A stretch of DNA of 64,000 nucleotides from NCBI GenBank assembly GCA_001661245.1, contig KV454016.1, positions 1-64,000 of the forward strand, in the 5' to 3' direction. A model generated the notes under the pieces. It did no database searches, was not told the origin of the DNA, and saw only the letters and a program-made list of their open reading frames with translations. Positions 1-64,000 of the stretch are shown here, in pieces. Made by a program: the position numbers and the translations under genes. How positions within the stretch are numbered: position 1 is the stretch's first letter; the number at the start of each line of letters is the position of its first letter. This DNA comes from Pachysolen tannophilus NRRL Y-2460. Its lineage: Eukaryota.

Positions 1-264
1 CACACCACTCACACCACTCACACCACTCACACCACTCACACCACTCACACCACTCACACCACTCACACCACTCACACCACTCACACCACTCACACCACTC
101 ACACCACTCACACCACTCACACCACTCACACCACTCACACCACTCACACCACTCACACCACTCACACCACTCACACCACTCACACCACTCACACCACTCA
201 CACCACTCACACCACTCACACCACTCACACCACTCACACCACTCACACCACTCACACCACTCAC
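1..264 (+). repeat. Telomeric repeat array, 9-bp unit CACACCACT (G-strand AGTGGTGTG), 29 perfect copies
   Basis: Perfect tandem repeat from base 1 to 261 plus a partial CAC; C-rich strand at the 5' end of the sequence, as expected for a left telomere. Confidence 0.93.
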
Positions 265-296
265 TTTCCTAAATTTCCTAAATTTCCTAAATTTCC
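265..296 (+). repeat. Telomere-adjacent 9-bp tandem repeat TTTCCTAAA x3.5
   Basis: tttcctaaa tttcctaaa tttcctaaa tttcc directly abuts the telomeric array. Confidence 0.9.
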
Positions 297-928
297 TTTA
301 GGAGCTATTAGTGCAAATGTTGGGTTAATCATTATTTTAACTTTTCAATTTATCTCTCCATCTCATAAGAAATACCCTCCCTTTTTGAGGCCTGAAAAGA
401 TTACTAATCTATTTGTATTTTCATTCTGTTGCAAGTATACATGGCTTCATTGCTAAAAATGATACTATTAGCTAGCATGAAAAGTTAGTTATTTTTAAAA
501 ACATTGACCTTGGTTATAAGGAGTACAATACTTCCGCTCTATCGTAGTAGTTGTTGTAAGATTTGTCACTTTTTTTATCAAGCACAGCAAAAAATCAGTC
601 TATTTCTCAATCGTCTCTTTATAAGCTTCTGCGAGGGCGCACACAATTACTTTTGGGTATATGTCGGTTCGTTGCTGCCATATCATAACATGTCTACAAA
701 AATGACAGTTCTGCATTAAAACAAATCTTTTATTACTGCTTTCATAATTATCAATACAAATTTTCATTGTCTATATAATTTCAAATAAATAGTTAGATGG
801 AAACTTCATGATTCTTACATATCACGAACTTCTTCACAAACAGTGCTTTCCAAAAACATAAAAGTAAAACATAACCAAAAAGGGTAGTTAATGCATCTGC
901 TTGCATGCCACTCGCATCACAGACCAAC

Positions 929-2548
929 CTAAAATAGTTTATCTTTCTCGAATGTGGCCTCTGTTTCCGCCCATTGACCTCTAACTAGATCTTCTTTGCT
1001 TTTACTTCTAACGGTAAATTTAGCCTTAAACGGTTCGTGTCTTGCTACAATACCACCAGAAATAGCCAAAGGATTTACTGGTATTTCATTACCTTCACTA
1101 TCGGTAGCATGGGAGATCTCAAAGGTCCACAAGATTCGGGCCATAGCCAAGAACAAACTTCTTTCAGCTAAATGCATTCCTGGACAAATTCTACGACCTG
1201 CTCCAAATGTGAAATGATCTCTCAAGTTAGCATCGCTGAGTGCTGCAGATTCTCCAGCTCTCAATGAATCATTTACATATCGCTCAGGCTTGAATTCCCG
1301 TGGCTTAGGATATCTTTTCTCGTCGTGGTTGAGAGTCCAGACATTATTTATGACATGAGCGCCCGCTGGTATCCAATAACCCATGTATTCATCGTCCTTA
1401 TTTGCTGAATGAGGAGCAATACCCATAATACTAGTAGGCATCCATCTGAGTGTCTCTTTTTCAACCCACCTAATATACTGAAGATTTTCTTCGTCATCCA
1501 TTGTAGGCATTCGATCAGGTCCTACAACACGGTCAACTTCTTCTCTGGCAATTTTCTGGACCTCTGGAAAACAAACCATAGCCATAATAAAACCTACAAG
1601 GACACCAGCTGTAGTATCGGATCCAGCCTCTAAGAGAGTACCAGATATATAACAGGCTAGATCGTCCGAAAATCCCAATTTTTTTTGACTTTCAAGCATA
1701 TCAGCACAAAAGCAGGGACCAACCTTTCCTTCCTTTATAGCTTCCCTGCAGTTAACCATATAGCTCATATACAAAGCTTTCTCTTCTTTGTGTAATTCTT
1801 TAGCTTGCCTAGCAGACGGGTTCAAGAAATCTGGCACATATCTGAGAATTGGAAAGTAGTCCATTAATGAATGACTGATTTGAGAAGCAACAGCAAACTT
1901 CTCAAAACCTTCAAAAATCTGCGAAACCTTTGGATCTTCATAAAGAGGAGATCTCCATCCAAAAACCAATTGAGTCGTGAGACTAGTCGAGTAACGACGA
2001 AGATGTTTATGAAAATCATCGGGATTATTAAGCAAATCCACCATCATCTGTCTATTCTCTTGTTCTTGGTAAGGAATATATTTTACAGCTGCCTTAATGT
2101 TTAGCAACTTATGAATCATCTTTCTTGCCATTCTCCAAGTGTCGTTGTAAGGTAAAAAGACAAATCTCAAGCCTCCAGAAATGAGATCCTGACCAACGTA
2201 TATTTCAGGACGAGAAGAGTATATTGTACTTTTTTTATCCAAAAGTTCTTTAATAGCATCGGGACTATTGAGAACGATCACAACTTTTGTACCCAAGATC
2301 AATGAGTATATAGGTCCGTAGGTTTTTGCCCATTCTTGAAACTTTAGGTGCACATTCTTCTTCGGAATTTGAAGAAAATTACCAAAGATCGGAACAGTTG
2401 GCGGACCTGGTGGAAGTCGTGGGTTCCTCTTTCCTATCTGCAAAATCTCATAGATTGTAAAGAGCACGAACAAAATTAACAGAGCATACGAAACATATTC
2501 AAAACTATCGCCTAACAATTTCGAATGTTCTAACATTGATTTCAACAT
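929..2548 (-). CDS. Cytochrome P450, CYP64-like fungal group (includes aromatic/cresol hydroxylases)
   Basis: N-terminal TM anchor, LPPGPP hinge, I-helix EAGSDTT, ETLR, PERY, heme motif FGAGRRICPG. Confidence 0.95.
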   Translation of the reverse strand: MLKSMLEHSKLLGDSFEYVSYALLILFVLFTIYEILQIGKRNPRLPPGPPTVPIFGNFLQIPKKNVHLKFQEWAKTYGPIYSLILGTKVVIVLNSPDAIKELLDKKSTIYSSRPEIYVGQDLISGGLRFVFLPYNDTWRMARKMIHKLLNIKAAVKYIPYQEQENRQMMVDLLNNPDDFHKHLRRYSTSLTTQLVFGWRSPLYEDPKVSQIFEGFEKFAVASQISHSLMDYFPILRYVPDFLNPSARQAKELHKEEKALYMSYMVNCREAIKEGKVGPCFCADMLESQKKLGFSDDLACYISGTLLEAGSDTTAGVLVGFIMAMVCFPEVQKIAREEVDRVVGPDRMPTMDDEENLQYIRWVEKETLRWMPTSIMGIAPHSANKDDEYMGYWIPAGAHVINNVWTLNHDEKRYPKPREFKPERYVNDSLRAGESAALSDANLRDHFTFGAGRRICPGMHLAERSLFLAMARILWTFEISHATDSEGNEIPVNPLAISGGIVARHEPFKAKFTVRSKSKEDLVRGQWAETEATFEKDKLF

Positions 2549-3077
2549 TTTCTAGAGATAATTTTATGACCAACAATCCTGCTCTGTTACTCAATAACTA
2601 AATAAAACTGCATATCATGATTCTTATATCTGCGTTTTCTCAAATGCATAAAAATCTTATCGAACTAAGATAGGAACCTACAATGCATATTATCGATTTT
2701 ATCTGGAATTAAAAAAGATATTGAACTCCCCACTTAACAAAGATAGGGTTCCAATTTAAAAGAAAGGTTCAGCTATATAAAAAAAAAGTATTACTAATTC
2801 GCACCTTCACTAAACAAAATAGGAGCCACTCAACAGCATTCGGTCTCAAATTATAAAACATATTGAACCTGCTCCCCACTCAAAATAGATAAGGACAATA
2901 AATCCAAACAAGTTTTAAATATATGGAAGAATATTATCAAATTAAATCTTCGATAAAAATAATCAAAAACCTAAAGAACCTAAAAAAACACACAAAAAAT
3001 AAAAACCTCCGTAGCCAGCTACAAGTTGACCCATTAAGTTGTAAACCAAAAAATAATATAATATATATATATATTTA

Positions 3078-4136
3078 TTATTTATTAGACTTCTTAAACG
3101 CATAACTCATTTTGCTTAAGTAATGTTCACCTGCAACAATGTTATCATACTTTTTAGGCCTTGATTCAGTAATACATGAAGGCAAGGTCTTCATAACTAC
3201 TTCGTAGTCAGCACCAAAAAAAAATGGAATTGAGTATCTTTCCGTACCAGATCTATTAATGGCTCTGTGCAAAGTAGACAAAAATACGTTGTTAGTCCAA
3301 ATTGATAATGCATCTCCAATATTAACGACAAAAGTACCTGGTATAGGTGTTGCAGGAACCCAGATACCATCTCCAGAAACAACTTCAAGAGAGTTAACAC
3401 TGTCGTCTTGCCTTAAGATGGTAAATAATTCATGGTCAGTATGAGGAAAAATTGCGGTATTTGCATCTGGATTATCGGCAACTTGAGCTGCATAATAGTT
3501 CAAAGCCAACAAACTACCTGGATGAGTAACTTTGTCATCAAAAAAGCTCTCGTCAAGGTTAAGAGCTAGAGCAAAAATTCTAATTAATTTTCTGCTCAAG
3601 GTGAGCATTTGAGAGAAATACTCACTGACACAGGGCTTGAATTCAGGCAATACATCCTGTGGTGGCCATTGGTTGTTTGCATCAAACTTTTCTCCTGTTT
3701 CTTTGCCAAATTCCTTATCATACTTAGCTTCACGACCAAACAACAAACTCTCATAACTGTGAGGTCTCTTTCCCTCTTTTTCATTCAAAGCTTCATATGG
3801 GGCATAACCAAGAAAATATTCATTATTTTTTCTATCGATCTTCAATTTCTCCTGAATTGGAACCTTTTTGAAAAAGTCATCTGCATTTTTTCTAACATTT
3901 TTGACTAGCTCGTCACTTATGCCATGATTTTTAATGTAAAAAAAACCTACTTCGGTGCAGGCCTTGTAAACATCTTCAGCTACCTTCTTCCTCTTGGAGT
4001 AGTCTTCACTCTCAAGATCAGTAAGATCAATAATTGGAAGTTGTCTGAATGGAACATTTCCTTCAGGTTCTTTGACCTTACGAATGCCCATCTCTGGACC
4101 AAGATCGACGACTTGTGTTTCAACTTCTGTACTCAT
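3078..4136 (-). CDS. 2-oxoglutarate/Fe(II) dioxygenase (IPNS/DIOX_N family)
   Basis: LPIIDL and GFFYIKNHGI N-terminal motifs; HTD...H iron triad; RYS 2OG-binding motif. Confidence 0.93.
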   Translation of the reverse strand: MSTEVETQVVDLGPEMGIRKVKEPEGNVPFRQLPIIDLTDLESEDYSKRKKVAEDVYKACTEVGFFYIKNHGISDELVKNVRKNADDFFKKVPIQEKLKIDRKNNEYFLGYAPYEALNEKEGKRPHSYESLLFGREAKYDKEFGKETGEKFDANNQWPPQDVLPEFKPCVSEYFSQMLTLSRKLIRIFALALNLDESFFDDKVTHPGSLLALNYYAAQVADNPDANTAIFPHTDHELFTILRQDDSVNSLEVVSGDGIWVPATPIPGTFVVNIGDALSIWTNNVFLSTLHRAINRSGTERYSIPFFFGADYEVVMKTLPSCITESRPKKYDNIVAGEHYLSKMSYAFKKSNK

Positions 4137-4721
4137 TTTTAGATGAACTTATATTGTTTTTCTCAATAGCGATTATAAACTTTTAACTGTTATTATTTGA
4201 ATTACACTGAAGTATTCAACGTTCTAAGTTTTCTCTTAAATATCCATTTCCATCTTACATTATTGACGTTGTCTTTTCTAATCTATCTTAATGATAATCT
4301 TGATAGGCCATTAATGTGAAGAGGGGTGGTTATGGATCTCTCAAGGGTGGACTCGCAGGTCTATTGCGTCCACTCAAAGAATTTTTCGGGGCCCTTAGTA
4401 GTACAATTCATTACCCACTTTAAAATTGTTCGAGTCATCGTAAACGATTATCAACATCAGTAGGCAAACCTTCATAATGAACTAAATACGACTAATTTTT
4501 AGAAGAGGATCTTGAGATGATTATCTACGGCCAAATCTATTAATAATTATTAGGTCAAAATTGCAACATTTATTTGTAACAAAAACAAAACTCTACTAGT
4601 TTCTTAAATCTTGGAATAATAAACGGTAACTGAGCCTACTGATAAAAATTATCCATTAAAAATCGCAATATGTAATGAAACAAAAAAGTTGTTAATTATC
4701 GCCAATGAAAGGGCAACATAA

Positions 4722-6245
4722 CTACCTACCTACATACTTAAGTTCAATCCATCTTACCAGAAGATGGCCAATAAAGCTCATTGCCAAGGATATAGGAAAT
4801 GCAACATCTCCAGGATAAACACTGCTTATGTCCTTTGCAATTGGACCTGTCCAGTATGTTTCATTCATTCCAACAGTAGCTCCTCCTACACCACACGCAA
4901 AGGCAAATATAGCAGCATATCCCACAGGAAGCTTAGCCTTATTTTCATATTCATGTGCCTCATACCCTGTCTGACGCTTGTAAATGAAATGCTCAGACAA
5001 AAAAATTCCTAGGTAAATAGCAACAAAATACGAAATAAGACCCATAAAATTTTCCATAAAATCAGAAAATTTGTAAAAACACGGAATGCTAACACCCAAA
5101 GCAATACCATTAGCCAGAAGTGTCCACAAAAGTCTAGGAACTAGTTTGAATTTTGGCCATACTGCTTGAGCGGAAAGCGACGAAGAATAAGAGCATGCAA
5201 CATTAGCGGAAGTTAATGATAATGCTAAAAGAACAACACAAAATCCTCCAAAGCCATGCAACGACTTATGGACTAATATTGCAAACGTCAACCCAGCTGC
5301 ACTTTGAGTCTCGTAGTAATAAGCATAATCCGTATTGTTATACATACATACTGCTGCTGCTACTCCAATAATTTGAGTAAAAACAAGTGAGAATATCGTT
5401 CCACTAGTAACATACCAAAATATTTTATGTTTAGAACTTGTCTTTTTCATATACACTGAATAGTCACATCCATAAAGAGTCCAACCAGCAGCATTTCCGA
5501 ATATATCCGCACCGTACGTTAAAACCATTCCTGCTTCAGCTCTCCCAGTAGCCATGGTACCGGTGGAAAAAGATCCTGACATCGTGATTCTAGCGATAAG
5601 AACAAATGATATGATGAAAACAGGAACCCAACTGTACAGTTCAAACTTATGAATAAAATCGTAACCGAGTAAAGATATAACAGTGCTGCAAGCCGACATT
5701 ATAAGAATGGCAGCCCAAGGAGGAAGAGCACCATTACCCAATGTATGAAGGAGTCCTGCACCGGCGACATTGTTGAGAATTTCCCAACCTATACAAATAA
5801 CAGCATTAATTGAGGCAAAAATTTTGACTCCCTGATATCCTACCCAATACCTAGACAACACCATTTGTCTTAAGCCAAATTCTGGACCAAAAGTTGACAT
5901 AAGTCCAACCGGTAAAACACCAATAGCGTTGAAAAATATGATAACAAGGACCGAATCCCAAAACAGTAAACCAAAAGTTGCAGGTCCACTCATTCCTATA
6001 CTAAAGCCTAAATAGATCATGTTTATAGATGAAAATACAAAAGCAATACTATGTTCCTTCTGATCCGTCCTCTGATGCTCTTCTATTCTCTGTACACCAG
6101 TTTCTTCTGCCCCCGATTGGTAGAGAACTTTTTCAACAACAGATTGTTTTCTTTTCTTAATGGAGGATTCTGAATACTCCTCAACATCACCATTGGTGAG
6201 CGAGGCTACACTCTGCAATACCACTTGTTTTTCAATATCAGTCAT
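4722..6245 (-). CDS. NCS1 purine-cytosine/vitamin permease (FCY2/TPN1 family)
   Basis: About 12 TM segments; GPEFGLRQMVLSRYW and LPVGYAAIFAF motifs; first ATG at 6245. Confidence 0.9.
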   Translation of the reverse strand: MTDIEKQVVLQSVASLTNGDVEEYSESSIKKRKQSVVEKVLYQSGAEETGVQRIEEHQRTDQKEHSIAFVFSSINMIYLGFSIGMSGPATFGLLFWDSVLVIIFFNAIGVLPVGLMSTFGPEFGLRQMVLSRYWVGYQGVKIFASINAVICIGWEILNNVAGAGLLHTLGNGALPPWAAILIMSACSTVISLLGYDFIHKFELYSWVPVFIISFVLIARITMSGSFSTGTMATGRAEAGMVLTYGADIFGNAAGWTLYGCDYSVYMKKTSSKHKIFWYVTSGTIFSLVFTQIIGVAAAVCMYNNTDYAYYYETQSAAGLTFAILVHKSLHGFGGFCVVLLALSLTSANVACSYSSSLSAQAVWPKFKLVPRLLWTLLANGIALGVSIPCFYKFSDFMENFMGLISYFVAIYLGIFLSEHFIYKRQTGYEAHEYENKAKLPVGYAAIFAFACGVGGATVGMNETYWTGPIAKDISSVYPGDVAFPISLAMSFIGHLLVRWIELKYVGR

Positions 6246-6886
6246 ACTATCTTTCAACTCTACCAAAAAGTATATATAGAATAATACACTATATTCTTTT
6301 ATTTAAAAAATACCGATCAACAGCGTAGATAGAACTCTTATATTGTTTTTGTTTGTAATAATATCTCATCAAATATTGTTTGATTGCATTGGAGATAAGC
6401 TCTACATCTTCAGACATATTGAAATAAAACTGTATACAATAACCAGCTAAAAAGCACGTTGAGATTCTTATCGTAATGCAGAATCTTTCGTCCCCACGTA
6501 TTGAACGTTTGCAGGCATAATCTAATCTTCAGTGGACATATTCCCACTTTAGTTTCTATGTTTTCGTCCATGCATCCATTTTTCTCAATCAATGCGTTTA
6601 GTATTTGATAGAAGTCTCTATACTGTCTCTGTCCGTTTTTACTTATTGGTCTTATGAATGTCAGTGGACTGCGTGATATCTGACTAATTGTTTACGCTAG
6701 ATCTTAAAGTAATATACTCTCCAAAAAAAGCACATTATATACTACAACTTTTCAGCTACCCATAGAACGGTTAAACAATTAATTTCCTTCGTTTACTTCC
6801 GACTACATACTTTTTGAATAATGGAATCTACTAAATTTAACTAATTATATTCACCTGTATATCAGGTTTCTAAATTACTATAGATA

Positions 6887-7867
6887 TTACTTATCGAAAT
6901 AATTCATTTCAAGTCCTTTAACACCAGGCTCATACTTGAACAAGTGTCCTCCCCAATCGGTTTTTTGCTTACTCAGTGCATCAAAGGCACTAGTAATGTA
7001 GAGAATATCATTATTCAGACCTCCCCAAGTAAGGGAAGAAATGTATTTGGTATTAAATCTAATAGTTTTCTGTAATTTTCCGTTGGAATTAAATATCATT
7101 ATTGAACCTATATTCCACATAGCAACCCATATATTACCTTCTATATCGATGGTCATTCCATCTGGTTGGCCGCCATCTTTGGTTGTATCAGCAAAAATTC
7201 GTTTCTTAGCTATTGTTGAATTTTTAAGATCAAAGTCATAAGCATATATTGCATGACGTCCCGAATCATTTAAATACATAGTATTATTATCTGGACTCCA
7301 AGCTATGCCATTACCACAAATCAATCCATCATCCATCATTTTCAACGTTCCATCGGGCAGATATCTCCATAATCTCCCAAGAGGCTTTCCGTAGCCATCT
7401 GGTAAATTTTCTCCATACGAATAAGCTTTTCTGTCAATCTCTGCGATCCAAAAATTACCATTGCAGTCAATACCTCCGTCATTAAGCCTTCTGATCCTCT
7501 TATCTTCTTTTGGTATGATCTCTCTTAATATTTGTAACTTCCCTGTACCTTCATCCAAAAACGCAATGCCTTGATAATACAGACATAATAATGAACCAGG
7601 TACATTCTTTCGAAAGCGCAGAACCGTGACACTGTCTTCTAGATTAACCACCCGATGTTTGATTACATGTTCTTCATTATTCTCAGTTGGATCTAAATTC
7701 AAAATATGCAATTGTGGAGGATCACTGGAAATATCAAAGTAATATAAACTGTTGTTTGTTTTTCTATAAATTGGACCTTCTCCCAATACACAAGGTTTAT
7801 CCAATACGTAAAACGGCTCCTTGATTTCCATTTCTTGAGCTTCAAAAGGAGTTCTCTGGTTATCCAT
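6887..7867 (-). CDS. SMP-30/gluconolactonase/regucalcin-family lactonase
   Basis: LGEGP, RLNDGGID, GNGIAWSPD, PDGMTID beta-propeller motifs; ATG at 7867. Confidence 0.9.
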   Translation of the reverse strand: MDNQRTPFEAQEMEIKEPFYVLDKPCVLGEGPIYRKTNNSLYYFDISSDPPQLHILNLDPTENNEEHVIKHRVVNLEDSVTVLRFRKNVPGSLLCLYYQGIAFLDEGTGKLQILREIIPKEDKRIRRLNDGGIDCNGNFWIAEIDRKAYSYGENLPDGYGKPLGRLWRYLPDGTLKMMDDGLICGNGIAWSPDNNTMYLNDSGRHAIYAYDFDLKNSTIAKKRIFADTTKDGGQPDGMTIDIEGNIWVAMWNIGSIMIFNSNGKLQKTIRFNTKYISSLTWGGLNNDILYITSAFDALSKQKTDWGGHLFKYEPGVKGLEMNYFDK

Positions 7868-8896
7868 TGTTAACTTTACTTCCAAATCAAACAACACCTT
7901 ACTTTTTGGCAATTGAGTGGAACTTAATAACCATATCAAGTGGTTCTTATAATTAATATTTTCTTGAGTGATAGCATTAAGTTGTTAGCTTTTTATCCAC
8001 AACGTGGGGGAAGTGGAAACATTAGAGTATGCACTTTAGCTGTAGCCCTGTATGGAAGTAAGAAAATTGTATTAAAACCAATTTTGTTTAGAAAGAAACA
8101 AGAGTTCTTACAGTCAGCTCTTCCCATAAACTAAACTTACAACTTCATAGTTTCATCAAGGAAATTGCGGTCGCCGTTACGTTATCTATATTATGGCCTT
8201 TATCAGTACAATAACTTATATCATTTGCCAAGATTATCTATGATTATAAGTGGACAATATAGAAAGATTAACTCCATGTTTTAGAGGCTACAATCATTGC
8301 ACACTGACCACATTAACTGTTGTTTCTTTAAAAAAAAATCTCAATAAAATCTCATACACCAATTAAGATTTAAATTTAATGATAGTTACACCCCCTTTCA
8401 TTTCCCCTACCACATACACAATCGATACACATAGGTTCTCTTTTTTATTATAGCGGTGGTAATATTATAACTGTCAGAAAATACAACTTTCTATTGATAT
8501 CTGTTTCTTGTGACAAAAATTTTGAGACTGTACATTTTTTTTTAATCCACTGACTCTGATATGCTTAATAAATCATAGTAGATTAGGGATACAAGGGGAA
8601 AAATAAAATAGGATTTCAAAGATTTTTACTTAAAGAATATGGTTTTATATGACGAGATAAAATGAAACCAAATATTTTATATTTAGATATCTGAGGACAG
8701 TTATATCAAGTATCTTGAAAAATTTCAATTAAAAAAAACGAGAATTCTAGTCTGTATAGATGGATATTTTTATATTTATTCGATTCAACATTTATTATTT
8801 TTTGATTAAAAATTGATAGTAATTCTGAATATTCTAATAGGTAGAGTAATCATGATTCTTTTGAATCATTCTATAGTTTTCTATAAAAACGGATGA

Positions 8897-9782
8897 TTAC
8901 CATTTGGTGACACCCGCATCTACAATTATGTCTTCACCGCTCATATAGGAACTGGCATCACTTGCGAGAAACACGCAGGTACCCAGCATATCTTCAGGGT
9001 TTGCAACCTTCTTGTTCATACATACATCTTTCCATTCTTCAATTAATTCAGGAAATCCAGCAGTCATTTCTGTTCTCACGTATCCTGGACTTAAAGAATT
9101 AGCTCTTATACCGTACTTTTGTAATTCTGCCGAAATTGGAGCGACCATGGATCTCACAGCTCCTTTAGTACCACAATAGGCAGAACTTCTTTGAGATCTA
9201 ATTGCAATATAGCTCCCCATACTACAAATAAAAACTATACTTCCCTTCTTGGTTCCATTTTTAATCATTTGCTTTGCAGCTAACTGAGCTGTAAAATAAG
9301 AACCTCTAAAATTTACATTGCATAGACGATTGAATTTATCATAAGAAGTTTCCAAAAATTCGATATTTTCGTTAATGCCAGCACAGGGAACACAAATATC
9401 GATCTTTCCTTCAAAATCTTGAACAAATTTTTGAAATGCGGTTTCCAAACTTTGTTGATCCGACACATCAACACTTTAAATTATTAGAATTTTTCTTATA
9501 TTCATTCAAAACATAAGAAAGTACTTACATATAATTTCTCACCTTAACACTGTATTTAGCTTCAAGTTCTTTTGTGTCTTTGATTGGAACTAATAAATCG
9601 AAAATTCCAACATCGCAACCTGATTCCATAAGGGCTTCAGCGCATGCAAAACCGATGCCTCTTCCTCCTCCTGAAACTAGAGCTGTTCTTCCAGAAATAT
9701 CAAACTATTCTATGTTAGTAAAGTATTCATGCAAACCCGTTATAAAAATTGAGAAAAAGTTACTTACTTTATTAAATACCAT
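8897..9782 (-). CDS. Short-chain dehydrogenase/reductase (polyol/sorbose reductase-like); 3 exons 9782-9768, 9704-9529, 9473-8897
   Basis: Splicing two GTAAGT..AG introns (63 and 55 nt) gives MVFNKFDISGRTALVSGGGRGIG...; catalytic YCGTK; NSLSPGY. Confidence 0.9.
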
Positions 9783-10429
9783 TTAATATTAGTGCTGTCT
9801 TTAATTAAGTATAATATAATTATCGATTGCCAAAACATATCATGTTCTTCCCATTTATATAAGCTGAATCTTGAAGTAGTTTTACGTGGACAAGGAAATA
9901 TTATATCTGTTGATCGGGAAGAGAGACCTTGATTGTAAATAAGAAATCACTCTGATAGGCCGAATATAAAAAGTTCATACGCAGTACAAATCATGTTAAT
10001 GCATAGTTTCATGCAGAAGATTCATAGAGACCAACATTTTCAATTGTTACCAGATAGTAGTTGATGATAATATTTGAGGCGAAAAGGAATATTCTTCTTA
10101 ATTAAAATTACGATGATAAATCAAAACTTTTTATTCCTCATTGGAAAGACAAGTTGAATACTCTGAAGACAAGAAGCTAGTGAAGATTACGAGGCTTTAT
10201 AGATGATATATATAGACGTGTCTTATGTTCGCATGGACTCAAACCGTTCTGTCGACCATTCTGAAATGCATTTACTTAGGTGGGGACCTGCTTTCTTTTT
10301 TTGAGTGCCCACATATGATAAGATTTTTCGTTCCCTTTTACTTGACTATAAAAACCGGCCAAGTTGTATCGATAATGGGAACGATGGTACTTTGATCTAA
10401 AGATAATTTTTAGTCTTGACTAAAAAAAG

Positions 10430-11710
10430 ATGAAAATTATTATTGTTGGCGCTGGTTTGGGTGGTTTAAGTGCTGGAATTGCTTTAAAACAAGCGGGTCA
10501 CGATGTAATTGTTTTAGAAGCGGCACATGAGATTGCTGAAGTCGGTGCGGGAATTCAAATTTTGCCAAATGCCAGTAAAATATTGACTGAGTTTGGATTG
10601 AGGCCTATATTGGAAAAATTTGCAGGTTCTCCCAAAATGTGTTATATCAATGGTTGGAAAGGTAACACCATTACGGGCCTTGATTTTGAAAAACAAGGGG
10701 AAGTAATGGGATCGCCTTTCTGGGATTTCCACAGAGCAGACTTACATGGTGGTATGCTTCAGAAGTTTAAAGAATTGGGCGGTGAGACAATTGTTAATTG
10801 CAGAATTGATGATATTTTGTATGATGAATCCAAATTAGAAGCCACTGCTATTTCTTCTACAGGTGAAAGGTACATTGCAGACTTAATTGTTGGTGCAGAT
10901 GGTGTAAATTCCAAATTGAGAGAACTTTTAGTTGGACATAGTGATCCACCAACGAGAACCGGTGACTTAGCTTTTAGAATATTAATAAAAACTGAAGATG
11001 CAATGAAGTACCCGGAACTAGCTGACTTTGTCAACAATCCTCAAGTTAATTACTGGATTGGTCCTCAATGTCATTGTGTCAACTACGTTATCAAGCAGAA
11101 ACAATTTATCAACTTTGTTCTTCTTTGTCCAGATACAGTTCCTGAAGGAATGAATATTTCACCTGCCAGTGTCGAAGAAATAAAGAACATTTTCAAGGAT
11201 TGGGACGAAAGACTTCTTAAGATGATGGACCTCGTTGATAACAAAACAATCTACAAATGGAGATTGTGTTTCAGACCTGGAATTGAAAGTTGGTATCATG
11301 AAAATGGAATGTTTTGTTTATTGGGAGATTCTGTCCATGCCACATTGCCATATTTGGCATCTGGTGCAGGTATGTGTATTGAAGATGGATGTGTCTTGGG
11401 TCATTTGTTGAAAATGTATCCCGATAAGCGTGATCTTAAAACTGCTCTTAAAATTTACCAAGCTTGCAGGAAAGATAGAACTGAAAGAATTGTATCTAGA
11501 GGAAACTTACAGCAATATCTATACCACTTGGACGATGGTGAGGAGCAAGAAGAAAGAGACAGAATTCTAAGACTTCCTGATCCTCCTGCTGGAGAAGCAT
11601 TTGTTTGGAGAGATAAAGAATTGGCCCCTTGGCTTTTGAAATACGATGCTATGAAAGATATTCAAGATAAAATATTCGCACTTAAATCCGGTTCGGCCTT
11701 GCATGTATAG
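10430..11710 (+). CDS. FAD-dependent aromatic monooxygenase (salicylate hydroxylase-like, group A)
   Basis: GAGLGG, VGADG and LLGDSVHATLPYLASGA fingerprints. Confidence 0.93.
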   Translation: MKIIIVGAGLGGLSAGIALKQAGHDVIVLEAAHEIAEVGAGIQILPNASKILTEFGLRPILEKFAGSPKMCYINGWKGNTITGLDFEKQGEVMGSPFWDFHRADLHGGMLQKFKELGGETIVNCRIDDILYDESKLEATAISSTGERYIADLIVGADGVNSKLRELLVGHSDPPTRTGDLAFRILIKTEDAMKYPELADFVNNPQVNYWIGPQCHCVNYVIKQKQFINFVLLCPDTVPEGMNISPASVEEIKNIFKDWDERLLKMMDLVDNKTIYKWRLCFRPGIESWYHENGMFCLLGDSVHATLPYLASGAGMCIEDGCVLGHLLKMYPDKRDLKTALKIYQACRKDRTERIVSRGNLQQYLYHLDDGEEQEERDRILRLPDPPAGEAFVWRDKELAPWLLKYDAMKDIQDKIFALKSGSALHV

Positions 11711-12153
11711 CCTAAAAGTAAATAATATTTTTTGTTTGATTTTTTTCTTTAGAAATATATAATACTAAAATATCTACTATTATCAGAACATAATATTCTT
11801 CTATCTTGTCCCGAATGCCGACATCAGATCAAGTATCATCTTTACCGGTATACCAATGGCAGTATGGTTTTTAGCGATACAAGATTACCGATTGCTTTTA
11901 CTATATCATACCACTTTGAAGTTATGGAATTTAAATCACCTTGATATGGGTAGTATTGATTGAAATCTGTCCGCAGGATGAATACGTCCACGCATTGATG
12001 GATTTTCTTACATGGGGACGTTACGTTAAGTTTATCTTAAACTTCATCCAGTACTTGCAGAGCCGATAAAGAAACAACTATAAAGATGTTATGTTTTGTT
12101 CCTAAAAAAAAAGAAACCTGAAGCTTCTACTATCATGTTGAAGTTGTAAGAAA

Positions 12154-13985
12154 ATGACTACTTTAGATACTGATGTTTTAGTTGTTGGAGCTGGACCAGC
12201 TGGTTTGATGCTTGCGTATGTTACTTTAATCTTACAGGAATTTTTTCAATTAATTAATACTAATACCAGTGCAGATCTCTTCTTGCTCGTTTAGGAGTCA
12301 AAGTCATGATAGTTGATGATAGAGCAACAAAAACCTGTACAGGTAGAGCAGACGGTGTACAGCCGAAAACAATGGAAACATTTAAACAAATGGGTCTCCT
12401 GCATGAACTTAGTGGTAAAGGTGTTCGTGTATACGATATAACAATGTGGGAGTATTCAGATGAGAAAAAGGCATACAAGAGGGTGTCCTGTGAGCCTCAT
12501 TTCTCCGACGTTGTGGATTTAAGGGATCCTTATATTCTTCTTTTGCACCAAGGTATGATTGAAGATGCTTTCATCAGAGATATGTCTTCCAGAGGAGTAT
12601 CTGTTAAAAGAAACTCACTGTTCCAGAGTTACGAGATAAAAGGTGATTTTGTTCATTCTCGAATAAAACAAGGCGACACTGATATTGTTGTTAAATCAAA
12701 GTATGTAGTCGGCAGTGATGGTGCCCATTCTGCTGTACGTAAATGTATGCCAGAAGTCGAAATGGTAGGAGCTTCTACAGAGAGCGTGTGGGGTGTTATC
12801 GACGGAGAATTGGAAACTACATACCCTGATTTTTGGAGTAAGACTGTGATTTCATCAAAATCAGAAGGGACAGTTTTAGGTATCCCAAGAGAGAGAAATA
12901 TGACAAGACTTTATATCGAATTAGAAAAAAAATTGGACAACACTTCAGAAAAAGAAGTTGAAGAATTTATTAAGGATAAAGCTAGAAAAATCATGAAACC
13001 TTTTACTATTGAGTGGAATACAGTGGAATGGGTAGGATTATACACAGTTGGCCAGCGTGTTGCAAGTAAATTTATTGACGGAAAGAGAGTTTTCATAACT
13101 GGTGATGCTTCTCATTCTCATTCCCCGAAAGCAGCTCAAGGTATGAATGTATCAATGCATGATTCTTGGAATCTTGGTTGGAAGTTAGCATATTATATTA
13201 AAGGCTATTCAACAGAAGAAGTTTTGTTATCCTATGAAGTCGAACGAAGAAAAATTGCTCAAGACTTGATCGATTTTGACAAGGAACATGCTAATGCATT
13301 CAAAAATGTTGATCCAGAAGTTTTAAAAGCCAATTTTGAACGGAACATTCGTTTTATTTGTGGAGTTGGTGCAGATTATAATCTTAATATATTAAATCAG
13401 AAGTCAAATGTACAATCTTCTTTGAAACCTGGCGAATTGCCAATACCAGCCAATGCCGTGAGATTTATTGATTCCAACCCGGTGGAATTGGAAAATGCAA
13501 TTCCTGCTTTGGGACAATTCAAGGTATTTATTTTTGCTGAAACTTTTGCTGCTTCTGAAGAGTTCTTGAAATCATTTAGTGATGAGGTTCAAGATAACTC
13601 TGTCTTGCAAAAATTTTTTGATGAGCATCCTTTAGATCTAAATTCTTTCAAATTAGAAGCAGATAAAATATCTCATAAAAGATATACTCCGGTTTCCGAA
13701 GTGTTAACTATGTCACTTGTTTTTGACACTAAGAGGTTTGAATTTGAGTTAGAGCAGCTCCCAGCATTGTTCCGTCCATATAAATGGTCGATATATTTGG
13801 AACCACCAATGGATGGACCTTTCAAAAAGTGGCTCCCAAAGACATTGCTGAAGAAAATTTCAATAGTCGTAGTAAGACCAGACGGTTATGTTGGAGCTCT
13901 TGAATCATTTGATATCAAAAAATCGCAGGCCAAAAAAGCTAGCGTATGGTTGAACAATTATTTTGAAAAAATTTTGGTCATCTAA
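12154..13985 (+). CDS. Phenol 2-monooxygenase-family flavoprotein; intron 12216-12274
   Basis: Exon 1 MTTLDTDVLVVGAGPAGLMLA joined via GTATGT..TACTAAT..CAG; GRADG, GDASHSHSPKAAQGMN, C-terminal VVRPDGYVG. Confidence 0.93.
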
Positions 13986-14275
13986 GTTAATAGCTACGCT
14001 AACTTAGCTTTTGAAAAATCATAATAGACACATAAAATAATAGAAATGTTATACAGACAAAAAAATAATAATATTTATAATATTTAGTATAGTTTTTTGT
14101 GGAAATGGTAACTTCAATAATGCTACTATTGGTTCTAATATAAAAAATTTACTCTTTTTCCTGAATGCAAGGTTACTTTAAAGTTTTGTATTTATACTCT
14201 CCTATAAATTTAAGATATATATATATATATATATTGTACCACGTATATGAGAACCAATTTCTGAAATAAGTTGAC

Positions 14276-15004
14276 TCAATACGATGTGTGGGCACTTTCT
14301 GGGATGTTTAAGAGTTTACTAACGGGATTACCTTCCAACCAAGCCGGGATAGCCTTATACATATTGTAGAATCCTTCATTATTCATAGTTGGTAAGTCTC
14401 TTAAAACTTTATGACCAAGGGTTGACTGAGCAGCACCAAGATAACGATAACCTTCTGGGAAAAGTTCCAAAACTCTAGGATCAAAAATAGGAACCGTATG
14501 ACCATCTACTGGAACAACCTTATCCTTTTCATAAAAGACTTTGTAATACTGAACCTTCCAAACAGGGCCATTAGGACCTTCGGAAACCTTGCGAACAAAG
14601 AAAATAAAACGGGTGTCACATTCGATATCAACAGGAATGCCATCAATGTTGAATCTTTGAGTAATAGTTGCCTTCATCTTACCAACAGCACGGCCATTTT
14701 TTGGATTCAAGTCAACCAAAGTACCAATCTCACGATGCATAATAAAATCACCTCTTGCACGTCCCTTCTTAGATACCTCTATGAATTCATCTACAGTTAC
14801 ACCTCCACTCCAAGTGGTGAAAATATAGCCACCTTCATCCACAAATAAATCACGGAAGTTATTCCATTCTGAAGCATCACGGTAAACAGGCCAGCCTTTA
14901 CAAAGTTCTGAAACACGAATTCTATCTAGAACTTCGCTTTCTGGACCATTGATGTGGGACCAAACACTAGGTTGAGTTTCCTTTTCTGTGATATTGTAAA
15001 CCAT
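14276..15004 (-). CDS. PEP2 (pea pathogenicity protein 2)-like SnoaL/NTF2-fold protein
   Basis: VSELCKGWPVYRDASEW, TTWSG, FIMHRE, GKMKATITQRF, FYEKDK motifs recalled from fungal PEP2-like proteins. Confidence 0.75.
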   Translation of the reverse strand: MVYNITEKETQPSVWSHINGPESEVLDRIRVSELCKGWPVYRDASEWNNFRDLFVDEGGYIFTTWSGGVTVDEFIEVSKKGRARGDFIMHREIGTLVDLNPKNGRAVGKMKATITQRFNIDGIPVDIECDTRFIFFVRKVSEGPNGPVWKVQYYKVFYEKDKVVPVDGHTVPIFDPRVLELFPEGYRYLGAAQSTLGHKVLRDLPTMNNEGFYNMYKAIPAWLEGNPVSKLLNIPESAHTSY

Positions 15005-15937
15005 TGTAATCTCTTAATAATAGTAGCAATAATATTAATGAGATCTATTCTCATTGAGCTTTTAAATATCTTTCGGATAAATATCGATCGTTAACCATAG
15101 AATTTATTGCTCCATATCGGGGCCAGTAAACCATTTAGCTCTAATTGTTAATCTTGCATTGCAGTAAGCGAGCAACGCTTATTTCCGAATACTGTTGAAA
15201 CCGACTACAAAGAAATCATTGTGGGGATCAGGCATCCGGAAATTCCTCTTTGCTTCCTTTCGGTTTGAATCACAAATTGCTCAGTATTCTTCATTAAAAG
15301 ATATGCTTAGAGGAACATAAATAGTTTAATTCGAAAGAAAGATTTTTTTTGCATTTTTGTCAGAGTTAAAGCATAACTATGGCCCAGAGATGTCATGAAT
15401 TTTTCATTTTCTCTTTGAGTTCCTACTGGAAAGAAGATCTTGGAGGAAACATCGGTTCTGTGCCTTAGTTTCAATTTTCCTACTGGATGGATAGTCATAT
15501 TGATTTTAATTGTAAAATTACATAGTTTTCGTATAAATAAATGCAAAGCCTTGAACAAAACAGTATTACATGTTTTGTACGTGATGTATCACGATGCTAT
15601 TAAATTGATAATATCACAAATTTCATGTGTAAACTTAATTGAGCTTTTATCAATACAGATGTAAACGGTCTTCTGTGATGGGTCACTTAAGACAACCGTT
15701 GCATCAGTCATGATGGAAACTGAAATCAAATTAACAGATGGAGTTGTGGTCTCTTACGTAATAAAAAAGAAATGGCTACTAATCTTTTACTTAAATACTG
15801 AAAAGACTCATGTTCTAGATAAAAAAATGGTGGAAATTTATTTTATTGAACCAAAAAAAAAAATGAAAAATGAAAAAGAATAAGAAAAAAGAAAAAGAAA
15901 TCATCAAAAATATCTTATGTTATTTTTAACAGAACCA

Positions 15938-17515
15938 TCAATCAGTAAAGCCGTATTTCTTCCAGTTACTGAGAACCTTTTCCTGAACTTCTTTCGGATA
16001 GGCACCATGGAAGTTAGAAACAGCCCAATTTTGAGGCTTCTCGAACTCGAATGGGAATAGAGCGTTATAAACAGCTTTATGACCCCAGTTAGGTTTCTCG
16101 ACAGCACCATGGGACATAAACGGATTCAAAGGGAAATTTGGAATATCATTAAAAACAAACTCCGATATACCAGGGGTACGTCTTGTAGAAAGTGCCCAGA
16201 CTACCTCCTCTATATTGGTAATGTCTATATCTTCACCGACAATAATTACCTTTGGTGCCACAATACCTGCTTGTGAGGCAAAAATGATTCTACCTACGGT
16301 GGTGCAAAACTCTTCTGGGGTTGTATGCAAGTTCCGCAAACCTTCGTTATCGACTTGAACAACCATCCAACAAGTATGAGCCTCCCATGGAGACCATACC
16401 ATTTTGATAGGAAGCTTATGTTCATCCCTCAATACTCGAAGTAATTCTGCAGAAGCTAAGATACCCCAGGAGTGATTGCTTTCATCAGGTGCTTTTCCAG
16501 CAACTGAGAATGGCATAATTGGATCATCTCTATAGGTAATAGCATTAACTGTCATTAATGGGAATTTATGACTTTCTGAAGGAAACATGTAGCCATGATA
16601 TTCACCCATAGGACCTTCATCGGCCTTTTCTGTTGCCGAAATTGTTCCTTCAAATACAATTTCAGAATCAGCAGGAACGTATTGGTCATTGGTTTCACAT
16701 TTTACAACCTTGACAGATTCACCAGATAACGCACCAACATAATCACCTTCTGAAACAAATGCAGGAAGTGGCATTCCAGCAACGGTATTTGCCGCAGGTG
16801 GACCCCCAAAAAATACTGCCCAAGGCATATCCTTACCAATATCCAGCCACATCTTGTGTATTTGAGCAATATGTTGCGGTAATACAACAACACCAACCAT
16901 TTTGTTCTTACCACAAACCATTGCTCTTGCTATAGACCAGTTAGTCCATTTTCCATCGGGAGTCGTAGCAACATGTATACCGTAAGTCATAATATATTTA
17001 CCCCCATCAAAGTCATGAAGCTTTGGTACAGGCATCTTACTAAAATCTATATCATCTCCAAACAATTTATTTTGTTTAACAGGAGAATCAGTTTCATCAA
17101 CTTTCTCTGGAGGGTTAGGGGATAAATCTGGTACTTTAGCTAAAAAATTAGCAATTTCCTGAGGAGTAGCATTTGCCTCGAGACCAAGAGTAGTAGCCAT
17201 TCTCCCATATCGTTCTTCACGATTCTTCCTCAATCCATTAGGGCAACCAAAAAGACGAAATAAACCATTGCCATCCTTACCTTTTGGGTTATTCATCAAT
17301 GGAGCCTTGGATGGAAGCTCATAGCACCGCCTAGCAATTGCTGCTACTTCCAAATAAGGATCAACTTCTGTATCAATTACCGTTAAATCATTTTGCTTCT
17401 CAAGAGCTTTCAAGAATGCTCGAAAACTCAATACTGGTGTGCTTCTCTTCTCAGCACTACTGTAACTTCTTATACAAGCTTTTAAACAGCTTTTGGTCTT
17501 CACTCTCAAACTCAT
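15938..17515 (-). CDS. FDC1: prFMN-dependent ferulic/cinnamic acid decarboxylase (UbiD family)
   Basis: DGGKYIMTYG, WTNWSIARAM (catalytic Arg), EGPMGEYHGY (catalytic Glu); divergent from PAD1. Confidence 0.95.
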   Translation of the reverse strand: MSLRVKTKSCLKACIRSYSSAEKRSTPVLSFRAFLKALEKQNDLTVIDTEVDPYLEVAAIARRCYELPSKAPLMNNPKGKDGNGLFRLFGCPNGLRKNREERYGRMATTLGLEANATPQEIANFLAKVPDLSPNPPEKVDETDSPVKQNKLFGDDIDFSKMPVPKLHDFDGGKYIMTYGIHVATTPDGKWTNWSIARAMVCGKNKMVGVVVLPQHIAQIHKMWLDIGKDMPWAVFFGGPPAANTVAGMPLPAFVSEGDYVGALSGESVKVVKCETNDQYVPADSEIVFEGTISATEKADEGPMGEYHGYMFPSESHKFPLMTVNAITYRDDPIMPFSVAGKAPDESNHSWGILASAELLRVLRDEHKLPIKMVWSPWEAHTCWMVVQVDNEGLRNLHTTPEEFCTTVGRIIFASQAGIVAPKVIIVGEDIDITNIEEVVWALSTRRTPGISEFVFNDIPNFPLNPFMSHGAVEKPNWGHKAVYNALFPFEFEKPQNWAVSNFHGAYPKEVQEKVLSNWKKYGFTD

Positions 17516-17730
17516 CTCAATTATTCAATTGATATTAATATAACAACCCAATTTCACAAGTAAAATTATTTTTAATATATTTTATTTCTTCGAGCGGAAC
17601 TTTAGGGTAATAATTATATGCAACCTGTATGTAATACTTGCTCATTTCAAAGTCCACGAAAATTCATATCTTTAATACTTAAAAGAGTGGACTAAAAGTA
17701 CTTTTGGACATAAATAATAATTATCGAGAA

Positions 17731-18402
17731 ATGTTGTTGTATCTGAAGAACTGCAATGGTTTATTTGCTAAGGGTATGCCATTTTTTTTGTTGCAAAAGC
17801 GTATGTTGAGTAGCTTACAAGAGTCTACAAGAAGAAAAAGAATCATTGTAGCAATGACAGGTGCATCAGGATCTATATATGGAATTAGAATTTTAGAGAC
17901 ATTGAAGAAAATGGGGATTGAAAGTCATCTTATTATGAGCAAATGGGCAGTGGCAACAATCAAATATGAGACTGATTATAGGATTGAAGACATTGTTGCA
18001 ATGGCAGATTATTTTCATGGGAACCAAGAAATGTCAGCAACTATATCAAGTGGTTCTTTTGTAACGGATGGGATGATAATAGCACCTTGTAGTCTGAAAT
18101 CACTAGCAGCTATTAGAACTGGACTTTGCTCAGATTTGATTAGTAGAGCTGCCGATGTTATAATTAAGGAAAATAGGAAGTTGGTTTTAATGGTTAGAGA
18201 GACTCCGTTAAGCCCTATACACTTGGATAATATGACCTATTTGTCACGGATTGGAGTGACCGTTTTCCCTCCTGTACCCGCCTTTTATGTTCGTCCTAAT
18301 TCTATAGATGATCTTGTCGAGCATACTGTTGGAAGGGTTTTAGACCAATTCAATCTTGATACTCTGAAGTTTGAACGTTGGAAAGGCTCTTTAAAAAAAT
18401 AG
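17731..18402 (+). CDS. PAD1: Flavin prenyltransferase (UbiX family)
   Basis: RIIVAMTGASG, SSGS, RAADV, RETPL, FPPVPAFY; first ATG 17731. Confidence 0.95.
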   Translation: MLLYLKNCNGLFAKGMPFFLLQKRMLSSLQESTRRKRIIVAMTGASGSIYGIRILETLKKMGIESHLIMSKWAVATIKYETDYRIEDIVAMADYFHGNQEMSATISSGSFVTDGMIIAPCSLKSLAAIRTGLCSDLISRAADVIIKENRKLVLMVRETPLSPIHLDNMTYLSRIGVTVFPPVPAFYVRPNSIDDLVEHTVGRVLDQFNLDTLKFERWKGSLKK

Positions 18403-18994
18403 TTGAGAATAAAATAAAGCATCAATTTAAAAGTTCTTTTTCTTTTTTTTTTTTTTTTTTTTCTTCTTCCATGGCTATTGATACTCAATTGATTGTTTGA
18501 AGGAATGTTTATAGACTGCTGATATTACTTTTTATGCTGGTTCATATCCACTAGATATTTTTTTTTCTAACTGAAAAAAATCAAAATCAATTACGTTGCG
18601 TTTACACTTTCTAAATATTAATCATTTAAGAGGCCAAAAGATAATGAATGAGATACAAAGTTTTTCGTGTTATCGATTAAAGAATTACTCGATAAGCGTC
18701 GATAATTCTCATCATAGATCATATTTTTTTTTTTTTTATTTTATATATATAAGTCAACAACTTGCTTGTTGTATTTCATAAGTATTTAGCTTATACGTTA
18801 CGTGAATTATTTTCTTGAATTCTCAAAATATAAGAGTTTTTCTAAAAATCCATATATATATTCTCATAATCCGTCCTTTGATACGGATAATTCTATCTGT
18901 AAATTGTGTACTCAAACATAAATAATCAGTTCAAATCTATAAAGATTGAAAATGTAAAGCTTTACTTGTCTAATCTTTTCAAACACAAAATCAG

Positions 18995-20593
18995 TCATAC
19001 AGTTTCTATGCGTTGTTCACGATACTTCTCATCAAGTTCAAGAGCTCTGTGACCACCCCGAGCCTTCCTTTCAGAAGCTAATGTCTGTGCAAATTTTGAC
19101 TTTTCACGAATTACTTCACCTTTCCAATAAAATACATATATTGGTGTAGTTACTGCAAAAGCCATACAGGCAAGAATTGTTGACGGATATTCCAATGTAT
19201 ATGTCTTGAAATATTCATAAAATGGAGTAGAATAGATAGATGCAAGTCCAGCCAAAAAATCTCTAGCAAGCGCATTTCCTCCTGTAGCGGAAGCGGAATA
19301 AGGACCATAACTAGCAATCATATAATCAATAGTGGCCATATATATTGAATAATTGGCCAGTCCAACTAAAGTCGAAAATATCATGGGAGCAATCCAATGA
19401 ACACGAGGTGGTCCTAAACTTGTCCAGGAAAATCCAAACAAGCCTATTGTTTCCAAAGGTGCCATGAACAATAGCCACCAAAGCCGTTCTTCTGGGACAA
19501 AAGCATCGGGGTCTCTATGAATTAGCTTCTGTTGCGAATATATAACAGGAATAAAACTGAGATAAGCAAGAAGATAGCCAATAATCAAAGGTATCAACGC
19601 AAGACTAGTGTCAATGACGGTAAAATTCCATTGGGCATAAACCAAAGTATATGAATCAAGAAATGTAAAAATAAGCGCATCACTAAAACCACTCAAGAGA
19701 GAGAGACAAAGAACAATTGGTTCCCGAGCAAACATTATAAAAGGACGAGTCCAGATTGCAAATATTTCTTTTGTGTTAAGAGATTTATTAGATAACTCTC
19801 CTGGACCATAAACATTTTCTTCTCCTGCTTTCCGCCTTCTCTTGGCTTCACGTTTAAGCATGATGGTTGATCGTGTTTCTGGAACAACAAAAAAATGTAT
19901 AGCTTGAACTGCTCCACCAAAGATGAGTTGAATCCAAAAATTCCAATGCCAAGACAAAAATGTCTCAATAAAACCACCAACTAACCCTCCAACAACTGAC
20001 CCACCAACAGATGAAAGAACAACATAAGCAGTCGCATATTGTTGATCATTTGGTTCCCACATATCAGCTACCATCCCCAAAGTTACAGAACCTCCTGCAG
20101 ATGAAAGTCCTCCTAATGCACGACATACAACAAGTGTTCCATAATTAGGAGCTAAAGCACAAGGAATTTGCCAGATATTAACTAGAAAAAGACTCATTTG
20201 TAAAATAATCCAACGTCCATACTCTTCACTCCAAGGTGCCCAAAGTTCACTACCAAATGCATATAACACAAGAAATGTTAATTCAGGAACACGCGCGGCT
20301 TGTTCAGAAACATTAAAATGTTCGCTTAACTGAGTAACTGCATTCGCATATACACTTGTGTTAAAATTCATAGATACCTGAACAATAAATATCACTGAAA
20401 GTATGGTCCATTTTTTTATTGTTGAAAAGCTATAACCAAGAGCTTCATAATTGTCGGTTTCTTGAATCTCATATTTTCCATCTTCGCGAGCTTGTTCAGG
20501 AATATTGGAATTATTCGAAGCAGAACTCTTCTCTCCATCATTATCTGAGGTAGAGTTTGGATTTACTCTATAAATAAGTCTACTTTGATCCAT
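18995..20593 (-). CDS. MFS drug:H+ antiporter (DHA1-like)
   Basis: 12-TM pattern; WAPWSEEYGR, PETR, PEERL, YSASATGGN motifs. Confidence 0.92.
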   Translation of the reverse strand: MDQSRLIYRVNPNSTSDNDGEKSSASNNSNIPEQAREDGKYEIQETDNYEALGYSFSTIKKWTILSVIFIVQVSMNFNTSVYANAVTQLSEHFNVSEQAARVPELTFLVLYAFGSELWAPWSEEYGRWIILQMSLFLVNIWQIPCALAPNYGTLVVCRALGGLSSAGGSVTLGMVADMWEPNDQQYATAYVVLSSVGGSVVGGLVGGFIETFLSWHWNFWIQLIFGGAVQAIHFFVVPETRSTIMLKREAKRRRKAGEENVYGPGELSNKSLNTKEIFAIWTRPFIMFAREPIVLCLSLLSGFSDALIFTFLDSYTLVYAQWNFTVIDTSLALIPLIIGYLLAYLSFIPVIYSQQKLIHRDPDAFVPEERLWWLLFMAPLETIGLFGFSWTSLGPPRVHWIAPMIFSTLVGLANYSIYMATIDYMIASYGPYSASATGGNALARDFLAGLASIYSTPFYEYFKTYTLEYPSTILACMAFAVTTPIYVFYWKGEVIREKSKFAQTLASERKARGGHRALELDEKYREQRIETV

Positions 20594-21703
20594 AATGTTG
20601 TATATCTATAAAGATTCTTTTAACTGAGCCCGTTAAATTTCGTATCTGGTATTACATTATTAGGAAAGTTTTCCATACTTATATTCTTATAAAGATATTT
20701 ACATAAAAAGAGATGAATAGATAGTAATAAGATAGCAATGATTAAATAAAGTGATTATATAATTTTACTCAATTGATCATAATTTTAAATAGAGATGGAA
20801 ACTATAATTTTTTGGTATTTCTGTATAGTTTCTTCATTGCTTGCTGTAGCTAGGCGTAGTTTAAGGTGCTTGCGGATGTAAACCTCAAATTTTGGTGCGC
20901 ATCTTACAATTTTTCCGAATGGAGAAAGTCTATTTTATTTGTAAATGTGAGATCATAGCACATATACATCATAGTTGATGCAATTTCTATGTAATCGAGA
21001 TGTTAATTAAAACGTATCAACTCCACAAGAAAACAAGGGAATCTACTTAATATGTATGGTTCTATTATGAATCCATGCACAAGGATGGTTTATAAAATTA
21101 AACTATATGAAAAAAATCACACTTATTTGCAAGTAACAGTCGTACTAGGATAAATGTTCCTACTGTAGATGGACCTCTTTACGTTGACGTTATTCAAAAC
21201 TGAAAACGTTCAAACAATCTTAAAACTATTTCTAACAGAAATTTGCAAATAAAAATCTTTCATTGCTAATTTACAGAAAAAAAAAAAAAAACATCATACT
21301 TTAAGTATTTTAAAGTGGAAAACATGACTAAGTCAAAACTGAGAATCAATATTCAACTTCAAGAATACACTTATTTGGAAGAAGAACAAATTGTAGATAC
21401 TTCACATAACATAACATCTTTCAAGATTTTTTGAAATTTGTATATATCCAAACCTATCTAACAATTGCTGGCTTTACGTTTGAAAAATAGGGGTATTATT
21501 GATTAATACCAGAAGGTAAACTACTGCAAGATTATGTATAATCTGCGGCTTTCTTTTAAGTGGGGAGGTGTCCACACTGATTGTCCACAGTAAAAATGGA
21601 ATGGCTTTTTCTGCGAGACCTATTTATATATATATATATATATATATACTGGAGTTTTTCTTAAAATTGTTTTCAAACCTCTGTTTTGCCGTATACTAAA
21701 CAA

Positions 21704-22903
21704 ATGGCCACTCATATGAATGATACATCAACTATGTTTGAATCTTTTAAACTTGGTTCTTCAACGCTTTCCCATAGGGTAGCTTTGGCACCCTGCACCA
21801 GAATGAGGGCTGAAAAAGCTGGTGATTTTTACGTTCCAGGTGATTTAATGGTTGAATACTATACTCAAAGGGCAACAGCTGGTGGGCTTTTAATTACCGA
21901 TGCTTGTCCAATTTCTGAAACAGCTTGCGGCTATTTGGGAGTTGCTGGAATTTTCAATTCAGAACAAGTTAGCGGGTGGAAAAGAGTCACTGATGCTGTT
22001 CACAGTAAAGGAGGTATTATTTATTGTCAATTGTGGCATGTGGGTAGAGCTACTGTTGCTCAACTTATAAAAGGAACTCAACCAATTTCTTCTGTGTCTA
22101 CTGCTTTGGAAGGTGATTCTTTATTTCCAGGAGTCTCATATAGAGATGCTCCACCAAGAGCTATGATTAAGGATGATTTCATTGAAGTGACAAATGATTT
22201 TGTAAAAGCTGCAAAAGTTGCTATTGAAAAGGCTGGTTTTGATGGTGTAGAGATTCATGGTGCAAATGGTTATCTTCTTGATCAATTTCTCCATGATAAT
22301 GTCAACACTAGAACTGACACGTATGGAGGTAAATCAATAAAAAACCGTGCAAGATTTCCTTTGGAAGTTCTTAAATCAGTTTGTACCGAAATTGGTGCCG
22401 AAAAGACAGCTATTCGCCTTTCACCTTTTAACTACTTTCAGGATACAAGAGACTCAGATCCAAATGCTACTTGGTCTTATGTTTGTCAAGAAATTGTTAA
22501 TTTAGATGAGCCAATTGCTTATGTTCATATGATTGAGCCTAGATTTGATGAAAAGCTAAATGCTGAAGATAAAATCAAATCTTTAGAAGAGCAGGTAGGT
22601 AAAGCCGAAGGTTTTTCATTGAATGGATTTAGGTCCATTTTAAAAAATAAAAATATTTCATTTATTGCAGCTGGTGGGTTTTCAAAAGAAACTGCTTTGA
22701 AAAAACTAGAAGCTGGTGATGCGGATGTAATTGCTTTTGGTAGACACTTTATTGCAAATCCAGATCTTGTCGAGAGATTTAAACTGGATCTCCCATTGAA
22801 CAAGTATGATAGACCAAGTTTTTATGGCTCAGATCCTCCTAAAAATGGTTATACTACTTATCCAACTTATGCAAATTCACAATTAAACGGTAAAGCTCAT
22901 TAA
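21704..22903 (+). CDS. Old yellow enzyme (NADH:flavin oxidoreductase/ene-reductase)
   Basis: APCTRMRA, YYTQRA, QLWHVGR, EIHGANGYLLDQF, FGRHFIANPDL. Confidence 0.93.
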   Translation: MATHMNDTSTMFESFKLGSSTLSHRVALAPCTRMRAEKAGDFYVPGDLMVEYYTQRATAGGLLITDACPISETACGYLGVAGIFNSEQVSGWKRVTDAVHSKGGIIYCQLWHVGRATVAQLIKGTQPISSVSTALEGDSLFPGVSYRDAPPRAMIKDDFIEVTNDFVKAAKVAIEKAGFDGVEIHGANGYLLDQFLHDNVNTRTDTYGGKSIKNRARFPLEVLKSVCTEIGAEKTAIRLSPFNYFQDTRDSDPNATWSYVCQEIVNLDEPIAYVHMIEPRFDEKLNAEDKIKSLEEQVGKAEGFSLNGFRSILKNKNISFIAAGGFSKETALKKLEAGDADVIAFGRHFIANPDLVERFKLDLPLNKYDRPSFYGSDPPKNGYTTYPTYANSQLNGKAH

Positions 22904-23811
22904 TTTACATGATAACGCGCAGTTCTAGAAAATATACAAAATATCTTAATAGAAATCAAAGAAAAATTATATATATGTATATATATATATAACCGATAAA
23001 TTTGAAACTTCAATTTAGAAATTACCCCTACTTTACCTTTTACTTGTAGTTTTATTATATAATTATATTAAATTTTGAACTAAAAAATTTAGATGTAAGA
23101 GTTCTTTGCTTAAAAGTGGATTGTAAGATGTTCTAATGGTTAAACATTTTTTTCTAACTCCTGTATTCTATAGTAATTATAATATATATTATTACCTCTG
23201 GAAATCAAAGTACAATGGATTTATGATCTCTTAATCTCATCAGTCTAGCGTGGACACATTTATGCAACTAACTAAAAAAGGAATATGAATTCTGAAATCA
23301 CTCTAGGGTCTTTAATCCCGAGATCTCTGAAAACGAAAATACTTTCATAACATCTATACAGTAATAACATAAGTTTGCCAAAATCGTAGCCGAGAATATT
23401 TAAAAAACTATATAGAATTATTTACAAATCTCTAATGATTTTTTGTAGAAGACCCTTTTTATATCATAATATAAATACAGTCCAGGTTTGTTTCTTACCT
23501 AACTTTCTTTCTGTTTCCATCGAAGTTAACACTTCACTGTAGGAAATTTCTCTAGTGGAATGCCTATTCTGAAATGCTAAGGTAAAAATAGCTGACATTC
23601 TGATCTTTTGAGAGGTGCCTTAGGTGTCTTACCCACCGTCCACCATCAATGAGTATGGACAAATGTTATCGGCCAAAGAAATATGTATGCACATATTACG
23701 TAATCCGAAAAATGTAAAGAAAGAATTCTTATAAATGATAAGAAACCAGCTACAGTTCTGTTTTCATTGTGATAAGAATAAATTCAATTATTGTAGTTTA
23801 TAGTTGTGGTT

Positions 23812-24964
23812 ATGGGGAAGAAAAGTAAGGGGACTTTATTTGATTTAAAAAATTTGAGTTGGGGATTCCATAATACTAATTGAGTCATATAGGAGTTTTG
23901 TGTTGTTATGGTGTCGATATTGATGCTGTGTCAGGTTGGCTAGGTTCTTATGGTGGTGCAGATTCAGTCAACGATATTTCAAGAGGTATGTATATTTTCT
24001 TTTGCGTAGAAGAGAGTAATGGAATTTTTTTTTATACTGACATAATGTTCAAAGGTTTATTTGCTGGCCATGTTGGTGTTCCAAGAATGTTAAAAATGTT
24101 TGATAAGTACCAGATCAAGGCTACTTGGTTTGTCCCCGGTCATTCTTTAGAAACATTCCCCGAAGAATGTGCTGTTATTAGAGATAAGGGACATGAATTG
24201 TAAGTATTTGTGAATATGTGACAATTCTAAGAGTTTGATACTAACTAATCAATTTGAATTTTTTTGAAAGTGGTCTCCATGGATATTCGCATGAGAATCC
24301 AGCTGATATGACTCTTGAACAACAGAGAGATGTTTTAGATAAGACTTTTAGACTTATCACAGAGTTTTGTGGTAAACCACCCAAAGGTTCTGTTGCACCG
24401 TGGTGGGAAACATCAGTTGAAGGTACCGAAATGCTTCTAAGTTACGGTATCGAATATGATCATTCAATGTCTCACCACGATTGCAAAGCATACTGGTTAA
24501 GAACAGGTGATTCTTGGAAAAAAATTGATTATTCCAAGAGGGCAAAAGAGTGGATGGAACCTTTGATTAGAGGAAAAGAAATTGGCCTTGTAGAAATTCC
24601 TGGTAACTGGTATATAGATGATCTTCCACCTATGATGTTCATCAAAAATAATCCAGATTCTTATGGATGGGCAAATCCAAGAGATATTGAAGATATTTGG
24701 AGAGATCATTTTGATTATTTCTATAGGGAATATGATGAATTCATTTTCCCGATAACTTGTCATCCTGATGTTTCTGGTAGACCTCATGTTCTTTTAATGC
24801 ATGAAAGACTTATTGAACATATTAATAAACACGAAGGTGTTGAATGGGTTACCATGGGTGAGCTTTCAGATGATTTCAAAAAGAAAAATCCTCCTCCCCC
24901 TGGTGCATTAATGCCAACTTCAACCGAAGAAGTATTGAAAAGATTGAACATTAATTTGTCATAA
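23812..24964 (+). CDS. CE4 polysaccharide-deacetylase-fold hydrolase (PuuE/HpPgdA-like); introns 23825-23892, 23986-24054, 24200-24270
   Basis: Spliced [23 protein letters not shown]...ATWFVPGH...[10 protein letters not shown]...APWWE...[12 protein letters not shown] introns with branch sites; no signal peptide. Confidence 0.9.
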
Positions 24965-25238
24965 ATATATAGTTATTGGTGTATGTTGATAATATTATTC
25001 ACATGCAACTATATGCATGTCCACTTAAAATGTACCTAGAAGTTTGATTGAAATTTACTTAACCTACTTTATTAAACTGCTACTCATTTGTGATGTAAAG
25101 GAAAATAAAAGACTTAATCCTGATGTCATTAAAGAAAACTGTATTTAATTTCTCTATTCACCATTACTATCTTTTCCTAAAAAAAAAAAAATTTTAAAGC
25201 TCAAGTTGCTCATATGCTGTTGATAGGTAAGATAAAGA

Positions 25239-25680
25239 ACTTATGACCAAATTTGATCATTTCATCAAGATTAATATTGAAGAATAGTCTCAAACCTGGA
25301 AATTAGCTTCCATAAAGGAATCTAAAAGTAAATTTTTTTAAAAAAAAAAACGTAGGCCATACTGTATCTATCTATTAGAATCATAAGTATAGTTTGTATT
25401 CCCCATTAGATTTCGGTGTATTACTTACTATCTACAGGCTTCCAAAAAAAAAAAAAAGACAAAAAAAAAAGCAGAGTACCAGCTCGATGCTCTCGCCAAC
25501 TACAGATCCAGCTCTACAAGACCCAGTTGCATCGGAACACAAGTTTCTAAACTACTCTCATAATTAGATGAAGATCGGGAAAGCTTACCTATGAACAACG
25601 AAGTTGGTTAAGCCGAAGATATGCGCGCAACGCTTGTGCTTTTCTTGCAAATGATCCTGGTAGTTAATTACATGAACAAC
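25239..25680 (+). pseudogene. Decayed SDR pseudogene fragment, paralogous to the SDR at 8897-9782
   Basis: Broken frames read YDKFDHFIKIN..T.KLA, GHTVSIY, PSCIGTQ, MNNEVG*AEDM, ACAFLANDPGS.YM, colinear with YDKFNRLCNVN..TAQLA, GSIVFIC, PGYVRTE, MNKKVANPEDM, TCVFLASDASSYM of the intact SDR. Confidence 0.6.
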
Positions 25681-25951
25681 GATAAAATCACTTTACTCAT
25701 ACTGATATGACCAAATAACATGTGAAACAATTTCTTTATGAGTTCGAGTCAATGCTCTACCATGATTATTAATATCTTGATATCTTAAATATTTGTATGC
25801 TCGTTAATAAGCAATGTAAAGTTTTCTTTGGATGCAACGGCGATTGCCCACCTAAAAAAAAAAAATTTCCCCACGCGAAATGTGGTATAACTGGCCGAGA
25901 AGTCCACTTCTTTGATAGTACGGTATTGATTAAATTGTAATTGTAATCAAG

Positions 25952-28725
25952 ATGAGTACCAAGACGAAGAAGAGGTTTCCTTGTCAATTCAGTAAGTGTG
26001 GGAAGTCCTTTTTGAGAAAGGACCACCTTGAAAGGCATGAATTAAACCATAGAAAAGAAAGATTAAAGTGTCCCAGATGTGAAGCTCAGTTTTCAAGAGC
26101 TGATTTGATAGGTAAGCGGTGTATATTGATTTTATTTTATGGTATTTGGTTATTAACTTCATTATGATAGATCGTCATCTTAAGCGTCATCTGGAGAAAG
26201 ATGCGGAAGCTGGTGGTGAAGGGTTGGGTAAATTAATTAGTAGAAGAAAACTTTGGCGGCCTGAGGCTGGATACATCAAGGCCTCAGATAGAAAGATGAT
26301 AATACCATCTGATGATATTCCAGACAATACAGATAACTCATCAACGTCTTCTTCAGAAAATGAGAAATTTTTTACAAAAAGAAGGGAATATACTCTTTCT
26401 AGTGAATATTCAAGGACCGCTGATAAAGATGATCCAAATTTAGAGTTAGCTTCTCTTAACAATGATAAATCATTAGCTTTAGATGATTTGGGCCGACCAA
26501 CAGATTCTCTTTTATATAGCACTGGTTCGTCGGAAGCGAAAACCGTAAATCTTGAATCTGGTGATCAATTACCAAATGGAAATGACTTATCTGAAAACCA
26601 GTCTGAACAGAATTCTAGTGTGTCAGATAGATATTCGAGCTCTAATATGTTTTATCAGAATGACCAGGCAAATATAGTTCATTCTAGTTCTGACTCACAC
26701 AGCATTTCTGAAGATATTATCTTGGAAAGCTTTGTTCCAGATACAGCTTCTTCCTTCACTATGCCGTTTACAACTCTCAAGGATTACTCTTGGATATTTG
26801 AAAATCCAGATGAATTTTTTTCTCCTAAATCTACAAACAATTACATATCACCAGTGAATATTGAAACAGCAAATTACTTCAATAATACACATGATACATC
26901 ACCACTGAGTAATAAGAACTTGACAAAGCAAGCAACCCCACAGAAAACTGATAATGACGGTGTGAAAAATGTATCATCATTACGTCGGGAAGCAAGTGAT
27001 GTGTATTCTAATTACGAATCACTGACAGATATAAATCCTCATCTTCAAGATTCATATGTTATTGAGTTTACAGAAAATCCAGTACCATTTTTGCCAAAAT
27101 TGGATGAAACTACCAGGTTGAGGACGATTGATTTTATTGTCAAAATTACTTCTACAGGAATATCATATTCTTCTTTTGATAAAAATGATGAATTCTTTGA
27201 AATGAAATCTATGCAGAAATTCTTGAATATGTTTTTCATCAAAGTGAATGTTGCATATCCATTAATCCACTGTTCCAGCTTTAATCCTAATGAAGTAGAT
27301 AGTTTGTTGCTTGTATCATTGATCCTTCTAGGTGCAAGCTATGACACCAAGGCTTCCCACAAGGCTGCTGTTAAAATTCATGATTGCCTAAGAGGTGTTC
27401 TTTTCAGTTCCAGTTATTTTAATGCAACCCCAGATTTGTGGGTTTTACAAGCAATTCTTCTAATAGAAATTTTTGGGAAAAATAAAGCAGATATTAAACA
27501 ATATGAAATGGCATGTTTATTCCATGGTCTATTGATCAATTTAATCAGAAGAAGCGGATGTGAGAATGCCGTAAATCCACCTCACTCAAAAGAAGACGAA
27601 TTTGACCCAGAAGAAAGTTGGAAAACTTGGATTAAATCAGAATCAATGAAAAGATTGGCTTTATTGACATTTTTATTAGATGTTCAGCATGCTACACTTT
27701 TCAGTCAAACTCTATGTATGTCCGCATTTGAATTACGCCTGCAATTGCCTTCAGATCTGAAGTTATGGAATGCTAAAGATGCAGAAGAATGGCTAGAGTA
27801 TAGAAGGTCTGAAAAGCAACCATTATATTTTTTAATAACTTTGAAAAAATATATAAACTGTTCAGATAGTTTACCACACCTTAACCCCTTATCTAGAGTA
27901 TTAATACTCCATGGGTTAATGGGTATATCATGGGATATGCAGCGCCGAGATCAAACATCATTGGGCCTTCATATAGATCCTTATGCTTGGAAAACAAAAA
28001 TGGCAAAAGCTTACGACTGCTGGAAAGATGATTTTGATAAATTTAGCACCATTGCTATATCTGAATGTGCCAATTCAGGTAACTCATTGAGTCAAAGATA
28101 TTTAATAAAGTATTTAACAACCAATAATGCAATTTACCATAGTGCTCATATTATTTTATGGACAAATATCATTGACTTGCAAATTTTCGCTGGTGCTGAG
28201 CATATTTTGGGAAGACCTGTCAATACATCAACCTTTGATTTTGCAAAAAAATCAGTCATCTCCTGGAGCAGAAGTATGGGGAAATCAGAGAAAGCAGTTA
28301 TGCATGCGGCTCAATTATTAAGAGAAGGTCTAACAAATTTAGACGACTGGGAAGTAGATGGAACATTTCATTATCCCTGGTGTTTATATTTAGCTTCGTT
28401 GACATGTTGGGCATTCTTCAAAACCGTTAACCCAAATAAGCCGTCTTTTATCAAAGATAATAAAGCCAATAACTGTCCTCCAGACTTGAATGAATCAATT
28501 GATACACTCGATGACTACAAATATAAAATGAGGAATTTTTTACTATTAGTAACTAGCGAAACACCAAATAGATATCGTGATCTTGCGACTCATCCACATT
28601 GTGACACAACAGGAATGCTCAATGAAATAGCAGATTACTTTCGTTCGATTAGATGGGAAATTATATACGAAAGCTTGAAAGTTTTGAAAAACATTATTGG
28701 TACAAAAGGCGTAGAATATATATAG
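25952..28725 (+). CDS. C2H2 zinc-finger transcription factor with fungal TF middle-homology domain; intron 26112-26170
   Basis: Two C2H2 fingers (CQFSKC..RKDHLERHELNH; CPRC..RADLI|DRHLKRH) joined by a GTAAGC..TAG intron; YPLIH and WIKSESMKR MHR motifs. Confidence 0.92.
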
Positions 28726-28851
28726 CAGTATTAAATTAAATAGTTTTTAAGAAATTTCACTTTCTCGAATAATAATATATGAAGGACTATTTATAATTCA
28801 GTTTTAAATCTTGTTATCTAAGTAAATCATTCAATATAATTTCATCAGGCC

Positions 28852-29511
28852 ATGTCATCGAGCAATTCAGTATCAGATAAAGCGCTTTTGAAGAATTCAA
28901 GCCTATTACAATCGGCAACAACTCATAAGTTAACTACAGAATTATCTAAAGGCACTTTAAAGGACAAGATTTTACTAGTTTATTTGGTGCAGGATTATAA
29001 ATTTTCAGGAATGTTTCTCAAGATGATAGGTAAGGCTTTATCATTATGTGATAATTATCAGTCAGCAATAACTTTAGGGAAGCAACTTGGGCTTATCTGC
29101 AACGATGAAAATGATTATTTTGAATCAACTATAGAGCAACTTTCTAAATCGATTAAAGTGAACGATGATGTATTGCCCACCGTGAAAAAATACCTTGATT
29201 ACATGCTAAAATTATCGAAAAGTGAATCATATTCAGAAATTATCTCTTCATTATATATTATGGAATTGGTTTATTTGAAGTGGGCTGAAGATGCTGAGAA
29301 TCATAATAATACTCTTGAATTACTTGAATATAAACATAAGGAGTGGATTGATTTACATAGAGGAAAAGCTTTTGAAATATGGGTTGAATTCTTAAAGAAA
29401 GAAGTAGATAGACATCCAGAAGAATCTGATAAAATCTTTGAATCTGTTCGAATTACTTTAAATTTTGAACTTGAGTTCTTTGATGAAACTTACCAAGTTG
29501 GTTCAACATAA
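28852..29511 (+). CDS. PET18: TenA/THI-4 family protein (Pet18/TenA_E-like)
   Basis: H.LT.EL..GTL, YLVQD, ENDYF, ELVYLKW, EWIDLH, LELEFFD. Confidence 0.8.
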   Translation: MSSSNSVSDKALLKNSSLLQSATTHKLTTELSKGTLKDKILLVYLVQDYKFSGMFLKMIGKALSLCDNYQSAITLGKQLGLICNDENDYFESTIEQLSKSIKVNDDVLPTVKKYLDYMLKLSKSESYSEIISSLYIMELVYLKWAEDAENHNNTLELLEYKHKEWIDLHRGKAFEIWVEFLKKEVDRHPEESDKIFESVRITLNFELEFFDETYQVGST

Positions 29512-29796
29512 TTAGATAATTTAATTCACTCATTGCATTCAAAGTTTATGGTCCACATAATGATAGAAGTAGTCTTAACACTTAGAATGAACAATAAACT
29601 TACCAATGACTTGACAAAACTTTTTGTTTTTATATGAAATAATGCTTACTATTTTCTGTTATCTATATAAATATATATTTAAATATATATAACTTATATT
29701 GTATCACAAAAAAAAAAAAAATAATAATTCTATAAATACTATATCAATAGATACTTTTCTTTTTTGTATGCAATTGTATAACATATATATATCTAT

Positions 29797-31047
29797 TTAG
29801 ACCAAAGCAACTGGTAATCTTTTAGATTCAGCATCTTCTACAGTAGAAGTATTAGCTTCACCAAATTTGGCCCAGTTGTTGTAGTGATAGTTCAATTGAC
29901 TATAGAAGTTTGGTCTATCATAATGGGTGAAATCCCAACCATTTCTTAATCTTTCAACAAAATCTGGGTTTGAAGTATAGTATCTACCAAAGGCTATAAG
30001 GGTTCTATCGTTATGTGCTTCGACATCTTCTCTTAAGATGGCATAGTTGTTATCACGGTCACTAAGATAGTTTCCGGCTCTCATAACGTTACCTCTCCAA
30101 ATTTGATAAATCCATTCATTGGATTTTAATTGTCTGTAATTCTTTAATTTAGCCTGATCAACATCATAAATACCTGAAACTCTTGGTTCTACAACAGAAA
30201 TATATGCCAATTGTTGACCTTTAGTAGCTCTATGTTGAAGTTCTGATAAAACGTATCCAATATAAGAAATTGGATGAATTACTTCTTCATCACCTTTCAT
30301 ACCATTAAACTGAGCCCATGGAGAAAGTCTAACTGCTACTTTATCAGCACCAAACTCTTGAATTAATAAGTCCATAACTTCTAAAAGTAATCTAGATCTA
30401 TTTTCAATAGAGCCACCGTACTTATCAGTTCTCTTGTTACTTGCTGGCTGTAAAAATTGATCCAAAAAGTATCCATGAGCACCATGAACTTCAACAAGAT
30501 CAAAATTAGCTTCATTAATAGCATATCTTGCTGCTTCAAGATATTGTTGTTTAAATTTTTCAATTTCATCAAGAGTTAAAGCTCTAAGTTCTATACCAGC
30601 TTTCTTTGCCATTTCTTTAGACTCATCATCACTATAGATAGCTGAAGGTCCAACAAATGGAACACCTAATCTTTTCAACTCATCTGGAATTGCAGCTCTA
30701 CCTAAATTCATTAATTGACAACAAACTGTTGTTCCATTTGAATGAATTTTATCTGTAATTTGTTTCCAAGCTTTTGCTTGAGTACTATTGTAAATACCTG
30801 GTGCATGTGCATAACCAGAAGCTTCGCGTGAAATTAAAGTTGCTTCAACAACAATTAAACCCCCATTCTTTCTTGATCTCTCATCATAATATTGTAACAT
30901 CAAATCACTTGGAACACCATCAATAGTGGCACGCATTCTTGTTGTAGGAGCATAACAAACTCTATTTTCAAGTTCTTTCTTACCAACTTTAATTGGTTTG
31001 AACAAACTAGTGTTTTCCAATGAATATTTAGTTTTTTGTAACGACAT
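29797..31047 (-). CDS. Old yellow enzyme, yeast OYE2/OYE3/EBP1 type
   Basis: SLENTSLFKPIKVG, APTTRMRA, EVHGAHGYFLDQF, LAYISVVEPRV, RTLIAFGRYYTSNPD. Confidence 0.93.
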   Translation of the reverse strand: MSLQKTKYSLENTSLFKPIKVGKKELENRVCYAPTTRMRATIDGVPSDLMLQYYDERSRKNGGLIVVEATLISREASGYAHAPGIYNSTQAKAWKQITDKIHSNGTTVCCQLMNLGRAAIPDELKRLGVPFVGPSAIYSDDESKEMAKKAGIELRALTLDEIEKFKQQYLEAARYAINEANFDLVEVHGAHGYFLDQFLQPASNKRTDKYGGSIENRSRLLLEVMDLLIQEFGADKVAVRLSPWAQFNGMKGDEEVIHPISYIGYVLSELQHRATKGQQLAYISVVEPRVSGIYDVDQAKLKNYRQLKSNEWIYQIWRGNVMRAGNYLSDRDNNYAILREDVEAHNDRTLIAFGRYYTSNPDFVERLRNGWDFTHYDRPNFYSQLNYHYNNWAKFGEANTSTVEDAESKRLPVALV

Positions 31048-31215
31048 TCTGATTTCTTAACTACTTGATATTTTGATAATTATTATAATTATTATTATAT
31101 TTAATACCTATCTATATATAACAAAGAAACCGTCAACTTGTTGGAAACCTTACAACACCTTCTATATATATTCTACACTTCAAATGATTTACTACTATAA
31201 TCCCTAATAACATAA

Positions 31216-31324
31216 TTAGTAAGCAAACCGATGAGTTGGCATTATTCCTGATGCTTACGAGTCCTGTAATGTCAATTCATCCACTAATATGCAAAGCCTG
31301 CTTTTAAAAATACTTCATTACTAA
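31216..31324. promoter_or_regulatory. Two Yap1-type response elements upstream of the OYE
   Basis: TTAGTAA 31216-31222 and TTACTAA 31318-31324; yeast OYE genes are known Yap1 targets, but AT-rich background lowers specificity. Confidence 0.45.
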
Positions 31325-31817
31325 TATATCTACTATTTAAGCATTTAAAATGCATTTCTTTTAAAAAAAAAAAAAAAAACAAATTTTGATCGACTCAAAA
31401 ATCAACCCATTCCGGTCTTACCTTATCCAAGCATTAACACCCAATACTTGTGAATTTACCTGATTTTCATCCAGAATAACCGAAAGAAGGTGAGATCTTC
31501 TACTATGTACCATGTATTAACAAGATATTTATAACCTTAAAAATCACCTGCATGCATAATCCCATGTTTTAGCCGAGCAAAATTTTTCACTTGAAAAAAA
31601 AAAGAAAAGAAAAACGGAAAAATTATGTCCATGCCAGGGGACATAAAGATGTAGTATAATACTATTGAGATGGACTATTGATTATAGAGATGTAGTTTAG
31701 ATAAATTTAAAGACTCTTTTCCTAATGAATATGAACTGTGAAATTTTATAAAAAGCACCAAAATAAAAGAAAAAATAAAAAGAAAAAGCAAGATATATAA
31801 TGATATTACAATGAATG

Positions 31818-33669
31818 TTAGCTATCCAAGCCAGCCCAAGACTGTATGACTTTTGCCAAAGGTGTTATAGCGGCCAAGATCACCATTATGGTACCAAATA
31901 AGACAAAACTTAGGCTACTCATTGCAGCAGCTCTTGGATCGGTATTTAACAAATGGGCAGTGGAAATGGCACCGCAATTGACTCCCAAACTAATACCTCT
32001 TGTAACGTAATCATCTGGTCTTATTCTTAAGAAATATTTACCCAACATTTGATCTCCACATAAGACACCCAATATACCTGATACAATGGTGCAGACTGCC
32101 ATTAATGGTATTGAACCATCCAATGCGGTTACTAAAGGTGTTCCAAGAGCTAAAGTAACTGACCGACCAACGAATCCCAATGAATTTTTAGAAGAAATAC
32201 CAATGTGATAGCATAGAGGAGGATAAATGAAAAAAGTTCCAAATGAGCATACAAGAATTGGAGGAAGTAAGACGAAAAAATGTTTTTTCAAATCTTGTCT
32301 ATATTGGAACATTGGTAGGGATAATGATACTATTGCAACATCCATCAAAGAAGTTAGAACATCACCAGCTCCTGGCCATGTAGTTCCTTCTTCTGTATTG
32401 AATAAATATAAATAAGTTCTCCCAGTTTTATAATCATCCAAAGTATCCATGAATCCATCTCTCTTGATAACAATAAATATATAATAAATTAACAATACCA
32501 ATGATACAGATACTAAAATAGGATGGAAAAATCTCCTCCATTTAGGACTAATGAGCATGGCACAGAAAAACATTAATACACCTATTGAAAGATGCAAAGG
32601 TAATGCATAATCACATGCAAAATAAATTGGTATTCCAGTAATGAAAAGTATAAAATACATTATCCAATCGACATAAGTTGTAATAAATAAAGAAACTGCT
32701 TTTGACCTGTCTGGTAGACTATGTACATATTGTGTCAAGGTTTCTCTATGAGAAATTTCTGTTTCTTCATCTGATACAACCACACAATTTTGATTCCTTG
32801 AAGGATCATTGAAAACTTTTTGAGGCTCTTCTACAATAATAATGCCATTAGCATCATCGTTGTTGTTATTGTCGTTGTCATTGCTGCTATCGCTGCTATC
32901 GGCACTGTTATCACTTGAATTTCTCAACATTTCCACAGATTTTCTAATTGGATCTTCCCATGAAGCAGAAGCAGAAGCAGATGCAGAAACTTCTTGTACT
33001 GCACTAGATCCCAAGGGTAAGATTTCATTCTCCTCAATTGAAAAAGAATCTATACTTCCTTCCGGTTTTTCTGATTCTGATTGTTGTAAGTTTCTTGCAT
33101 GCATATTATCCATATAGTCAGTTTTATGTAATCCTAATAATCTTTGCAAAAAGACACACACATATGCCATAAATGCCAACATCACCATAAATCCAATAAC
33201 GAAAACTGCAGCAATTATAAAAGCTTCTTTTGCAGTTATCTTATCCGATAAAGGTAATGTAACGAAAGATGGAGTGAAAAAAATATTGATCCATCTTAAT
33301 GAAAAACTCGCTGGTATTTCAATAATAGAAACAATTTTATTTGTTTTTTTTTTACCTAAAACTTTTACACAACATAATAAAAACCCAAAATTAATTAACA
33401 TTAAACATACGGAAGCTGGGAAATCAATAGTTGTTAATTTGATAATTTCATTAACCCCATATAATAACATCAATGTTAATACCACTCCTATCGCTGTTTC
33501 CACATAGCAATGAAATATATGTGGTAAAGAAAGTTTAAACCCCTACAAACCAACAAGAAAATCGTTAGCTTCATAGAACCATTATAAATCTCCATCAATC
33601 AATCATACCCATACTAATCATACTCACTAGGCAAATTCCTTTCAAGATATCCACTATTGCATTCACCAT
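31818..33669 (-). CDS. LrgA/LrgB-like membrane protein; intron 33627-33543
   Basis: FPASVCLM, LRWINIFFTPSFV, RSVTLALG, NCGAISTAHLL; exon 1 MVNAIVDILKGICL then GTGAGT..GCTAAC..TAG in frame. Confidence 0.88.
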
Positions 33670-33996
33670 ATCTTATCAACTAAAAAGAATTTTTTTTTTT
33701 CAATTCTCTTTGTTTTTTTCTTTTTTAACAAAACACATCCCATCTTCTAAATATATATAGATAATATATCACTATTGGGTTAGTCAGAACTATTGCTGAT
33801 GATTTCATTATGTTCTTGCTATACTCTTCTTAGATGAAGAGCACACATACTTATCGTTGTCGTTTTTTTTTCCGTGGGATGATTCATAGTTAATACCGGC
33901 CGCGAGGAGCGTGGGATGAAAGGAAAGAAAATCGCCCAAACACGGTAATTACCGAAAGTGGAAGTTCAAAGAAAAAAAAATTAATAAACTAGGAAA

Positions 33997-34058
33997 GTCC
34001 TACACCACACCACACCACACCACAAGGTCCTACACCATATTCCCACATCCTACACCTT
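33997..34058 (+). repeat. Interstitial CCTACACC/ACACC motif cluster (telomere/Rap1-like)
   Basis: Three TCCTACACC copies plus a run of ACACC repeats. Confidence 0.65.
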
Positions 34059-34283
34059 AACATCTTATACCAAGAAAAAGGTAAAAAGTATATAATACTA
34101 TATATATTAGCTACAAAATAAAACTAAAAAAATATTTAGTTAAATCAATATTGATAAATCAGTATATTCTAAAGAGAAAAAAATTGAAAAAATTACTAAC
34201 TAATCTATTTGTATATATGTACAAGATTCTTTTTCAAAATTTTTTTTTTCTTTTTTTCTTATTGGTTATTGATAGATTGAAAA

Positions 34284-34721
34284 TTATAAATATTTTATAG
34301 TTGGAATATCATTTTCTTCAACAACTTGTGCTTGTGTAATTTCAGTAAACTCTTTTAAAATTTCATCAGAGTGTTTATATTTCAAATCAATCAATTTTTT
34401 TTGTCCATCTTGATAATTAATAGTCAATGTTGCTGGACATTTTTCACTTTCATCTTTGGATTCAGTCTCAATTCTAGTGACAGTTATAGGTATATTTGGA
34501 TTGTGAAATTGAACTGTAGGCAAATTATTTCTCCAGAACTTACGAGGTCCCATATGTCCAGCACTATTTGTCCTTTTAAAAATTAAATCTATAGAACTTA
34601 TTGTTGATGGTAATTTTATAGCTGAACTAGGATAATTCGATATCAAATTTAACCTTGCAACCTGTTTTGTAAATCTACCGTTTGGTAAATTCTTAAACAT
34701 CTTAGGAACCGTAGACGCCAT
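34284..34721 (-). CDS. MRP49: Mitochondrial ribosomal protein mL61 (L51/S25/CI-B8 domain)
   Basis: GHMGPRKFWRNNLPTVQFHNP motif. Confidence 0.85.
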   Translation of the reverse strand: MASTVPKMFKNLPNGRFTKQVARLNLISNYPSSAIKLPSTISSIDLIFKRTNSAGHMGPRKFWRNNLPTVQFHNPNIPITVTRIETESKDESEKCPATLTINYQDGQKKLIDLKYKHSDEILKEFTEITQAQVVEENDIPTIKYL

Positions 34722-35191
34722 TTCTAAAACTAACCCTTACCCAAAAAAAAAAAAATTATCTTCCTTTTATATATAGATCAATAAGAACCTTTTCTTGGAA
34801 GGTTTTTTTTATTTTATTTTTCGTTAAAAAGATGAAAAAAAAAAAAAAAAAATGGGAAATAAATGGTCGTGTTCGCAAATAACAAATCACCGAAAACGGA
34901 ATGCTAAGTAAATAAAAACATCAACAAGAACAAGAAGAATTATAATATTAATTATGAGTTTGTATGTGTATATGGTAGTTTAAATATTGGTTATAAGGTT
35001 AAGGAAAGCTGGTTTGGATTGATTTTTCTCTGATTGTGGTATTGAGGGTTTTTTTGAGTGAAGAAGGTTTGTAAAAGGTACGGTTTTTTTTGTTTTTTAA
35101 TTTTTTTAATTTTTGATTGTGATAGATCACAATTTTCTTTTCTTTTTTTTTTTATTTTTTAGGTTCTGGTTTTTAGTTTCTCTTTCAAAGG

Positions 35192-36121
35192 ATGTCACAA
35201 GAAGATCGAGAAGTTCAATCTGCGTCGTTTATTGCCACGTCTCCGTATGGAGGGCGTCCTCTAAGTTCAGGTTTAGGCCATTCGAATGTGACGAGAAGGT
35301 TTATTGATGGGTACTATAATATTGCATTGGGTGTGAATGCGTCAACACCTGCTGTAGTATCTAACTCTGATGATACTAATTGGAATATCAAGAGCGGGAA
35401 AGAACAAGATGAGAATAAGCAAAAGGAAAAGCAGCAACAGCAGCAGCAACAGCAGCAATGGCAGAAATTGACATCAGCAGACTCATCAACGATATTATCT
35501 TCTAGATCATCATCATTAATATTTAACGAGAATGTTCTGGGTAAAAATTCCGATCCAACAGCAATAACTCTGGTGAGTAATAATACCGAGTTTGTTGATC
35601 ATGATGATTTAGTGGAATATGATTTAGATATTAATAATAATGTTTTCAATAATAATTATAATATATCTTTAAATGAATTTACAATTCATCTTGGAAATTT
35701 GAATAATATTAAATTGAATTTAAAAAATTTACTGCAACAACAAGATAAATTAGATACTCAATTAACTGAAATGATTAGTTATTGTACCGAATTAATTTCT
35801 CATGATGATGAAATAGATGATAAATCGGTATCATCTAAAGATTCTTTTAGAAATTCTTATGAAGATGGTGATTTATCAGATTCTATAGATTCGATAAATT
35901 CTCAATTAGAAGTTGATTTGAATTATCAAATTTCCAATCTGATTAAGAAAAATTCAAGTAATGATGAATTAGTTGAAAGAATTTATTTAATTAAAAAAAT
36001 AGTTGATGGTGGATTAAATTTATTAAATGATCCAGATTTAAAAGAATTTGAAATTCATCATATGGATGAAATTTTTATTAAAAATTTAACTTTATTAGTA
36101 GATGTTTTTACAAATGTATAA
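35192..36121 (+). CDS. Hypothetical protein, Q/N/D-rich with predicted coiled coil
   Basis: 309-aa ATG ORF with host-like AT-rich codon usage; no recognised domain. Confidence 0.6.
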   Translation: MSQEDREVQSASFIATSPYGGRPLSSGLGHSNVTRRFIDGYYNIALGVNASTPAVVSNSDDTNWNIKSGKEQDENKQKEKQQQQQQQQQWQKLTSADSSTILSSRSSSLIFNENVLGKNSDPTAITLVSNNTEFVDHDDLVEYDLDINNNVFNNNYNISLNEFTIHLGNLNNIKLNLKNLLQQQDKLDTQLTEMISYCTELISHDDEIDDKSVSSKDSFRNSYEDGDLSDSIDSINSQLEVDLNYQISNLIKKNSSNDELVERIYLIKKIVDGGLNLLNDPDLKEFEIHHMDEIFIKNLTLLVDVFTNV

Positions 36122-36191
36122 AATTGTAAAATAATAAAATTTTTTTTTTTTTTTTGTAATAAGCTATATACAATTTTTTTTTGCTTTTGAA

Positions 36192-36712
36192 TCATACAAC
36201 TTTTGGAGCTAATGAAACAATTTTATTAAAACTTTTTCTTTCAACTCTTTTGCTACAACACTTGAAATTCTTGTTCCTATTGGTTCATCATTTTTATTAA
36301 TTAAAACACATGCATTATCATCAAATTTAATTACTGTTCCATCAGATCTTGTTAATTCTTTTTTAGTTCTTACAACAACTGCTCTACAAATATCACCTCT
36401 TTTAACTCTATTTGCAGCAGAAGCACCTGTTATCAGAGAAGAAATTGGTCTTGCTTTTTGTACAACAACAACAACTTTATCACCTATTGAAGCAAAATTT
36501 TTTGGATTTTTTCTTAAAACTTTAATACACTCAACCAATTGTGCACCCTTAAACGAAAAAAAAAAGTAAAAAAAAAAAAAAAAAATTTTAAGTTAGTACC
36601 AACTATACCGCCAAATAAAAAAAAAAAAAGAAAAGTTATACATTCATCAAATCATTTTTAAAACACTTACTGAGTTATCAATCACTTTAATCATAGATTT
36701 TAAATAAATCAT
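36192..36712 (-). CDS. MRPL38: Mitochondrial ribosomal protein uL14m; intron 36670-36548; apparent 1-nt deletion near 36232
   Basis: MIYLKSMIKVIDNS|GAQLVECIKV...FDDNACVL; conserved end FNKIVSLAPKVV* lies in the adjacent frame. Confidence 0.92.
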
Positions 36713-36842
36713 CTTTGTATAAAATTTAATAGTATATTTTATAGTAAGATATATATATACTCTTTATATTAACAATTTATGTTTTTTATGAACAAGTTAA
36801 TAGTGAAAGAAAGAAAAAAATAAAAAACATTTTGTTTAATAT

Positions 36843-36996
36843 GCACTACTGTAACTATCTACACGACTATATTTATTTGCACTACTGTACAAATTTACAC
36901 GACTGTAACTATCTGCACGACTGTACTTATTTGCACTACCATGACTTTTTACACTACCGTATATATTTACACGACTGTAAATATTTACACTACCGT
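36843..36996 (+). repeat. 18-bp phased minisatellite, 8.5 units, core RCAC(G/T)AC(T/C)GT
   Basis: Units start at 36843, 36861, 36879, 36897, 36915, 36933, 36951, 36969, 36987. Confidence 0.9.
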
Positions 36997-37546
36997 TTTT
37001 TGAAAATTTACTCTTTTGAAACATTTTGTGCTTTTCTGCACGACTTTTTTTTTTTTTTGTTTTCAATTTTTTTTACGCCTTGTTTTGGAAAAATTGATTT
37101 TTTCTTTAAAAGTCCTTTTCAATTAGTATTATTGAAAACTAAAACAAATACTAAAATAATATCATATATCATATATATATTAAATATCTTTTATTTTTTT
37201 TTTTTTTTTTTTTGTTGTTTTGTTGATATCTTTTTCCAGGTATTAGAAAAGGCTATAAAGGGGCAGTGGTATTATAATCTATCCCCTTCGTTATTATTAT
37301 TATAATTATTATAATTTTTTTTTTTCTCCCTTTAGCTTTTTTTTATAAAAATAGAAATCAGGTACATAAGGTACCCCTTGTTAATAGACAACAACAACAA
37401 AAATTGAAAATTTGAAAAGTTTTCTGAAAGTTATTTTGACGACATAAATAAAAACATCATTAAAAGAATTTTTAAAGAAAAAATAAAGATAATTTGATAA
37501 CTTGATAATTTTTTTTTTTCTTTTTTTTTTTTTTGTTTGAAGAAAC

Positions 37547-38392
37547 ATGCTTTTACCAAAAATTATACCACTCGCGTTAATATTATTTATTTCCATTGTA
37601 TGTGGTGATGTTTCCATTTCCTCGCCCACTTCGGGTCAGACGTACACGGTTTCGGACGGTACAGTAAGTGTTGAGGTGGAGTGGATTGATTCAGGAGCTG
37701 ATCCTTCTTTATCTGATGTTGAATCTTATACTTTTACCTTATGTACAGGTTCAAATACTGATATTGATCCTATTAGTACTTTGGATACAGTTTCTGCTTC
37801 TTCTTTAAGTAGTTATGCTTATAATGCTAGTATTGATGCTAGTGCAGGTGCAAGTGGAGAATATTTCATTCAAGTTTATGCTGCTTATTCAGATGGTTAT
37901 ACAATTCATTATACAGATAGATTTACTTTAGATGATATGACAGGTTCAAAAGAACCTTCTGGAAGTGGTGATTCACCAGATGCACAAACAAGTATTTCTG
38001 ATACAACAACAACTGATACAAGTGCAGTTGATACTTCAGCTTCATTTTCAATTACTTATACTTTACAAACAGGTAGAACAAGATATGCACCAATGCAACA
38101 ACAACCAGGTACAACAATCACCGCAACAACATGGTCAAGAAGATTCCCAACAAGTGCCGTCACTTACTACACAACTTTGGAACCATCACCAAACGTATGG
38201 TCAACTATTACCCCAGGATGGAGTTATACAATGAGTTCTTTGGTTAATTATGCAACTCCTGCTTTAGATCCAAGTGAAAATGGTGGTTGGTACGCAGCTA
38301 GTGAAAAATTGAAAAGTGCTAGTTACTCATCAATCTCAGGAGCTACAATTACAGAAACTGCTAAAAAGAGAAAAAGATGGGATGTTGATTGA
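37547..38392 (+). CDS. KRE9: Cell wall beta-1,6-glucan synthesis protein Kre9/Knh1
   Basis: Signal peptide; S/T-rich; YTLQTGRTRYAPMQQQPGT..WSRRFPTSAV..TPGWSY; basic C-terminus. Confidence 0.93.
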   Translation: MLLPKIIPLALILFISIVCGDVSISSPTSGQTYTVSDGTVSVEVEWIDSGADPSLSDVESYTFTLCTGSNTDIDPISTLDTVSASSLSSYAYNASIDASAGASGEYFIQVYAAYSDGYTIHYTDRFTLDDMTGSKEPSGSGDSPDAQTSISDTTTTDTSAVDTSASFSITYTLQTGRTRYAPMQQQPGTTITATTWSRRFPTSAVTYYTTLEPSPNVWSTITPGWSYTMSSLVNYATPALDPSENGGWYAASEKLKSASYSSISGATITETAKKRKRWDVD

Positions 38393-39053
38393 ATCATTTT
38401 ATAACAACTTGAACAAAACCAACTTTTTTTTTTTTTTTTTTTTTATTTTTATTTTTATTTTATTACTCTTTTTCTTTTTTTTTTTTCTTTGCCTTTTCCC
38501 TCTTCATTTTTTATCCCTTTCTATCTCTTTCTATCTCTCTCTCTTTTATTTTTTTCAGTTCATTTACAAATAGAACTAATAATAAAACAAATTTCCTTTG
38601 CAAAAAAAAAAAAAAAAAAAAAAAAGCAAAAAAAAAAAAAAATTTCATTCGTTTTTTTCATTTATGCTTTGAATTGATATTCATTTCATAATTTTGATTT
38701 TATTTGGTTTCCCTCATTTCATCATCTTTTCTTTTGCTCTTGGTAAGTTTTCATATTTATCTTCCATTTTGTACTTCTAGCATTTATCTTTCTTAGTTTT
38801 TTTTTTTTTTATACGTATCTTTTTTTTTATTAAGTGAATTCTATTTTAAATTTCAAATACCTAATAATTTTTAAATGTAAAAAGACTATCTACTGATGAA
38901 CAAACAATATCATTAACAAAAAAGATTTAAAAATCAAAAAAAAAAACGTTGTTATATAAAGTATAAGAAATTTCAAAGCAAACAAAAAAATAAAAAAAAG
39001 AAAAAAGAAAAAAAAGAAAACTAGATTATAAATTGAAAAATTGAATTCAATAA

Positions 39054-40772
39054 TTAATCTTTCTTTGAAGTTTGTAATGGTGCCTTAACATAAGTATGAA
39101 CTGGAACAAATTTGGGCCAATTCACGTAATAATAATTGTTTTTAAATACAAAATTTAAAGAACCAAGAAATACTCCAAATAAGAAAACGTGAAATAGTAA
39201 ATAATTTTTACTCTTTCTAAAAAGAAGAGAAAATATTAAAACCCCTAATGATGACCACATAATAGTAGGAACATATTGAATTAAAATTGAACGTTTATCC
39301 ATATTGAATGGATTAAAATTATTATCTAAAGGTTTAAAATTTCCTAAAAATAAATCAATTCCATCTTGTCTTAAACCATCAAAATAATTATTTCTTAAAT
39401 ATCTTACTAAAGAATTTTGTAAATCATTTAAAGCACCCAATTTTGTTCTACGACCTAATCTTGTAAAATCAGTTTTTAAAGCACCTGTTCCACTATACGC
39501 TTTTGAAACATAATCTGCATTATCAGCCCAAATATTTTGAAATTGAAATTTAAAATTATCATCAATAGCATTAATTCCAAGTTTACCAAATTGATTATTT
39601 AAAACCCATAATCCAAGAGTTGATTGAACAACATTTGTTCTATCAAGACAATCCATACAATTAGTTCTAACAACTGCATCTTGTGAATTTAAAATTTTCC
39701 CAGAACTTGATTGAAAATAATTATTATTTGAATAACCAAGTAATACTAATTGATCTATTAAAAGTTGAACTCTATACCATTTCATATTACGACATTCATG
39801 ATGGAAATCAAAATAAACATATTTTATATCATCTGGTCTAGCTAATAATTGAACAGCTCTTTCATAACTATCTTTAACAGGTTTTTCATAACCTTTTTGA
39901 TTAACTAAATTGACTAAATAATTTTTCCCATAAAGTTTTACTTGTTCATCAAAATGTTTTGCAGTTGATTGTATTGAATTTGTTTCATTAACAATCAATT
40001 TTGGTTTATAACGTAAATTATTAATTTCTGCCCAATAAGTGGGAACAGATCCTCTTGTTTGTAAATAACTAAAAATATTCCCACCAGATTCATTAGAAAT
40101 TAAAATTTGTTCAGTTTCATTAAAATTAGCTGCATTACCATTTTCATCAATTCCTCTACGGAAATATCTTGTACCAGCTCTATATTTTGAACGTCTAGTT
40201 ATTAAACCAAATGAAAATTTATGTGATAATATAGATGTTTGAACAATTTTAACATAACCATATATTAAAGGTGTAATAAATTCAGGAAAATTAAATAATT
40301 CTTCTGAAAGATATTCATTCCACCAAAATCTTTTATCAAGTTTATTTAATTCAACTTTATCATTTGAAATATTTAAAAAATTTTTAGATTGTCTTTGTAA
40401 TGAATTTGTTAAATCATAATTTTTACTATAAAAAAATGTACCATTAGTTAAATGTTGATTTAATAAACTTAAATAATTTTTATCTTCTTCATTATTAGTT
40501 AAAACACCAATTGGTAAAATTGAAAATTTAGTAACTTGATATATTATATTCGAGTTAATATTCCCAGCTACTGATGATTCATCAATAGTAATCAAATATT
40601 TCGTATATTTTAAAGTAATAGTCCCAATAATACCATCAATTCTAGTAAAACTAGATTGTAATCCAAATTTCTCAGAATCAACTTCTCTCGTCAACGTTGA
40701 ATTGATTAAAATAGATTTCCCACCTTGATTCACCAAGTACCCATCACTCAACCTAGCAATTAAAATAGACAT
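39054..40772 (-). CDS. SAC1: Phosphoinositide phosphatase Sac1
   Basis: RAGTRYFRRGID, RTNCMDCLDRTN catalytic motif, two C-terminal TMs. Confidence 0.96.
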   Translation of the reverse strand: MSILIARLSDGYLVNQGGKSILINSTLTREVDSEKFGLQSSFTRIDGIIGTITLKYTKYLITIDESSVAGNINSNIIYQVTKFSILPIGVLTNNEEDKNYLSLLNQHLTNGTFFYSKNYDLTNSLQRQSKNFLNISNDKVELNKLDKRFWWNEYLSEELFNFPEFITPLIYGYVKIVQTSILSHKFSFGLITRRSKYRAGTRYFRRGIDENGNAANFNETEQILISNESGGNIFSYLQTRGSVPTYWAEINNLRYKPKLIVNETNSIQSTAKHFDEQVKLYGKNYLVNLVNQKGYEKPVKDSYERAVQLLARPDDIKYVYFDFHHECRNMKWYRVQLLIDQLVLLGYSNNNYFQSSSGKILNSQDAVVRTNCMDCLDRTNVVQSTLGLWVLNNQFGKLGINAIDDNFKFQFQNIWADNADYVSKAYSGTGALKTDFTRLGRRTKLGALNDLQNSLVRYLRNNYFDGLRQDGIDLFLGNFKPLDNNFNPFNMDKRSILIQYVPTIMWSSLGVLIFSLLFRKSKNYLLFHVFLFGVFLGSLNFVFKNNYYYVNWPKFVPVHTYVKAPLQTSKKD

Positions 40773-41012
40773 CTCCACTTCCTAAAACTTCTAAATATCA
40801 CTTATCTTAAAAATAATCTATTTTCAACTAATATTCAATTTTGAAATTATAATTTACTTTTTATATTTATATTTTCTTTTGCTCTTTTGGTGATATATAT
40901 TTTATACCAATTTTTTTTTTCACCAAAAACCTGTTTTACAATAGTAATTTCTTTAAATATTATTTAATTACGAAATATTATTGGGTAAAGAGCTTTCTTT
41001 TTTTCATTGGGA

Positions 41013-43112
41013 ATGGATCAATTCGTGTTATCTGCTACTTTAAAGGGCCATGAACAAGATGTGAGGTCGATTAAACCGGTTTCGGATGATATGCTTGTAA
41101 GTTGCTCTAGAGATTCTACTGTTAGGGTTTGGAATAAGTTACAAAATGGAGATAATATTAATCAATGGGATGGGTCAGTTATAAATTATCAATCGGCGAC
41201 TCATAAATTTATTAATTCATTAACTTGTTTTGTTAAGGATAAAGAGAATTTTATTGCAAGTGGAGGGAATGAAAAATTGATTAATGTAACTTCATTATTT
41301 GGTACTTCTAGTATAGATCCAAAATATGTTCTTATTGGACATACAAATAATGTTTGTTCTTTGGATTCAATTGATGAAGGATTGATAATTAGTGGGTCTT
41401 GGGATCTGACTGCAAAAGTTTGGGATGATTTTAAGTTGAAATATGATTTAATTGGTCATGAAAATTCTGTATGGGATGTGAAAATAATTGGAACTGATTT
41501 ATTTTTAACATGTTCTGCTGATAAGACAATAAAATTATGGAATCAAGATAAAGTTGTTAAAACTTATAAGAGTCATACAGATGTTGTTAGAAGCTTGTTG
41601 GTATTGCCCGATGGTGAAACTTTTGCAAGTTGCTCAAATGATGGTACCATAAAGATTTGGAATATTTCATCGGGTGAATGTCTTCAAACTTATAATGGTC
41701 ATGAAAGCTTTGTTTATTGTTTAGGTATATTGAGTAATGGTGATTTGGTCAGTAGTGGAGAAGATAGAAGTGTTAGGATCTGGAGAAATGGGAAATGTAT
41801 CCAAGTAATTAGATTTGCATGTATTTCTATTTGGACTGTTGCTGTACAAAATAATGATGATATTCTGGTTGGTGGAAGTGATGGATTAATTAGAATTTTC
41901 ACCAAATCAAAAATTAGAGCAGCTTCCGAAAAAGATCAAGAATTTTTTTTAAAAGAAGTTGAAAATTCTTCAATTAATGAAAAATCAATGGATGGTTTAA
42001 ACAAAGAAAAAATACCTGGTAAAGAAGCACTAGAAAATAGTGGAGAAGAAGGTAAAACAATTATGATTAAATTACCTACAGGTCTTGTTGAAGCATATCA
42101 ATGGTCAGGAGGTAAATGGATCAAGATAGGAGACGTTGTTGGAGCTTCAGGTAATGATAAAAAACAAGAGTATAACGGTAAAAATTGGGATTATGTCTTT
42201 GATGTTGACGTCAAAGAAGGTGAACCACCATTAAAGTTAGCATTCAATGCTAATGAAAATCCTTATGTTGTTGCTGCAAATTTTTTGGAAAAAAATGATC
42301 TCCCACAATCATATACAGAAGAAGTTGTCAGATTTATCATGAACAATACTCAAGGTGTTACACTTGGAGAATCTGCAGCTGCTAATCCTTATGCAGATAG
42401 AAATCCAGTGGAATCTATTAAATTAAACGTTATTCCTCAAACATCAAAACTTTCATTTGAAAAATTAATTGATTTTAAAAATATTGAAAAAATTAATTCT
42501 ACAGAACCCAAAAAATATACTGAAGAACAATTAAATGGATTAAAAGAATCTTTAAATACTAAAAATTATGAAAATCTTTTCAAAATGTGGGAATTTATGT
42601 TTCAAAATTATAACAATAAAATTATTGTTTATGATTTTTTAAGAGCTTTAGCAAATTCTATACCACAGTATAAATTAAAGACAGAAATTTTACCATTTTT
42701 AGGAGATGGTTTAAAATCTGAAAATCTTAACATTCAAAATTTAGCATTGAAAGTTATGACTAATATTCTGAAATATATTCCACCTAATCAATTGGCAACA
42801 TTATTCCCTCTATTGCGTACTTTAAAGTTTGATAATTCAAAAATTCTGTTAACTTTAGCCACATTATTATATAACTTATCAATTGGTAGTTATAATGATG
42901 AACATAGTTCTATCTTTTTAGAACTTTTAACTAAATTAATTGACTCTAGCAAAGGTTCTTTGGATAGTGAAGTTGGTTATAGATCATTAATTGCTATTGG
43001 AAATTTAGCTTACTATGGAAATCTTGCTTCTAAAAAATATTTAAAAGATAAAACATTTGTTTGGAATACAAACAGATTTACAACTTTATATAACGATTTT
43101 GAGAGAATTTAA
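41013..43112 (+). CDS. DOA1: WD40-PFU-PUL ubiquitin/Cdc48 adaptor Doa1/Ufd3
   Basis: LSATLKGHEQDVR, WD40 repeats, PFU motif DYVFDVDVKEGEPPLKL. Confidence 0.95.
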   Translation: MDQFVLSATLKGHEQDVRSIKPVSDDMLVSCSRDSTVRVWNKLQNGDNINQWDGSVINYQSATHKFINSLTCFVKDKENFIASGGNEKLINVTSLFGTSSIDPKYVLIGHTNNVCSLDSIDEGLIISGSWDLTAKVWDDFKLKYDLIGHENSVWDVKIIGTDLFLTCSADKTIKLWNQDKVVKTYKSHTDVVRSLLVLPDGETFASCSNDGTIKIWNISSGECLQTYNGHESFVYCLGILSNGDLVSSGEDRSVRIWRNGKCIQVIRFACISIWTVAVQNNDDILVGGSDGLIRIFTKSKIRAASEKDQEFFLKEVENSSINEKSMDGLNKEKIPGKEALENSGEEGKTIMIKLPTGLVEAYQWSGGKWIKIGDVVGASGNDKKQEYNGKNWDYVFDVDVKEGEPPLKLAFNANENPYVVAANFLEKNDLPQSYTEEVVRFIMNNTQGVTLGESAAANPYADRNPVESIKLNVIPQTSKLSFEKLIDFKNIEKINSTEPKKYTEEQLNGLKESLNTKNYENLFKMWEFMFQNYNNKIIVYDFLRALANSIPQYKLKTEILPFLGDGLKSENLNIQNLALKVMTNILKYIPPNQLATLFPLLRTLKFDNSKILLTLATLLYNLSIGSYNDEHSSIFLELLTKLIDSSKGSLDSEVGYRSLIAIGNLAYYGNLASKKYLKDKTFVWNTNRFTTLYNDFERI

Positions 43113-43332
43113 AATTATAAAATCATCACAATTCATTACAAGTTAATGATTTAAAAGATTTTTCACATTGCTAGAGTACAAAAAGTCTATCTATTTATTT
43201 ATCAAATTTTTTATTCTTTTTTATTTTTTTTTAAAAAACTTCTATTGATATAAATAAATATTAAACAATATGAAACAGCTATATTTTCATCTTTTATTCT
43301 CTTTTTACCTAAACCAAAGTCATAAATTCTAG

Positions 43333-44360
43333 GATCAACAACAACAACAAGAACAAGATTCGCAGCAGGTTACAAGATTAACACTGAGAGTGACAAAGGG
43401 GAAATATAAGTTGTCTGATTTCCAGATCCTAAGAACTTTGGGCACTGGGTCGTTTGGAAGAGTACATTTGGTAAGGTCTGTTCATAATGGTAGGTTTTAT
43501 GCGATGAAGATGTTGAAAAAAAACAAGTTGTAAAGATGAAACAAGTGGAACATACAAAGGATGAAAGAAAGATATTGGCACTTGTGCAGCATCCTTTCAT
43601 TATTAAGATGTGGGGAACATTTCAAGACAGTCGTTCAGTATTTATGATTATGGATTTTATTGAAGGTGGTGAACTATTCACATTATTGAGGAAATCTAAA
43701 AGATTCCCAAACCCAGTTGCAAAATTTTATGCTGCTGAAGTTTGTCTTGCTTTAGAATACTTACATTCACATGGTATTGTTTATAGAGACTTGAAACCAG
43801 AAAATATTTTACTTGATAAAAATGGACATATTAAACTTACAGATTTTGGGTTTTCAAAAGAAGTCTCAAACATCACATACACATTATGTGGTACTCCAGA
43901 TTACATCGCACCAGAAGTTGTTGGCTCAAAGCCTTATAACAAATCTGTAGATTGGTGGTCATTTGGAATCTTGATATATGAAATGCTTGCAGGTCATACA
44001 CCTTTTTATAATTCATCACAAATTAAAACATATGAAAACATCTTGGAATGTGACTTGAAACTTCCAGATTTTTTCCAAGAAGATGTTAAAGATTTATTAA
44101 GAAGGTTAATCACTAGAGATATAACGTTAAGATTGGGAAATTTGTCAAATGGTTCTTTAGATATAAAAAGTCATATGTGGTTTCTGGAAGTAAATTGGGA
44201 TAATTTACTAAGAGGTTGTATAGAAAGTCCTTATGACCCACCCATACAAAGTGGTGTTGGTGATAGTAGTCAGTACGATACTTATCCAGAACTGAACGAT
44301 TTAGATTACGGAATCGTTGGAGAAGAAGACGAATATGCCTCTTTATTCGAAGAATTTTGA
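43333..44360 (+). CDS. TPK: cAMP-dependent protein kinase catalytic subunit (TPK family); frameshift at A8 run ~43516-43523; start codon unresolved
   Basis: [24 protein letters not shown] upstream in a different frame; [25 protein letters not shown]. Confidence 0.9.
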
Positions 44361-44457
44361 ATAAAGAAAGAAAGAAAGAAAGAAAAAAAAAAAAAAGAGA
44401 ATTGATTATATGTATATATATGTATAAAGGGAGTTTTTGTTACTTTTGCTTTTTGAA

Positions 44458-45060
44458 TTATTGCTTTGTACTTACAATATCACTGGATGCTTGCAGTGAC
44501 GACATTTGAGAAGGGTAAGAATTAGTACTGCTCGAAGGCAAAACCAACTTTGAATCATTATTATACTCATTCACCACAGAAATCGGTAATGGCACCTGCT
44601 GCACCTGTTGAGTTTGTTGCCCCTGTTGAGCTTGCTGGGCTTGTTGAACTTGCTGTGAATGTTGCCAATTATTTAGTTGTATGTTATTATGGCCTAGCAG
44701 ATGCTGCTGGCTATGATTTTCTATTTGAGAGCCATGATAAATGGCTGAGTGATGCATATAACTATTCCCACCACCACCAGTGCCATCACCATTCACCATA
44801 CTACCATTATTCATATGACTACCGTTATTCATATTCGACGAAGCAGACAATGTTGGCAGATTCAGATTCACAAACGCACCTTGAGTCCCACTTGATACTG
44901 AGGAAGTTGAAGATTCTGGAGTCAAATTCGAAAGAGTATGTTGCTGCTGTCGTTGCTGTTGATGTTGTTGCTGCTGCTGCTGTTGTTGTTGCTGTTGTAA
45001 CGGCAGTTGTGAGCCCAAAAACGGGTAGCCATACTTATTTGAATTCGGATAATTGTTCAT
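44458..45060 (-). CDS. Hypothetical Q/N/H-rich low-complexity protein
   Basis: 200-aa ATG ORF with polyQ and GC above flanks; no recognised domain. Confidence 0.5.
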   Translation of the reverse strand: MNNYPNSNKYGYPFLGSQLPLQQQQQQQQQQQHQQQRQQQHTLSNLTPESSTSSVSSGTQGAFVNLNLPTLSASSNMNNGSHMNNGSMVNGDGTGGGGNSYMHHSAIYHGSQIENHSQQHLLGHNNIQLNNWQHSQQVQQAQQAQQGQQTQQVQQVPLPISVVNEYNNDSKLVLPSSSTNSYPSQMSSLQASSDIVSTKQ

Positions 45061-45824
45061 GATCTAGTTCGCAAAAGACCACTTATTGCAATACCATCAG
45101 ACATGAAACGAAATATACATATAATACCGTATATACATACATATATATATATATATATACATACACATATATATATATATATATATATAAATTATATTTT
45201 TTAAAACCTTACTAACTAATTACCCACTTAGCTTTCTTTCTGATCCAATGTCGAAAGCTTCTTCTTAATATATTTTACAATCAACTCAAAGTTTCACAAG
45301 AAAGAAAAAAAAAGAAAAGAAAATAAAAGAAATTGTATAGTAAACCGATGCTGTAAAAAAGTGAAAAAAAGTGAAAAAAAAAAAATGAAAAAAACTTTCA
45401 AAGAGGAGAGCAAAACTAGAAACAGTGTACAAGTTTTAATTGAAATTTGTGAATATCTGAAACATTTAAAGAATTAGGATTAAAGAAGCAATATCTATTT
45501 TATCTTTGCTAAGAAATTGTGTTTAAAGTTTTACAAATGGTTACAATAGAGAGTTAAGTATGAGTACTTAACTTTGATTTCTCCATTAAAAATATTGTTC
45601 CGGTAGGTTTTTCCGCCTATTGTTCTAGAATAGAAGGCCAACCTGGATTATTAGGTAATGATATACCATTAATACCTTAAAATCCATCTACCAGTTTCTA
45701 GTTTAAATTAGTTTTTTATTTTATTAAGATATATAGATTATATCATTTATGATTAAAGAAAATAATATATATATATGAAAGATTTAAATAGAGTTGAATA
45801 TTTTATTTTTTTAAGAAAAACAAT

Positions 45825-47434
45825 TTACTTTTCATGTTTTTTCCTATTCTTTCTAGTTGTTGCATCTGCCACCAATTCTTCAAAGACTCTAACTTCTTCA
45901 TCTTCGGATTTAGTTCTTTCAACGCTCATAAAGACTTGACCCATGTATTTTAAAGCCATTGCTCTTTCCTTTCTCTTATTTATATCAACGGTTTTATCTT
46001 CCAAGATTAAGTCACATACATTTTTCAAAGTTGAGGATATTTCGAATCTTGAAGCGTTCCAAGCAGATGCTAAGATTTGTCCTATTAAATATTGCTCTAA
46101 TTCTGCAATTTCTTCTTCTGTTGGTATTTTTTCTTCTTCTTCTTCTTCTTCTTCTTTTGTATCTTTTGTATCTTTTCCAATGGTTTGTGATGTTTCTGGT
46201 TTAGTTTCTTGCTCTTCCTTGGTGATTTTTTTTATCATTTTTCTCTATTGGTTTTGATTTAATATCACTAGAATCAATATTTCCATTATTTCCTAAATTT
46301 TGTTGTTTTTGTAATAATTTTTCCCTTTTTTCTTTTAATCTATCCAATTCTTCTAAAGTCTTTTGAGCATCTAATGCGCTACTTATAGTTCTAAAAGTAT
46401 CACCAACAACATTCATTTTCAATTTCATTGACCCCCACATTCCACCAATTCCTAAAAATTTATGATTTTTCATAAATATATCACCTTTATTATAATATAT
46501 GTTACCAATAGTATGTAAAATTTCAATACCAAAACTTTCCATTTTTAATTCATTTGCATTTTCAGATATTATATTAATAAAAGATTTTGTAACATCATCT
46601 TTCTTATCAGTTTCTGTCCATAAAGAAATTTTAGTAATTAATGTTTGAGCCAATTTTTTTTCACGTTCCAATTTTTCTTTTCTTATTTGTTCATTATATT
46701 TATCTAATTCTTCTTGTTTTTTAATTTCTAATTCTTTCTTTTTCTGTTTTATAAATTCTTGTTTTTTCAATTCTAATTCTTCTGATGTTAAATTTTTAAA
46801 TTCATTAGATGATAATTTTTCATTTACATCTTTTTCAAAATCATATTCTGATAATGAAATCAGTAACAAATTTTGTTTTTTAATATTTTCATTAGCATCA
46901 GCATTAGTAGCAGTAGCAGCACCACTGCTAGTAGTATTGGTAGTTTCATCAATATCTTCAGCCTCCTTACTTTCATACTGACTATGTATTTCAGCACTCT
47001 TGGTCAACTCTTTTAACATTGTCAATTCCCCAATATAATCAACAAATGCTTCACCTCCAAATATAGTTGCAAAAAATTCATTTGGATCTTCAAAACCTTC
47101 TTTTGGAACTGCATCTTCTTTACCATATAAATCATACCTTTTCCTTAAATTACTATCACTCAACACTTGATAAGCCTCACCAATCTCTTGAAACTTTTGA
47201 GCAGCTAAAGGATCATTTGGGTTTTTATCTGGATGATGTATAATCGCTTTTTTACGATATGCTTTTTTAATTTCAATTTGTGTTGCTCAAGAGGTTAAGA
47301 GATAAATCAAGTTTCTTGTATTGTTGAATAGTTATTTAGTTTTTTTTTTTTTTTTTTTTTTATTAAGAAAAAAGAGATTAGTGATAATGGTTGTAGATAC
47401 AACTTATTATGATGTATTAGGTATATCATCAAAT
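45825..47434 (-). CDS. DJP1: Type III J-protein Djp1 (J-domain + DnaJ-X); first 16 codons inverted onto the + strand (47387-47434); frameshift at T8 run 46226-46233
   Basis: [29 protein letters not shown] on -; [16 protein letters not shown] on +; [16 protein letters not shown]-terminal [11 protein letters not shown] in the next frame. Confidence 0.88.
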
Positions 47435-47636
47435 ATCAATATTAAATATATTATATATATATATATTATTATTATATATTATATATTATATATATTTTAT
47501 TATATATTTTAATGCTCTCGTTCATATTCACAATTTAAACCTTCTTCCAAACCACTTGGTACTTTAGAACACGACCATTTTTTCTTCCTAACTAATTTCA
47601 TGTTCATCAAGTTGAACTCGAAGTTGATGTTCTAGT

Positions 47637-48368
47637 TTAAAGGTTTGATCTTCTTAGCTTTTGAGATTTGGCAGCTTCTTTTCCTTCATTGATATCTTCT
47701 GCAACTAATTGATCGGCTTTGACTCTTTTAGGGATATAGTCCAATATATTTTCCAATGTGGAATCATCTATTTTTGAAATTGGGATACGGACCATACCAT
47801 TTTCATCAGCAATTATTAAATCACCTGGATCTATTGTTTCTAAAGTTGTTTTATTTGGATAACTATTTAAAACAATTTCTAATTGAACGTTAATACCAAT
47901 TAATTTTAATACTGGTTTTGGAGCAGTTGTTCCTAAACCATAACTCATTACTGGGTATTGTAAATTATTATGTTCTTGAATATCTCTAATTCTTCCAAAT
48001 ATAATTGAACCATTACAATTTTGAAATTTTGCTCTTGTTGACATTAATCCACCATACATTGCATTATTAATACGAGTATATGGCAGATAAGGTAATTGTA
48101 AAATCTGAGTAGTTGCAATTATTAATACTGAATTTAAAGGAATTGAATCTATATAACTTTTAGATATAGCAGGTCTTGGATCATCTAATGGTGCATATAA
48201 TACCGTATAAGCTTCACCAACAATTGGTAATTCAAAATTCGATTGAACTTGTAAATTGGGGAAAAATCCACCATTTGGAAAACCATGTTTAACTAAAGAA
48301 TCTGAAATATCACATGGTGAAAATTTTTTTAAAAAATTTGTAACTCTAATTGCTTTATCTTTATTCAT
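47637..48368 (-). CDS. RraA-like 4-hydroxy-4-methyl-2-oxoglutarate aldolase (YER010C-like)
   Basis: SPCDISDSL, NAMYGGLMSTRA, GRIRD, IDPGDLIIADENG. Confidence 0.9.
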   Translation of the reverse strand: MNKDKAIRVTNFLKKFSPCDISDSLVKHGFPNGGFFPNLQVQSNFELPIVGEAYTVLYAPLDDPRPAISKSYIDSIPLNSVLIIATTQILQLPYLPYTRINNAMYGGLMSTRAKFQNCNGSIIFGRIRDIQEHNNLQYPVMSYGLGTTAPKPVLKLIGINVQLEIVLNSYPNKTTLETIDPGDLIIADENGMVRIPISKIDDSTLENILDYIPKRVKADQLVAEDINEGKEAAKSQKLRRSNL

Positions 48369-48636
48369 CTTTTACAATAAACTCAATAAACGAAAAAAAA
48401 AATTAATAATAAGAAACAAATTTTTATTTAATTATTTAATTTATCGGTCAGTTGGATTAACTGAATTAAAAAAGTAAAAAAAGTTTCAAATTAAAATTGT
48501 ATTAGTCTGAATTTAATGTTTTTATGAGATGCACTGTTACTTATACAATCTGTACTCCATATTGATCTTCTGCTGTCCTTCTGCATCTGTGTCATGTGTC
48601 ATGTGTTATGTGTTGCACCGTGTTTTTAAAGACAAA

Positions 48637-48824
48637 TGTCACTTCTCATGTTTTGTTGGACATGTCACTTTTTTCTTTGCCCTTTTTTCTGTCACTTTTT
48701 TCTGTCACTTTTTTTTTGTCACTTTTTTTTGTCACTTTTTTTTTGTCACTTCTCATGTCACTTTTGTTTTGTGCCCTTTTATGTGTCGTTAATTTTTTTT
48801 TTTCTGTCACTCTTGTGACAGAAA
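48637..48824 (+). repeat. TGTCAC-poly(T) motif array ending in a palindrome
   Basis: TGTCAC at 48637, 48663, 48690, 48703, 48717, 48730, 48744, 48756, 48805; TTTCTGTCAC-TCTT-GTGACAGAAA at 48801-48824. Confidence 0.85.
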
Positions 48825-49640
48825 TTTTTTCAGCCACTTTTCCCACAATTTATCCTTTTTATTCATATGTCCCCACTGATGTCAATTATCTTACTGGCTT
48901 AAATTAATTGCGGCTTGCTGTACCCGATCGAGGTTATTAATATTTCCCAAAAAGGGAAATAGTCTATAATTTGCTTACGATTACAAGAGGTGCTTGGGGG
49001 GTAGAGGGGGTGAGATAGAACAAAGAAAAAAGCACTTTCTTTCTTTTACTTAAAGAAGACCCGTATTAACCGGTTATCTTTCCTTTCCTTCTTTACTGTC
49101 CGATTTTGTTTTATTGTTTTTGTTTTTGTTTATTTTTTTTTTATTTTTTTATCTTTGCCAAATCCGAAAATGAAGGGGATCGAGGCAGGTCAGTTCCAGG
49201 CCGTTTCGTTTCAAGTCGTAAGAGTATAACTTAACTTATCTTGTGTGTTGTTGATTCTTTTTCTATTTTTCTTTTCTTTGGTAAACTAATTTTAAAAGGG
49301 TTCTTGTTAAAATTGTTATTATTATTTATCATAATCATCATCATCATCATCATCATCATAATCATTATTTCTTCTTCCTTTTTTTTTCTTTTTCTTTTTT
49401 AGTTTATAGATTTCAAACTAAAAAAAAATAAAATAAAAAAAAATTATATTTTTCATTTTGTTTGTTTCTTTCTTTGTCTCTTTGCATTAATTTTTTATTT
49501 TATTTCATTTTATTTTATGGCTTTTGGGGTTTAATTATTGGGTTTGTTGGGTTGTATTTTATTTTTTTTTTTAAAACTATTGCTATTAAATTTATTATTT
49601 TGATAATTTTTTTCAAATCATTAAAGCTTTAAGTAAAAGA

Positions 49641-51728
49641 ATGGAGTGTGTGACAAGTTCAAATTCATCAACTATTGTAAATAGGGGAAATTCATATCTT
49701 CCTCCTTATAGATCATTATTAACACCTAATGTTAAATATGATTATCAATTACACAAGAAAATCCAATTGACAGATGAGGAGTTACAAAGTAAGATCAAAT
49801 CAAATCGACAAAAACATTCGAATAATAATAGTAGTCATAATAATAATAATAATAATAATAATGGTAATGGTAATACAACTACAAAGAATCATCATTTGAA
49901 AATGAAATATAAATCATTAATCACTGATACAAAGAAAAAATTAAAATTTAATGGGGATTTATTTTCATTAAATTCAACAACTAGAACTTCAACAAGAACT
50001 TCAACAGGTCCTTCTTCAATTTTTAATCATCGGTTGAATTCAATTAAAAGTAATACACCAAAAGCTACTTTCCAATCTTTACCAAATGAAGTATTATCAT
50101 TAGTATTTTGGCAATTATTAGGAGATCAAAAAATTTTAGTTAATTGCTTATATGTTTGTAAAAAATTTTCTAAATTGGTAAAACCTGTTTTATATTATAA
50201 TCCTTATTTAACTACAACATATAGAGTTGGTCAATTTGTTACAACTTTACAAAATAATCAAACTTTAGGTAAACATGTGAAAATTTTAAATTTAAGCTTA
50301 TTAGTTCCTGGTATTGAAGATGATCATGAAGAAATTGATATTTTCCAATTGATTTATAATCATGGTTTAGAAACTTTAGATGATGATTTCTTGGATTCAA
50401 ATAATAGAAATATGGATATCTTGGAAACTCCTGCACGTGCAAGTTGGAGAGATTGGAAATATAGGGATAATACCTTATATAGTAGAAGACCTTCAGCAAG
50501 GCCTCCATTAACTTTACAATTAACAAATTCAACATTGGTTTCAAATGGTAGTAATTGTAATAGCAGTATCAATAGTAATAATTATCTTAATGCAGGTACA
50601 AAATCAAAATATTATAATAGATCAAGAACAAATTCTGATGCAACTCTTGTTAGACAAAGTGGTGAATTTTATGAAATGTATCGAAGCTTTAGTTCTTTAT
50701 TATCCCTGAATAAACAAGAAAAAAATGGGAAAAATTTAAGAAAAGGTGTTAAAAGATTTTTATCTAAAAATAAAGATAGAATTCAAAATCTTGTTCAAAA
50801 AGATGGTTTTGCAATTAAGGAAGAAGATGATACTAAAATTCAAAATACTAGTAGTAGTGGTAGTAGTAGTAACAATAACAATAATAATGGTAATGGTAAT
50901 GATACTTGTGATTCAGGTGAAAGTTCTAAGGTTTCTAAAAATGGAGTAACATTTAAAATTCAAAGAAGACCTTTTTATCAACCATTTACCATTGATCATC
51001 CTTTACAAAATAGATTTTTAAGAAAATATAGTTTTATTAAAGATTTACCAATTGGTTATATTATTCATATGTTAAGGATTTGTGATTCAATTGTGGAATT
51101 AAATTTGGATAATTTATCCTTATCAACTGATTATCAAATTTTAGCAAATAATGATACCACTAGAGAAAGAGAAAGAAATGTTTTAAGCAATAATAATAGT
51201 ATGTTATCATTTGATAGTTATCCTGGATATAATATTCAAAGTTTAATTCCTGATACCACTGGAATTACTAGTTTTATTAATACTAAAGAAGAAGATGATA
51301 AATTTGCTCCTCATTATAAAACACCAAATTTAAAAGCATGTTCTAAAATAGATTTAGAAACAAGTCCAATTTTTTTAAGCGATGTTGGTATTTCTAGTAT
51401 TCATGATAAGAAAAAATATTTTCAATTTGAAAAAATTAATTGTGATGATTTAGTTTCATTAATTTCAAATTTAAAAGGTTTACGTAAATTATCAACTCAA
51501 AATTGTTTCTGGTTAAACAAAAATTTGATTTTAAAATTTATTAAGCTGCAAAAAGAAAATAGGAAAATGAAAATTGATTTCAAAAATGCAGGCATGAATA
51601 AAAATTCTTTATGGAGTATTGAAGGTGAATTAGGAGATGTTATTGAATCGTTTAAAAAGGAAAAAAGAAGTTTAAGAAATTGGGAAAGAATGTATGTCAT
51701 GATTAACAGAATTGGAGAAGACTACTAA
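49641..51728 (+). CDS. COS111: F-box protein, Cos111-like
   Basis: F-box FQSLPNEVLSLVF; TYRVGQFVTTL; ASWRDWKYR; KDLPIGYIIH. Confidence 0.75.
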   Translation: MECVTSSNSSTIVNRGNSYLPPYRSLLTPNVKYDYQLHKKIQLTDEELQSKIKSNRQKHSNNNSSHNNNNNNNNGNGNTTTKNHHLKMKYKSLITDTKKKLKFNGDLFSLNSTTRTSTRTSTGPSSIFNHRLNSIKSNTPKATFQSLPNEVLSLVFWQLLGDQKILVNCLYVCKKFSKLVKPVLYYNPYLTTTYRVGQFVTTLQNNQTLGKHVKILNLSLLVPGIEDDHEEIDIFQLIYNHGLETLDDDFLDSNNRNMDILETPARASWRDWKYRDNTLYSRRPSARPPLTLQLTNSTLVSNGSNCNSSINSNNYLNAGTKSKYYNRSRTNSDATLVRQSGEFYEMYRSFSSLLSLNKQEKNGKNLRKGVKRFLSKNKDRIQNLVQKDGFAIKEEDDTKIQNTSSSGSSSNNNNNNGNGNDTCDSGESSKVSKNGVTFKIQRRPFYQPFTIDHPLQNRFLRKYSFIKDLPIGYIIHMLRICDSIVELNLDNLSLSTDYQILANNDTTRERERNVLSNNNSMLSFDSYPGYNIQSLIPDTTGITSFINTKEEDDKFAPHYKTPNLKACSKIDLETSPIFLSDVGISSIHDKKKYFQFEKINCDDLVSLISNLKGLRKLSTQNCFWLNKNLILKFIKLQKENRKMKIDFKNAGMNKNSLWSIEGELGDVIESFKKEKRSLRNWERMYVMINRIGEDY

Positions 51729-52209
51729 AAGAAAAAAATTAAGAAAAGTTAATTTTTTTTTCTTACCTATACGAATCCCATAACCCTCTGTGATTTGTCG
51801 TTTTTTATTTTATTTTATTTTCTTTTCTTTTCAATCATTATATATAGAAGTAATATAGCTATTTTTTCAATAGTTAACGAAAGTACTTTTTATGCAATAT
51901 TATGCATTATAATAGTACCAACATGAAACTCTAACTCTTTCGTCCATGAAATATCAATTATCCCAAAGAGGAAACTTTTTTTTTTATTTTGAACTTGAAT
52001 TTGATTTATCTATTTTAAATACTTTTCTTGTTTACCCGCTAAGTATAGAAAACCAAAATGACAGACTTAAAAGTACTTAAAAGTAGACACGTCACATGAT
52101 CTGCTCTGCCACCGTGTCAATTTTGAAGAAAACTAAGAAAAACACCCGTAAAAATTAAAAAAAAATAAAATGACAGATTGGTCATACTTATTGACACGCT
52201 TTTTGTTGG

Positions 52210-52245
<36 letters not shown>

Positions 52246-52451
52246 NNNNNNNNNNNNNNNNNNNNNNNNNNNNNNNNNNNNNNNNNNNNNNNNNNNNNNN
52301 NNNNNNNNNNNNNNNNNNNNNNNNNNNNNNNNNNNNNNNNNNNNNNNNNNNNNNNNNNNNNNNNNNNNNNNNNNNNNNNNNNNNNNNNNNNNNNNNNNNN
52401 NNNNNNNNNNNNNNNNNNNNNNNNNNNNNNNNNNNNNNNNNNNNNNNNNNN
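52246..52451. other. Assembly gap (N run) flanked by long poly(T)
   Basis: Run of n characters. Confidence 0.99.
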
Positions 52452-52483
<32 letters not shown>

Positions 52484-52504
52484 CAAATTTTTTTTTTTTG
52501 GCGT

Positions 52505-52515
52505 TGAAAAATTTT
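52505..52515 (+). promoter_or_regulatory. RRPE element upstream of eIF3L
   Basis: TGAAAAATTTT about 140 bp upstream of the ATG. Confidence 0.55.
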
Positions 52516-52646
52516 TCCAATTTTGGTAGAGAAATAAAGAGAGAGAAAAGTTGTTGTATAATAATTGTATGAAAGATTGATAAATTTAATTAAAAATAAT
52601 TTAATTTTAATATTATTGACGAGTTAAATAGGATAAGGATAAGGAT

Positions 52647-54419
52647 ATGTCTAGGGATATTGAGCTGCAACAGCAATTTGAGGATGATTCATTTGATGAT
52701 GATGAATTGGTTGTGATTAATGATGAATTAACAAATGGGAATGTTTCTTCTGGAAATTCACTGTCAAATTCTTCCAAAATTCCAGATGTTATTGTTAAAT
52801 TTATTAATTTATGGCATAAAGCATTTTTAACAAATAATTCATATTTATTATATGGTTGTTATTCTAATAATTTGAATAAAGTTTTTGATAAATTTTATAA
52901 AAATACTTCTTATCCATCACCAATTGAAATTGCACCAATTGTTAATAATGATCAAATTTTCATTATTTTATATTCAGAATGTTATTATAGACATATTTAT
53001 GCAAAATTAAGTCCAAGTCTTGAAGTTAGAACTTCATCTTTTAATAATTATTGTAATTTATTTAATTTGATTTTAAATAATCCAAGTGGACCTGTTTCTT
53101 TTGAATTACCAAATAAATGGCTTTGGGATATTGTTGATGAATTTATTTATCAATTTAATCAATTTCAAGTTTATAAATCAAAATTATTAAATAAATCAAA
53201 TCATTCACAAGATGAAATTTTAGAATTGGAATATTTACAAGATAATCAAGAAGTATGGTCAACTTATTCTGTTTTAAATGCTTTATATTCATTAGTTGGT
53301 AGATCAAATATGGTTGATCAATTAAAATTAATGAGATTAGGTAAAAATATTTCAAAAGAAATAAGTGGAGAATATGGTTCTTTACCTTTATATAAAAATT
53401 TAGGTTATTTTTCAATTATTGGATTATTAAGAATTCATACAATTTTAGGTGATTATACTTTAGCTTTAAAAACAATTGAACATATTGAATTAAATAAAAA
53501 AGCATTTTTCACAAAAATTCCAGGTTGCCATTTTACAACTTATTATTATGTTGGTTTTTGCTTTATGATGATGAATAGATATCAAGATGCAATTAAATCT
53601 TTTCAACATATTTTATTATACATTTCTAGAACTAAAAATTTATATAATAAAATGGGTAATAGTTATGATATAATTACTAAAAAATCAGAGCAAATGTTTG
53701 CATTATTAACTATATGTATTTCATTATGTCCAACAAGGTTAGATGATATTTTACATCAACAATTAAAAGAAAAATTTGGTGATCAATTACAAAAAATTAC
53801 AAGACCAGAAAATAAAGATTTAATATTAGATACTTTTGAAGAATTATTTAAATTTGGTGCTCCAAGATTTATTGATTCAAATATTTCTTTAACTAATAAA
53901 TTTGATCATTCAATATCAAATAATCTGAATTTTGATCCATTATTAAAACATTGGAAAATTTTTAAATTATCAATATTGAAAAATTTAAATACTCCAAATT
54001 TAAAATTTTATTTGAATTTATATTCATCATTAGAATTAACAAAATTACTAAAACTTATGGATTTAAGAAGTGAACAAGAATTAAATGAACTCTTGTTATC
54101 TTTTAAATTGAATAATAGACAGTTGAAATTACAATCTCTGCAAAATTATGAACAAAAATCCCAACAACTGGATCAACAACAACTGCAAGATTCTTCTTCT
54201 TCAAATCTTTCCCATGAGGACGAATATACAGCTTCATTACTCAATGGTACTTTTAAAACTATCTACGATATAGATATTAAGGTCGATGGTGATCACGTAA
54301 ATGTCTTGAATTTTAAAAGTTCAAGAAAATATGGTGATTGGTTTATCAGAAATCTGTACAAAAATTATGGAGTCATTGATTACATTAATAACCTAGATAG
54401 TACTAAAACTGAAAAATAA
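52647..54419 (+). CDS. EIF3L: Translation initiation factor eIF3 subunit L (Paf67 family)
   Basis: FIILYSECYYRHIYA, LPNKWLWDIVDEFIYQF, LYKNLGYFSIIGLLRIHTILGDY, TYYYVGFCFMMM. Confidence 0.92.
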   Translation: MSRDIELQQQFEDDSFDDDELVVINDELTNGNVSSGNSLSNSSKIPDVIVKFINLWHKAFLTNNSYLLYGCYSNNLNKVFDKFYKNTSYPSPIEIAPIVNNDQIFIILYSECYYRHIYAKLSPSLEVRTSSFNNYCNLFNLILNNPSGPVSFELPNKWLWDIVDEFIYQFNQFQVYKSKLLNKSNHSQDEILELEYLQDNQEVWSTYSVLNALYSLVGRSNMVDQLKLMRLGKNISKEISGEYGSLPLYKNLGYFSIIGLLRIHTILGDYTLALKTIEHIELNKKAFFTKIPGCHFTTYYYVGFCFMMMNRYQDAIKSFQHILLYISRTKNLYNKMGNSYDIITKKSEQMFALLTICISLCPTRLDDILHQQLKEKFGDQLQKITRPENKDLILDTFEELFKFGAPRFIDSNISLTNKFDHSISNNLNFDPLLKHWKIFKLSILKNLNTPNLKFYLNLYSSLELTKLLKLMDLRSEQELNELLLSFKLNNRQLKLQSLQNYEQKSQQLDQQQLQDSSSSNLSHEDEYTASLLNGTFKTIYDIDIKVDGDHVNVLNFKSSRKYGDWFIRNLYKNYGVIDYINNLDSTKTEK

Positions 54420-54560
54420 AAAAACCCACACCCACACCTACACACATACACACTAGTTAGTCATTAATTCAATCTAATGATATATATATATATCCTCAAT
54501 CTTTTGTTTTATTCTTCATTTACTTTTGAATTTGTAGTAAAAATCGAAAAATATAAAAAT

Positions 54561-54628
54561 CTCATCTCAATTATTATGCAATTCTCTTTTAACTTGAAAA
54601 ATTTATTTTTCAAAAAGTGAAAAATTTT
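54561..54628. promoter_or_regulatory. PAC and RRPE ribosome-biogenesis elements upstream of RPA34
   Basis: CTCATCTC (reverse complement GAGATGAG) 54561-54568 and TGAAAAATTTT 54618-54628. Confidence 0.65.
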
Positions 54629-54788
54629 TTTTTTAATTTTTTTTTTTTTTTTTTTTTTATGAAATTTTATAGAAAAGAACAAGATTGGGTTTTAAACAAA
54701 GGTTTATTTGAAATAATTGTATTGATTGTTGATTAAGTGATTGAGTGATTTCATCTGTGTAAGGTTATTGTTGTTATAAGTTGAGGAT

Positions 54789-55508
54789 ATGTCATCTTCA
54801 AAGACGAAATCGTATTTATCGAACGAATATATATCGGATTCGGAATCATCTGGTGATGAAGTTGAACAAGAATTTCAACCTCCAAAGAATTTTGAAGAGT
54901 TGACATCGAAACAAACATCTAAGGTTGATTTTAAAAATAAAGAAGTTTGGTTATTCAAATTGCCAAAAGGTTTGAATTTGAAAGGGTTATCTGGGATACC
55001 TATATCGTTTGATTTTAATTCATCAACAGTTTTCACAACACCCAATGATAATAAGCAATATAGTTTACAAGAAGATATATCTCAAGAAGATTTAACTTCT
55101 AAATCGAAAAATTCCAAGTATACAATTCTTTCTTCATCTAAGAAAGAACCAGCTTTTAAAGTATTGAAAAATAAACCAATAAATAGATTTTATACTATAT
55201 CTGAAAAAGTTTCAATTCCTGATATAAATTTTGAAAAAGCAAGAATTCAAAGGAAAAATGTGATAAAAGAAGAAAATTTAAGAATGAGACATTTCCCAAC
55301 AGGTTACAGTGCTAAAGATTTTAAAGAAGCTCAAATCTTGGGAAAAGAATCTAGTGAAGAACCTGAAATGGAAATATTTGAAGATGCAAAAGAGGAACAA
55401 GATGAAAAAGAGTTTAAGGTACCTAAACAAGAGCAAGTAACAAAAAAATCTAAAAAGGAGAAAAAAGATAAAAAGGATAAGAAATCCAAGAAACATTCAT
55501 CAAAATAA
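54789..55508 (+). CDS. RPA34: RNA polymerase I subunit A34.5
   Basis: LSNEYISDS, EVWLFKLPKG, LRMRHFPTGY, Lys-rich tail. Confidence 0.88.
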   Translation: MSSSKTKSYLSNEYISDSESSGDEVEQEFQPPKNFEELTSKQTSKVDFKNKEVWLFKLPKGLNLKGLSGIPISFDFNSSTVFTTPNDNKQYSLQEDISQEDLTSKSKNSKYTILSSSKKEPAFKVLKNKPINRFYTISEKVSIPDINFEKARIQRKNVIKEENLRMRHFPTGYSAKDFKEAQILGKESSEEPEMEIFEDAKEEQDEKEFKVPKQEQVTKKSKKEKKDKKDKKSKKHSSK

Positions 55509-55630
55509 TGTGATGGAATTGCATTATATACTACATAAAACAAAGATTATATAATTAATATTTAGTATTTTTTTTTTTTTTTTTTTTATTGGTTTGGGTT
55601 TGGGTTTCATCTTTTGACTTTGACTTTTGC

Positions 55631-57289
55631 CTATAATTCTTCGAGATCCAGTTCGAATTTCTGCTGTTTCAATATAGCTTGCTTTGTATCTTCATCCACA
55701 ATGTCATTGAATAATTCTAATGGAACATCCTTCAAACCTGTATTTAAACCACCTAAATTTCCTTTCAAACGTGTTTCAAAAATTAATTTTTTTGTAGTTT
55801 TATCATCTAATTTTTTAAAACTAGAATGACTTGGTTGTGTTAATTGAGGCACCATTTTTATTGAAGTGTAAGAATCTCTTATTGGTTTTCTTGTACTAAT
55901 ACCTAAATCAGCATTATAATTTAAAACTGCTAATGCAGATTCATAAATCCAATTTTCTTTATATTTTGATTTTCTTAATTCAATATTTGGTGGTTGATGA
56001 TGAAGTACAACTTTATTTAAAGAAGGTTCTTGATATCCATAAGGTAAAGGTGGCTCTGATAATTGACCATATCTTTCATCAGTTTCTGGAACAGTTTTAT
56101 AATCATCAATTCCAACTCTACCATTTTCAACTATATCACAACCAAATTCTCTAAAACAAGAACGAGCAGTTACTAATCCAATAACTCTTGCCTTATAAGA
56201 CAATGGCATCAAATTTCTATCCACCAAGTCTGTCTTTTGTCTATCACTAATGATATATTTATAGAGAAATTTATGTTTTTGGAAAAATAAATAAGAATCT
56301 CTAAATCCCATCATTCTTGCCACTTCTGTAGAGAGCATATATAATGTATCACCACGATCTTTAACGGTAAAATTTTTAATTCTATACCTTCTTCCACCTT
56401 TTAAATGACCATTTGGTTCAACTTTTTTTTCTCCATTTTCATCAACTGGTAAAACAACCTCATCATTTTTAACTTCCAATTTTTTACCATTTTCATCAAC
56501 CAATTCAGGTGGTGGTTTCCTACCACGTAGCCATGTAGCAGTTCCAGGACGAGGCCCTGGTTTATGTCTCTTTCTATTATTAGACAGTTTACGCAGAGGT
56601 TTCAGTTCTTTACCGTCATCTCCTTCACCATGTTCTTTTGAATCTTCATCGTCGTGATCTTCATCTTCCTCTTCTGGGTCTCCGTCTCCATCTCCATCTT
56701 CTGGATCTTCTTCTGGATCGTCTTCTTCCGGATCTTCTTCTTCTGGATCTTCTTCTTCTCCATCCACATCGCTCTGCTCGACTTCATCATGATCCATCTC
56801 TTCCTCATCACCATCTTCCTCTTCATCCTCATCCAACAGACTAGCTTTTCTTTTCAACTTCTCCCTCGATAACGACTGTTTCCTCTTACTAGCAGAAGCT
56901 CTACTCAGCCGCCTCAAGTGTGGAAGCTCTTCCTCTTCTTCTTCTACTTCTTCTTCTAAATCATCATCTCCATTATCTTTCTCTTCCACTCCATCATCAT
57001 TATGAATTGGTTCATCTTCCTTATACTCATCATCACCATCTTCTTCTTCCTCATCCTCTCCATTCTTCCTATTCCTATTTCCACTCACTCTCTGAATTCT
57101 TGAATTTGACCTTGCTGTTCAAATAAATTCAAATTAAAGAAAAAAAATTTTTTTTTTCATAGTTAGTCAATGTTAATGTTTATTATTATTCTCTAAATCC
57201 ATCATTAAAATTAACAAATACATACTCGGTCTTCTTGGACTTTTTTGTACATCCTGTGATGCCTGTCTACGAGTCCTACCAAACGGCAT
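55631..57289 (-). CDS. NPL6: RSC subunit Npl6/Rsc7 (Rsc7/Swp82 family); intron 57225-57115
   Basis: GEKKV..NGHLKGGR, YMLSTEVARMMGFRDSYLFF, VTARSCFREFG; exon 1 MPFGRTRRQ.. then GTATGT..GACTAAC..CAG in frame. Confidence 0.88.
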
Positions 57290-57517
57290 ACTCTCACTTC
57301 CAAACTCGATAAATTGCCTCCGCAATAATATTAATTATCTTTTCTACCGTATTAATATTTATTATTACTATAAAATTAAAAACACCAAAAAAAGAGACAA
57401 ACAAAAATTTAATATGAAAAAAAAAAATTATCAATTTAAAACTAATTGATTTTTTGAGCACGACTAGTATTTTTCTACTATAATTTCCAACCGACGACGA
57501 CAAGAGGAGCAATGTGA

Positions 57518-58480
57518 TTAGTTCTGATGGTATTGAGTAGTCAAGTGAGTGGGCAATGCGTAGATTGGGTCTATAGGTAGCAAGTTATCAAATCCCATGA
57601 GTGAGAGGCCAGCTAGACCGAAATAAGTGTGGAAGACATCTACTTCATTTCCTTCTCTATCAGCTATACCTCCATTTATAGTATCTTGAGCTTTATAAAT
57701 GAAATTTTTCAATTTTTCGAAATCAATGAGTTGTGCTTCATTTAAGATTGATAATGAGCTTAGTACCCACCAGCTATAACATACGTCAGGTAATTTTTCT
57801 GGTCTACCATTTAAACCTCCGTTAGTAACTTGTCTTTCAGAAAGCCATTGTACTAATGTTGGTTTATCTATAATATCCAATCGATTACAAATGGCTAATG
57901 TAGCAACACAGACGAATATCATTGCTGCGTGGCTTTCGCCACCTGGACAATTCCCAAACCCACCATCAAAGTTTTGACATTTTGAAATAAATTCAACAGC
58001 TTTATCAATAACTTTAATAGATAATTTATCTAATAATTTTAAACAATTTATTGCCGTGTAAACAAACCTTGTATCAACTTCACCAAACCTATCTCCATGG
58101 AAACTTCCATCAGGAAGTTGTAAACTAGTAATAAAATTAACAGTCTTGTTAATTTCATCTGTTGTTAAAAGATCTAAAGAATTTAAAATTTTTAATATTT
58201 GAATTGCACTTAACGTAGAATGTAAATGTGCATCATGTCTTGGGAAAGGTCCAAACCCACCATCATTATGTTTACACTCCATCACAAACCTAATAATACC
58301 TTCCTTATCCAATGCATCTGGGGTTTTCAATAATACAACACTCATCAACCCCCAATAAGTACCATTTAATCTTAAATGCTCAGTTAACCAATACTCATAC
58401 TGGTCTCTCTTATTATCCAACTCAACAACATATCCAACATGTTTCTCTTTTGCCAACTTCAATTCTTCTTCCAGCAGCAT
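57518..58480 (-). CDS. BET2: Rab geranylgeranyltransferase beta subunit
   Basis: EYWLTEHLRLNGTYWG, GEVDTRF, GGLNGRPEKLPDVCYSWW. Confidence 0.95.
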   Translation of the reverse strand: MLLEEELKLAKEKHVGYVVELDNKRDQYEYWLTEHLRLNGTYWGLMSVVLLKTPDALDKEGIIRFVMECKHNDGGFGPFPRHDAHLHSTLSAIQILKILNSLDLLTTDEINKTVNFITSLQLPDGSFHGDRFGEVDTRFVYTAINCLKLLDKLSIKVIDKAVEFISKCQNFDGGFGNCPGGESHAAMIFVCVATLAICNRLDIIDKPTLVQWLSERQVTNGGLNGRPEKLPDVCYSWWVLSSLSILNEAQLIDFEKLKNFIYKAQDTINGGIADREGNEVDVFHTYFGLAGLSLMGFDNLLPIDPIYALPTHLTTQYHQN

Positions 58481-59044
58481 CTTTACCAACAACAAAAAGA
58501 AAGAAGAAAAAAAAAATCAATTCACATTAATATTAAATCATTCAATCATTCGTATATAAATCAATAAATGAATGAATGAATGAATTATTACTGACTTACA
58601 TAATAAAATTGTTACTGACTACTAAAACAGCTTTTTTTTCCTCCGTGGCGGAAAAGTTTTTACCAAATTCTTCTCCGGTACTTCTCCGCTAAGGTGAAAC
58701 AATTTTTTTCTTCCTTTTCCGGAGAAAAAAATTGAATAAAATCTTCTCCCCTTTTTCTCCGTAACGGAGAAGCAATTTTCCTCCGTTTGGTTTCCGAGTT
58801 TATCTATCATATTTCTTACAACAACAAAATTATATACATTTATAAAGTAGATCTTATATGTTTCATTTTAAAAAATTGATATGTTTGATTAAAATTATTG
58901 TCAAAACTTCTATGAGAGGAATCTATTTGGAAGTGAGGAGACTTGATTATAACTAGGGTTGGTTAAAAAAAATTTTTTTTTCCTGGGAGAGAGTGAAAAG
59001 AAATCAAGGAACAAGAAAAAGAAAAAAAAAAATAAAAAAAAATC

Positions 59045-61488
59045 ATGATAAATCATTATCAGATATTGGGTGTTTCATCTAATTCTTCAGATTTGGAGAT
59101 TAAGAAAAGTTATAGGAAATTGGCTTTGAAATATCATCCAGATAAGAATCGTGAGCCAGGGGCAGAGGATAAATTTAAAGAAATTTCCAAAAGTTATGAT
59201 ATCTTGAGTAATCCTTTGGAGAAACTGAAGTATGATAAGGAATTCAAAGTAATGAATCGTGGAAGTAGTGGCGGCAGTAATAATAATAATAATGTCAATG
59301 TGAAAGTTAATGTCAATGTCAATAAAAGTCGTACCGGTGCTTCTACTACGTTTTCCTCTACTTTTGCTTCCAATTATTCCTCTGCTCGTGATTCTCCCAA
59401 TACTTCACCTCGAGATTTTGGTGGTACTTCTTCTCATCGTTCAACATATACTTCTACTGGTGTTTTCACTGATTCTTCTACTCCTATTTATCATAGGAGA
59501 ACCGATTTTAATCCTAAAAGAAATAATCACTCTTCAAAAGAGTCTGGCTCAGACAAGAATGAGTCAACTGAAAATTTTTTTGAGTCTACAGGTTCAGATT
59601 ATTTTGATACATTACGTCTGTTTGAAAATCAAAAGATGAAAAATTTCATGTCATACCCTTTCAGAAGTCATTATACAAATTATAATAATCATCCTGGTTT
59701 AAATTCTGAAAATAAATACCATTACTCAAAGTATACGGAAAATACCTATTATCCTAATGTTTTTAAGAAAAATACAGATAAATATCAAAAATCAAAAGAA
59801 AGTCCAATTGAAAAAGAAGCTCGTAGAAGAGAAGAAATTTTAAGAAAATTTAAAAACAGGAAATCAGGTGTATATACTTTTGATGTTCATGATTCAGATG
59901 AAGCAAATCGAGAATTTTGTGAGGATTCATCATCGGAAAAATATAATGATTTTCAAGGTAAAGGTAAACTGGAAGATCCAATCGTTTTAGATGACGATGA
60001 TGAAACTTCAAAAAATGAAGAGGATTTTTTTAAAAATGAAAATAAAAATAAAAATACTCGCAAAAAAAAAATACCGATAATATTATTTTAGATGAAGATC
60101 TTTGTTGTGGTCCTGAAATTAATTTTGATACAACAAATAGTTCATCTAAAGGAAAAACAAATGATTTTTCGAAAGTAGATTCAAACAATGGAAAACACCA
60201 AACAAAGGATAATGAATTTAACCCATCCACTAATAATCCCGAAACCCCTTTAGGAAATGAATCTATACGACATCCTCATTTGAACCCAGAAACATCTTCA
60301 CCATCAGCCAAATTGCTTGAGAAACTTAACGAACAAATGTTTAAAAATGCACGAACATCTTCCAATAACAATTCAAGACTGAGAAATGGATTCAAAAATC
60401 TTTCAAAATCTCCACATGATAGAACTACTAATTATATAAAGAATAAGAAATTCAATTCTAACAATGGCGAATTGAAAAGCAAAAGTGGGAGACCTTTTAG
60501 AACTGAAGCAGAAGATTCTCAAACTGTTTCTTCTGAAAATGATGATGACATTGAAGTTCTCAGTAGCAATAATGCTAAAGAAAAGCCAAAAAAAACTGAT
60601 AACGATGAGTCAACCAATGATTATCCAGATAAGAAAAAGCCATGTACTAAATCAAAACCATATGATTCATTTTTCCAAAATAAACTGAGTGCTGAACTGA
60701 CACCTTCATTAAAAGATTTTGAAAATGTGTCTCCATTTAGGCAAACTTTTGGAAACTTTAATTTGTCTAGTCTATTCAGTGGTTTATTTCCTGAAAGTAG
60801 TAATACAAACCAACAAGGTCAACAGCAGAAAGAGCAACAGCAGAAAGAGCAGCAAGAACAGCAAAAAAAGACTGGATCTTATTCATTCAAGTACTTTTCA
60901 AATGCAAACCCTGCTTCATCTCAGAAAACACCTGGATTAACTGAAAATGCCAAATTACCTCATCAACCAGTTAATTCTATTCCATCAAATCAACAACGAA
61001 ATAATACAATCAATTACGATTTCAGCAAGGAACCGCCATTTAAATTAACTAAAGATTTTTTAAGTCCCGATACTTCGGCTATTACTTTAACTCTGCCTGT
61101 TCCTCCTGAGATACCTCAAATACGTCAAGGTATGTTGTATGAACATGAATTCAGGAAATATTGTGAAGATTTTAGGAAATACGAAAAAGAATTCATCATC
61201 TATGACAGTAAAATAACAAAGTACCATATGGTAAGAGCAGATGCAACTTTTAAACATTTGGATTCTTTATTTGGGCTTGATCCACAAGAAGCAAGAAGTT
61301 TAGGTTTAACAATTCCTTTAGAGAAATTAACAGATTTACAAAATGTTGAATTATATATCCAGCTGCTTAAAGATGATTCGGATATAAAATTAAAATGGAA
61401 AACTGATGTTGAGCATCATGTATTAGTCGTTAAACAATTTTACGAAATATATCTCGAATTCTATAGTGGACATTCACGTTTAATGTAA
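59045..61488 (+). CDS. Large J-domain protein (Jjj2-like), split by a frameshift at the A10 run 60062-60071
   Basis: N-terminal J-domain ([13 protein letters not shown]); a one-base shift joins ORF 59045-60091 to the frame of 60280-61488. Confidence 0.75.
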
Positions 61489-61778
61489 TTACATTTCGGA
61501 ATGGGTTTTTTTTTTTTTNTTTTTTTATTTTTTCTTTCCTTTCATGACAAAAGTATTTATTTTATTTATACCTGATGATAATTTTTAATAATTGTGATTA
61601 TAGATATGAAATTATTACGTTTATGAACACCTAATAATAATTCTTTTAAAAACAGGAAATTAAACAATTAATAATTAAACTAAATATAACAAAACTATTT
61701 AAAAATTAAAACAACAATAGTAATATAAAAAAAAAAAAAAAAAAAAAAATAGTACAAAGAATAATAACTAAAACAACT

Positions 61779-62651
61779 TTAATCTAATTCTTCAGTAAAT
61801 TGTTTACTTAATAAGAAAGCAGCATATTCACTTAATTGGAATTCTTTATTTGAATTATCAAAATCGAACCTTTGTTCTTTTAAAGATTGTTTTGATTTTC
61901 CTCCATATTCTTTTGGAATTTGATCACCTAAATATTTAGCTACATCAGTTCCATTTCCCAAGACTTTGAATTTTTTTCTTGTTTCTTCACTTACAAATCT
62001 TGAAACAAATAAATAAACCCAAGACAAAATTGTTGGAATATTAACGAAAAATTTTTCACTTAAAAGTTCTGGATAATAATCTTGGAAAATTGTAATTGTT
62101 GCTTTAGAACCATTTTTAACATCAGGATCCATTTTTAAAAATGAAAGTTTTTTATAATCATGTAATTGAACCATACTAGAATTATCAGGATCTTTAAAAT
62201 TTAAAATTTGAATTGATTTTTCCATTATACCTATTCTCCATCTAAGAAATTTATCCAAATCTCCAAAAATATCTTTAGGATTAGTAACATTTCCATAAAC
62301 ATTAAAAGTAACAACTTTTTCATTACTTGAATTTTTTTCATACCAAGTTATATAACTAATAATATCAAATTTTTCATCATGATCTTCGGAAAACCCAGCA
62401 CTCAATGGATTAAATTCTTTCCTCCATTTTAAAGTCTTCGAAAGCTGAGTCTTTGCCAATTCCAAATCAAACTTATTAGCTCTTAAAAATTTAATAACAA
62501 GTGTCTTAGTAACTTCTTCATCATAAAAATCACCTTTTGGGTCAAGTTGATAACCATATAATTCATCATATTTCGCCTCTTCAACAAGCTCAGGTAATTT
62601 CTCAATAAGACCATCAACCTGCAATTGCTCCTCTTTCGTAATCAAAGACAT
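61779..62651 (-). CDS. SFH5: Sec14-like phosphatidylinositol transfer protein Sfh5
   Basis: YDELYGY, KFLRAN, FLRWRIGIME, FQDYYPELLSEKFFVN, PKEYGG. Confidence 0.93.
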   Translation of the reverse strand: MSLITKEEQLQVDGLIEKLPELVEEAKYDELYGYQLDPKGDFYDEEVTKTLVIKFLRANKFDLELAKTQLSKTLKWRKEFNPLSAGFSEDHDEKFDIISYITWYEKNSSNEKVVTFNVYGNVTNPKDIFGDLDKFLRWRIGIMEKSIQILNFKDPDNSSMVQLHDYKKLSFLKMDPDVKNGSKATITIFQDYYPELLSEKFFVNIPTILSWVYLFVSRFVSEETRKKFKVLGNGTDVAKYLGDQIPKEYGGKSKQSLKEQRFDFDNSNKEFQLSEYAAFLLSKQFTEELD

Positions 62652-62864
62652 CTCTTCAATCTCTATCTTTATATATATTACCTCTAAATATTCTAAATAA
62701 TCAATTAAAAAAAAGGAAAAGAAAAGAAAAGAAAAGAAAGAACAAATCTATTGAACACTATTTACGTTTTATCGTTTACGTTTTTTTTATCTTTTCCATC
62801 AAAAATTTAATATGAAAAAAAAACAGTAACAAAAACTTGTTTTCTTCTCGCACGACCAGTTTTT

Positions 62865-63680
62865 TCAATCAGTTTTCAACTTTCCAGTTGTCTTGAAACC
62901 GTACCTGATCATCTGTAATGCAAGGAGTAGGTTCAAGGAGCCTCCTATAAGGTATCCTGCTAGGATCAATTGGTCACTGGCGTTGTTTACCAATGTGGTG
63001 AATATTCTGGAGAGCGATCCGATGTTATAGTTCAAGACACTGAAACCACTTAATTGACCTGTAGATTTCGATTTATAATTGCTGATAAGTTGAGGGATCT
63101 TGCTCAATATTGAAAGTGGGATTGTCAGGGTTAGTAAGTAGCTGAGTAGTTCGTTATTGACAACACCGCTCATTGTTGGTGGGCCAAATAATGTATATAA
63201 GATGAGTGCAGTAAAAGAAAATAATAATCCATAATAGTGTTTACCACCTCTTGTAAATGCCAATATCAAAATGATTATGAAAAAATTTTGAATTGAAAGA
63301 AATGCTGATTCTCCAAAAGTAGAAAAGGGATTTCCTTTTCTAAAATTATAAGAACATGTAACTAAATAGCTTAAAGTTTCCAAGATATAACTTAATAAAG
63401 ATAAACCATTAACATTTTTAGTTTTAGATATTTTCAAAATTTGAGGTAATTTCACAATTGAAGATGCAGATATAATAGCCACCCCTAATAATCTCGATAT
63501 AGCAATCTTAATCAATTCAGGAGATTCATTATCGAAAAAATCTAAATCCATAACTAATTTTTGAAAAGGTAATGGACCAATAATCTCTGAACCTAATCTA
63601 ACCACATTTGGAGGCAAATGATGAGTATACGGCCTCAAAAATAAAAGCAAAGGCTCTATATTTTGCTGAAAATTCTCCAT
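62865..63680 (-). CDS. MPDU1: Mannose-P-dolichol utilization defect 1 (PQ-loop) protein
   Basis: LGVAIISASSIVKLPQILKI, PFSTFGE, KIPQ..NYKSKSTGQLS, GSLSRIFTT. Confidence 0.9.
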   Translation of the reverse strand: MENFQQNIEPLLLFLRPYTHHLPPNVVRLGSEIIGPLPFQKLVMDLDFFDNESPELIKIAISRLLGVAIISASSIVKLPQILKISKTKNVNGLSLLSYILETLSYLVTCSYNFRKGNPFSTFGESAFLSIQNFFIIILILAFTRGGKHYYGLLFSFTALILYTLFGPPTMSGVVNNELLSYLLTLTIPLSILSKIPQLISNYKSKSTGQLSGFSVLNYNIGSLSRIFTTLVNNASDQLILAGYLIGGSLNLLLALQMIRYGFKTTGKLKTD

Positions 63681-63865
63681 CTTCCCTTAACGTTTACTTT
63701 TTTCTTTTCAAAATCTTTATTATTATTATTATTTATTAATATAATTAGAAAAATAATGCTATATACCTTCTTATAAACCTAGAATTATTGAACACCTCAG
63801 CTGAAAAATTATGGGAATATAAATAAATAACAGTAGTGCAAACGGAAATTAGAAAAAACTTGACC

Positions 63866-63983
63866 TCTTACACCACCAACATCGCATCTTACACCACACA
63901 CCACACCAGATCCTACACCACATATTACACCAGATCCTACACCAGACCCTGCACCAAGTCCTACACCAGACCCTGCACTCACC
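63866..63983 (+). repeat. Degenerate tandem array of (C/T)TACACCA / CAGATCCTACACCA motifs
   Basis: About 9 ACACC/GCACC cores in 120 bp; same core as 33997-34058. Confidence 0.75.
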
Positions 63984-64000
63984 ATTATTTATGAAAAGTT

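Follow-up and report, generated by a model that had tools for sequence, protein, structure and literature searches.

The subtelomeric hxn gene cluster of the budding yeast Pachysolen tannophilus and its probable extension by eight co-regulated genes

The telomere-proximal part of contig KV454016.1 of Pachysolen tannophilus NRRL Y-2460 probably harbors a budding-yeast hxn pathway for pyridine rings with eight added genes that share its control, a reading to which we assign a probability of about 0.62. The window analyzed comprises positions 1 to 64,000 of this contig. Judged from their sequences, six genes (hxnW, hxnX, hxnV, hxnT, hxnM and hxnR) very probably make up the hxn cluster for 6-hydroxynicotinate described in Aspergillus nidulans. 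This core is already known, since Bokor et al. 2021 (PMC8478523) list a P. tannophilus cluster among the hxn clusters of 14 Saccharomycotina species, which always contain hxnR and never hxnS, hxnZ or hxnN; our locus is almost certainly the one counted there. The initial annotation had described a metabolic cluster with its own regulator, directed at plant phenolics and unrecognized in Saccharomycotina. The cluster and its regulator, hxnR with C2H2 fingers and a fungal transcription factor domain, hold up, while the substrate class and the novelty do not. The eight extra genes are the part not found in the main text of PMC8478523: this main text mentions no P450, decarboxylase, permease or telomere and names an amidase in Kregervanrija as the sole added yeast gene, although Supplementary Fig. 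S5B might show them. Fourteen budding yeasts retain hxn without its first enzyme, for which the question of the input has been raised (PMC8478523), and the eight extras with their common promoter words provide a short list of candidate entry steps. The locus is organized as follows.

1..264, plus strand: telomeric repeat CACACCACT, 29 copies
265-297: TTTCCTAAA, 3.7 copies, directly after the telomeric repeat
929..2548, minus strand: cytochrome P450; GTGGGG upstream at 2733 and 2879
3078..4136, minus strand: 2-oxoglutarate (2OG)/Fe dioxygenase; two GTGGAC upstream
4722..6245, minus strand: NCS1 (Fcy2-like) permease; GTGGGG and two GTGGAC upstream
6887..7867, minus strand: SMP-30/regucalcin-type lactonase; GTGGGG and GTGGAC upstream
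8897..9782, minus strand: hxnW, SDR, 255 aa; exons 9782-9768, 9704-9529, 9473-8897
10430..11710, plus strand: hxnX, 6-hydroxynicotinate 3-monooxygenase-type flavoprotein, 426 aa
12154..13985, plus strand: hxnV, phenol-hydroxylase-type 2,5-dihydroxypyridine monooxygenase, 590 aa; exons 12154-12215, 12275-13985
14276..15004, minus strand: PEP2/SnoaL_4 protein; GTGGGG upstream
15938..17515, minus strand: UbiD/Fdc1-family prFMN decarboxylase; HudA-like Tyr and Trp in the pocket
17731..18402, plus strand: UbiX/Pad1 flavin prenyltransferase, in divergent orientation to UbiD; joint 215-bp promoter with two GTGGAC
18995..20593, minus strand: MFS drug:H+ antiporter-type transporter, divergent from hxnT, promoter common to both
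21704..22903, plus strand: hxnT, old yellow enzyme (OYE, ene-reductase)
23812..24964, plus strand: hxnM, CE4/HpPgdA-like cyclic imide hydrolase, 314 aa; exons 23812-23824, 23893-23985, 24055-24199, 24271-24964
25952..28725, plus strand: hxnR, two C2H2 fingers and fungal transcription factor domain (PF04082), 904 aa; exons 25952-26111, 26171-28725
28852..29511, plus strand: TenA/THI-4 family gene; 126-bp upstream gap without cluster motif
29797-31047: second OYE, following TenA

All 15 genes initially placed at 929-29511 are present, and their Pfam families agree with the labels given to them. For the 3' exon of the CE4 gene Pfam gave nothing, but this exon matches H. pylori PgdA (3qbu, E 4e-89), the best PDB match of HxnM. 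Introns are required in the four genes listed with exons, whose reading frames stay open after splicing at GT..AG junctions. Since CUG is read as Ala in this host, translation by table 1 gives the wrong residue wherever a CTG codon occurs. Positions 1..264 are regarded as a telomere because CACACCACT also ends four contigs (C1, C2, C3, C4); the P450 stop lies 665 bp from it, in line with the claimed distance of about 660 bp. On the other side, ordinary genes start at 31818. TenA, which found no match among the 80 hxnX loci described below, is probably a flanking gene outside the cluster. The regulator, TenA and the second OYE lie on a single contig in assemblies of three runs from two studies, one of these runs being possibly the source of the genome assembly itself; part of 19.3-24.6 kb is without cover in two of the three.

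Our assignment of the core compares it with clustered fungal homologues and published A. nidulans residues, rather than with A. nidulans sequences directly. The domain architecture of all six proteins agrees with Table 1 of PMC8478523. With hxnX, 80 fungal loci were retrieved from metagenomes; a CE4 homologue is present in 28 of them, one of HxnV in 25, of the SDR in 18, of the regulator in 15 and of the OYE in 12; in 16 loci scanned further, Moco-hydroxylase domains were found in 5 and an amidase in 4. HxnX was examined for eight residues in A. nidulans numbering (Q59, V223, H232, V234, Y236, V247, L248, L249), seven of which are present at one offset, while the best of 2000 shuffles gave five. 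These seven are common to 115 of 120 homologues, with phenolic hydroxylases holding four to five of them, and one Gln, at window position 43, does not vary. In a FastTree phylogeny of 37 chosen rows, the yeast hxnX proteins form one clade. For HxnV (D65, I126, K231, L243, I245, Y255), four of six residues were found at offset 21 and the other two at offset 18. HxnT was sought as a syntenic OYE with at least 40-45% identity and H183, N186 and Y372: all three residues occur at one offset, and identity to clustered fungal OYEs is 50-54%, whereas the neighboring second OYE lacks the residues and reaches 28-37% in full-length matches. The hxnW gene is transcribed away from hxnX, like its A. nidulans counterpart, and HxnW keeps the S147-Y162-K166 spacing (A. 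nidulans numbering) at a length of 255 aa, with about 254 expected, and shows 44-58% identity to 17 clustered SDRs and 27% to one further; its glycine motif reads SGGGRGIG where TG... is expected, and N119 is unmatched at the same offset. HxnM, for which more than 50% identity was demanded, reaches 57-79% in 27 of 28 matching loci and 40% in one partial match. Outside the fingers, where more than 30% was demanded, HxnR matches the regulators of 14 fungal loci, at 37-45% in 12 and at 20% in two, and its helices and intron position agree with clustered fungal regulators.

Compared to the A. nidulans regulon (Amon 2017, PMC5746545; PMC8478523; PMC9304392), the yeast locus shares hxnX, V, T, W, M and R, the divergent hxnW-hxnX pair, predicted GHGGGG sites and a ring opened by hydrolysis, with no ring-cleavage dioxygenase. 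It differs in lacking hxnS, hxnN, hxnP and hxnZ, in an HxnX that ends in ALHV without a canonical PTS1, in the eight added genes and in a second promoter word, GTGGAC. MoCoBD_1, the domain of the Moco nicotinate hydroxylase HxnS, has 0 matches in the genome, and HxnP and HxnZ transporters were not found in the cluster. No amidase lies within the window, and no HxnN orthologue was identified; six unlinked amidases occur elsewhere, four of which are about 27-41% identical by segment to clustered amidases, one 26%, and one unmatched. A motif-bearing amidase as stand-in for HxnN is unpersuasive, with one GTGGAC within 800 bp in two of six and GTGGGG in none.

The two promoter words lie in the 11 upstream intergenic regions between 2549 and 25951.

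GTGGGG, eight sites: 2733, 2879, 6497, 8004, 10280, 15221, 21560, 25874
GTGGAC, sites 1-8: 4347, 4373, 6532, 6664, 8250, 9886, 11991, 17657
GTGGAC, sites 9-15: 17687, 21575, 21588, 23250, 23643, 25024, 25907

At least one word occurs in 11 of 11 cluster regions compared to 8 of 137 elsewhere. Cluster promoters, 8.0 kb in all, hold 23 sites, whereas the remaining intergenic DNA, 98.8 kb, holds 8. GTGGGG was seen 8 times with 0.49 expected (0 of 300 shuffles). The predicted HxnR site GHGGGG occurs 9 times in the cluster versus 1.34 expected (0 of 300 shuffles) and outside it twice versus 1.76; it is missing upstream of hxnV, hxnM and UbiD/UbiX, where GTGGAC is present. GTGGAC occupies 9 of 11 regions, while the best word over 500 shuffles reached 7. 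Upstream of fungal hxn homologues (137 regions), GTGGGG ranks second among enriched hexamers, surpassed by AGTGGG, with which it overlaps, and GTGGAC is mildly enriched (51 versus 31 expected). Because of this mild enrichment and its misfit to GHGGGG, GTGGAC is possibly the site of another factor. GTGGGG is presumably also compatible with Mig1/CreA- and Adr1-type sites. With shared words in every region, the extras are probably co-regulated with the core, as the initial annotation had proposed.

The eight extras (P450, 2OG dioxygenase, NCS1, lactonase, PEP2, UbiD, UbiX and MFS) lie in and beside the core. Synteny across fungi, the check initially suggested, supports the core, whose homologues co-occur in hxnX loci, but not six of the extras: NCS1, SMP-30, PEP2, UbiD, UbiX and MFS matched in 0 of 80. 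The P450 recurs in 2 of 80 at about 30% and the 2OG gene in 6 of 80 at 26-35%. The latter has the domains of HxnY and is 27-29% identical to three clustered copies, with an unlinked paralogue equally close, which leaves it at most a candidate hxnY. The MFS gene is unmatched by the MFS genes of fungal hxn loci and therefore not HxnP/HxnZ. A plasmid search with PEP2 matched 31 records, of which seven were opened; in five, the bacterial homologue adjoins maleylacetate reductase and a ring-cleavage dioxygenase, one lacks such neighbors and one is unannotated. PEP2 was also considered as an equivalent of the 'polyketide cyclase' responsible for opening trihydroxypyridine in Rhodococcus/Arthrobacter (PMC9304392), but 0 of the 7 opened neighborhoods is annotated as a pyridine cluster, and the idea was dropped. 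Bacterial genome scans with exact-word patterns, which are of low sensitivity, gave no confirmed relative of either PEP2 or the UbiD clade. Literature searches, confined to listings, found nothing on the extra genes. The P450 is 57% identical to a protein of the Dothideomycete Zalaria, and NCS1 is sister to Paecilomyces/Exophiala proteins in a quick tree. These affinities (the P450 tree being FastTree on 29 chosen rows, all trees without clade test) suggest gene transfer from filamentous fungi.

The cluster copy is the sole UbiD found in the genome. Met283, Thr323, Ile327, Tyr394 and Thr395 of A. niger Fdc1, which we take to be its pocket residues, correspond to Tyr, Ser, Trp, Ile and Val. HudA (PA0254) of Pseudomonas aeruginosa is a pyrrole-2-carboxylate decarboxylase (PMC7976604) without activity on cinnamate. 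Its E278, Y279 and W322 are kept and the stretch EGPMGEYHGY is identical, while E316 is replaced by Asp and N318 by Ser. The pairing of UbiD with UbiX is as in fungal Fdc1/Pad1, and overall the protein is nearer to A. niger Fdc1 (504 bits) than to HudA (442 bits). It has a basic N-terminal leader and forms a separate small clade with two other proteins at 73-75% (FastTree, 36 chosen rows). From these residues, the pocket appears to be of the HudA-like heteroaromatic rather than the cinnamate type; the initial label as cinnamate-type FDC1 is at odds with the Tyr and Trp in place of Met283 and Ile327. A literature search found no paper on a pyridine-acting UbiD.

The order of the core reactions is established in A. 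nidulans (PMC9304392) and was transferred to P. tannophilus by orthology. HxnX would convert 6-hydroxynicotinate to 2,5-dihydroxypyridine, and HxnV would add a hydroxyl to give 2,3,6-trihydroxypyridine. Reduction of the ring by HxnT and oxidation by HxnW would lead to 3-hydroxypiperidine-2,6-dione, whose imide HxnM would open to alpha-hydroxyglutaramate; one of the six unlinked amidases may release ammonium. HxnR is predicted to turn the genes on via GTGGGG sites. The extras would most likely constitute a replacement front end in place of the missing HxnS/P/Z entry. Since they lie in or beside the cluster and carry the same promoter words, they possibly feed other ring-shaped nitrogen compounds into the core. 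NCS1 might import a small N-heteroaromatic, which the P450, the 2OG dioxygenase and the lactonase might oxidize or trim; UbiD with UbiX might then remove a ring carboxyl to yield 6-hydroxynicotinate or 2,5-dihydroxypyridine, while PEP2 could handle the unstable trihydroxy intermediate and MFS export toxic intermediates. That the extras feed pyridine-type substrates is a tentative idea with less than even odds. One might further speculate, with rather low probability, on a Mo-independent entrance within the HxnR regulon, in which HxnS is replaced by the P450, itself probably acquired from filamentous fungi, or by the 2OG dioxygenase, and the new-clade prFMN decarboxylase strips picolinate- or quinolinate-type pyridine acids of carboxyls. 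If true, this would reveal what hxnS-less yeast clusters naturally use as substrate and assign to PEP2 proteins a role in handling trihydroxy-aromatic intermediates, and a pyridine-acting UbiD or nicotinate-hydroxylating P450 would be a useful biocatalyst.

Alternatively, the extras might be unrelated subtelomeric passengers without pathway role, which arrived separately, some from filamentous fungi, while the words reflect general carbon/nitrogen control; the locus would then merely be an already catalogued cluster. The failure of six extras to recur in hxnX loci fits this, as do the fact that Pezizomycotina account for the best P450 relatives bearing a name (8 of the 10 looked up) and for the nearest NCS1 relatives with a name, and the GC3 of 0.29-0.34 in ten consecutive genes versus a genome median of 0.22. 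In Paecilomyces and Exophiala, the nearest relatives of NCS1 carry locus tags distant from those of hxnX-like genes, without co-location of extras, and sporadic non-functional insertions in hxn clusters have been described (Bokor 2021, PMC8478523). However, among 73 other intergenic regions near telomeres six hold either word, compared to all cluster regions, the cluster NCS1 has three sites while one of eight other NCS1 genes has either word, and the extras are interleaved with the core, with MFS and hxnT on one promoter. We consider passengers unlikely. Improbable, too, is a division into two functions under one regulator, in which the core degrades pyridines and a second set, UbiD/UbiX with MFS and possibly also the lactonase and P450, serves to detoxify heteroaromatic acids with five-membered rings, for example 2-furoate or pyrrole-2-carboxylate. 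The Ser at the HudA Asn318 position speaks for it, as HudA N318S converts furan- and thiophene-2-carboxylate better than the wild type (PMC7976604), and the UbiD/UbiX promoter carries GTGGAC without GTGGGG. Yet a single residue is thereby transferred over roughly 45% identity, the neighboring residues are Asn-His versus His-Thr in HudA, and the pocket loops of the AlphaFold model fall below pLDDT 50.

The plant-phenolic or phytoalexin pathway of the initial annotation, for example from 4-hydroxybenzoate/vanillate via hydroquinone as far as hydroxyquinol, and with hydroxycinnamates as substrates of Fdc1/Pad1, is more improbable still. The closest solved structures to HxnX are fungal 4-hydroxybenzoate/vanillate decarboxylating hydroxylases (PDB 8gsm, 8x38, 8r2t), which share its fold family, chemistry type, His and Tyr; they score 229-323 bits, versus 449-665 for the hxnX clade in a different database. 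The plasmid neighbors of PEP2 homologues would also fit phenolics, and salicylate up-regulates the A. terreus nicotinate cluster (PMC7842363). However, searches of the genome, whose assembly may be incomplete, for intradiol (PF00775) and gentisate (TIGR02272) dioxygenases gave 0 matches each, and the ring would therefore not be openable by these two routes. The agreement of the core with hxn in synteny and residues and the HudA-like UbiD pocket likewise argue against phenolics, and the imide hydrolase requires a nitrogen ring.

The window opens with 29 copies of CACACCACT, a repeat also found at the ends of four other contigs, and downstream of this array 15 genes follow at 929-29511. The gene families that the initial annotation had assigned to them were confirmed; four of the 15 genes are intron-split, and their joined models contain no internal stop. 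Assembled contigs from three runs of two studies (one of these runs may be the source of the assembly itself) join the regulator, TenA, which is the gene after hxnR, and the OYE following it with even coverage; the cluster is therefore no stray contig. Regarding the genetic code, 21 of 23 homologues show Ala opposite the CTG of one HxnV position, and the CTG of UbiD corresponds to Ala in its public copy, most remaining CTG positions being variable and uninformative. The NCS1 protein shares 100% identity with a named protein of Pachysolen tannophilus. GC3 amounts to 0.29-0.34 in ten consecutive genes (929-18402) compared to a median of 0.22 and a 90th percentile of 0.28 in genome samples, which could reflect either a recent gain or an end-of-chromosome gradient.

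Judged by comparison with clustered fungal homologues and published A. nidulans residues, the core genes hxnW, X, V, T, M and R are orthologous to the hxn cluster for breakdown of nicotinate derivatives. Table 1 of PMC8478523 (Bokor 2021) lists the same architectures for the six proteins, and the active-site residues of the A. nidulans enzymes are given in PMC9304392 (Bokor 2022). Seven of eight such residues recur in HxnX at one offset (maximum in 2000 shuffles: five), all six recur in HxnV, spread over two offsets, and the S-Y-K of HxnW is found as well. The cluster OYE (HxnT) carries the published H-N-Y at one offset, whereas the neighbouring OYE lacks them. Since fungal 4-hydroxybenzoate and vanillate hydroxylases also possess the His and Tyr of HxnX, these two residues alone are not diagnostic, and synteny is the stronger test of hxn identity. 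When metagenomes were scanned with an alignment of hxnX, 142 related stretches emerged. The 80 fungal loci kept, which include several repeats of one organism and 45 loci below 10 kb, contained homologues of CE4 (28/80), HxnV (25/80), the SDR (18/80), the regulator (15/80) and the OYE (12/80). A further scan of 16 hxnX loci, covering 81 of 121 candidate frames, revealed Moco-hydroxylase domains in five and an amidase in four loci, as expected for hxnS and hxnN. The divergent hxnX-hxnW pair is confirmed in PMC13705651. Among named proteins, those of Kuraishia, Candida boidinii and Wickerhamomyces are closest to hxnX (62-63%), and the yeast hxnX proteins fall into one clade. The proposal of a cluster with its own regulator holds. 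The hxnR-type regulator agrees with clustered fungal regulators in finger helices and intron position. In contrast to A. nidulans HxnX with its reported peroxisomal signal SRL, the P. tannophilus protein (10430-11710) lacks this signal and ends in ALHV.

Such a cluster had not been recognised from Saccharomycotina in the initial annotation; PMC8478523, however, reports hxn clusters in 14 species of this group. Each of these clusters includes hxnR, whereas hxnS, Z and N are missing throughout, and P. tannophilus is given there as the only CUG-Ala species with such a cluster. In line with this yeast pattern, no xanthine-dehydrogenase-type Moco domain was found in the P. tannophilus genome, where Moco-synthesis genes are present, and none of its six amidases is a close HxnN relative. 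Thus the core is already known, and what is new is its enlarged, motif-sharing form.

Eight extra genes, encoding a P450, a 2OG dioxygenase, NCS1, a lactonase, PEP2, UbiD, UbiX and an MFS protein, stand beside and among the core genes. Neither P450, decarboxylase, permease nor telomere is mentioned in the main text of PMC8478523, though its Fig. S5B may show them, and literature searches at the level of listings gave nothing on the extras. Co-occurrence in other fungal loci, which a genuine cluster was expected to display, applies to the core but not to six of the extras: NCS1, lactonase, PEP2, UbiD, UbiX and MFS matched in 0/80 hxnX loci. The P450 matched in 2/80 (about 30%) and the 2OG gene in 6/80 (26-35%), an unlinked paralogue being as good. 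Phylogenetically, the P450 falls among those of filamentous fungi, together with a protein from Zalaria (57%); at L051 454-1972 and L067 6302-6934, two fetched stretches, a P450 with about 30% identity to that of the window adjoins a filamentous-fungal hxn cluster. The tree places NCS1 as the sister of proteins from Paecilomyces and Exophiala, whose genes are not adjacent to the hxnX-like genes of those fungi. UbiD has two close relatives (73-75%), all others reaching at most 50%.

Evidence for the extras belonging to the cluster comes from shared motifs, which are not expression. The HxnR word predicted in PMC8478523, GHGGGG, occurs nine times in the 11 cluster upstream regions (1.34 expected) compared to two times in 15 regions outside (1.76 expected). 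A second word, GTGGAC, was found in 9/11 cluster and 0/15 outside regions, while GC-rich hexamers in 500 shuffles reached 7/11 at most. The UbiD/UbiX promoter of 215 bp contains two copies of GTGGAC. Another GTGGAC, at 29556, falls where the ends of TenA and OYE converge, in a gap outside the 15 regions. GTGGGG or GTGGAC is present in 11/11 cluster regions but in only 8/137 other intergenic regions, drawn from 400 kb of other chromosome ends and interiors. The suggested co-regulation is therefore favoured for these regions, but not for TenA, whose upstream has neither word. Upstream of 137 fungal hxn homologues, GTGGGG is among the top two words and GTGGAC only mildly raised; the latter may be the site of another factor. 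GTGGGG is likewise compatible with factors of the Mig1 and Adr1 types. GATA words are enriched inside and outside alike and say little on cluster membership.

The substrate was originally thought to be a plant phenolic. The structural kin of HxnX are indeed phenolic-acid hydroxylases (4-hydroxybenzoate, vanillate), the nicotinate cluster of A. terreus is reported to be up-regulated on salicylate (PMC7842363), and in five of seven plasmid records opened PEP2 homologues have maleylacetate reductase and a ring-cleavage dioxygenase as neighbours. However, neither an intradiol nor a gentisate dioxygenase was found in the genome, and UbiD has Tyr and Trp at the positions of A. niger Fdc1 Met283 and Ile327, as in HudA, the pyrrole-2-carboxylate decarboxylase of Pseudomonas aeruginosa, which is described as inactive on cinnamate (PMC7976604). 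Both points speak against a phenolic substrate. 2,3,6-Trihydroxypyridine can be regarded as the nitrogen analogue of hydroxyquinol, and this would account for the PEP2 gene adjoining hxnV. In the plasmid stretches L083, L084, L085, L132 and L133, bacterial PEP2-like NTF2 proteins lie in operons with maleylacetate reductase and ring-cleavage dioxygenase, a link of which one literature search yielded no description.

For nicotinate-derivative breakdown, the core steps, shown elsewhere and transferred by orthology, would lead from 6-hydroxynicotinate via 2,5-dihydroxypyridine, trihydroxypyridine and reduced piperidinones to alpha-hydroxyglutaramate. HxnR might control 14 genes, and the extras might form a front end that replaces HxnS/P/Z for a putative N-heteroaromatic substrate. 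UbiD and UbiX (15938-18402) possess basic, acid-poor leaders (K/R 7 and 4, D/E 1 and 0, in 30 residues) that resemble mitochondrial presequences, and comparable extensions occur in the two close relatives of UbiD.

A second small subtelomeric gene group was noted in L096 (G000:C2:2173601-2183600 of the same genome), at about 1900-9450 on the minus strand. It comprises an NCS1 permease, a 2OG dioxygenase (32% to that of the window), a fungal-TF-domain gene and a frame that looks aldo-keto-reductase-like by its sequence; the stretch contains three GTGGGG and one GTGGAC. Adjoining the cluster, a second OYE (29797-31047) matches clustered OYEs less well, which suggests the ordinary yeast type, and neither GTGGGG nor GTGGAC occurs upstream of it. 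A 154-codon frame at 36841-37305 coincides with a degenerate tandem repeat of 18 bp (CACGACTGTACATATTTA x8) and is probably not a gene. Further along, a gene of the RraA-like aldolase family (47637-48368) lies amid housekeeping genes, and TGTCACTTTTTTC units form an intergenic tandem array at 48663-48787.

Follow-up and report, generated by a model that had tools for sequence, protein, structure and literature searches.

The locus described here raises a simple question: is the hexamer GTGGAC (GTCCAC on the opposite strand), which recurs between the genes of a catabolic cluster, a genuine cis-element, and if so, which protein reads it? An initial annotation of the window (the whole stretch of 64,000 nucleotides that was analysed) had proposed that the word is cluster-specific, is present in most intergenic regions, and serves as the operator of a cluster regulon, possibly autoregulatory, for a motif that could not be assigned to a known yeast factor.

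All 16 intergenic coordinates listed in that annotation carry the exact word, and the inverted and direct pairings that it described are as stated (Table 1). Counting the exact word in both orientations gave 22 copies in the whole window, a number reached by 0 of 100 dinucleotide shuffles (mean 9.44, maximum 18). Six of the 22 fall inside ORFs (1125, 5122, 5984, 16798, 53086 and 61466), and every one of the 16 noncoding copies lies within 4347-29556. For the cluster noncoding set (4137-29796 by refined gene models, 9123 bp), Markov models predict 0.98 (order-1) or 0.89 (order-2) copies against the 16 observed, and 2000 dinucleotide shuffles of this DNA held 0.97 copies on average and 5 at most, none of them reaching 16, which bears out the earlier rough estimate of about one chance copy. 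The order-3 expectation is 4.49, a value from a model trained on the same DNA and hence on the sites themselves. No copy is present in the 11849 bp of noncoding DNA outside the cluster in the same window, where 1.0 is expected, consistent with the claim that intergenic copies are missing from 32-64 kb; the promoters of 20 housekeeping ORFs at 34-64 kb lack the word. The term cluster-specific holds with respect to this control, which is no larger than some 11 kb of noncoding sequence from the same window.

Such an excess could be nonfunctional, a product of chance, cluster composition, a dispersed repeat or a duplicated promoter. The motif was initially chosen by eye, and so is post hoc, and the GC content of noncoding DNA is a little higher in the cluster (0.296) than elsewhere (0.254). 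However, the dinucleotide and Markov expectations are near one copy in the cluster and outside alike, and an unbiased comparison of cluster with other intergenic DNA in the window ranks GTCCAC first among 688 hexamers (16 vs 0, Fisher p = 4.4e-6, or ~0.003 once corrected for 688 tests). After removal of words that are enriched outside the cluster too, the best 40 degenerate hexamers all derive from GTCCAC, and the only one-mismatch neighbours showing enrichment are GGGGAC and GTGGGG. The sites have unrelated flanks with no conserved position (every one at or below 0.34 bit), and none is covered by the repeats listed (20 largest direct and 25 longest inverted families). The excess in cluster noncoding DNA is thus confirmed as real, and the nonfunctional reading, already largely refuted, is hardly credible.

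Table 1. Genes and candidate regulatory sites of the cluster (window coordinates; distances are to start codons unless stated otherwise).
Feature	Position	Strand	Context
P450	929-2548	-	
hxnY-like 2OG oxygenase	3078-4136	-	
Fcy2-type permease	4722-6245	-	
SMP-30 lactonase	6887-7867	-	
SDR, hxnW-like	8897-9782	-	3 exons
FAD monooxygenase, hxnX-like	10430-11710	+	
Phenol-hydroxylase type, hxnV-like	12154-13985	+	
SnoaL_4	14276-15004	-	
FDC1-like UbiD	15938-17515	-	
PAD1-like UbiX	17731-18402	+	
MFS transporter (hxnP-like)	18995-20593	-	
OYE-1, hxnT-like	21704-22903	+	
hxnM-like (polysaccharide-deacetylase fold)	23812-24964	+	
Regulator	25952-28725	+	exon 1 25952-26111, intron 26112-26169, exon 2 26170-28725
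TENA	28852-29511	+	
OYE-2	29797-31047	-	
GTGGAC	4347-4352	+	211 bp 5' of hxnY-like gene; inverted pair with 4368, GTGGAC-N15-GTCCAC
GTGGAC (GTCCAC on +)	4368-4373	-	232 bp 5' of hxnY-like gene
GTGGAC	6532-6537	+	287 bp 5' of permease
GTGGAC	6664-6669	+	419 bp 5' of permease
GTGGAC	8250-8255	+	383 bp 5' of lactonase
GTGGAC	9886-9891	+	divergent promoter; 104 bp to SDR (9782), 544 bp to monooxygenase (10430)
GTGGAC (GTCCAC on +)	11986-11991	-	~168 bp 5' of hxnV-like gene (12154)
GTGGAC (GTCCAC on +)	17652-17657	-	215-bp divergent FDC1-like/PAD1-like promoter
GTGGAC	17687-17692	+	same promoter; inverted pair with 17652
GTGGAC (GTCCAC on +)	21570-21575	-	134 bp 5' of OYE-1, 977 bp 5' of MFS transporter
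GTGGAC (GTCCAC on +)	21583-21588	-	direct pair with 21570
GTGGAC	23250-23255	+	~560 bp 5' of hxnM-like gene (23812)
GTGGAC (GTCCAC on +)	23638-23643	-	~170 bp 5' of hxnM-like gene
GTGGAC (GTCCAC on +)	25019-25024	-	55 bp past hxnM-like stop, 933 bp 5' of regulator
GTGGAC (GTCCAC on +)	25902-25907	-	50 bp 5' of regulator's own ATG (25952)
GTGGAC (GTCCAC on +)	29551-29556	-	3'/3' spacer TENA-OYE-2; sole non-promoter copy of 16
GTGGGG (CCCCAC on +)	2728-2733	-	180 bp 5' of P450; second copy 2874
GTGGGG	6492-6497	-	permease promoter; together with 6490, GTGGGGAC
GTGGGG	8004-8009	+	137 bp 5' of lactonase
GTGGGGAC	10280-10287	+	150 bp 5' of hxnX-like gene
GTGGGG	15221-15226	+	217 bp 5' of SnoaL_4 gene
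GTGGGG	21560-21565	+	4 bp from GTCCAC at 21570
GTGGGG (CCCCAC on +)	25869-25874	-	83 bp 5' of regulator

With the exception of 29551, which lies between two 3' ends, the sites occupy promoters: 15 of 16 are 5' of a start codon at distances of 44-990 bp. At least one copy is found in 10 of the 14 intergenic intervals of 4137-29796, in keeping with the description 'most intergenic regions', and 12 of the 16 cluster genes, the regulator gene among them, have at least one in their 5' intergenic DNA. Read on the plus strand, nine sites are GTCCAC and seven are GTGGAC. The copy said to lie in the promoter of the regulator itself is indeed there, and upstream of it in the same orientation are GCCCAC (25846) and CCCCAC (25869). 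GTGGAC is missing from the P450 and SnoaL_4 promoters and from those of TENA and OYE-2, and these last two count against reading the word as an HxnR-type operator, as does the position of 29551 in a 3'/3' spacer. One might also imagine that GTGGAC acts on DNA or chromatin in a way other than gene-specific activation, for example by setting the cluster apart as a chromatin domain, as a boundary or silencing element would, given that the sites run from 4.3 to 29.6 kb and end where the housekeeping genes start, and that two copies (25019 and 29551) come directly after stop codons. We consider this highly unlikely, because 12 of the 16 copies are 50-420 bp from a start codon, as is typical of a UAS, and the word is similar to the site predicted for the regulator that the cluster encodes. 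Moreover, we know of no 6-bp boundary element of this kind.

The cluster comprises 16 genes spanning 929-31047. All seven Pfam families of hxnT, V, X, W, M, Y and P are represented within 26 kb, a match at the family level only, and PDB neighbours agree with the published assignments (phenol hydroxylase/MHBH for the hxnV-like protein, NicC among the matches of the hxnX-like protein, and OYE for the hxnT-like protein). A xanthine-dehydrogenase-type gene (hxnS) was not found within the 64-kb window. Judged by its gene content, this is an hxn-type (nicotinate-derivative) catabolic cluster.

Only one DNA-binding protein was detected within the cluster, and its gene has an intron with the signals GTAAGC ... 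TATTAAC ... TAG. The protein combines two N-terminal C2H2 fingers (residues 9-33 and ~39-63, the second spanning the intron) with a PF04082 domain (~405-673, E = 2.5e-45), and the PF00096 match covers residues 9-33, encoded by exon 1. The published account of Aspergillus nidulans HxnR places its fingers at 8-32 and 41-63 and PF04082 at 394-668 (PMC8478523). The locus tags of regulator homologues are next to, or close to, those of FAD monooxygenase homologues in at least 10 Pezizomycotina, and in two assemblies the two kinds of homologue lie on contigs of equal length; A. nidulans HxnR is not among the matches listed, which are the best 120 of 208 regulator homologues. Architecture, this linkage and a published statement on yeasts suggest that the regulator is an HxnR-type protein and a putative orthologue.

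The finger helices of the regulator are RKDHLERH and RADLIDRH. Among 66 homologues with both fingers, drawn from the best 120 of 208, the common helix forms carry Arg, Asp or Glu, His and Arg at positions -1, 2, 3 and 6 of finger 1, and Arg, Asp, Leu and Arg at the same positions of finger 2; the exception is one listed finger-1 helix, RLDRLKRH, with Arg at position 3. Under the canonical finger code, these helices would specify GTG-G(G/A)G, with Arg -1 and Asp 2 of finger 1 expected to call for G as the last base, yet GTGGAC ends in C. The observed word agrees with GTGGAG at five of six positions and with GTGGGG at the first four. For HxnR, the published account gives the software-predicted site GHGGGG, or GNGGDG when relaxed (PMC8478523). 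GTGGGG fits GHGGGG, while GTGGAC lies outside both consensus sequences and has GTGG in common with the former. The dominant word therefore differs from the predicted one, ending in C where GHGGGG and the finger code have G, a further point against the HxnR-type operator reading.

The variant GTGGGG is itself enriched, with 8 noncoding copies within 2549-31817 vs 1 elsewhere, and all eight lie 5' of cluster genes, thereby covering P450 and SnoaL_4. GHGGGG is likewise enriched in noncoding DNA (9 in the cluster vs 2 elsewhere), whereas the relaxed consensus GNGGDG is not (19 vs 24), which counts against the HxnR-type operator reading. In view of the HxnR architecture, the GTGG shared with the published GHGGGG prediction, and the enrichment of GTGGGG in the same promoters, the earlier description of the motif as unassignable has to be revised. 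GTGGGG probably represents an alternative version of this operator that is used less often, and the operator overall would read GTGG[A/G][C/G].

It is possible, though rather doubtful, that GTGGAC is a true cis-element of a factor encoded elsewhere (nitrogen-, carbon- or xenobiotic-responsive) and that the HxnR-like protein uses only GTGGGG. Such a division would account for a finger code and a published prediction that both end in G, not C, and would fit the separate enrichment of GTGGGG and its frequent adjacency to GTGGAC (6492/6532, 21560/21570 and 25869/25902), which is expected for two cooperating factors. However, GTGGAC is absent from the 20 housekeeping promoters, shares GTGG with the predicted HxnR site, and fits none of the known motifs compared, failing both Mig1 SYGGGG and Adr1 TTGGRG (PMC3897899 Table 2). 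GATAAN words are also unenriched in the cluster, with 44 observed vs 40.9 expected (57 vs 43.2 outside).

Glucose repression is common among catabolic clusters, and the GTGGGG copies might be Mig1/CreA-type glucose-repressor sites that are unrelated to GTGGAC and confer carbon catabolite repression. GTGGGG does match the Mig1 consensus SYGGGG (PMC3897899 Table 2). Nevertheless, we find this unlikely: GCGGGG, CTGGGG and CCGGGG have no noncoding copies in or outside the cluster (in part expected at low GC), SYGGRG overall is skewed weakly (10 in the cluster vs 6 elsewhere), and the proposal concerns the variant only, leaving the 16 GTGGAC sites outside SYGGRG. GTGGAC was itself rejected as a Mig1/CreA operator, failing SYGGRG by its last base, C; only the GTGGGG variant fits.

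We consider it rather probable that the HxnR-like activator encoded in the cluster has GTGGAC as its operator, along with the variant GTGGGG, and that this activator is autoregulated. Given the observed enrichment, the promoter placement in both orientations including the regulator's own promoter, the architecture of the regulator, the conservation of its base-contacting residues and its conserved linkage to the monooxygenase gene, we infer that the protein binds GTGGAC and that such binding activates transcription. GTGGAC would be the main recognition hexamer (UAS) of this factor, and a bare 6-bp word without conserved flanks is expected for a two-finger protein, since each finger reads about 3 bases. 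Independent monomers of the factor may occupy the one to three copies in a promoter, whichever way these point, and in response to an inducing metabolite the factor would turn on the catabolic genes jointly, with divergent gene pairs using common sites. Sites in the regulator's own promoter would provide positive autoregulation, as may be compared with A. nidulans hxnR, described as inducible and self-regulated (PMC8478523). The kind of element is ordinary, a pathway-specific UAS, and the motif GTGGAC itself appears to be new to the literature.

Several known systems can be compared with this one. Adr1 of Saccharomyces cerevisiae activates catabolic genes and has two C2H2 fingers; it recognizes a 6-bp half-site, with monomers on paired sites, and the residues with which it contacts bases show the same Arg/His/Arg plus Arg/Leu/Arg pattern as those of the cluster regulator. 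Adr1 is not known to contain PF04082, and it regulates broadly and is not cluster-encoded. Its UAS1 consensus is TTGGRG (PMC3897899 Table 2), of which TTGGAG has TGGA in common with GTGGAC and differs in the first and last bases. An Adr1-type UAS is not supported, as TTGGRG shows no enrichment (4 in cluster noncoding DNA vs 5 elsewhere). Like fungal cluster UAS elements (GAL, DAL, secondary-metabolite), GTGGAC is a short word that recurs in the majority of the promoters of a clustered pathway, common to divergent pairs and found upstream of the regulator gene. Most regulators of such fungal clusters belong to the Zn2Cys6 type and recognize CGG-type repeats, whereas the regulator here is C2H2, an unusual type for a pathway-specific regulator (Amon et al., PMC5746545).

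With respect to the HxnR regulon, the dominant word here is GTGGAC in place of the predicted GHGGGG, and the lack of GATA enrichment differs from A. nidulans hxn promoters, which are reported with AreA sites. The motif domain here also takes in the PAD1/FDC1-like pair, the Fcy2-type permease and the SMP-30 lactonase, which are outside the A. nidulans regulon, as are P450 and SnoaL_4, reached via GTGGGG only. However, families matching hxnY, hxnW, hxnX, hxnV, hxnT (two copies), hxnM and an MFS transporter (hxnP-like) are shared with hxn clusters, which have been reported in 14 Saccharomycotina species, and hxnS is missing here, as reported for yeasts. The divergent SDR/monooxygenase pair mirrors hxnW/hxnX (PMC13705651), the two C2H2 fingers and PF04082 lie at nearly the same residues as in HxnR, and the copy in the promoter of the regulator gene itself matches the self-regulation reported for A. 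nidulans hxnR.

The six-base word GTGGAC (GTCCAC on the other strand) occurs 22 times in the window, whereas 100 dinucleotide shuffles yielded 9.44 copies on average and 18 at most. The initial annotation had picked out 16 of these sites by eye, and every one proved to be an exact match lying outside open reading frames (ORFs), with the remaining six copies (at 1125, 5122, 5984, 16798, 53086 and 61466) falling inside ORFs. After the gene models had been refined by adding short exons, all 16 noncoding copies were counted in the 9123 bp of noncoding DNA between 4137 and 29796, where 0.98 copies are expected under an order-1 Markov model and 0.89 under an order-2 model. Dinucleotide shuffles of the same noncoding segments averaged 0.97 copies (sd 0.96, maximum 5), and none of 2000 reached 16. 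The original rough figure of about one chance copy is therefore borne out by both the shuffles and the order-1 expectation. An order-3 model gives a higher expectation of 4.49, but it was trained on the same DNA and hence on the sites themselves. Noncoding DNA outside the cluster (11849 bp in the window) holds no copy, with 1.0 expected.

Because the word had been chosen by eye, the intergenic DNA of the cluster was also compared blindly with that outside it for every hexamer. Of 688 words tested, GTCCAC came first (16 versus 0 copies, Fisher p = 4.4e-6; here and below, such pairs of counts give noncoding DNA of the cluster first and noncoding DNA elsewhere in the window second). Rankings of degenerate hexamers were at first dominated by T-runs and TATATA, which are enriched in and out of the cluster alike. 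Once words also over-represented outside the cluster had been discarded, each of the best 40 patterns was a derivative of GTCCAC, with GTSSAC at the top only since a self-complementary pattern counts each site twice. No flank is conserved within 10 bp on either side of the 16 sites (at most 0.34 bit per position), and 7-mers and 8-mers gained nothing over the hexamer. Among one-mismatch neighbours, only GGGGAC (5 versus 2) and GTGGGG are clearly enriched, and none of the 20 direct repeat families and 25 inverted pairs listed covers a site. The shuffles and Markov expectations, the unrelated flanks, the neighbouring words and the repeat listing together exclude a compositional or repeat artefact. 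Thus, with the blind scan and the filtered degenerate scan in agreement, the excess is real and far beyond chance, and in the noncoding DNA of the window GTGGAC is a cluster-restricted 6-bp promoter element.

A second candidate motif, represented by ATACAG (14 versus 0), ACTGTA (11 versus 0) and ATACTG (12 versus 1), was judged not significant after multiple testing. These words are AT-rich; about 6 copies are expected by a rough estimate from composition, and an exon of the short-chain dehydrogenase (SDR) gene contains one of the copies. Some overlap in the form ACTGTAT within the noncoding DNA of the cluster.

The placement of the sites is that of promoter elements. With the SDR, hxnV-like and hxnM-like genes taken to start at 9782, 12154 and 23812, respectively, 15 of the 16 copies are upstream of a start codon at distances of 44-990 bp, 12 of them at 50-420 bp; the other copy, at 29551, sits between two 3' ends. 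At least one copy is present in nine of the 11 promoter-bearing intervals, and 12 of the 16 genes from P450 to the second old-yellow-enzyme gene (OYE-2) carry a site in their 5' intergenic DNA, the exceptions being P450, SnoaL_4, TENA and OYE-2. At three divergent promoters the sites are common to both genes. Nine copies read GTCCAC on the plus strand and seven GTGGAC, so the sites have no fixed orientation with respect to their genes, which points to an element acting at the level of DNA rather than RNA. Paired copies are separated by 7, 15 or 29 bp, and this variable geometry argues for independent monomer binding.

The genes of the cluster, which are listed below with hxn names used as family-level labels, appear from their sequences to form the same set, under a regulator of the same architecture, as the fungal nicotinate (hxn) clusters. 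From 34 kb on, ORFs with a Pfam match are of housekeeping type.

Features of the catabolic gene cluster and the evidence for each assignment
Feature	Position	Basis
P450	cluster, first 31 kb	Pfam
DIOX_N/2OG-Fe(II) oxygenase	cluster	Pfam
Purine-cytosine-type (Fcy2-type) permease and SMP-30 lactonase	within 4722-7867	Pfam
Short-chain dehydrogenase (SDR), divergent from FAD monooxygenase	start 9782	Pfam
FAD monooxygenase, hxnX-like	10430-11710	Pfam; PDB neighbours are 4-hydroxybenzoate/vanillate decarboxylative hydroxylases and NicC
Phenol-hydroxylase-type monooxygenase, hxnV-like	start 12154	Pfam, PDB neighbours
SnoaL_4 protein	cluster	Pfam
FDC1-like UbiD decarboxylase, divergent from PAD1-like UbiX	15938-18402 (PAD1-like 17731-18402)	Pfam, PDB (FDC1-like: E about 1e-150 to A. 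niger/yeast Fdc1 structures)
MFS transporter	cluster	Pfam
Two old-yellow-enzyme genes	cluster	Pfam
Polysaccharide-deacetylase-fold gene, hxnM-like	23812-24964	Pfam, PDB
Sole transcription factor of the cluster	25952-26111 and 26170-28725	Pfam
TENA-family (TENA/THI-4) gene	28852-29511	Pfam

Clusters of this kind are described from 14 scattered Saccharomycotina species, always with hxnR and never with hxnS (Bokor et al. 2021, PMC8478523). The enzyme roles given in PMC9304392 are 6-hydroxynicotinate monooxygenase for HxnX, 2,5-dihydroxypyridine monooxygenase for HxnV, alkene reductase for HxnT, ketoreductase for HxnW, cyclic imidase for HxnM and 2OG dioxygenase for HxnY. The hxn assignment is further supported by linkage, as homologues of the regulator and the FAD monooxygenase have locus tags that are adjacent or close together in at least 10 Pezizomycotina (for example LTR36_009836/009837, EG329_007356/007357 and Z518_04244/04236).

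Several genes have features of their own. Four exons are inferred for the hxnM-like gene, of which the first has only 13 nt. The last is strikingly close for a yeast gene to the Helicobacter pylori deacetylase-fold structure 3qbu (209 residues, E = 8e-90), and PMC8478523 discusses hxnM as a possible case of horizontal transfer. The hxnX-like monooxygenase matches 8gsm, named a 4-hydroxybenzoate decarboxylase (E = 3e-95), and the decarboxylative vanillate 1-hydroxylase 8x38 (E = 4e-75), with the bacterial 6-hydroxynicotinate monooxygenase NicC much more distant (E = 2e-42). This ranking suggests that the yeast substrate may be a hydroxy-aromatic acid rather than 6-hydroxynicotinate. More speculatively, the permease, lactonase and TENA/THI-4 genes, which lie inside or next to the motif domain, might along with the pyridine-ring enzymes speak for catabolism of a vitamin-like pyridine or pyrimidine.

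CTG codons are rare (68 in the 37 ORFs examined), and three informative ones, in genes 17731-18402 and 6887-7867, align with Met, Phe and Leu of Pad1 and regucalcin structures. These alignments weakly suggest the standard Leu meaning rather than a CUG-Ser or CUG-Ala code, and translation table 1 was therefore used throughout. Close upstream of the ORF at 52647, positions 52246-52451 are a run of 206 Ns that probably marks an assembly gap, and there is a single N at 61519. The minus-strand ORFs 45825-46238 and 46201-47019 overlap and match consecutive parts of a DnaJ-X domain, so that this gene contains either a frameshift, a sequencing error or an unusual intron. We found no tRNA genes in the window, and an Rfam search of it returned no family at gathering score.

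The regulator gene has a canonical yeast intron between its two exons, and its product carries two C2H2 fingers, the second encoded across the intron, and a PF04082 domain. HxnR itself has C2H2 fingers at 8-32 and 41-63 and PF04082 at 394-668 (PMC8478523), and it belongs to the small number of fungal pathway-specific regulators that are of C2H2 type (PMC5746545). We infer that the cluster protein is an HxnR orthologue. Its finger helices are RKDHLERH (finger 1) and RADLIDRH (finger 2). Among the 66 of 120 listed homologues with both fingers in the first 200 residues, the common residues at positions -1, 2, 3 and 6 are Arg, Asp/Glu, His and Arg in finger 1 and Arg, Asp, Leu and Arg in finger 2, with one exception among the listed finger-1 helices (RLDRLKRH, Arg at position 3). 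Applied to these conserved residues, the canonical recognition code predicts 5'-GTG-G(G/A)G-3', with which GTGGAC agrees at five of six positions, differing at the last base. The published GHGGGG is in line with the same prediction.

It is rather likely, in our estimation, that GTGGAC is the operator of this HxnR-type C2H2 activator, with GTGGGG as a variant. Noncoding DNA of 2549-31817 has eight copies of the variant, all 5' of cluster genes, and the remaining noncoding DNA has one; six copies fall in noncoding 4137-29796 where 0.48 are expected. Two promoters without GTGGAC contain the variant, that of P450 (at 2728 and 2874) and that of SnoaL_4 (at 15221); pooled as GTGGRS, the words reach 27 versus 2. 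Within 106 bp of the regulator's own ATG, GCCCAC, CCCCAC and GTCCAC stand in the same orientation, which fits the self-regulation described for hxnR (PMC8478523). The sequence GTGGGGAC, found at 6490-6497 and 10280-10287 in cluster promoters, contributes two of the GGGGAC copies and can be read either as GTGGAC interrupted by an extra GG or as GTGGGG overlapping GGGGAC.

However, the terminal C is not the base that Arg(-1)/Asp(2) of finger 1 should select, and the relaxed HxnR word GNGGDG is not enriched in the cluster (19 versus 24). For these reasons GTGGAC might be the site of a different factor, encoded elsewhere and acting alongside the regulator. Neither the Adr1 word TTGGRG (4 versus 5) nor GATA words (44 in cluster noncoding DNA, 40.9 expected) are in excess. 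The GTGGGG variant also fits a Mig1-type site, as it conforms to the consensus SYGGGG (PMC3897899, Table 2), but the other SYGGGG forms are absent from all noncoding DNA of the window, as is partly expected from its GC content.

A bolder but more doubtful proposal is that GTGGAC is the first data-driven operator of the HxnR family, with an expanded regulon. In one version the real family site would be GTGG[A/G][C/G], and the published GHGGGG and GNGGDG would need revision. Alternatively, finger 1 could have been re-tuned in the yeast lineage, with Lys at helix position +1, found in the regulator and in only one of the 66 two-finger homologues (P0005, the most similar of the 66 among the matches listed), making AC rather than GG the favoured 3' dinucleotide. 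On either reading the regulon would extend past the Aspergillus hxn genes to capture the PAD1/FDC1 decarboxylase pair, the Fcy2-type permease and the lactonase. If true, a single C2H2 switch would govern a broader catabolic super-cluster acting on pyridine or aromatic acids.

A search for GTCCAC/GTGGAC as a fungal operator found none, judged by the titles listed. According to PMC8478523, no binding site of HxnR has been determined by experiment and only the software prediction GHGGGG, relaxed to GNGGDG, is on record; excerpts of the hxnR literature gave no measured site. GTGGAC, with its sixteen-fold enrichment in an hxn-type cluster of a yeast and its difference from that prediction at two bases, is a concrete and testable candidate for the binding site. 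The motif probably also marks which neighbours belong to the regulon, including the PAD1/FDC1-like genes, the permease and the lactonase, and such an enlarged regulon bears on what yeasts without hxnS degrade with the cluster. Otherwise the element is ordinary, a shared UAS of a metabolic gene cluster and so of a well-known kind. The conserved hxnW/hxnX pair (PMC13705651) is mirrored here by the divergent SDR and monooxygenase genes. The FDC1-like/PAD1-like pair, whose 215-bp shared promoter in the present cluster carries two GTGGAC sites, does not figure in the excerpted accounts of the A. nidulans hxn regulon.
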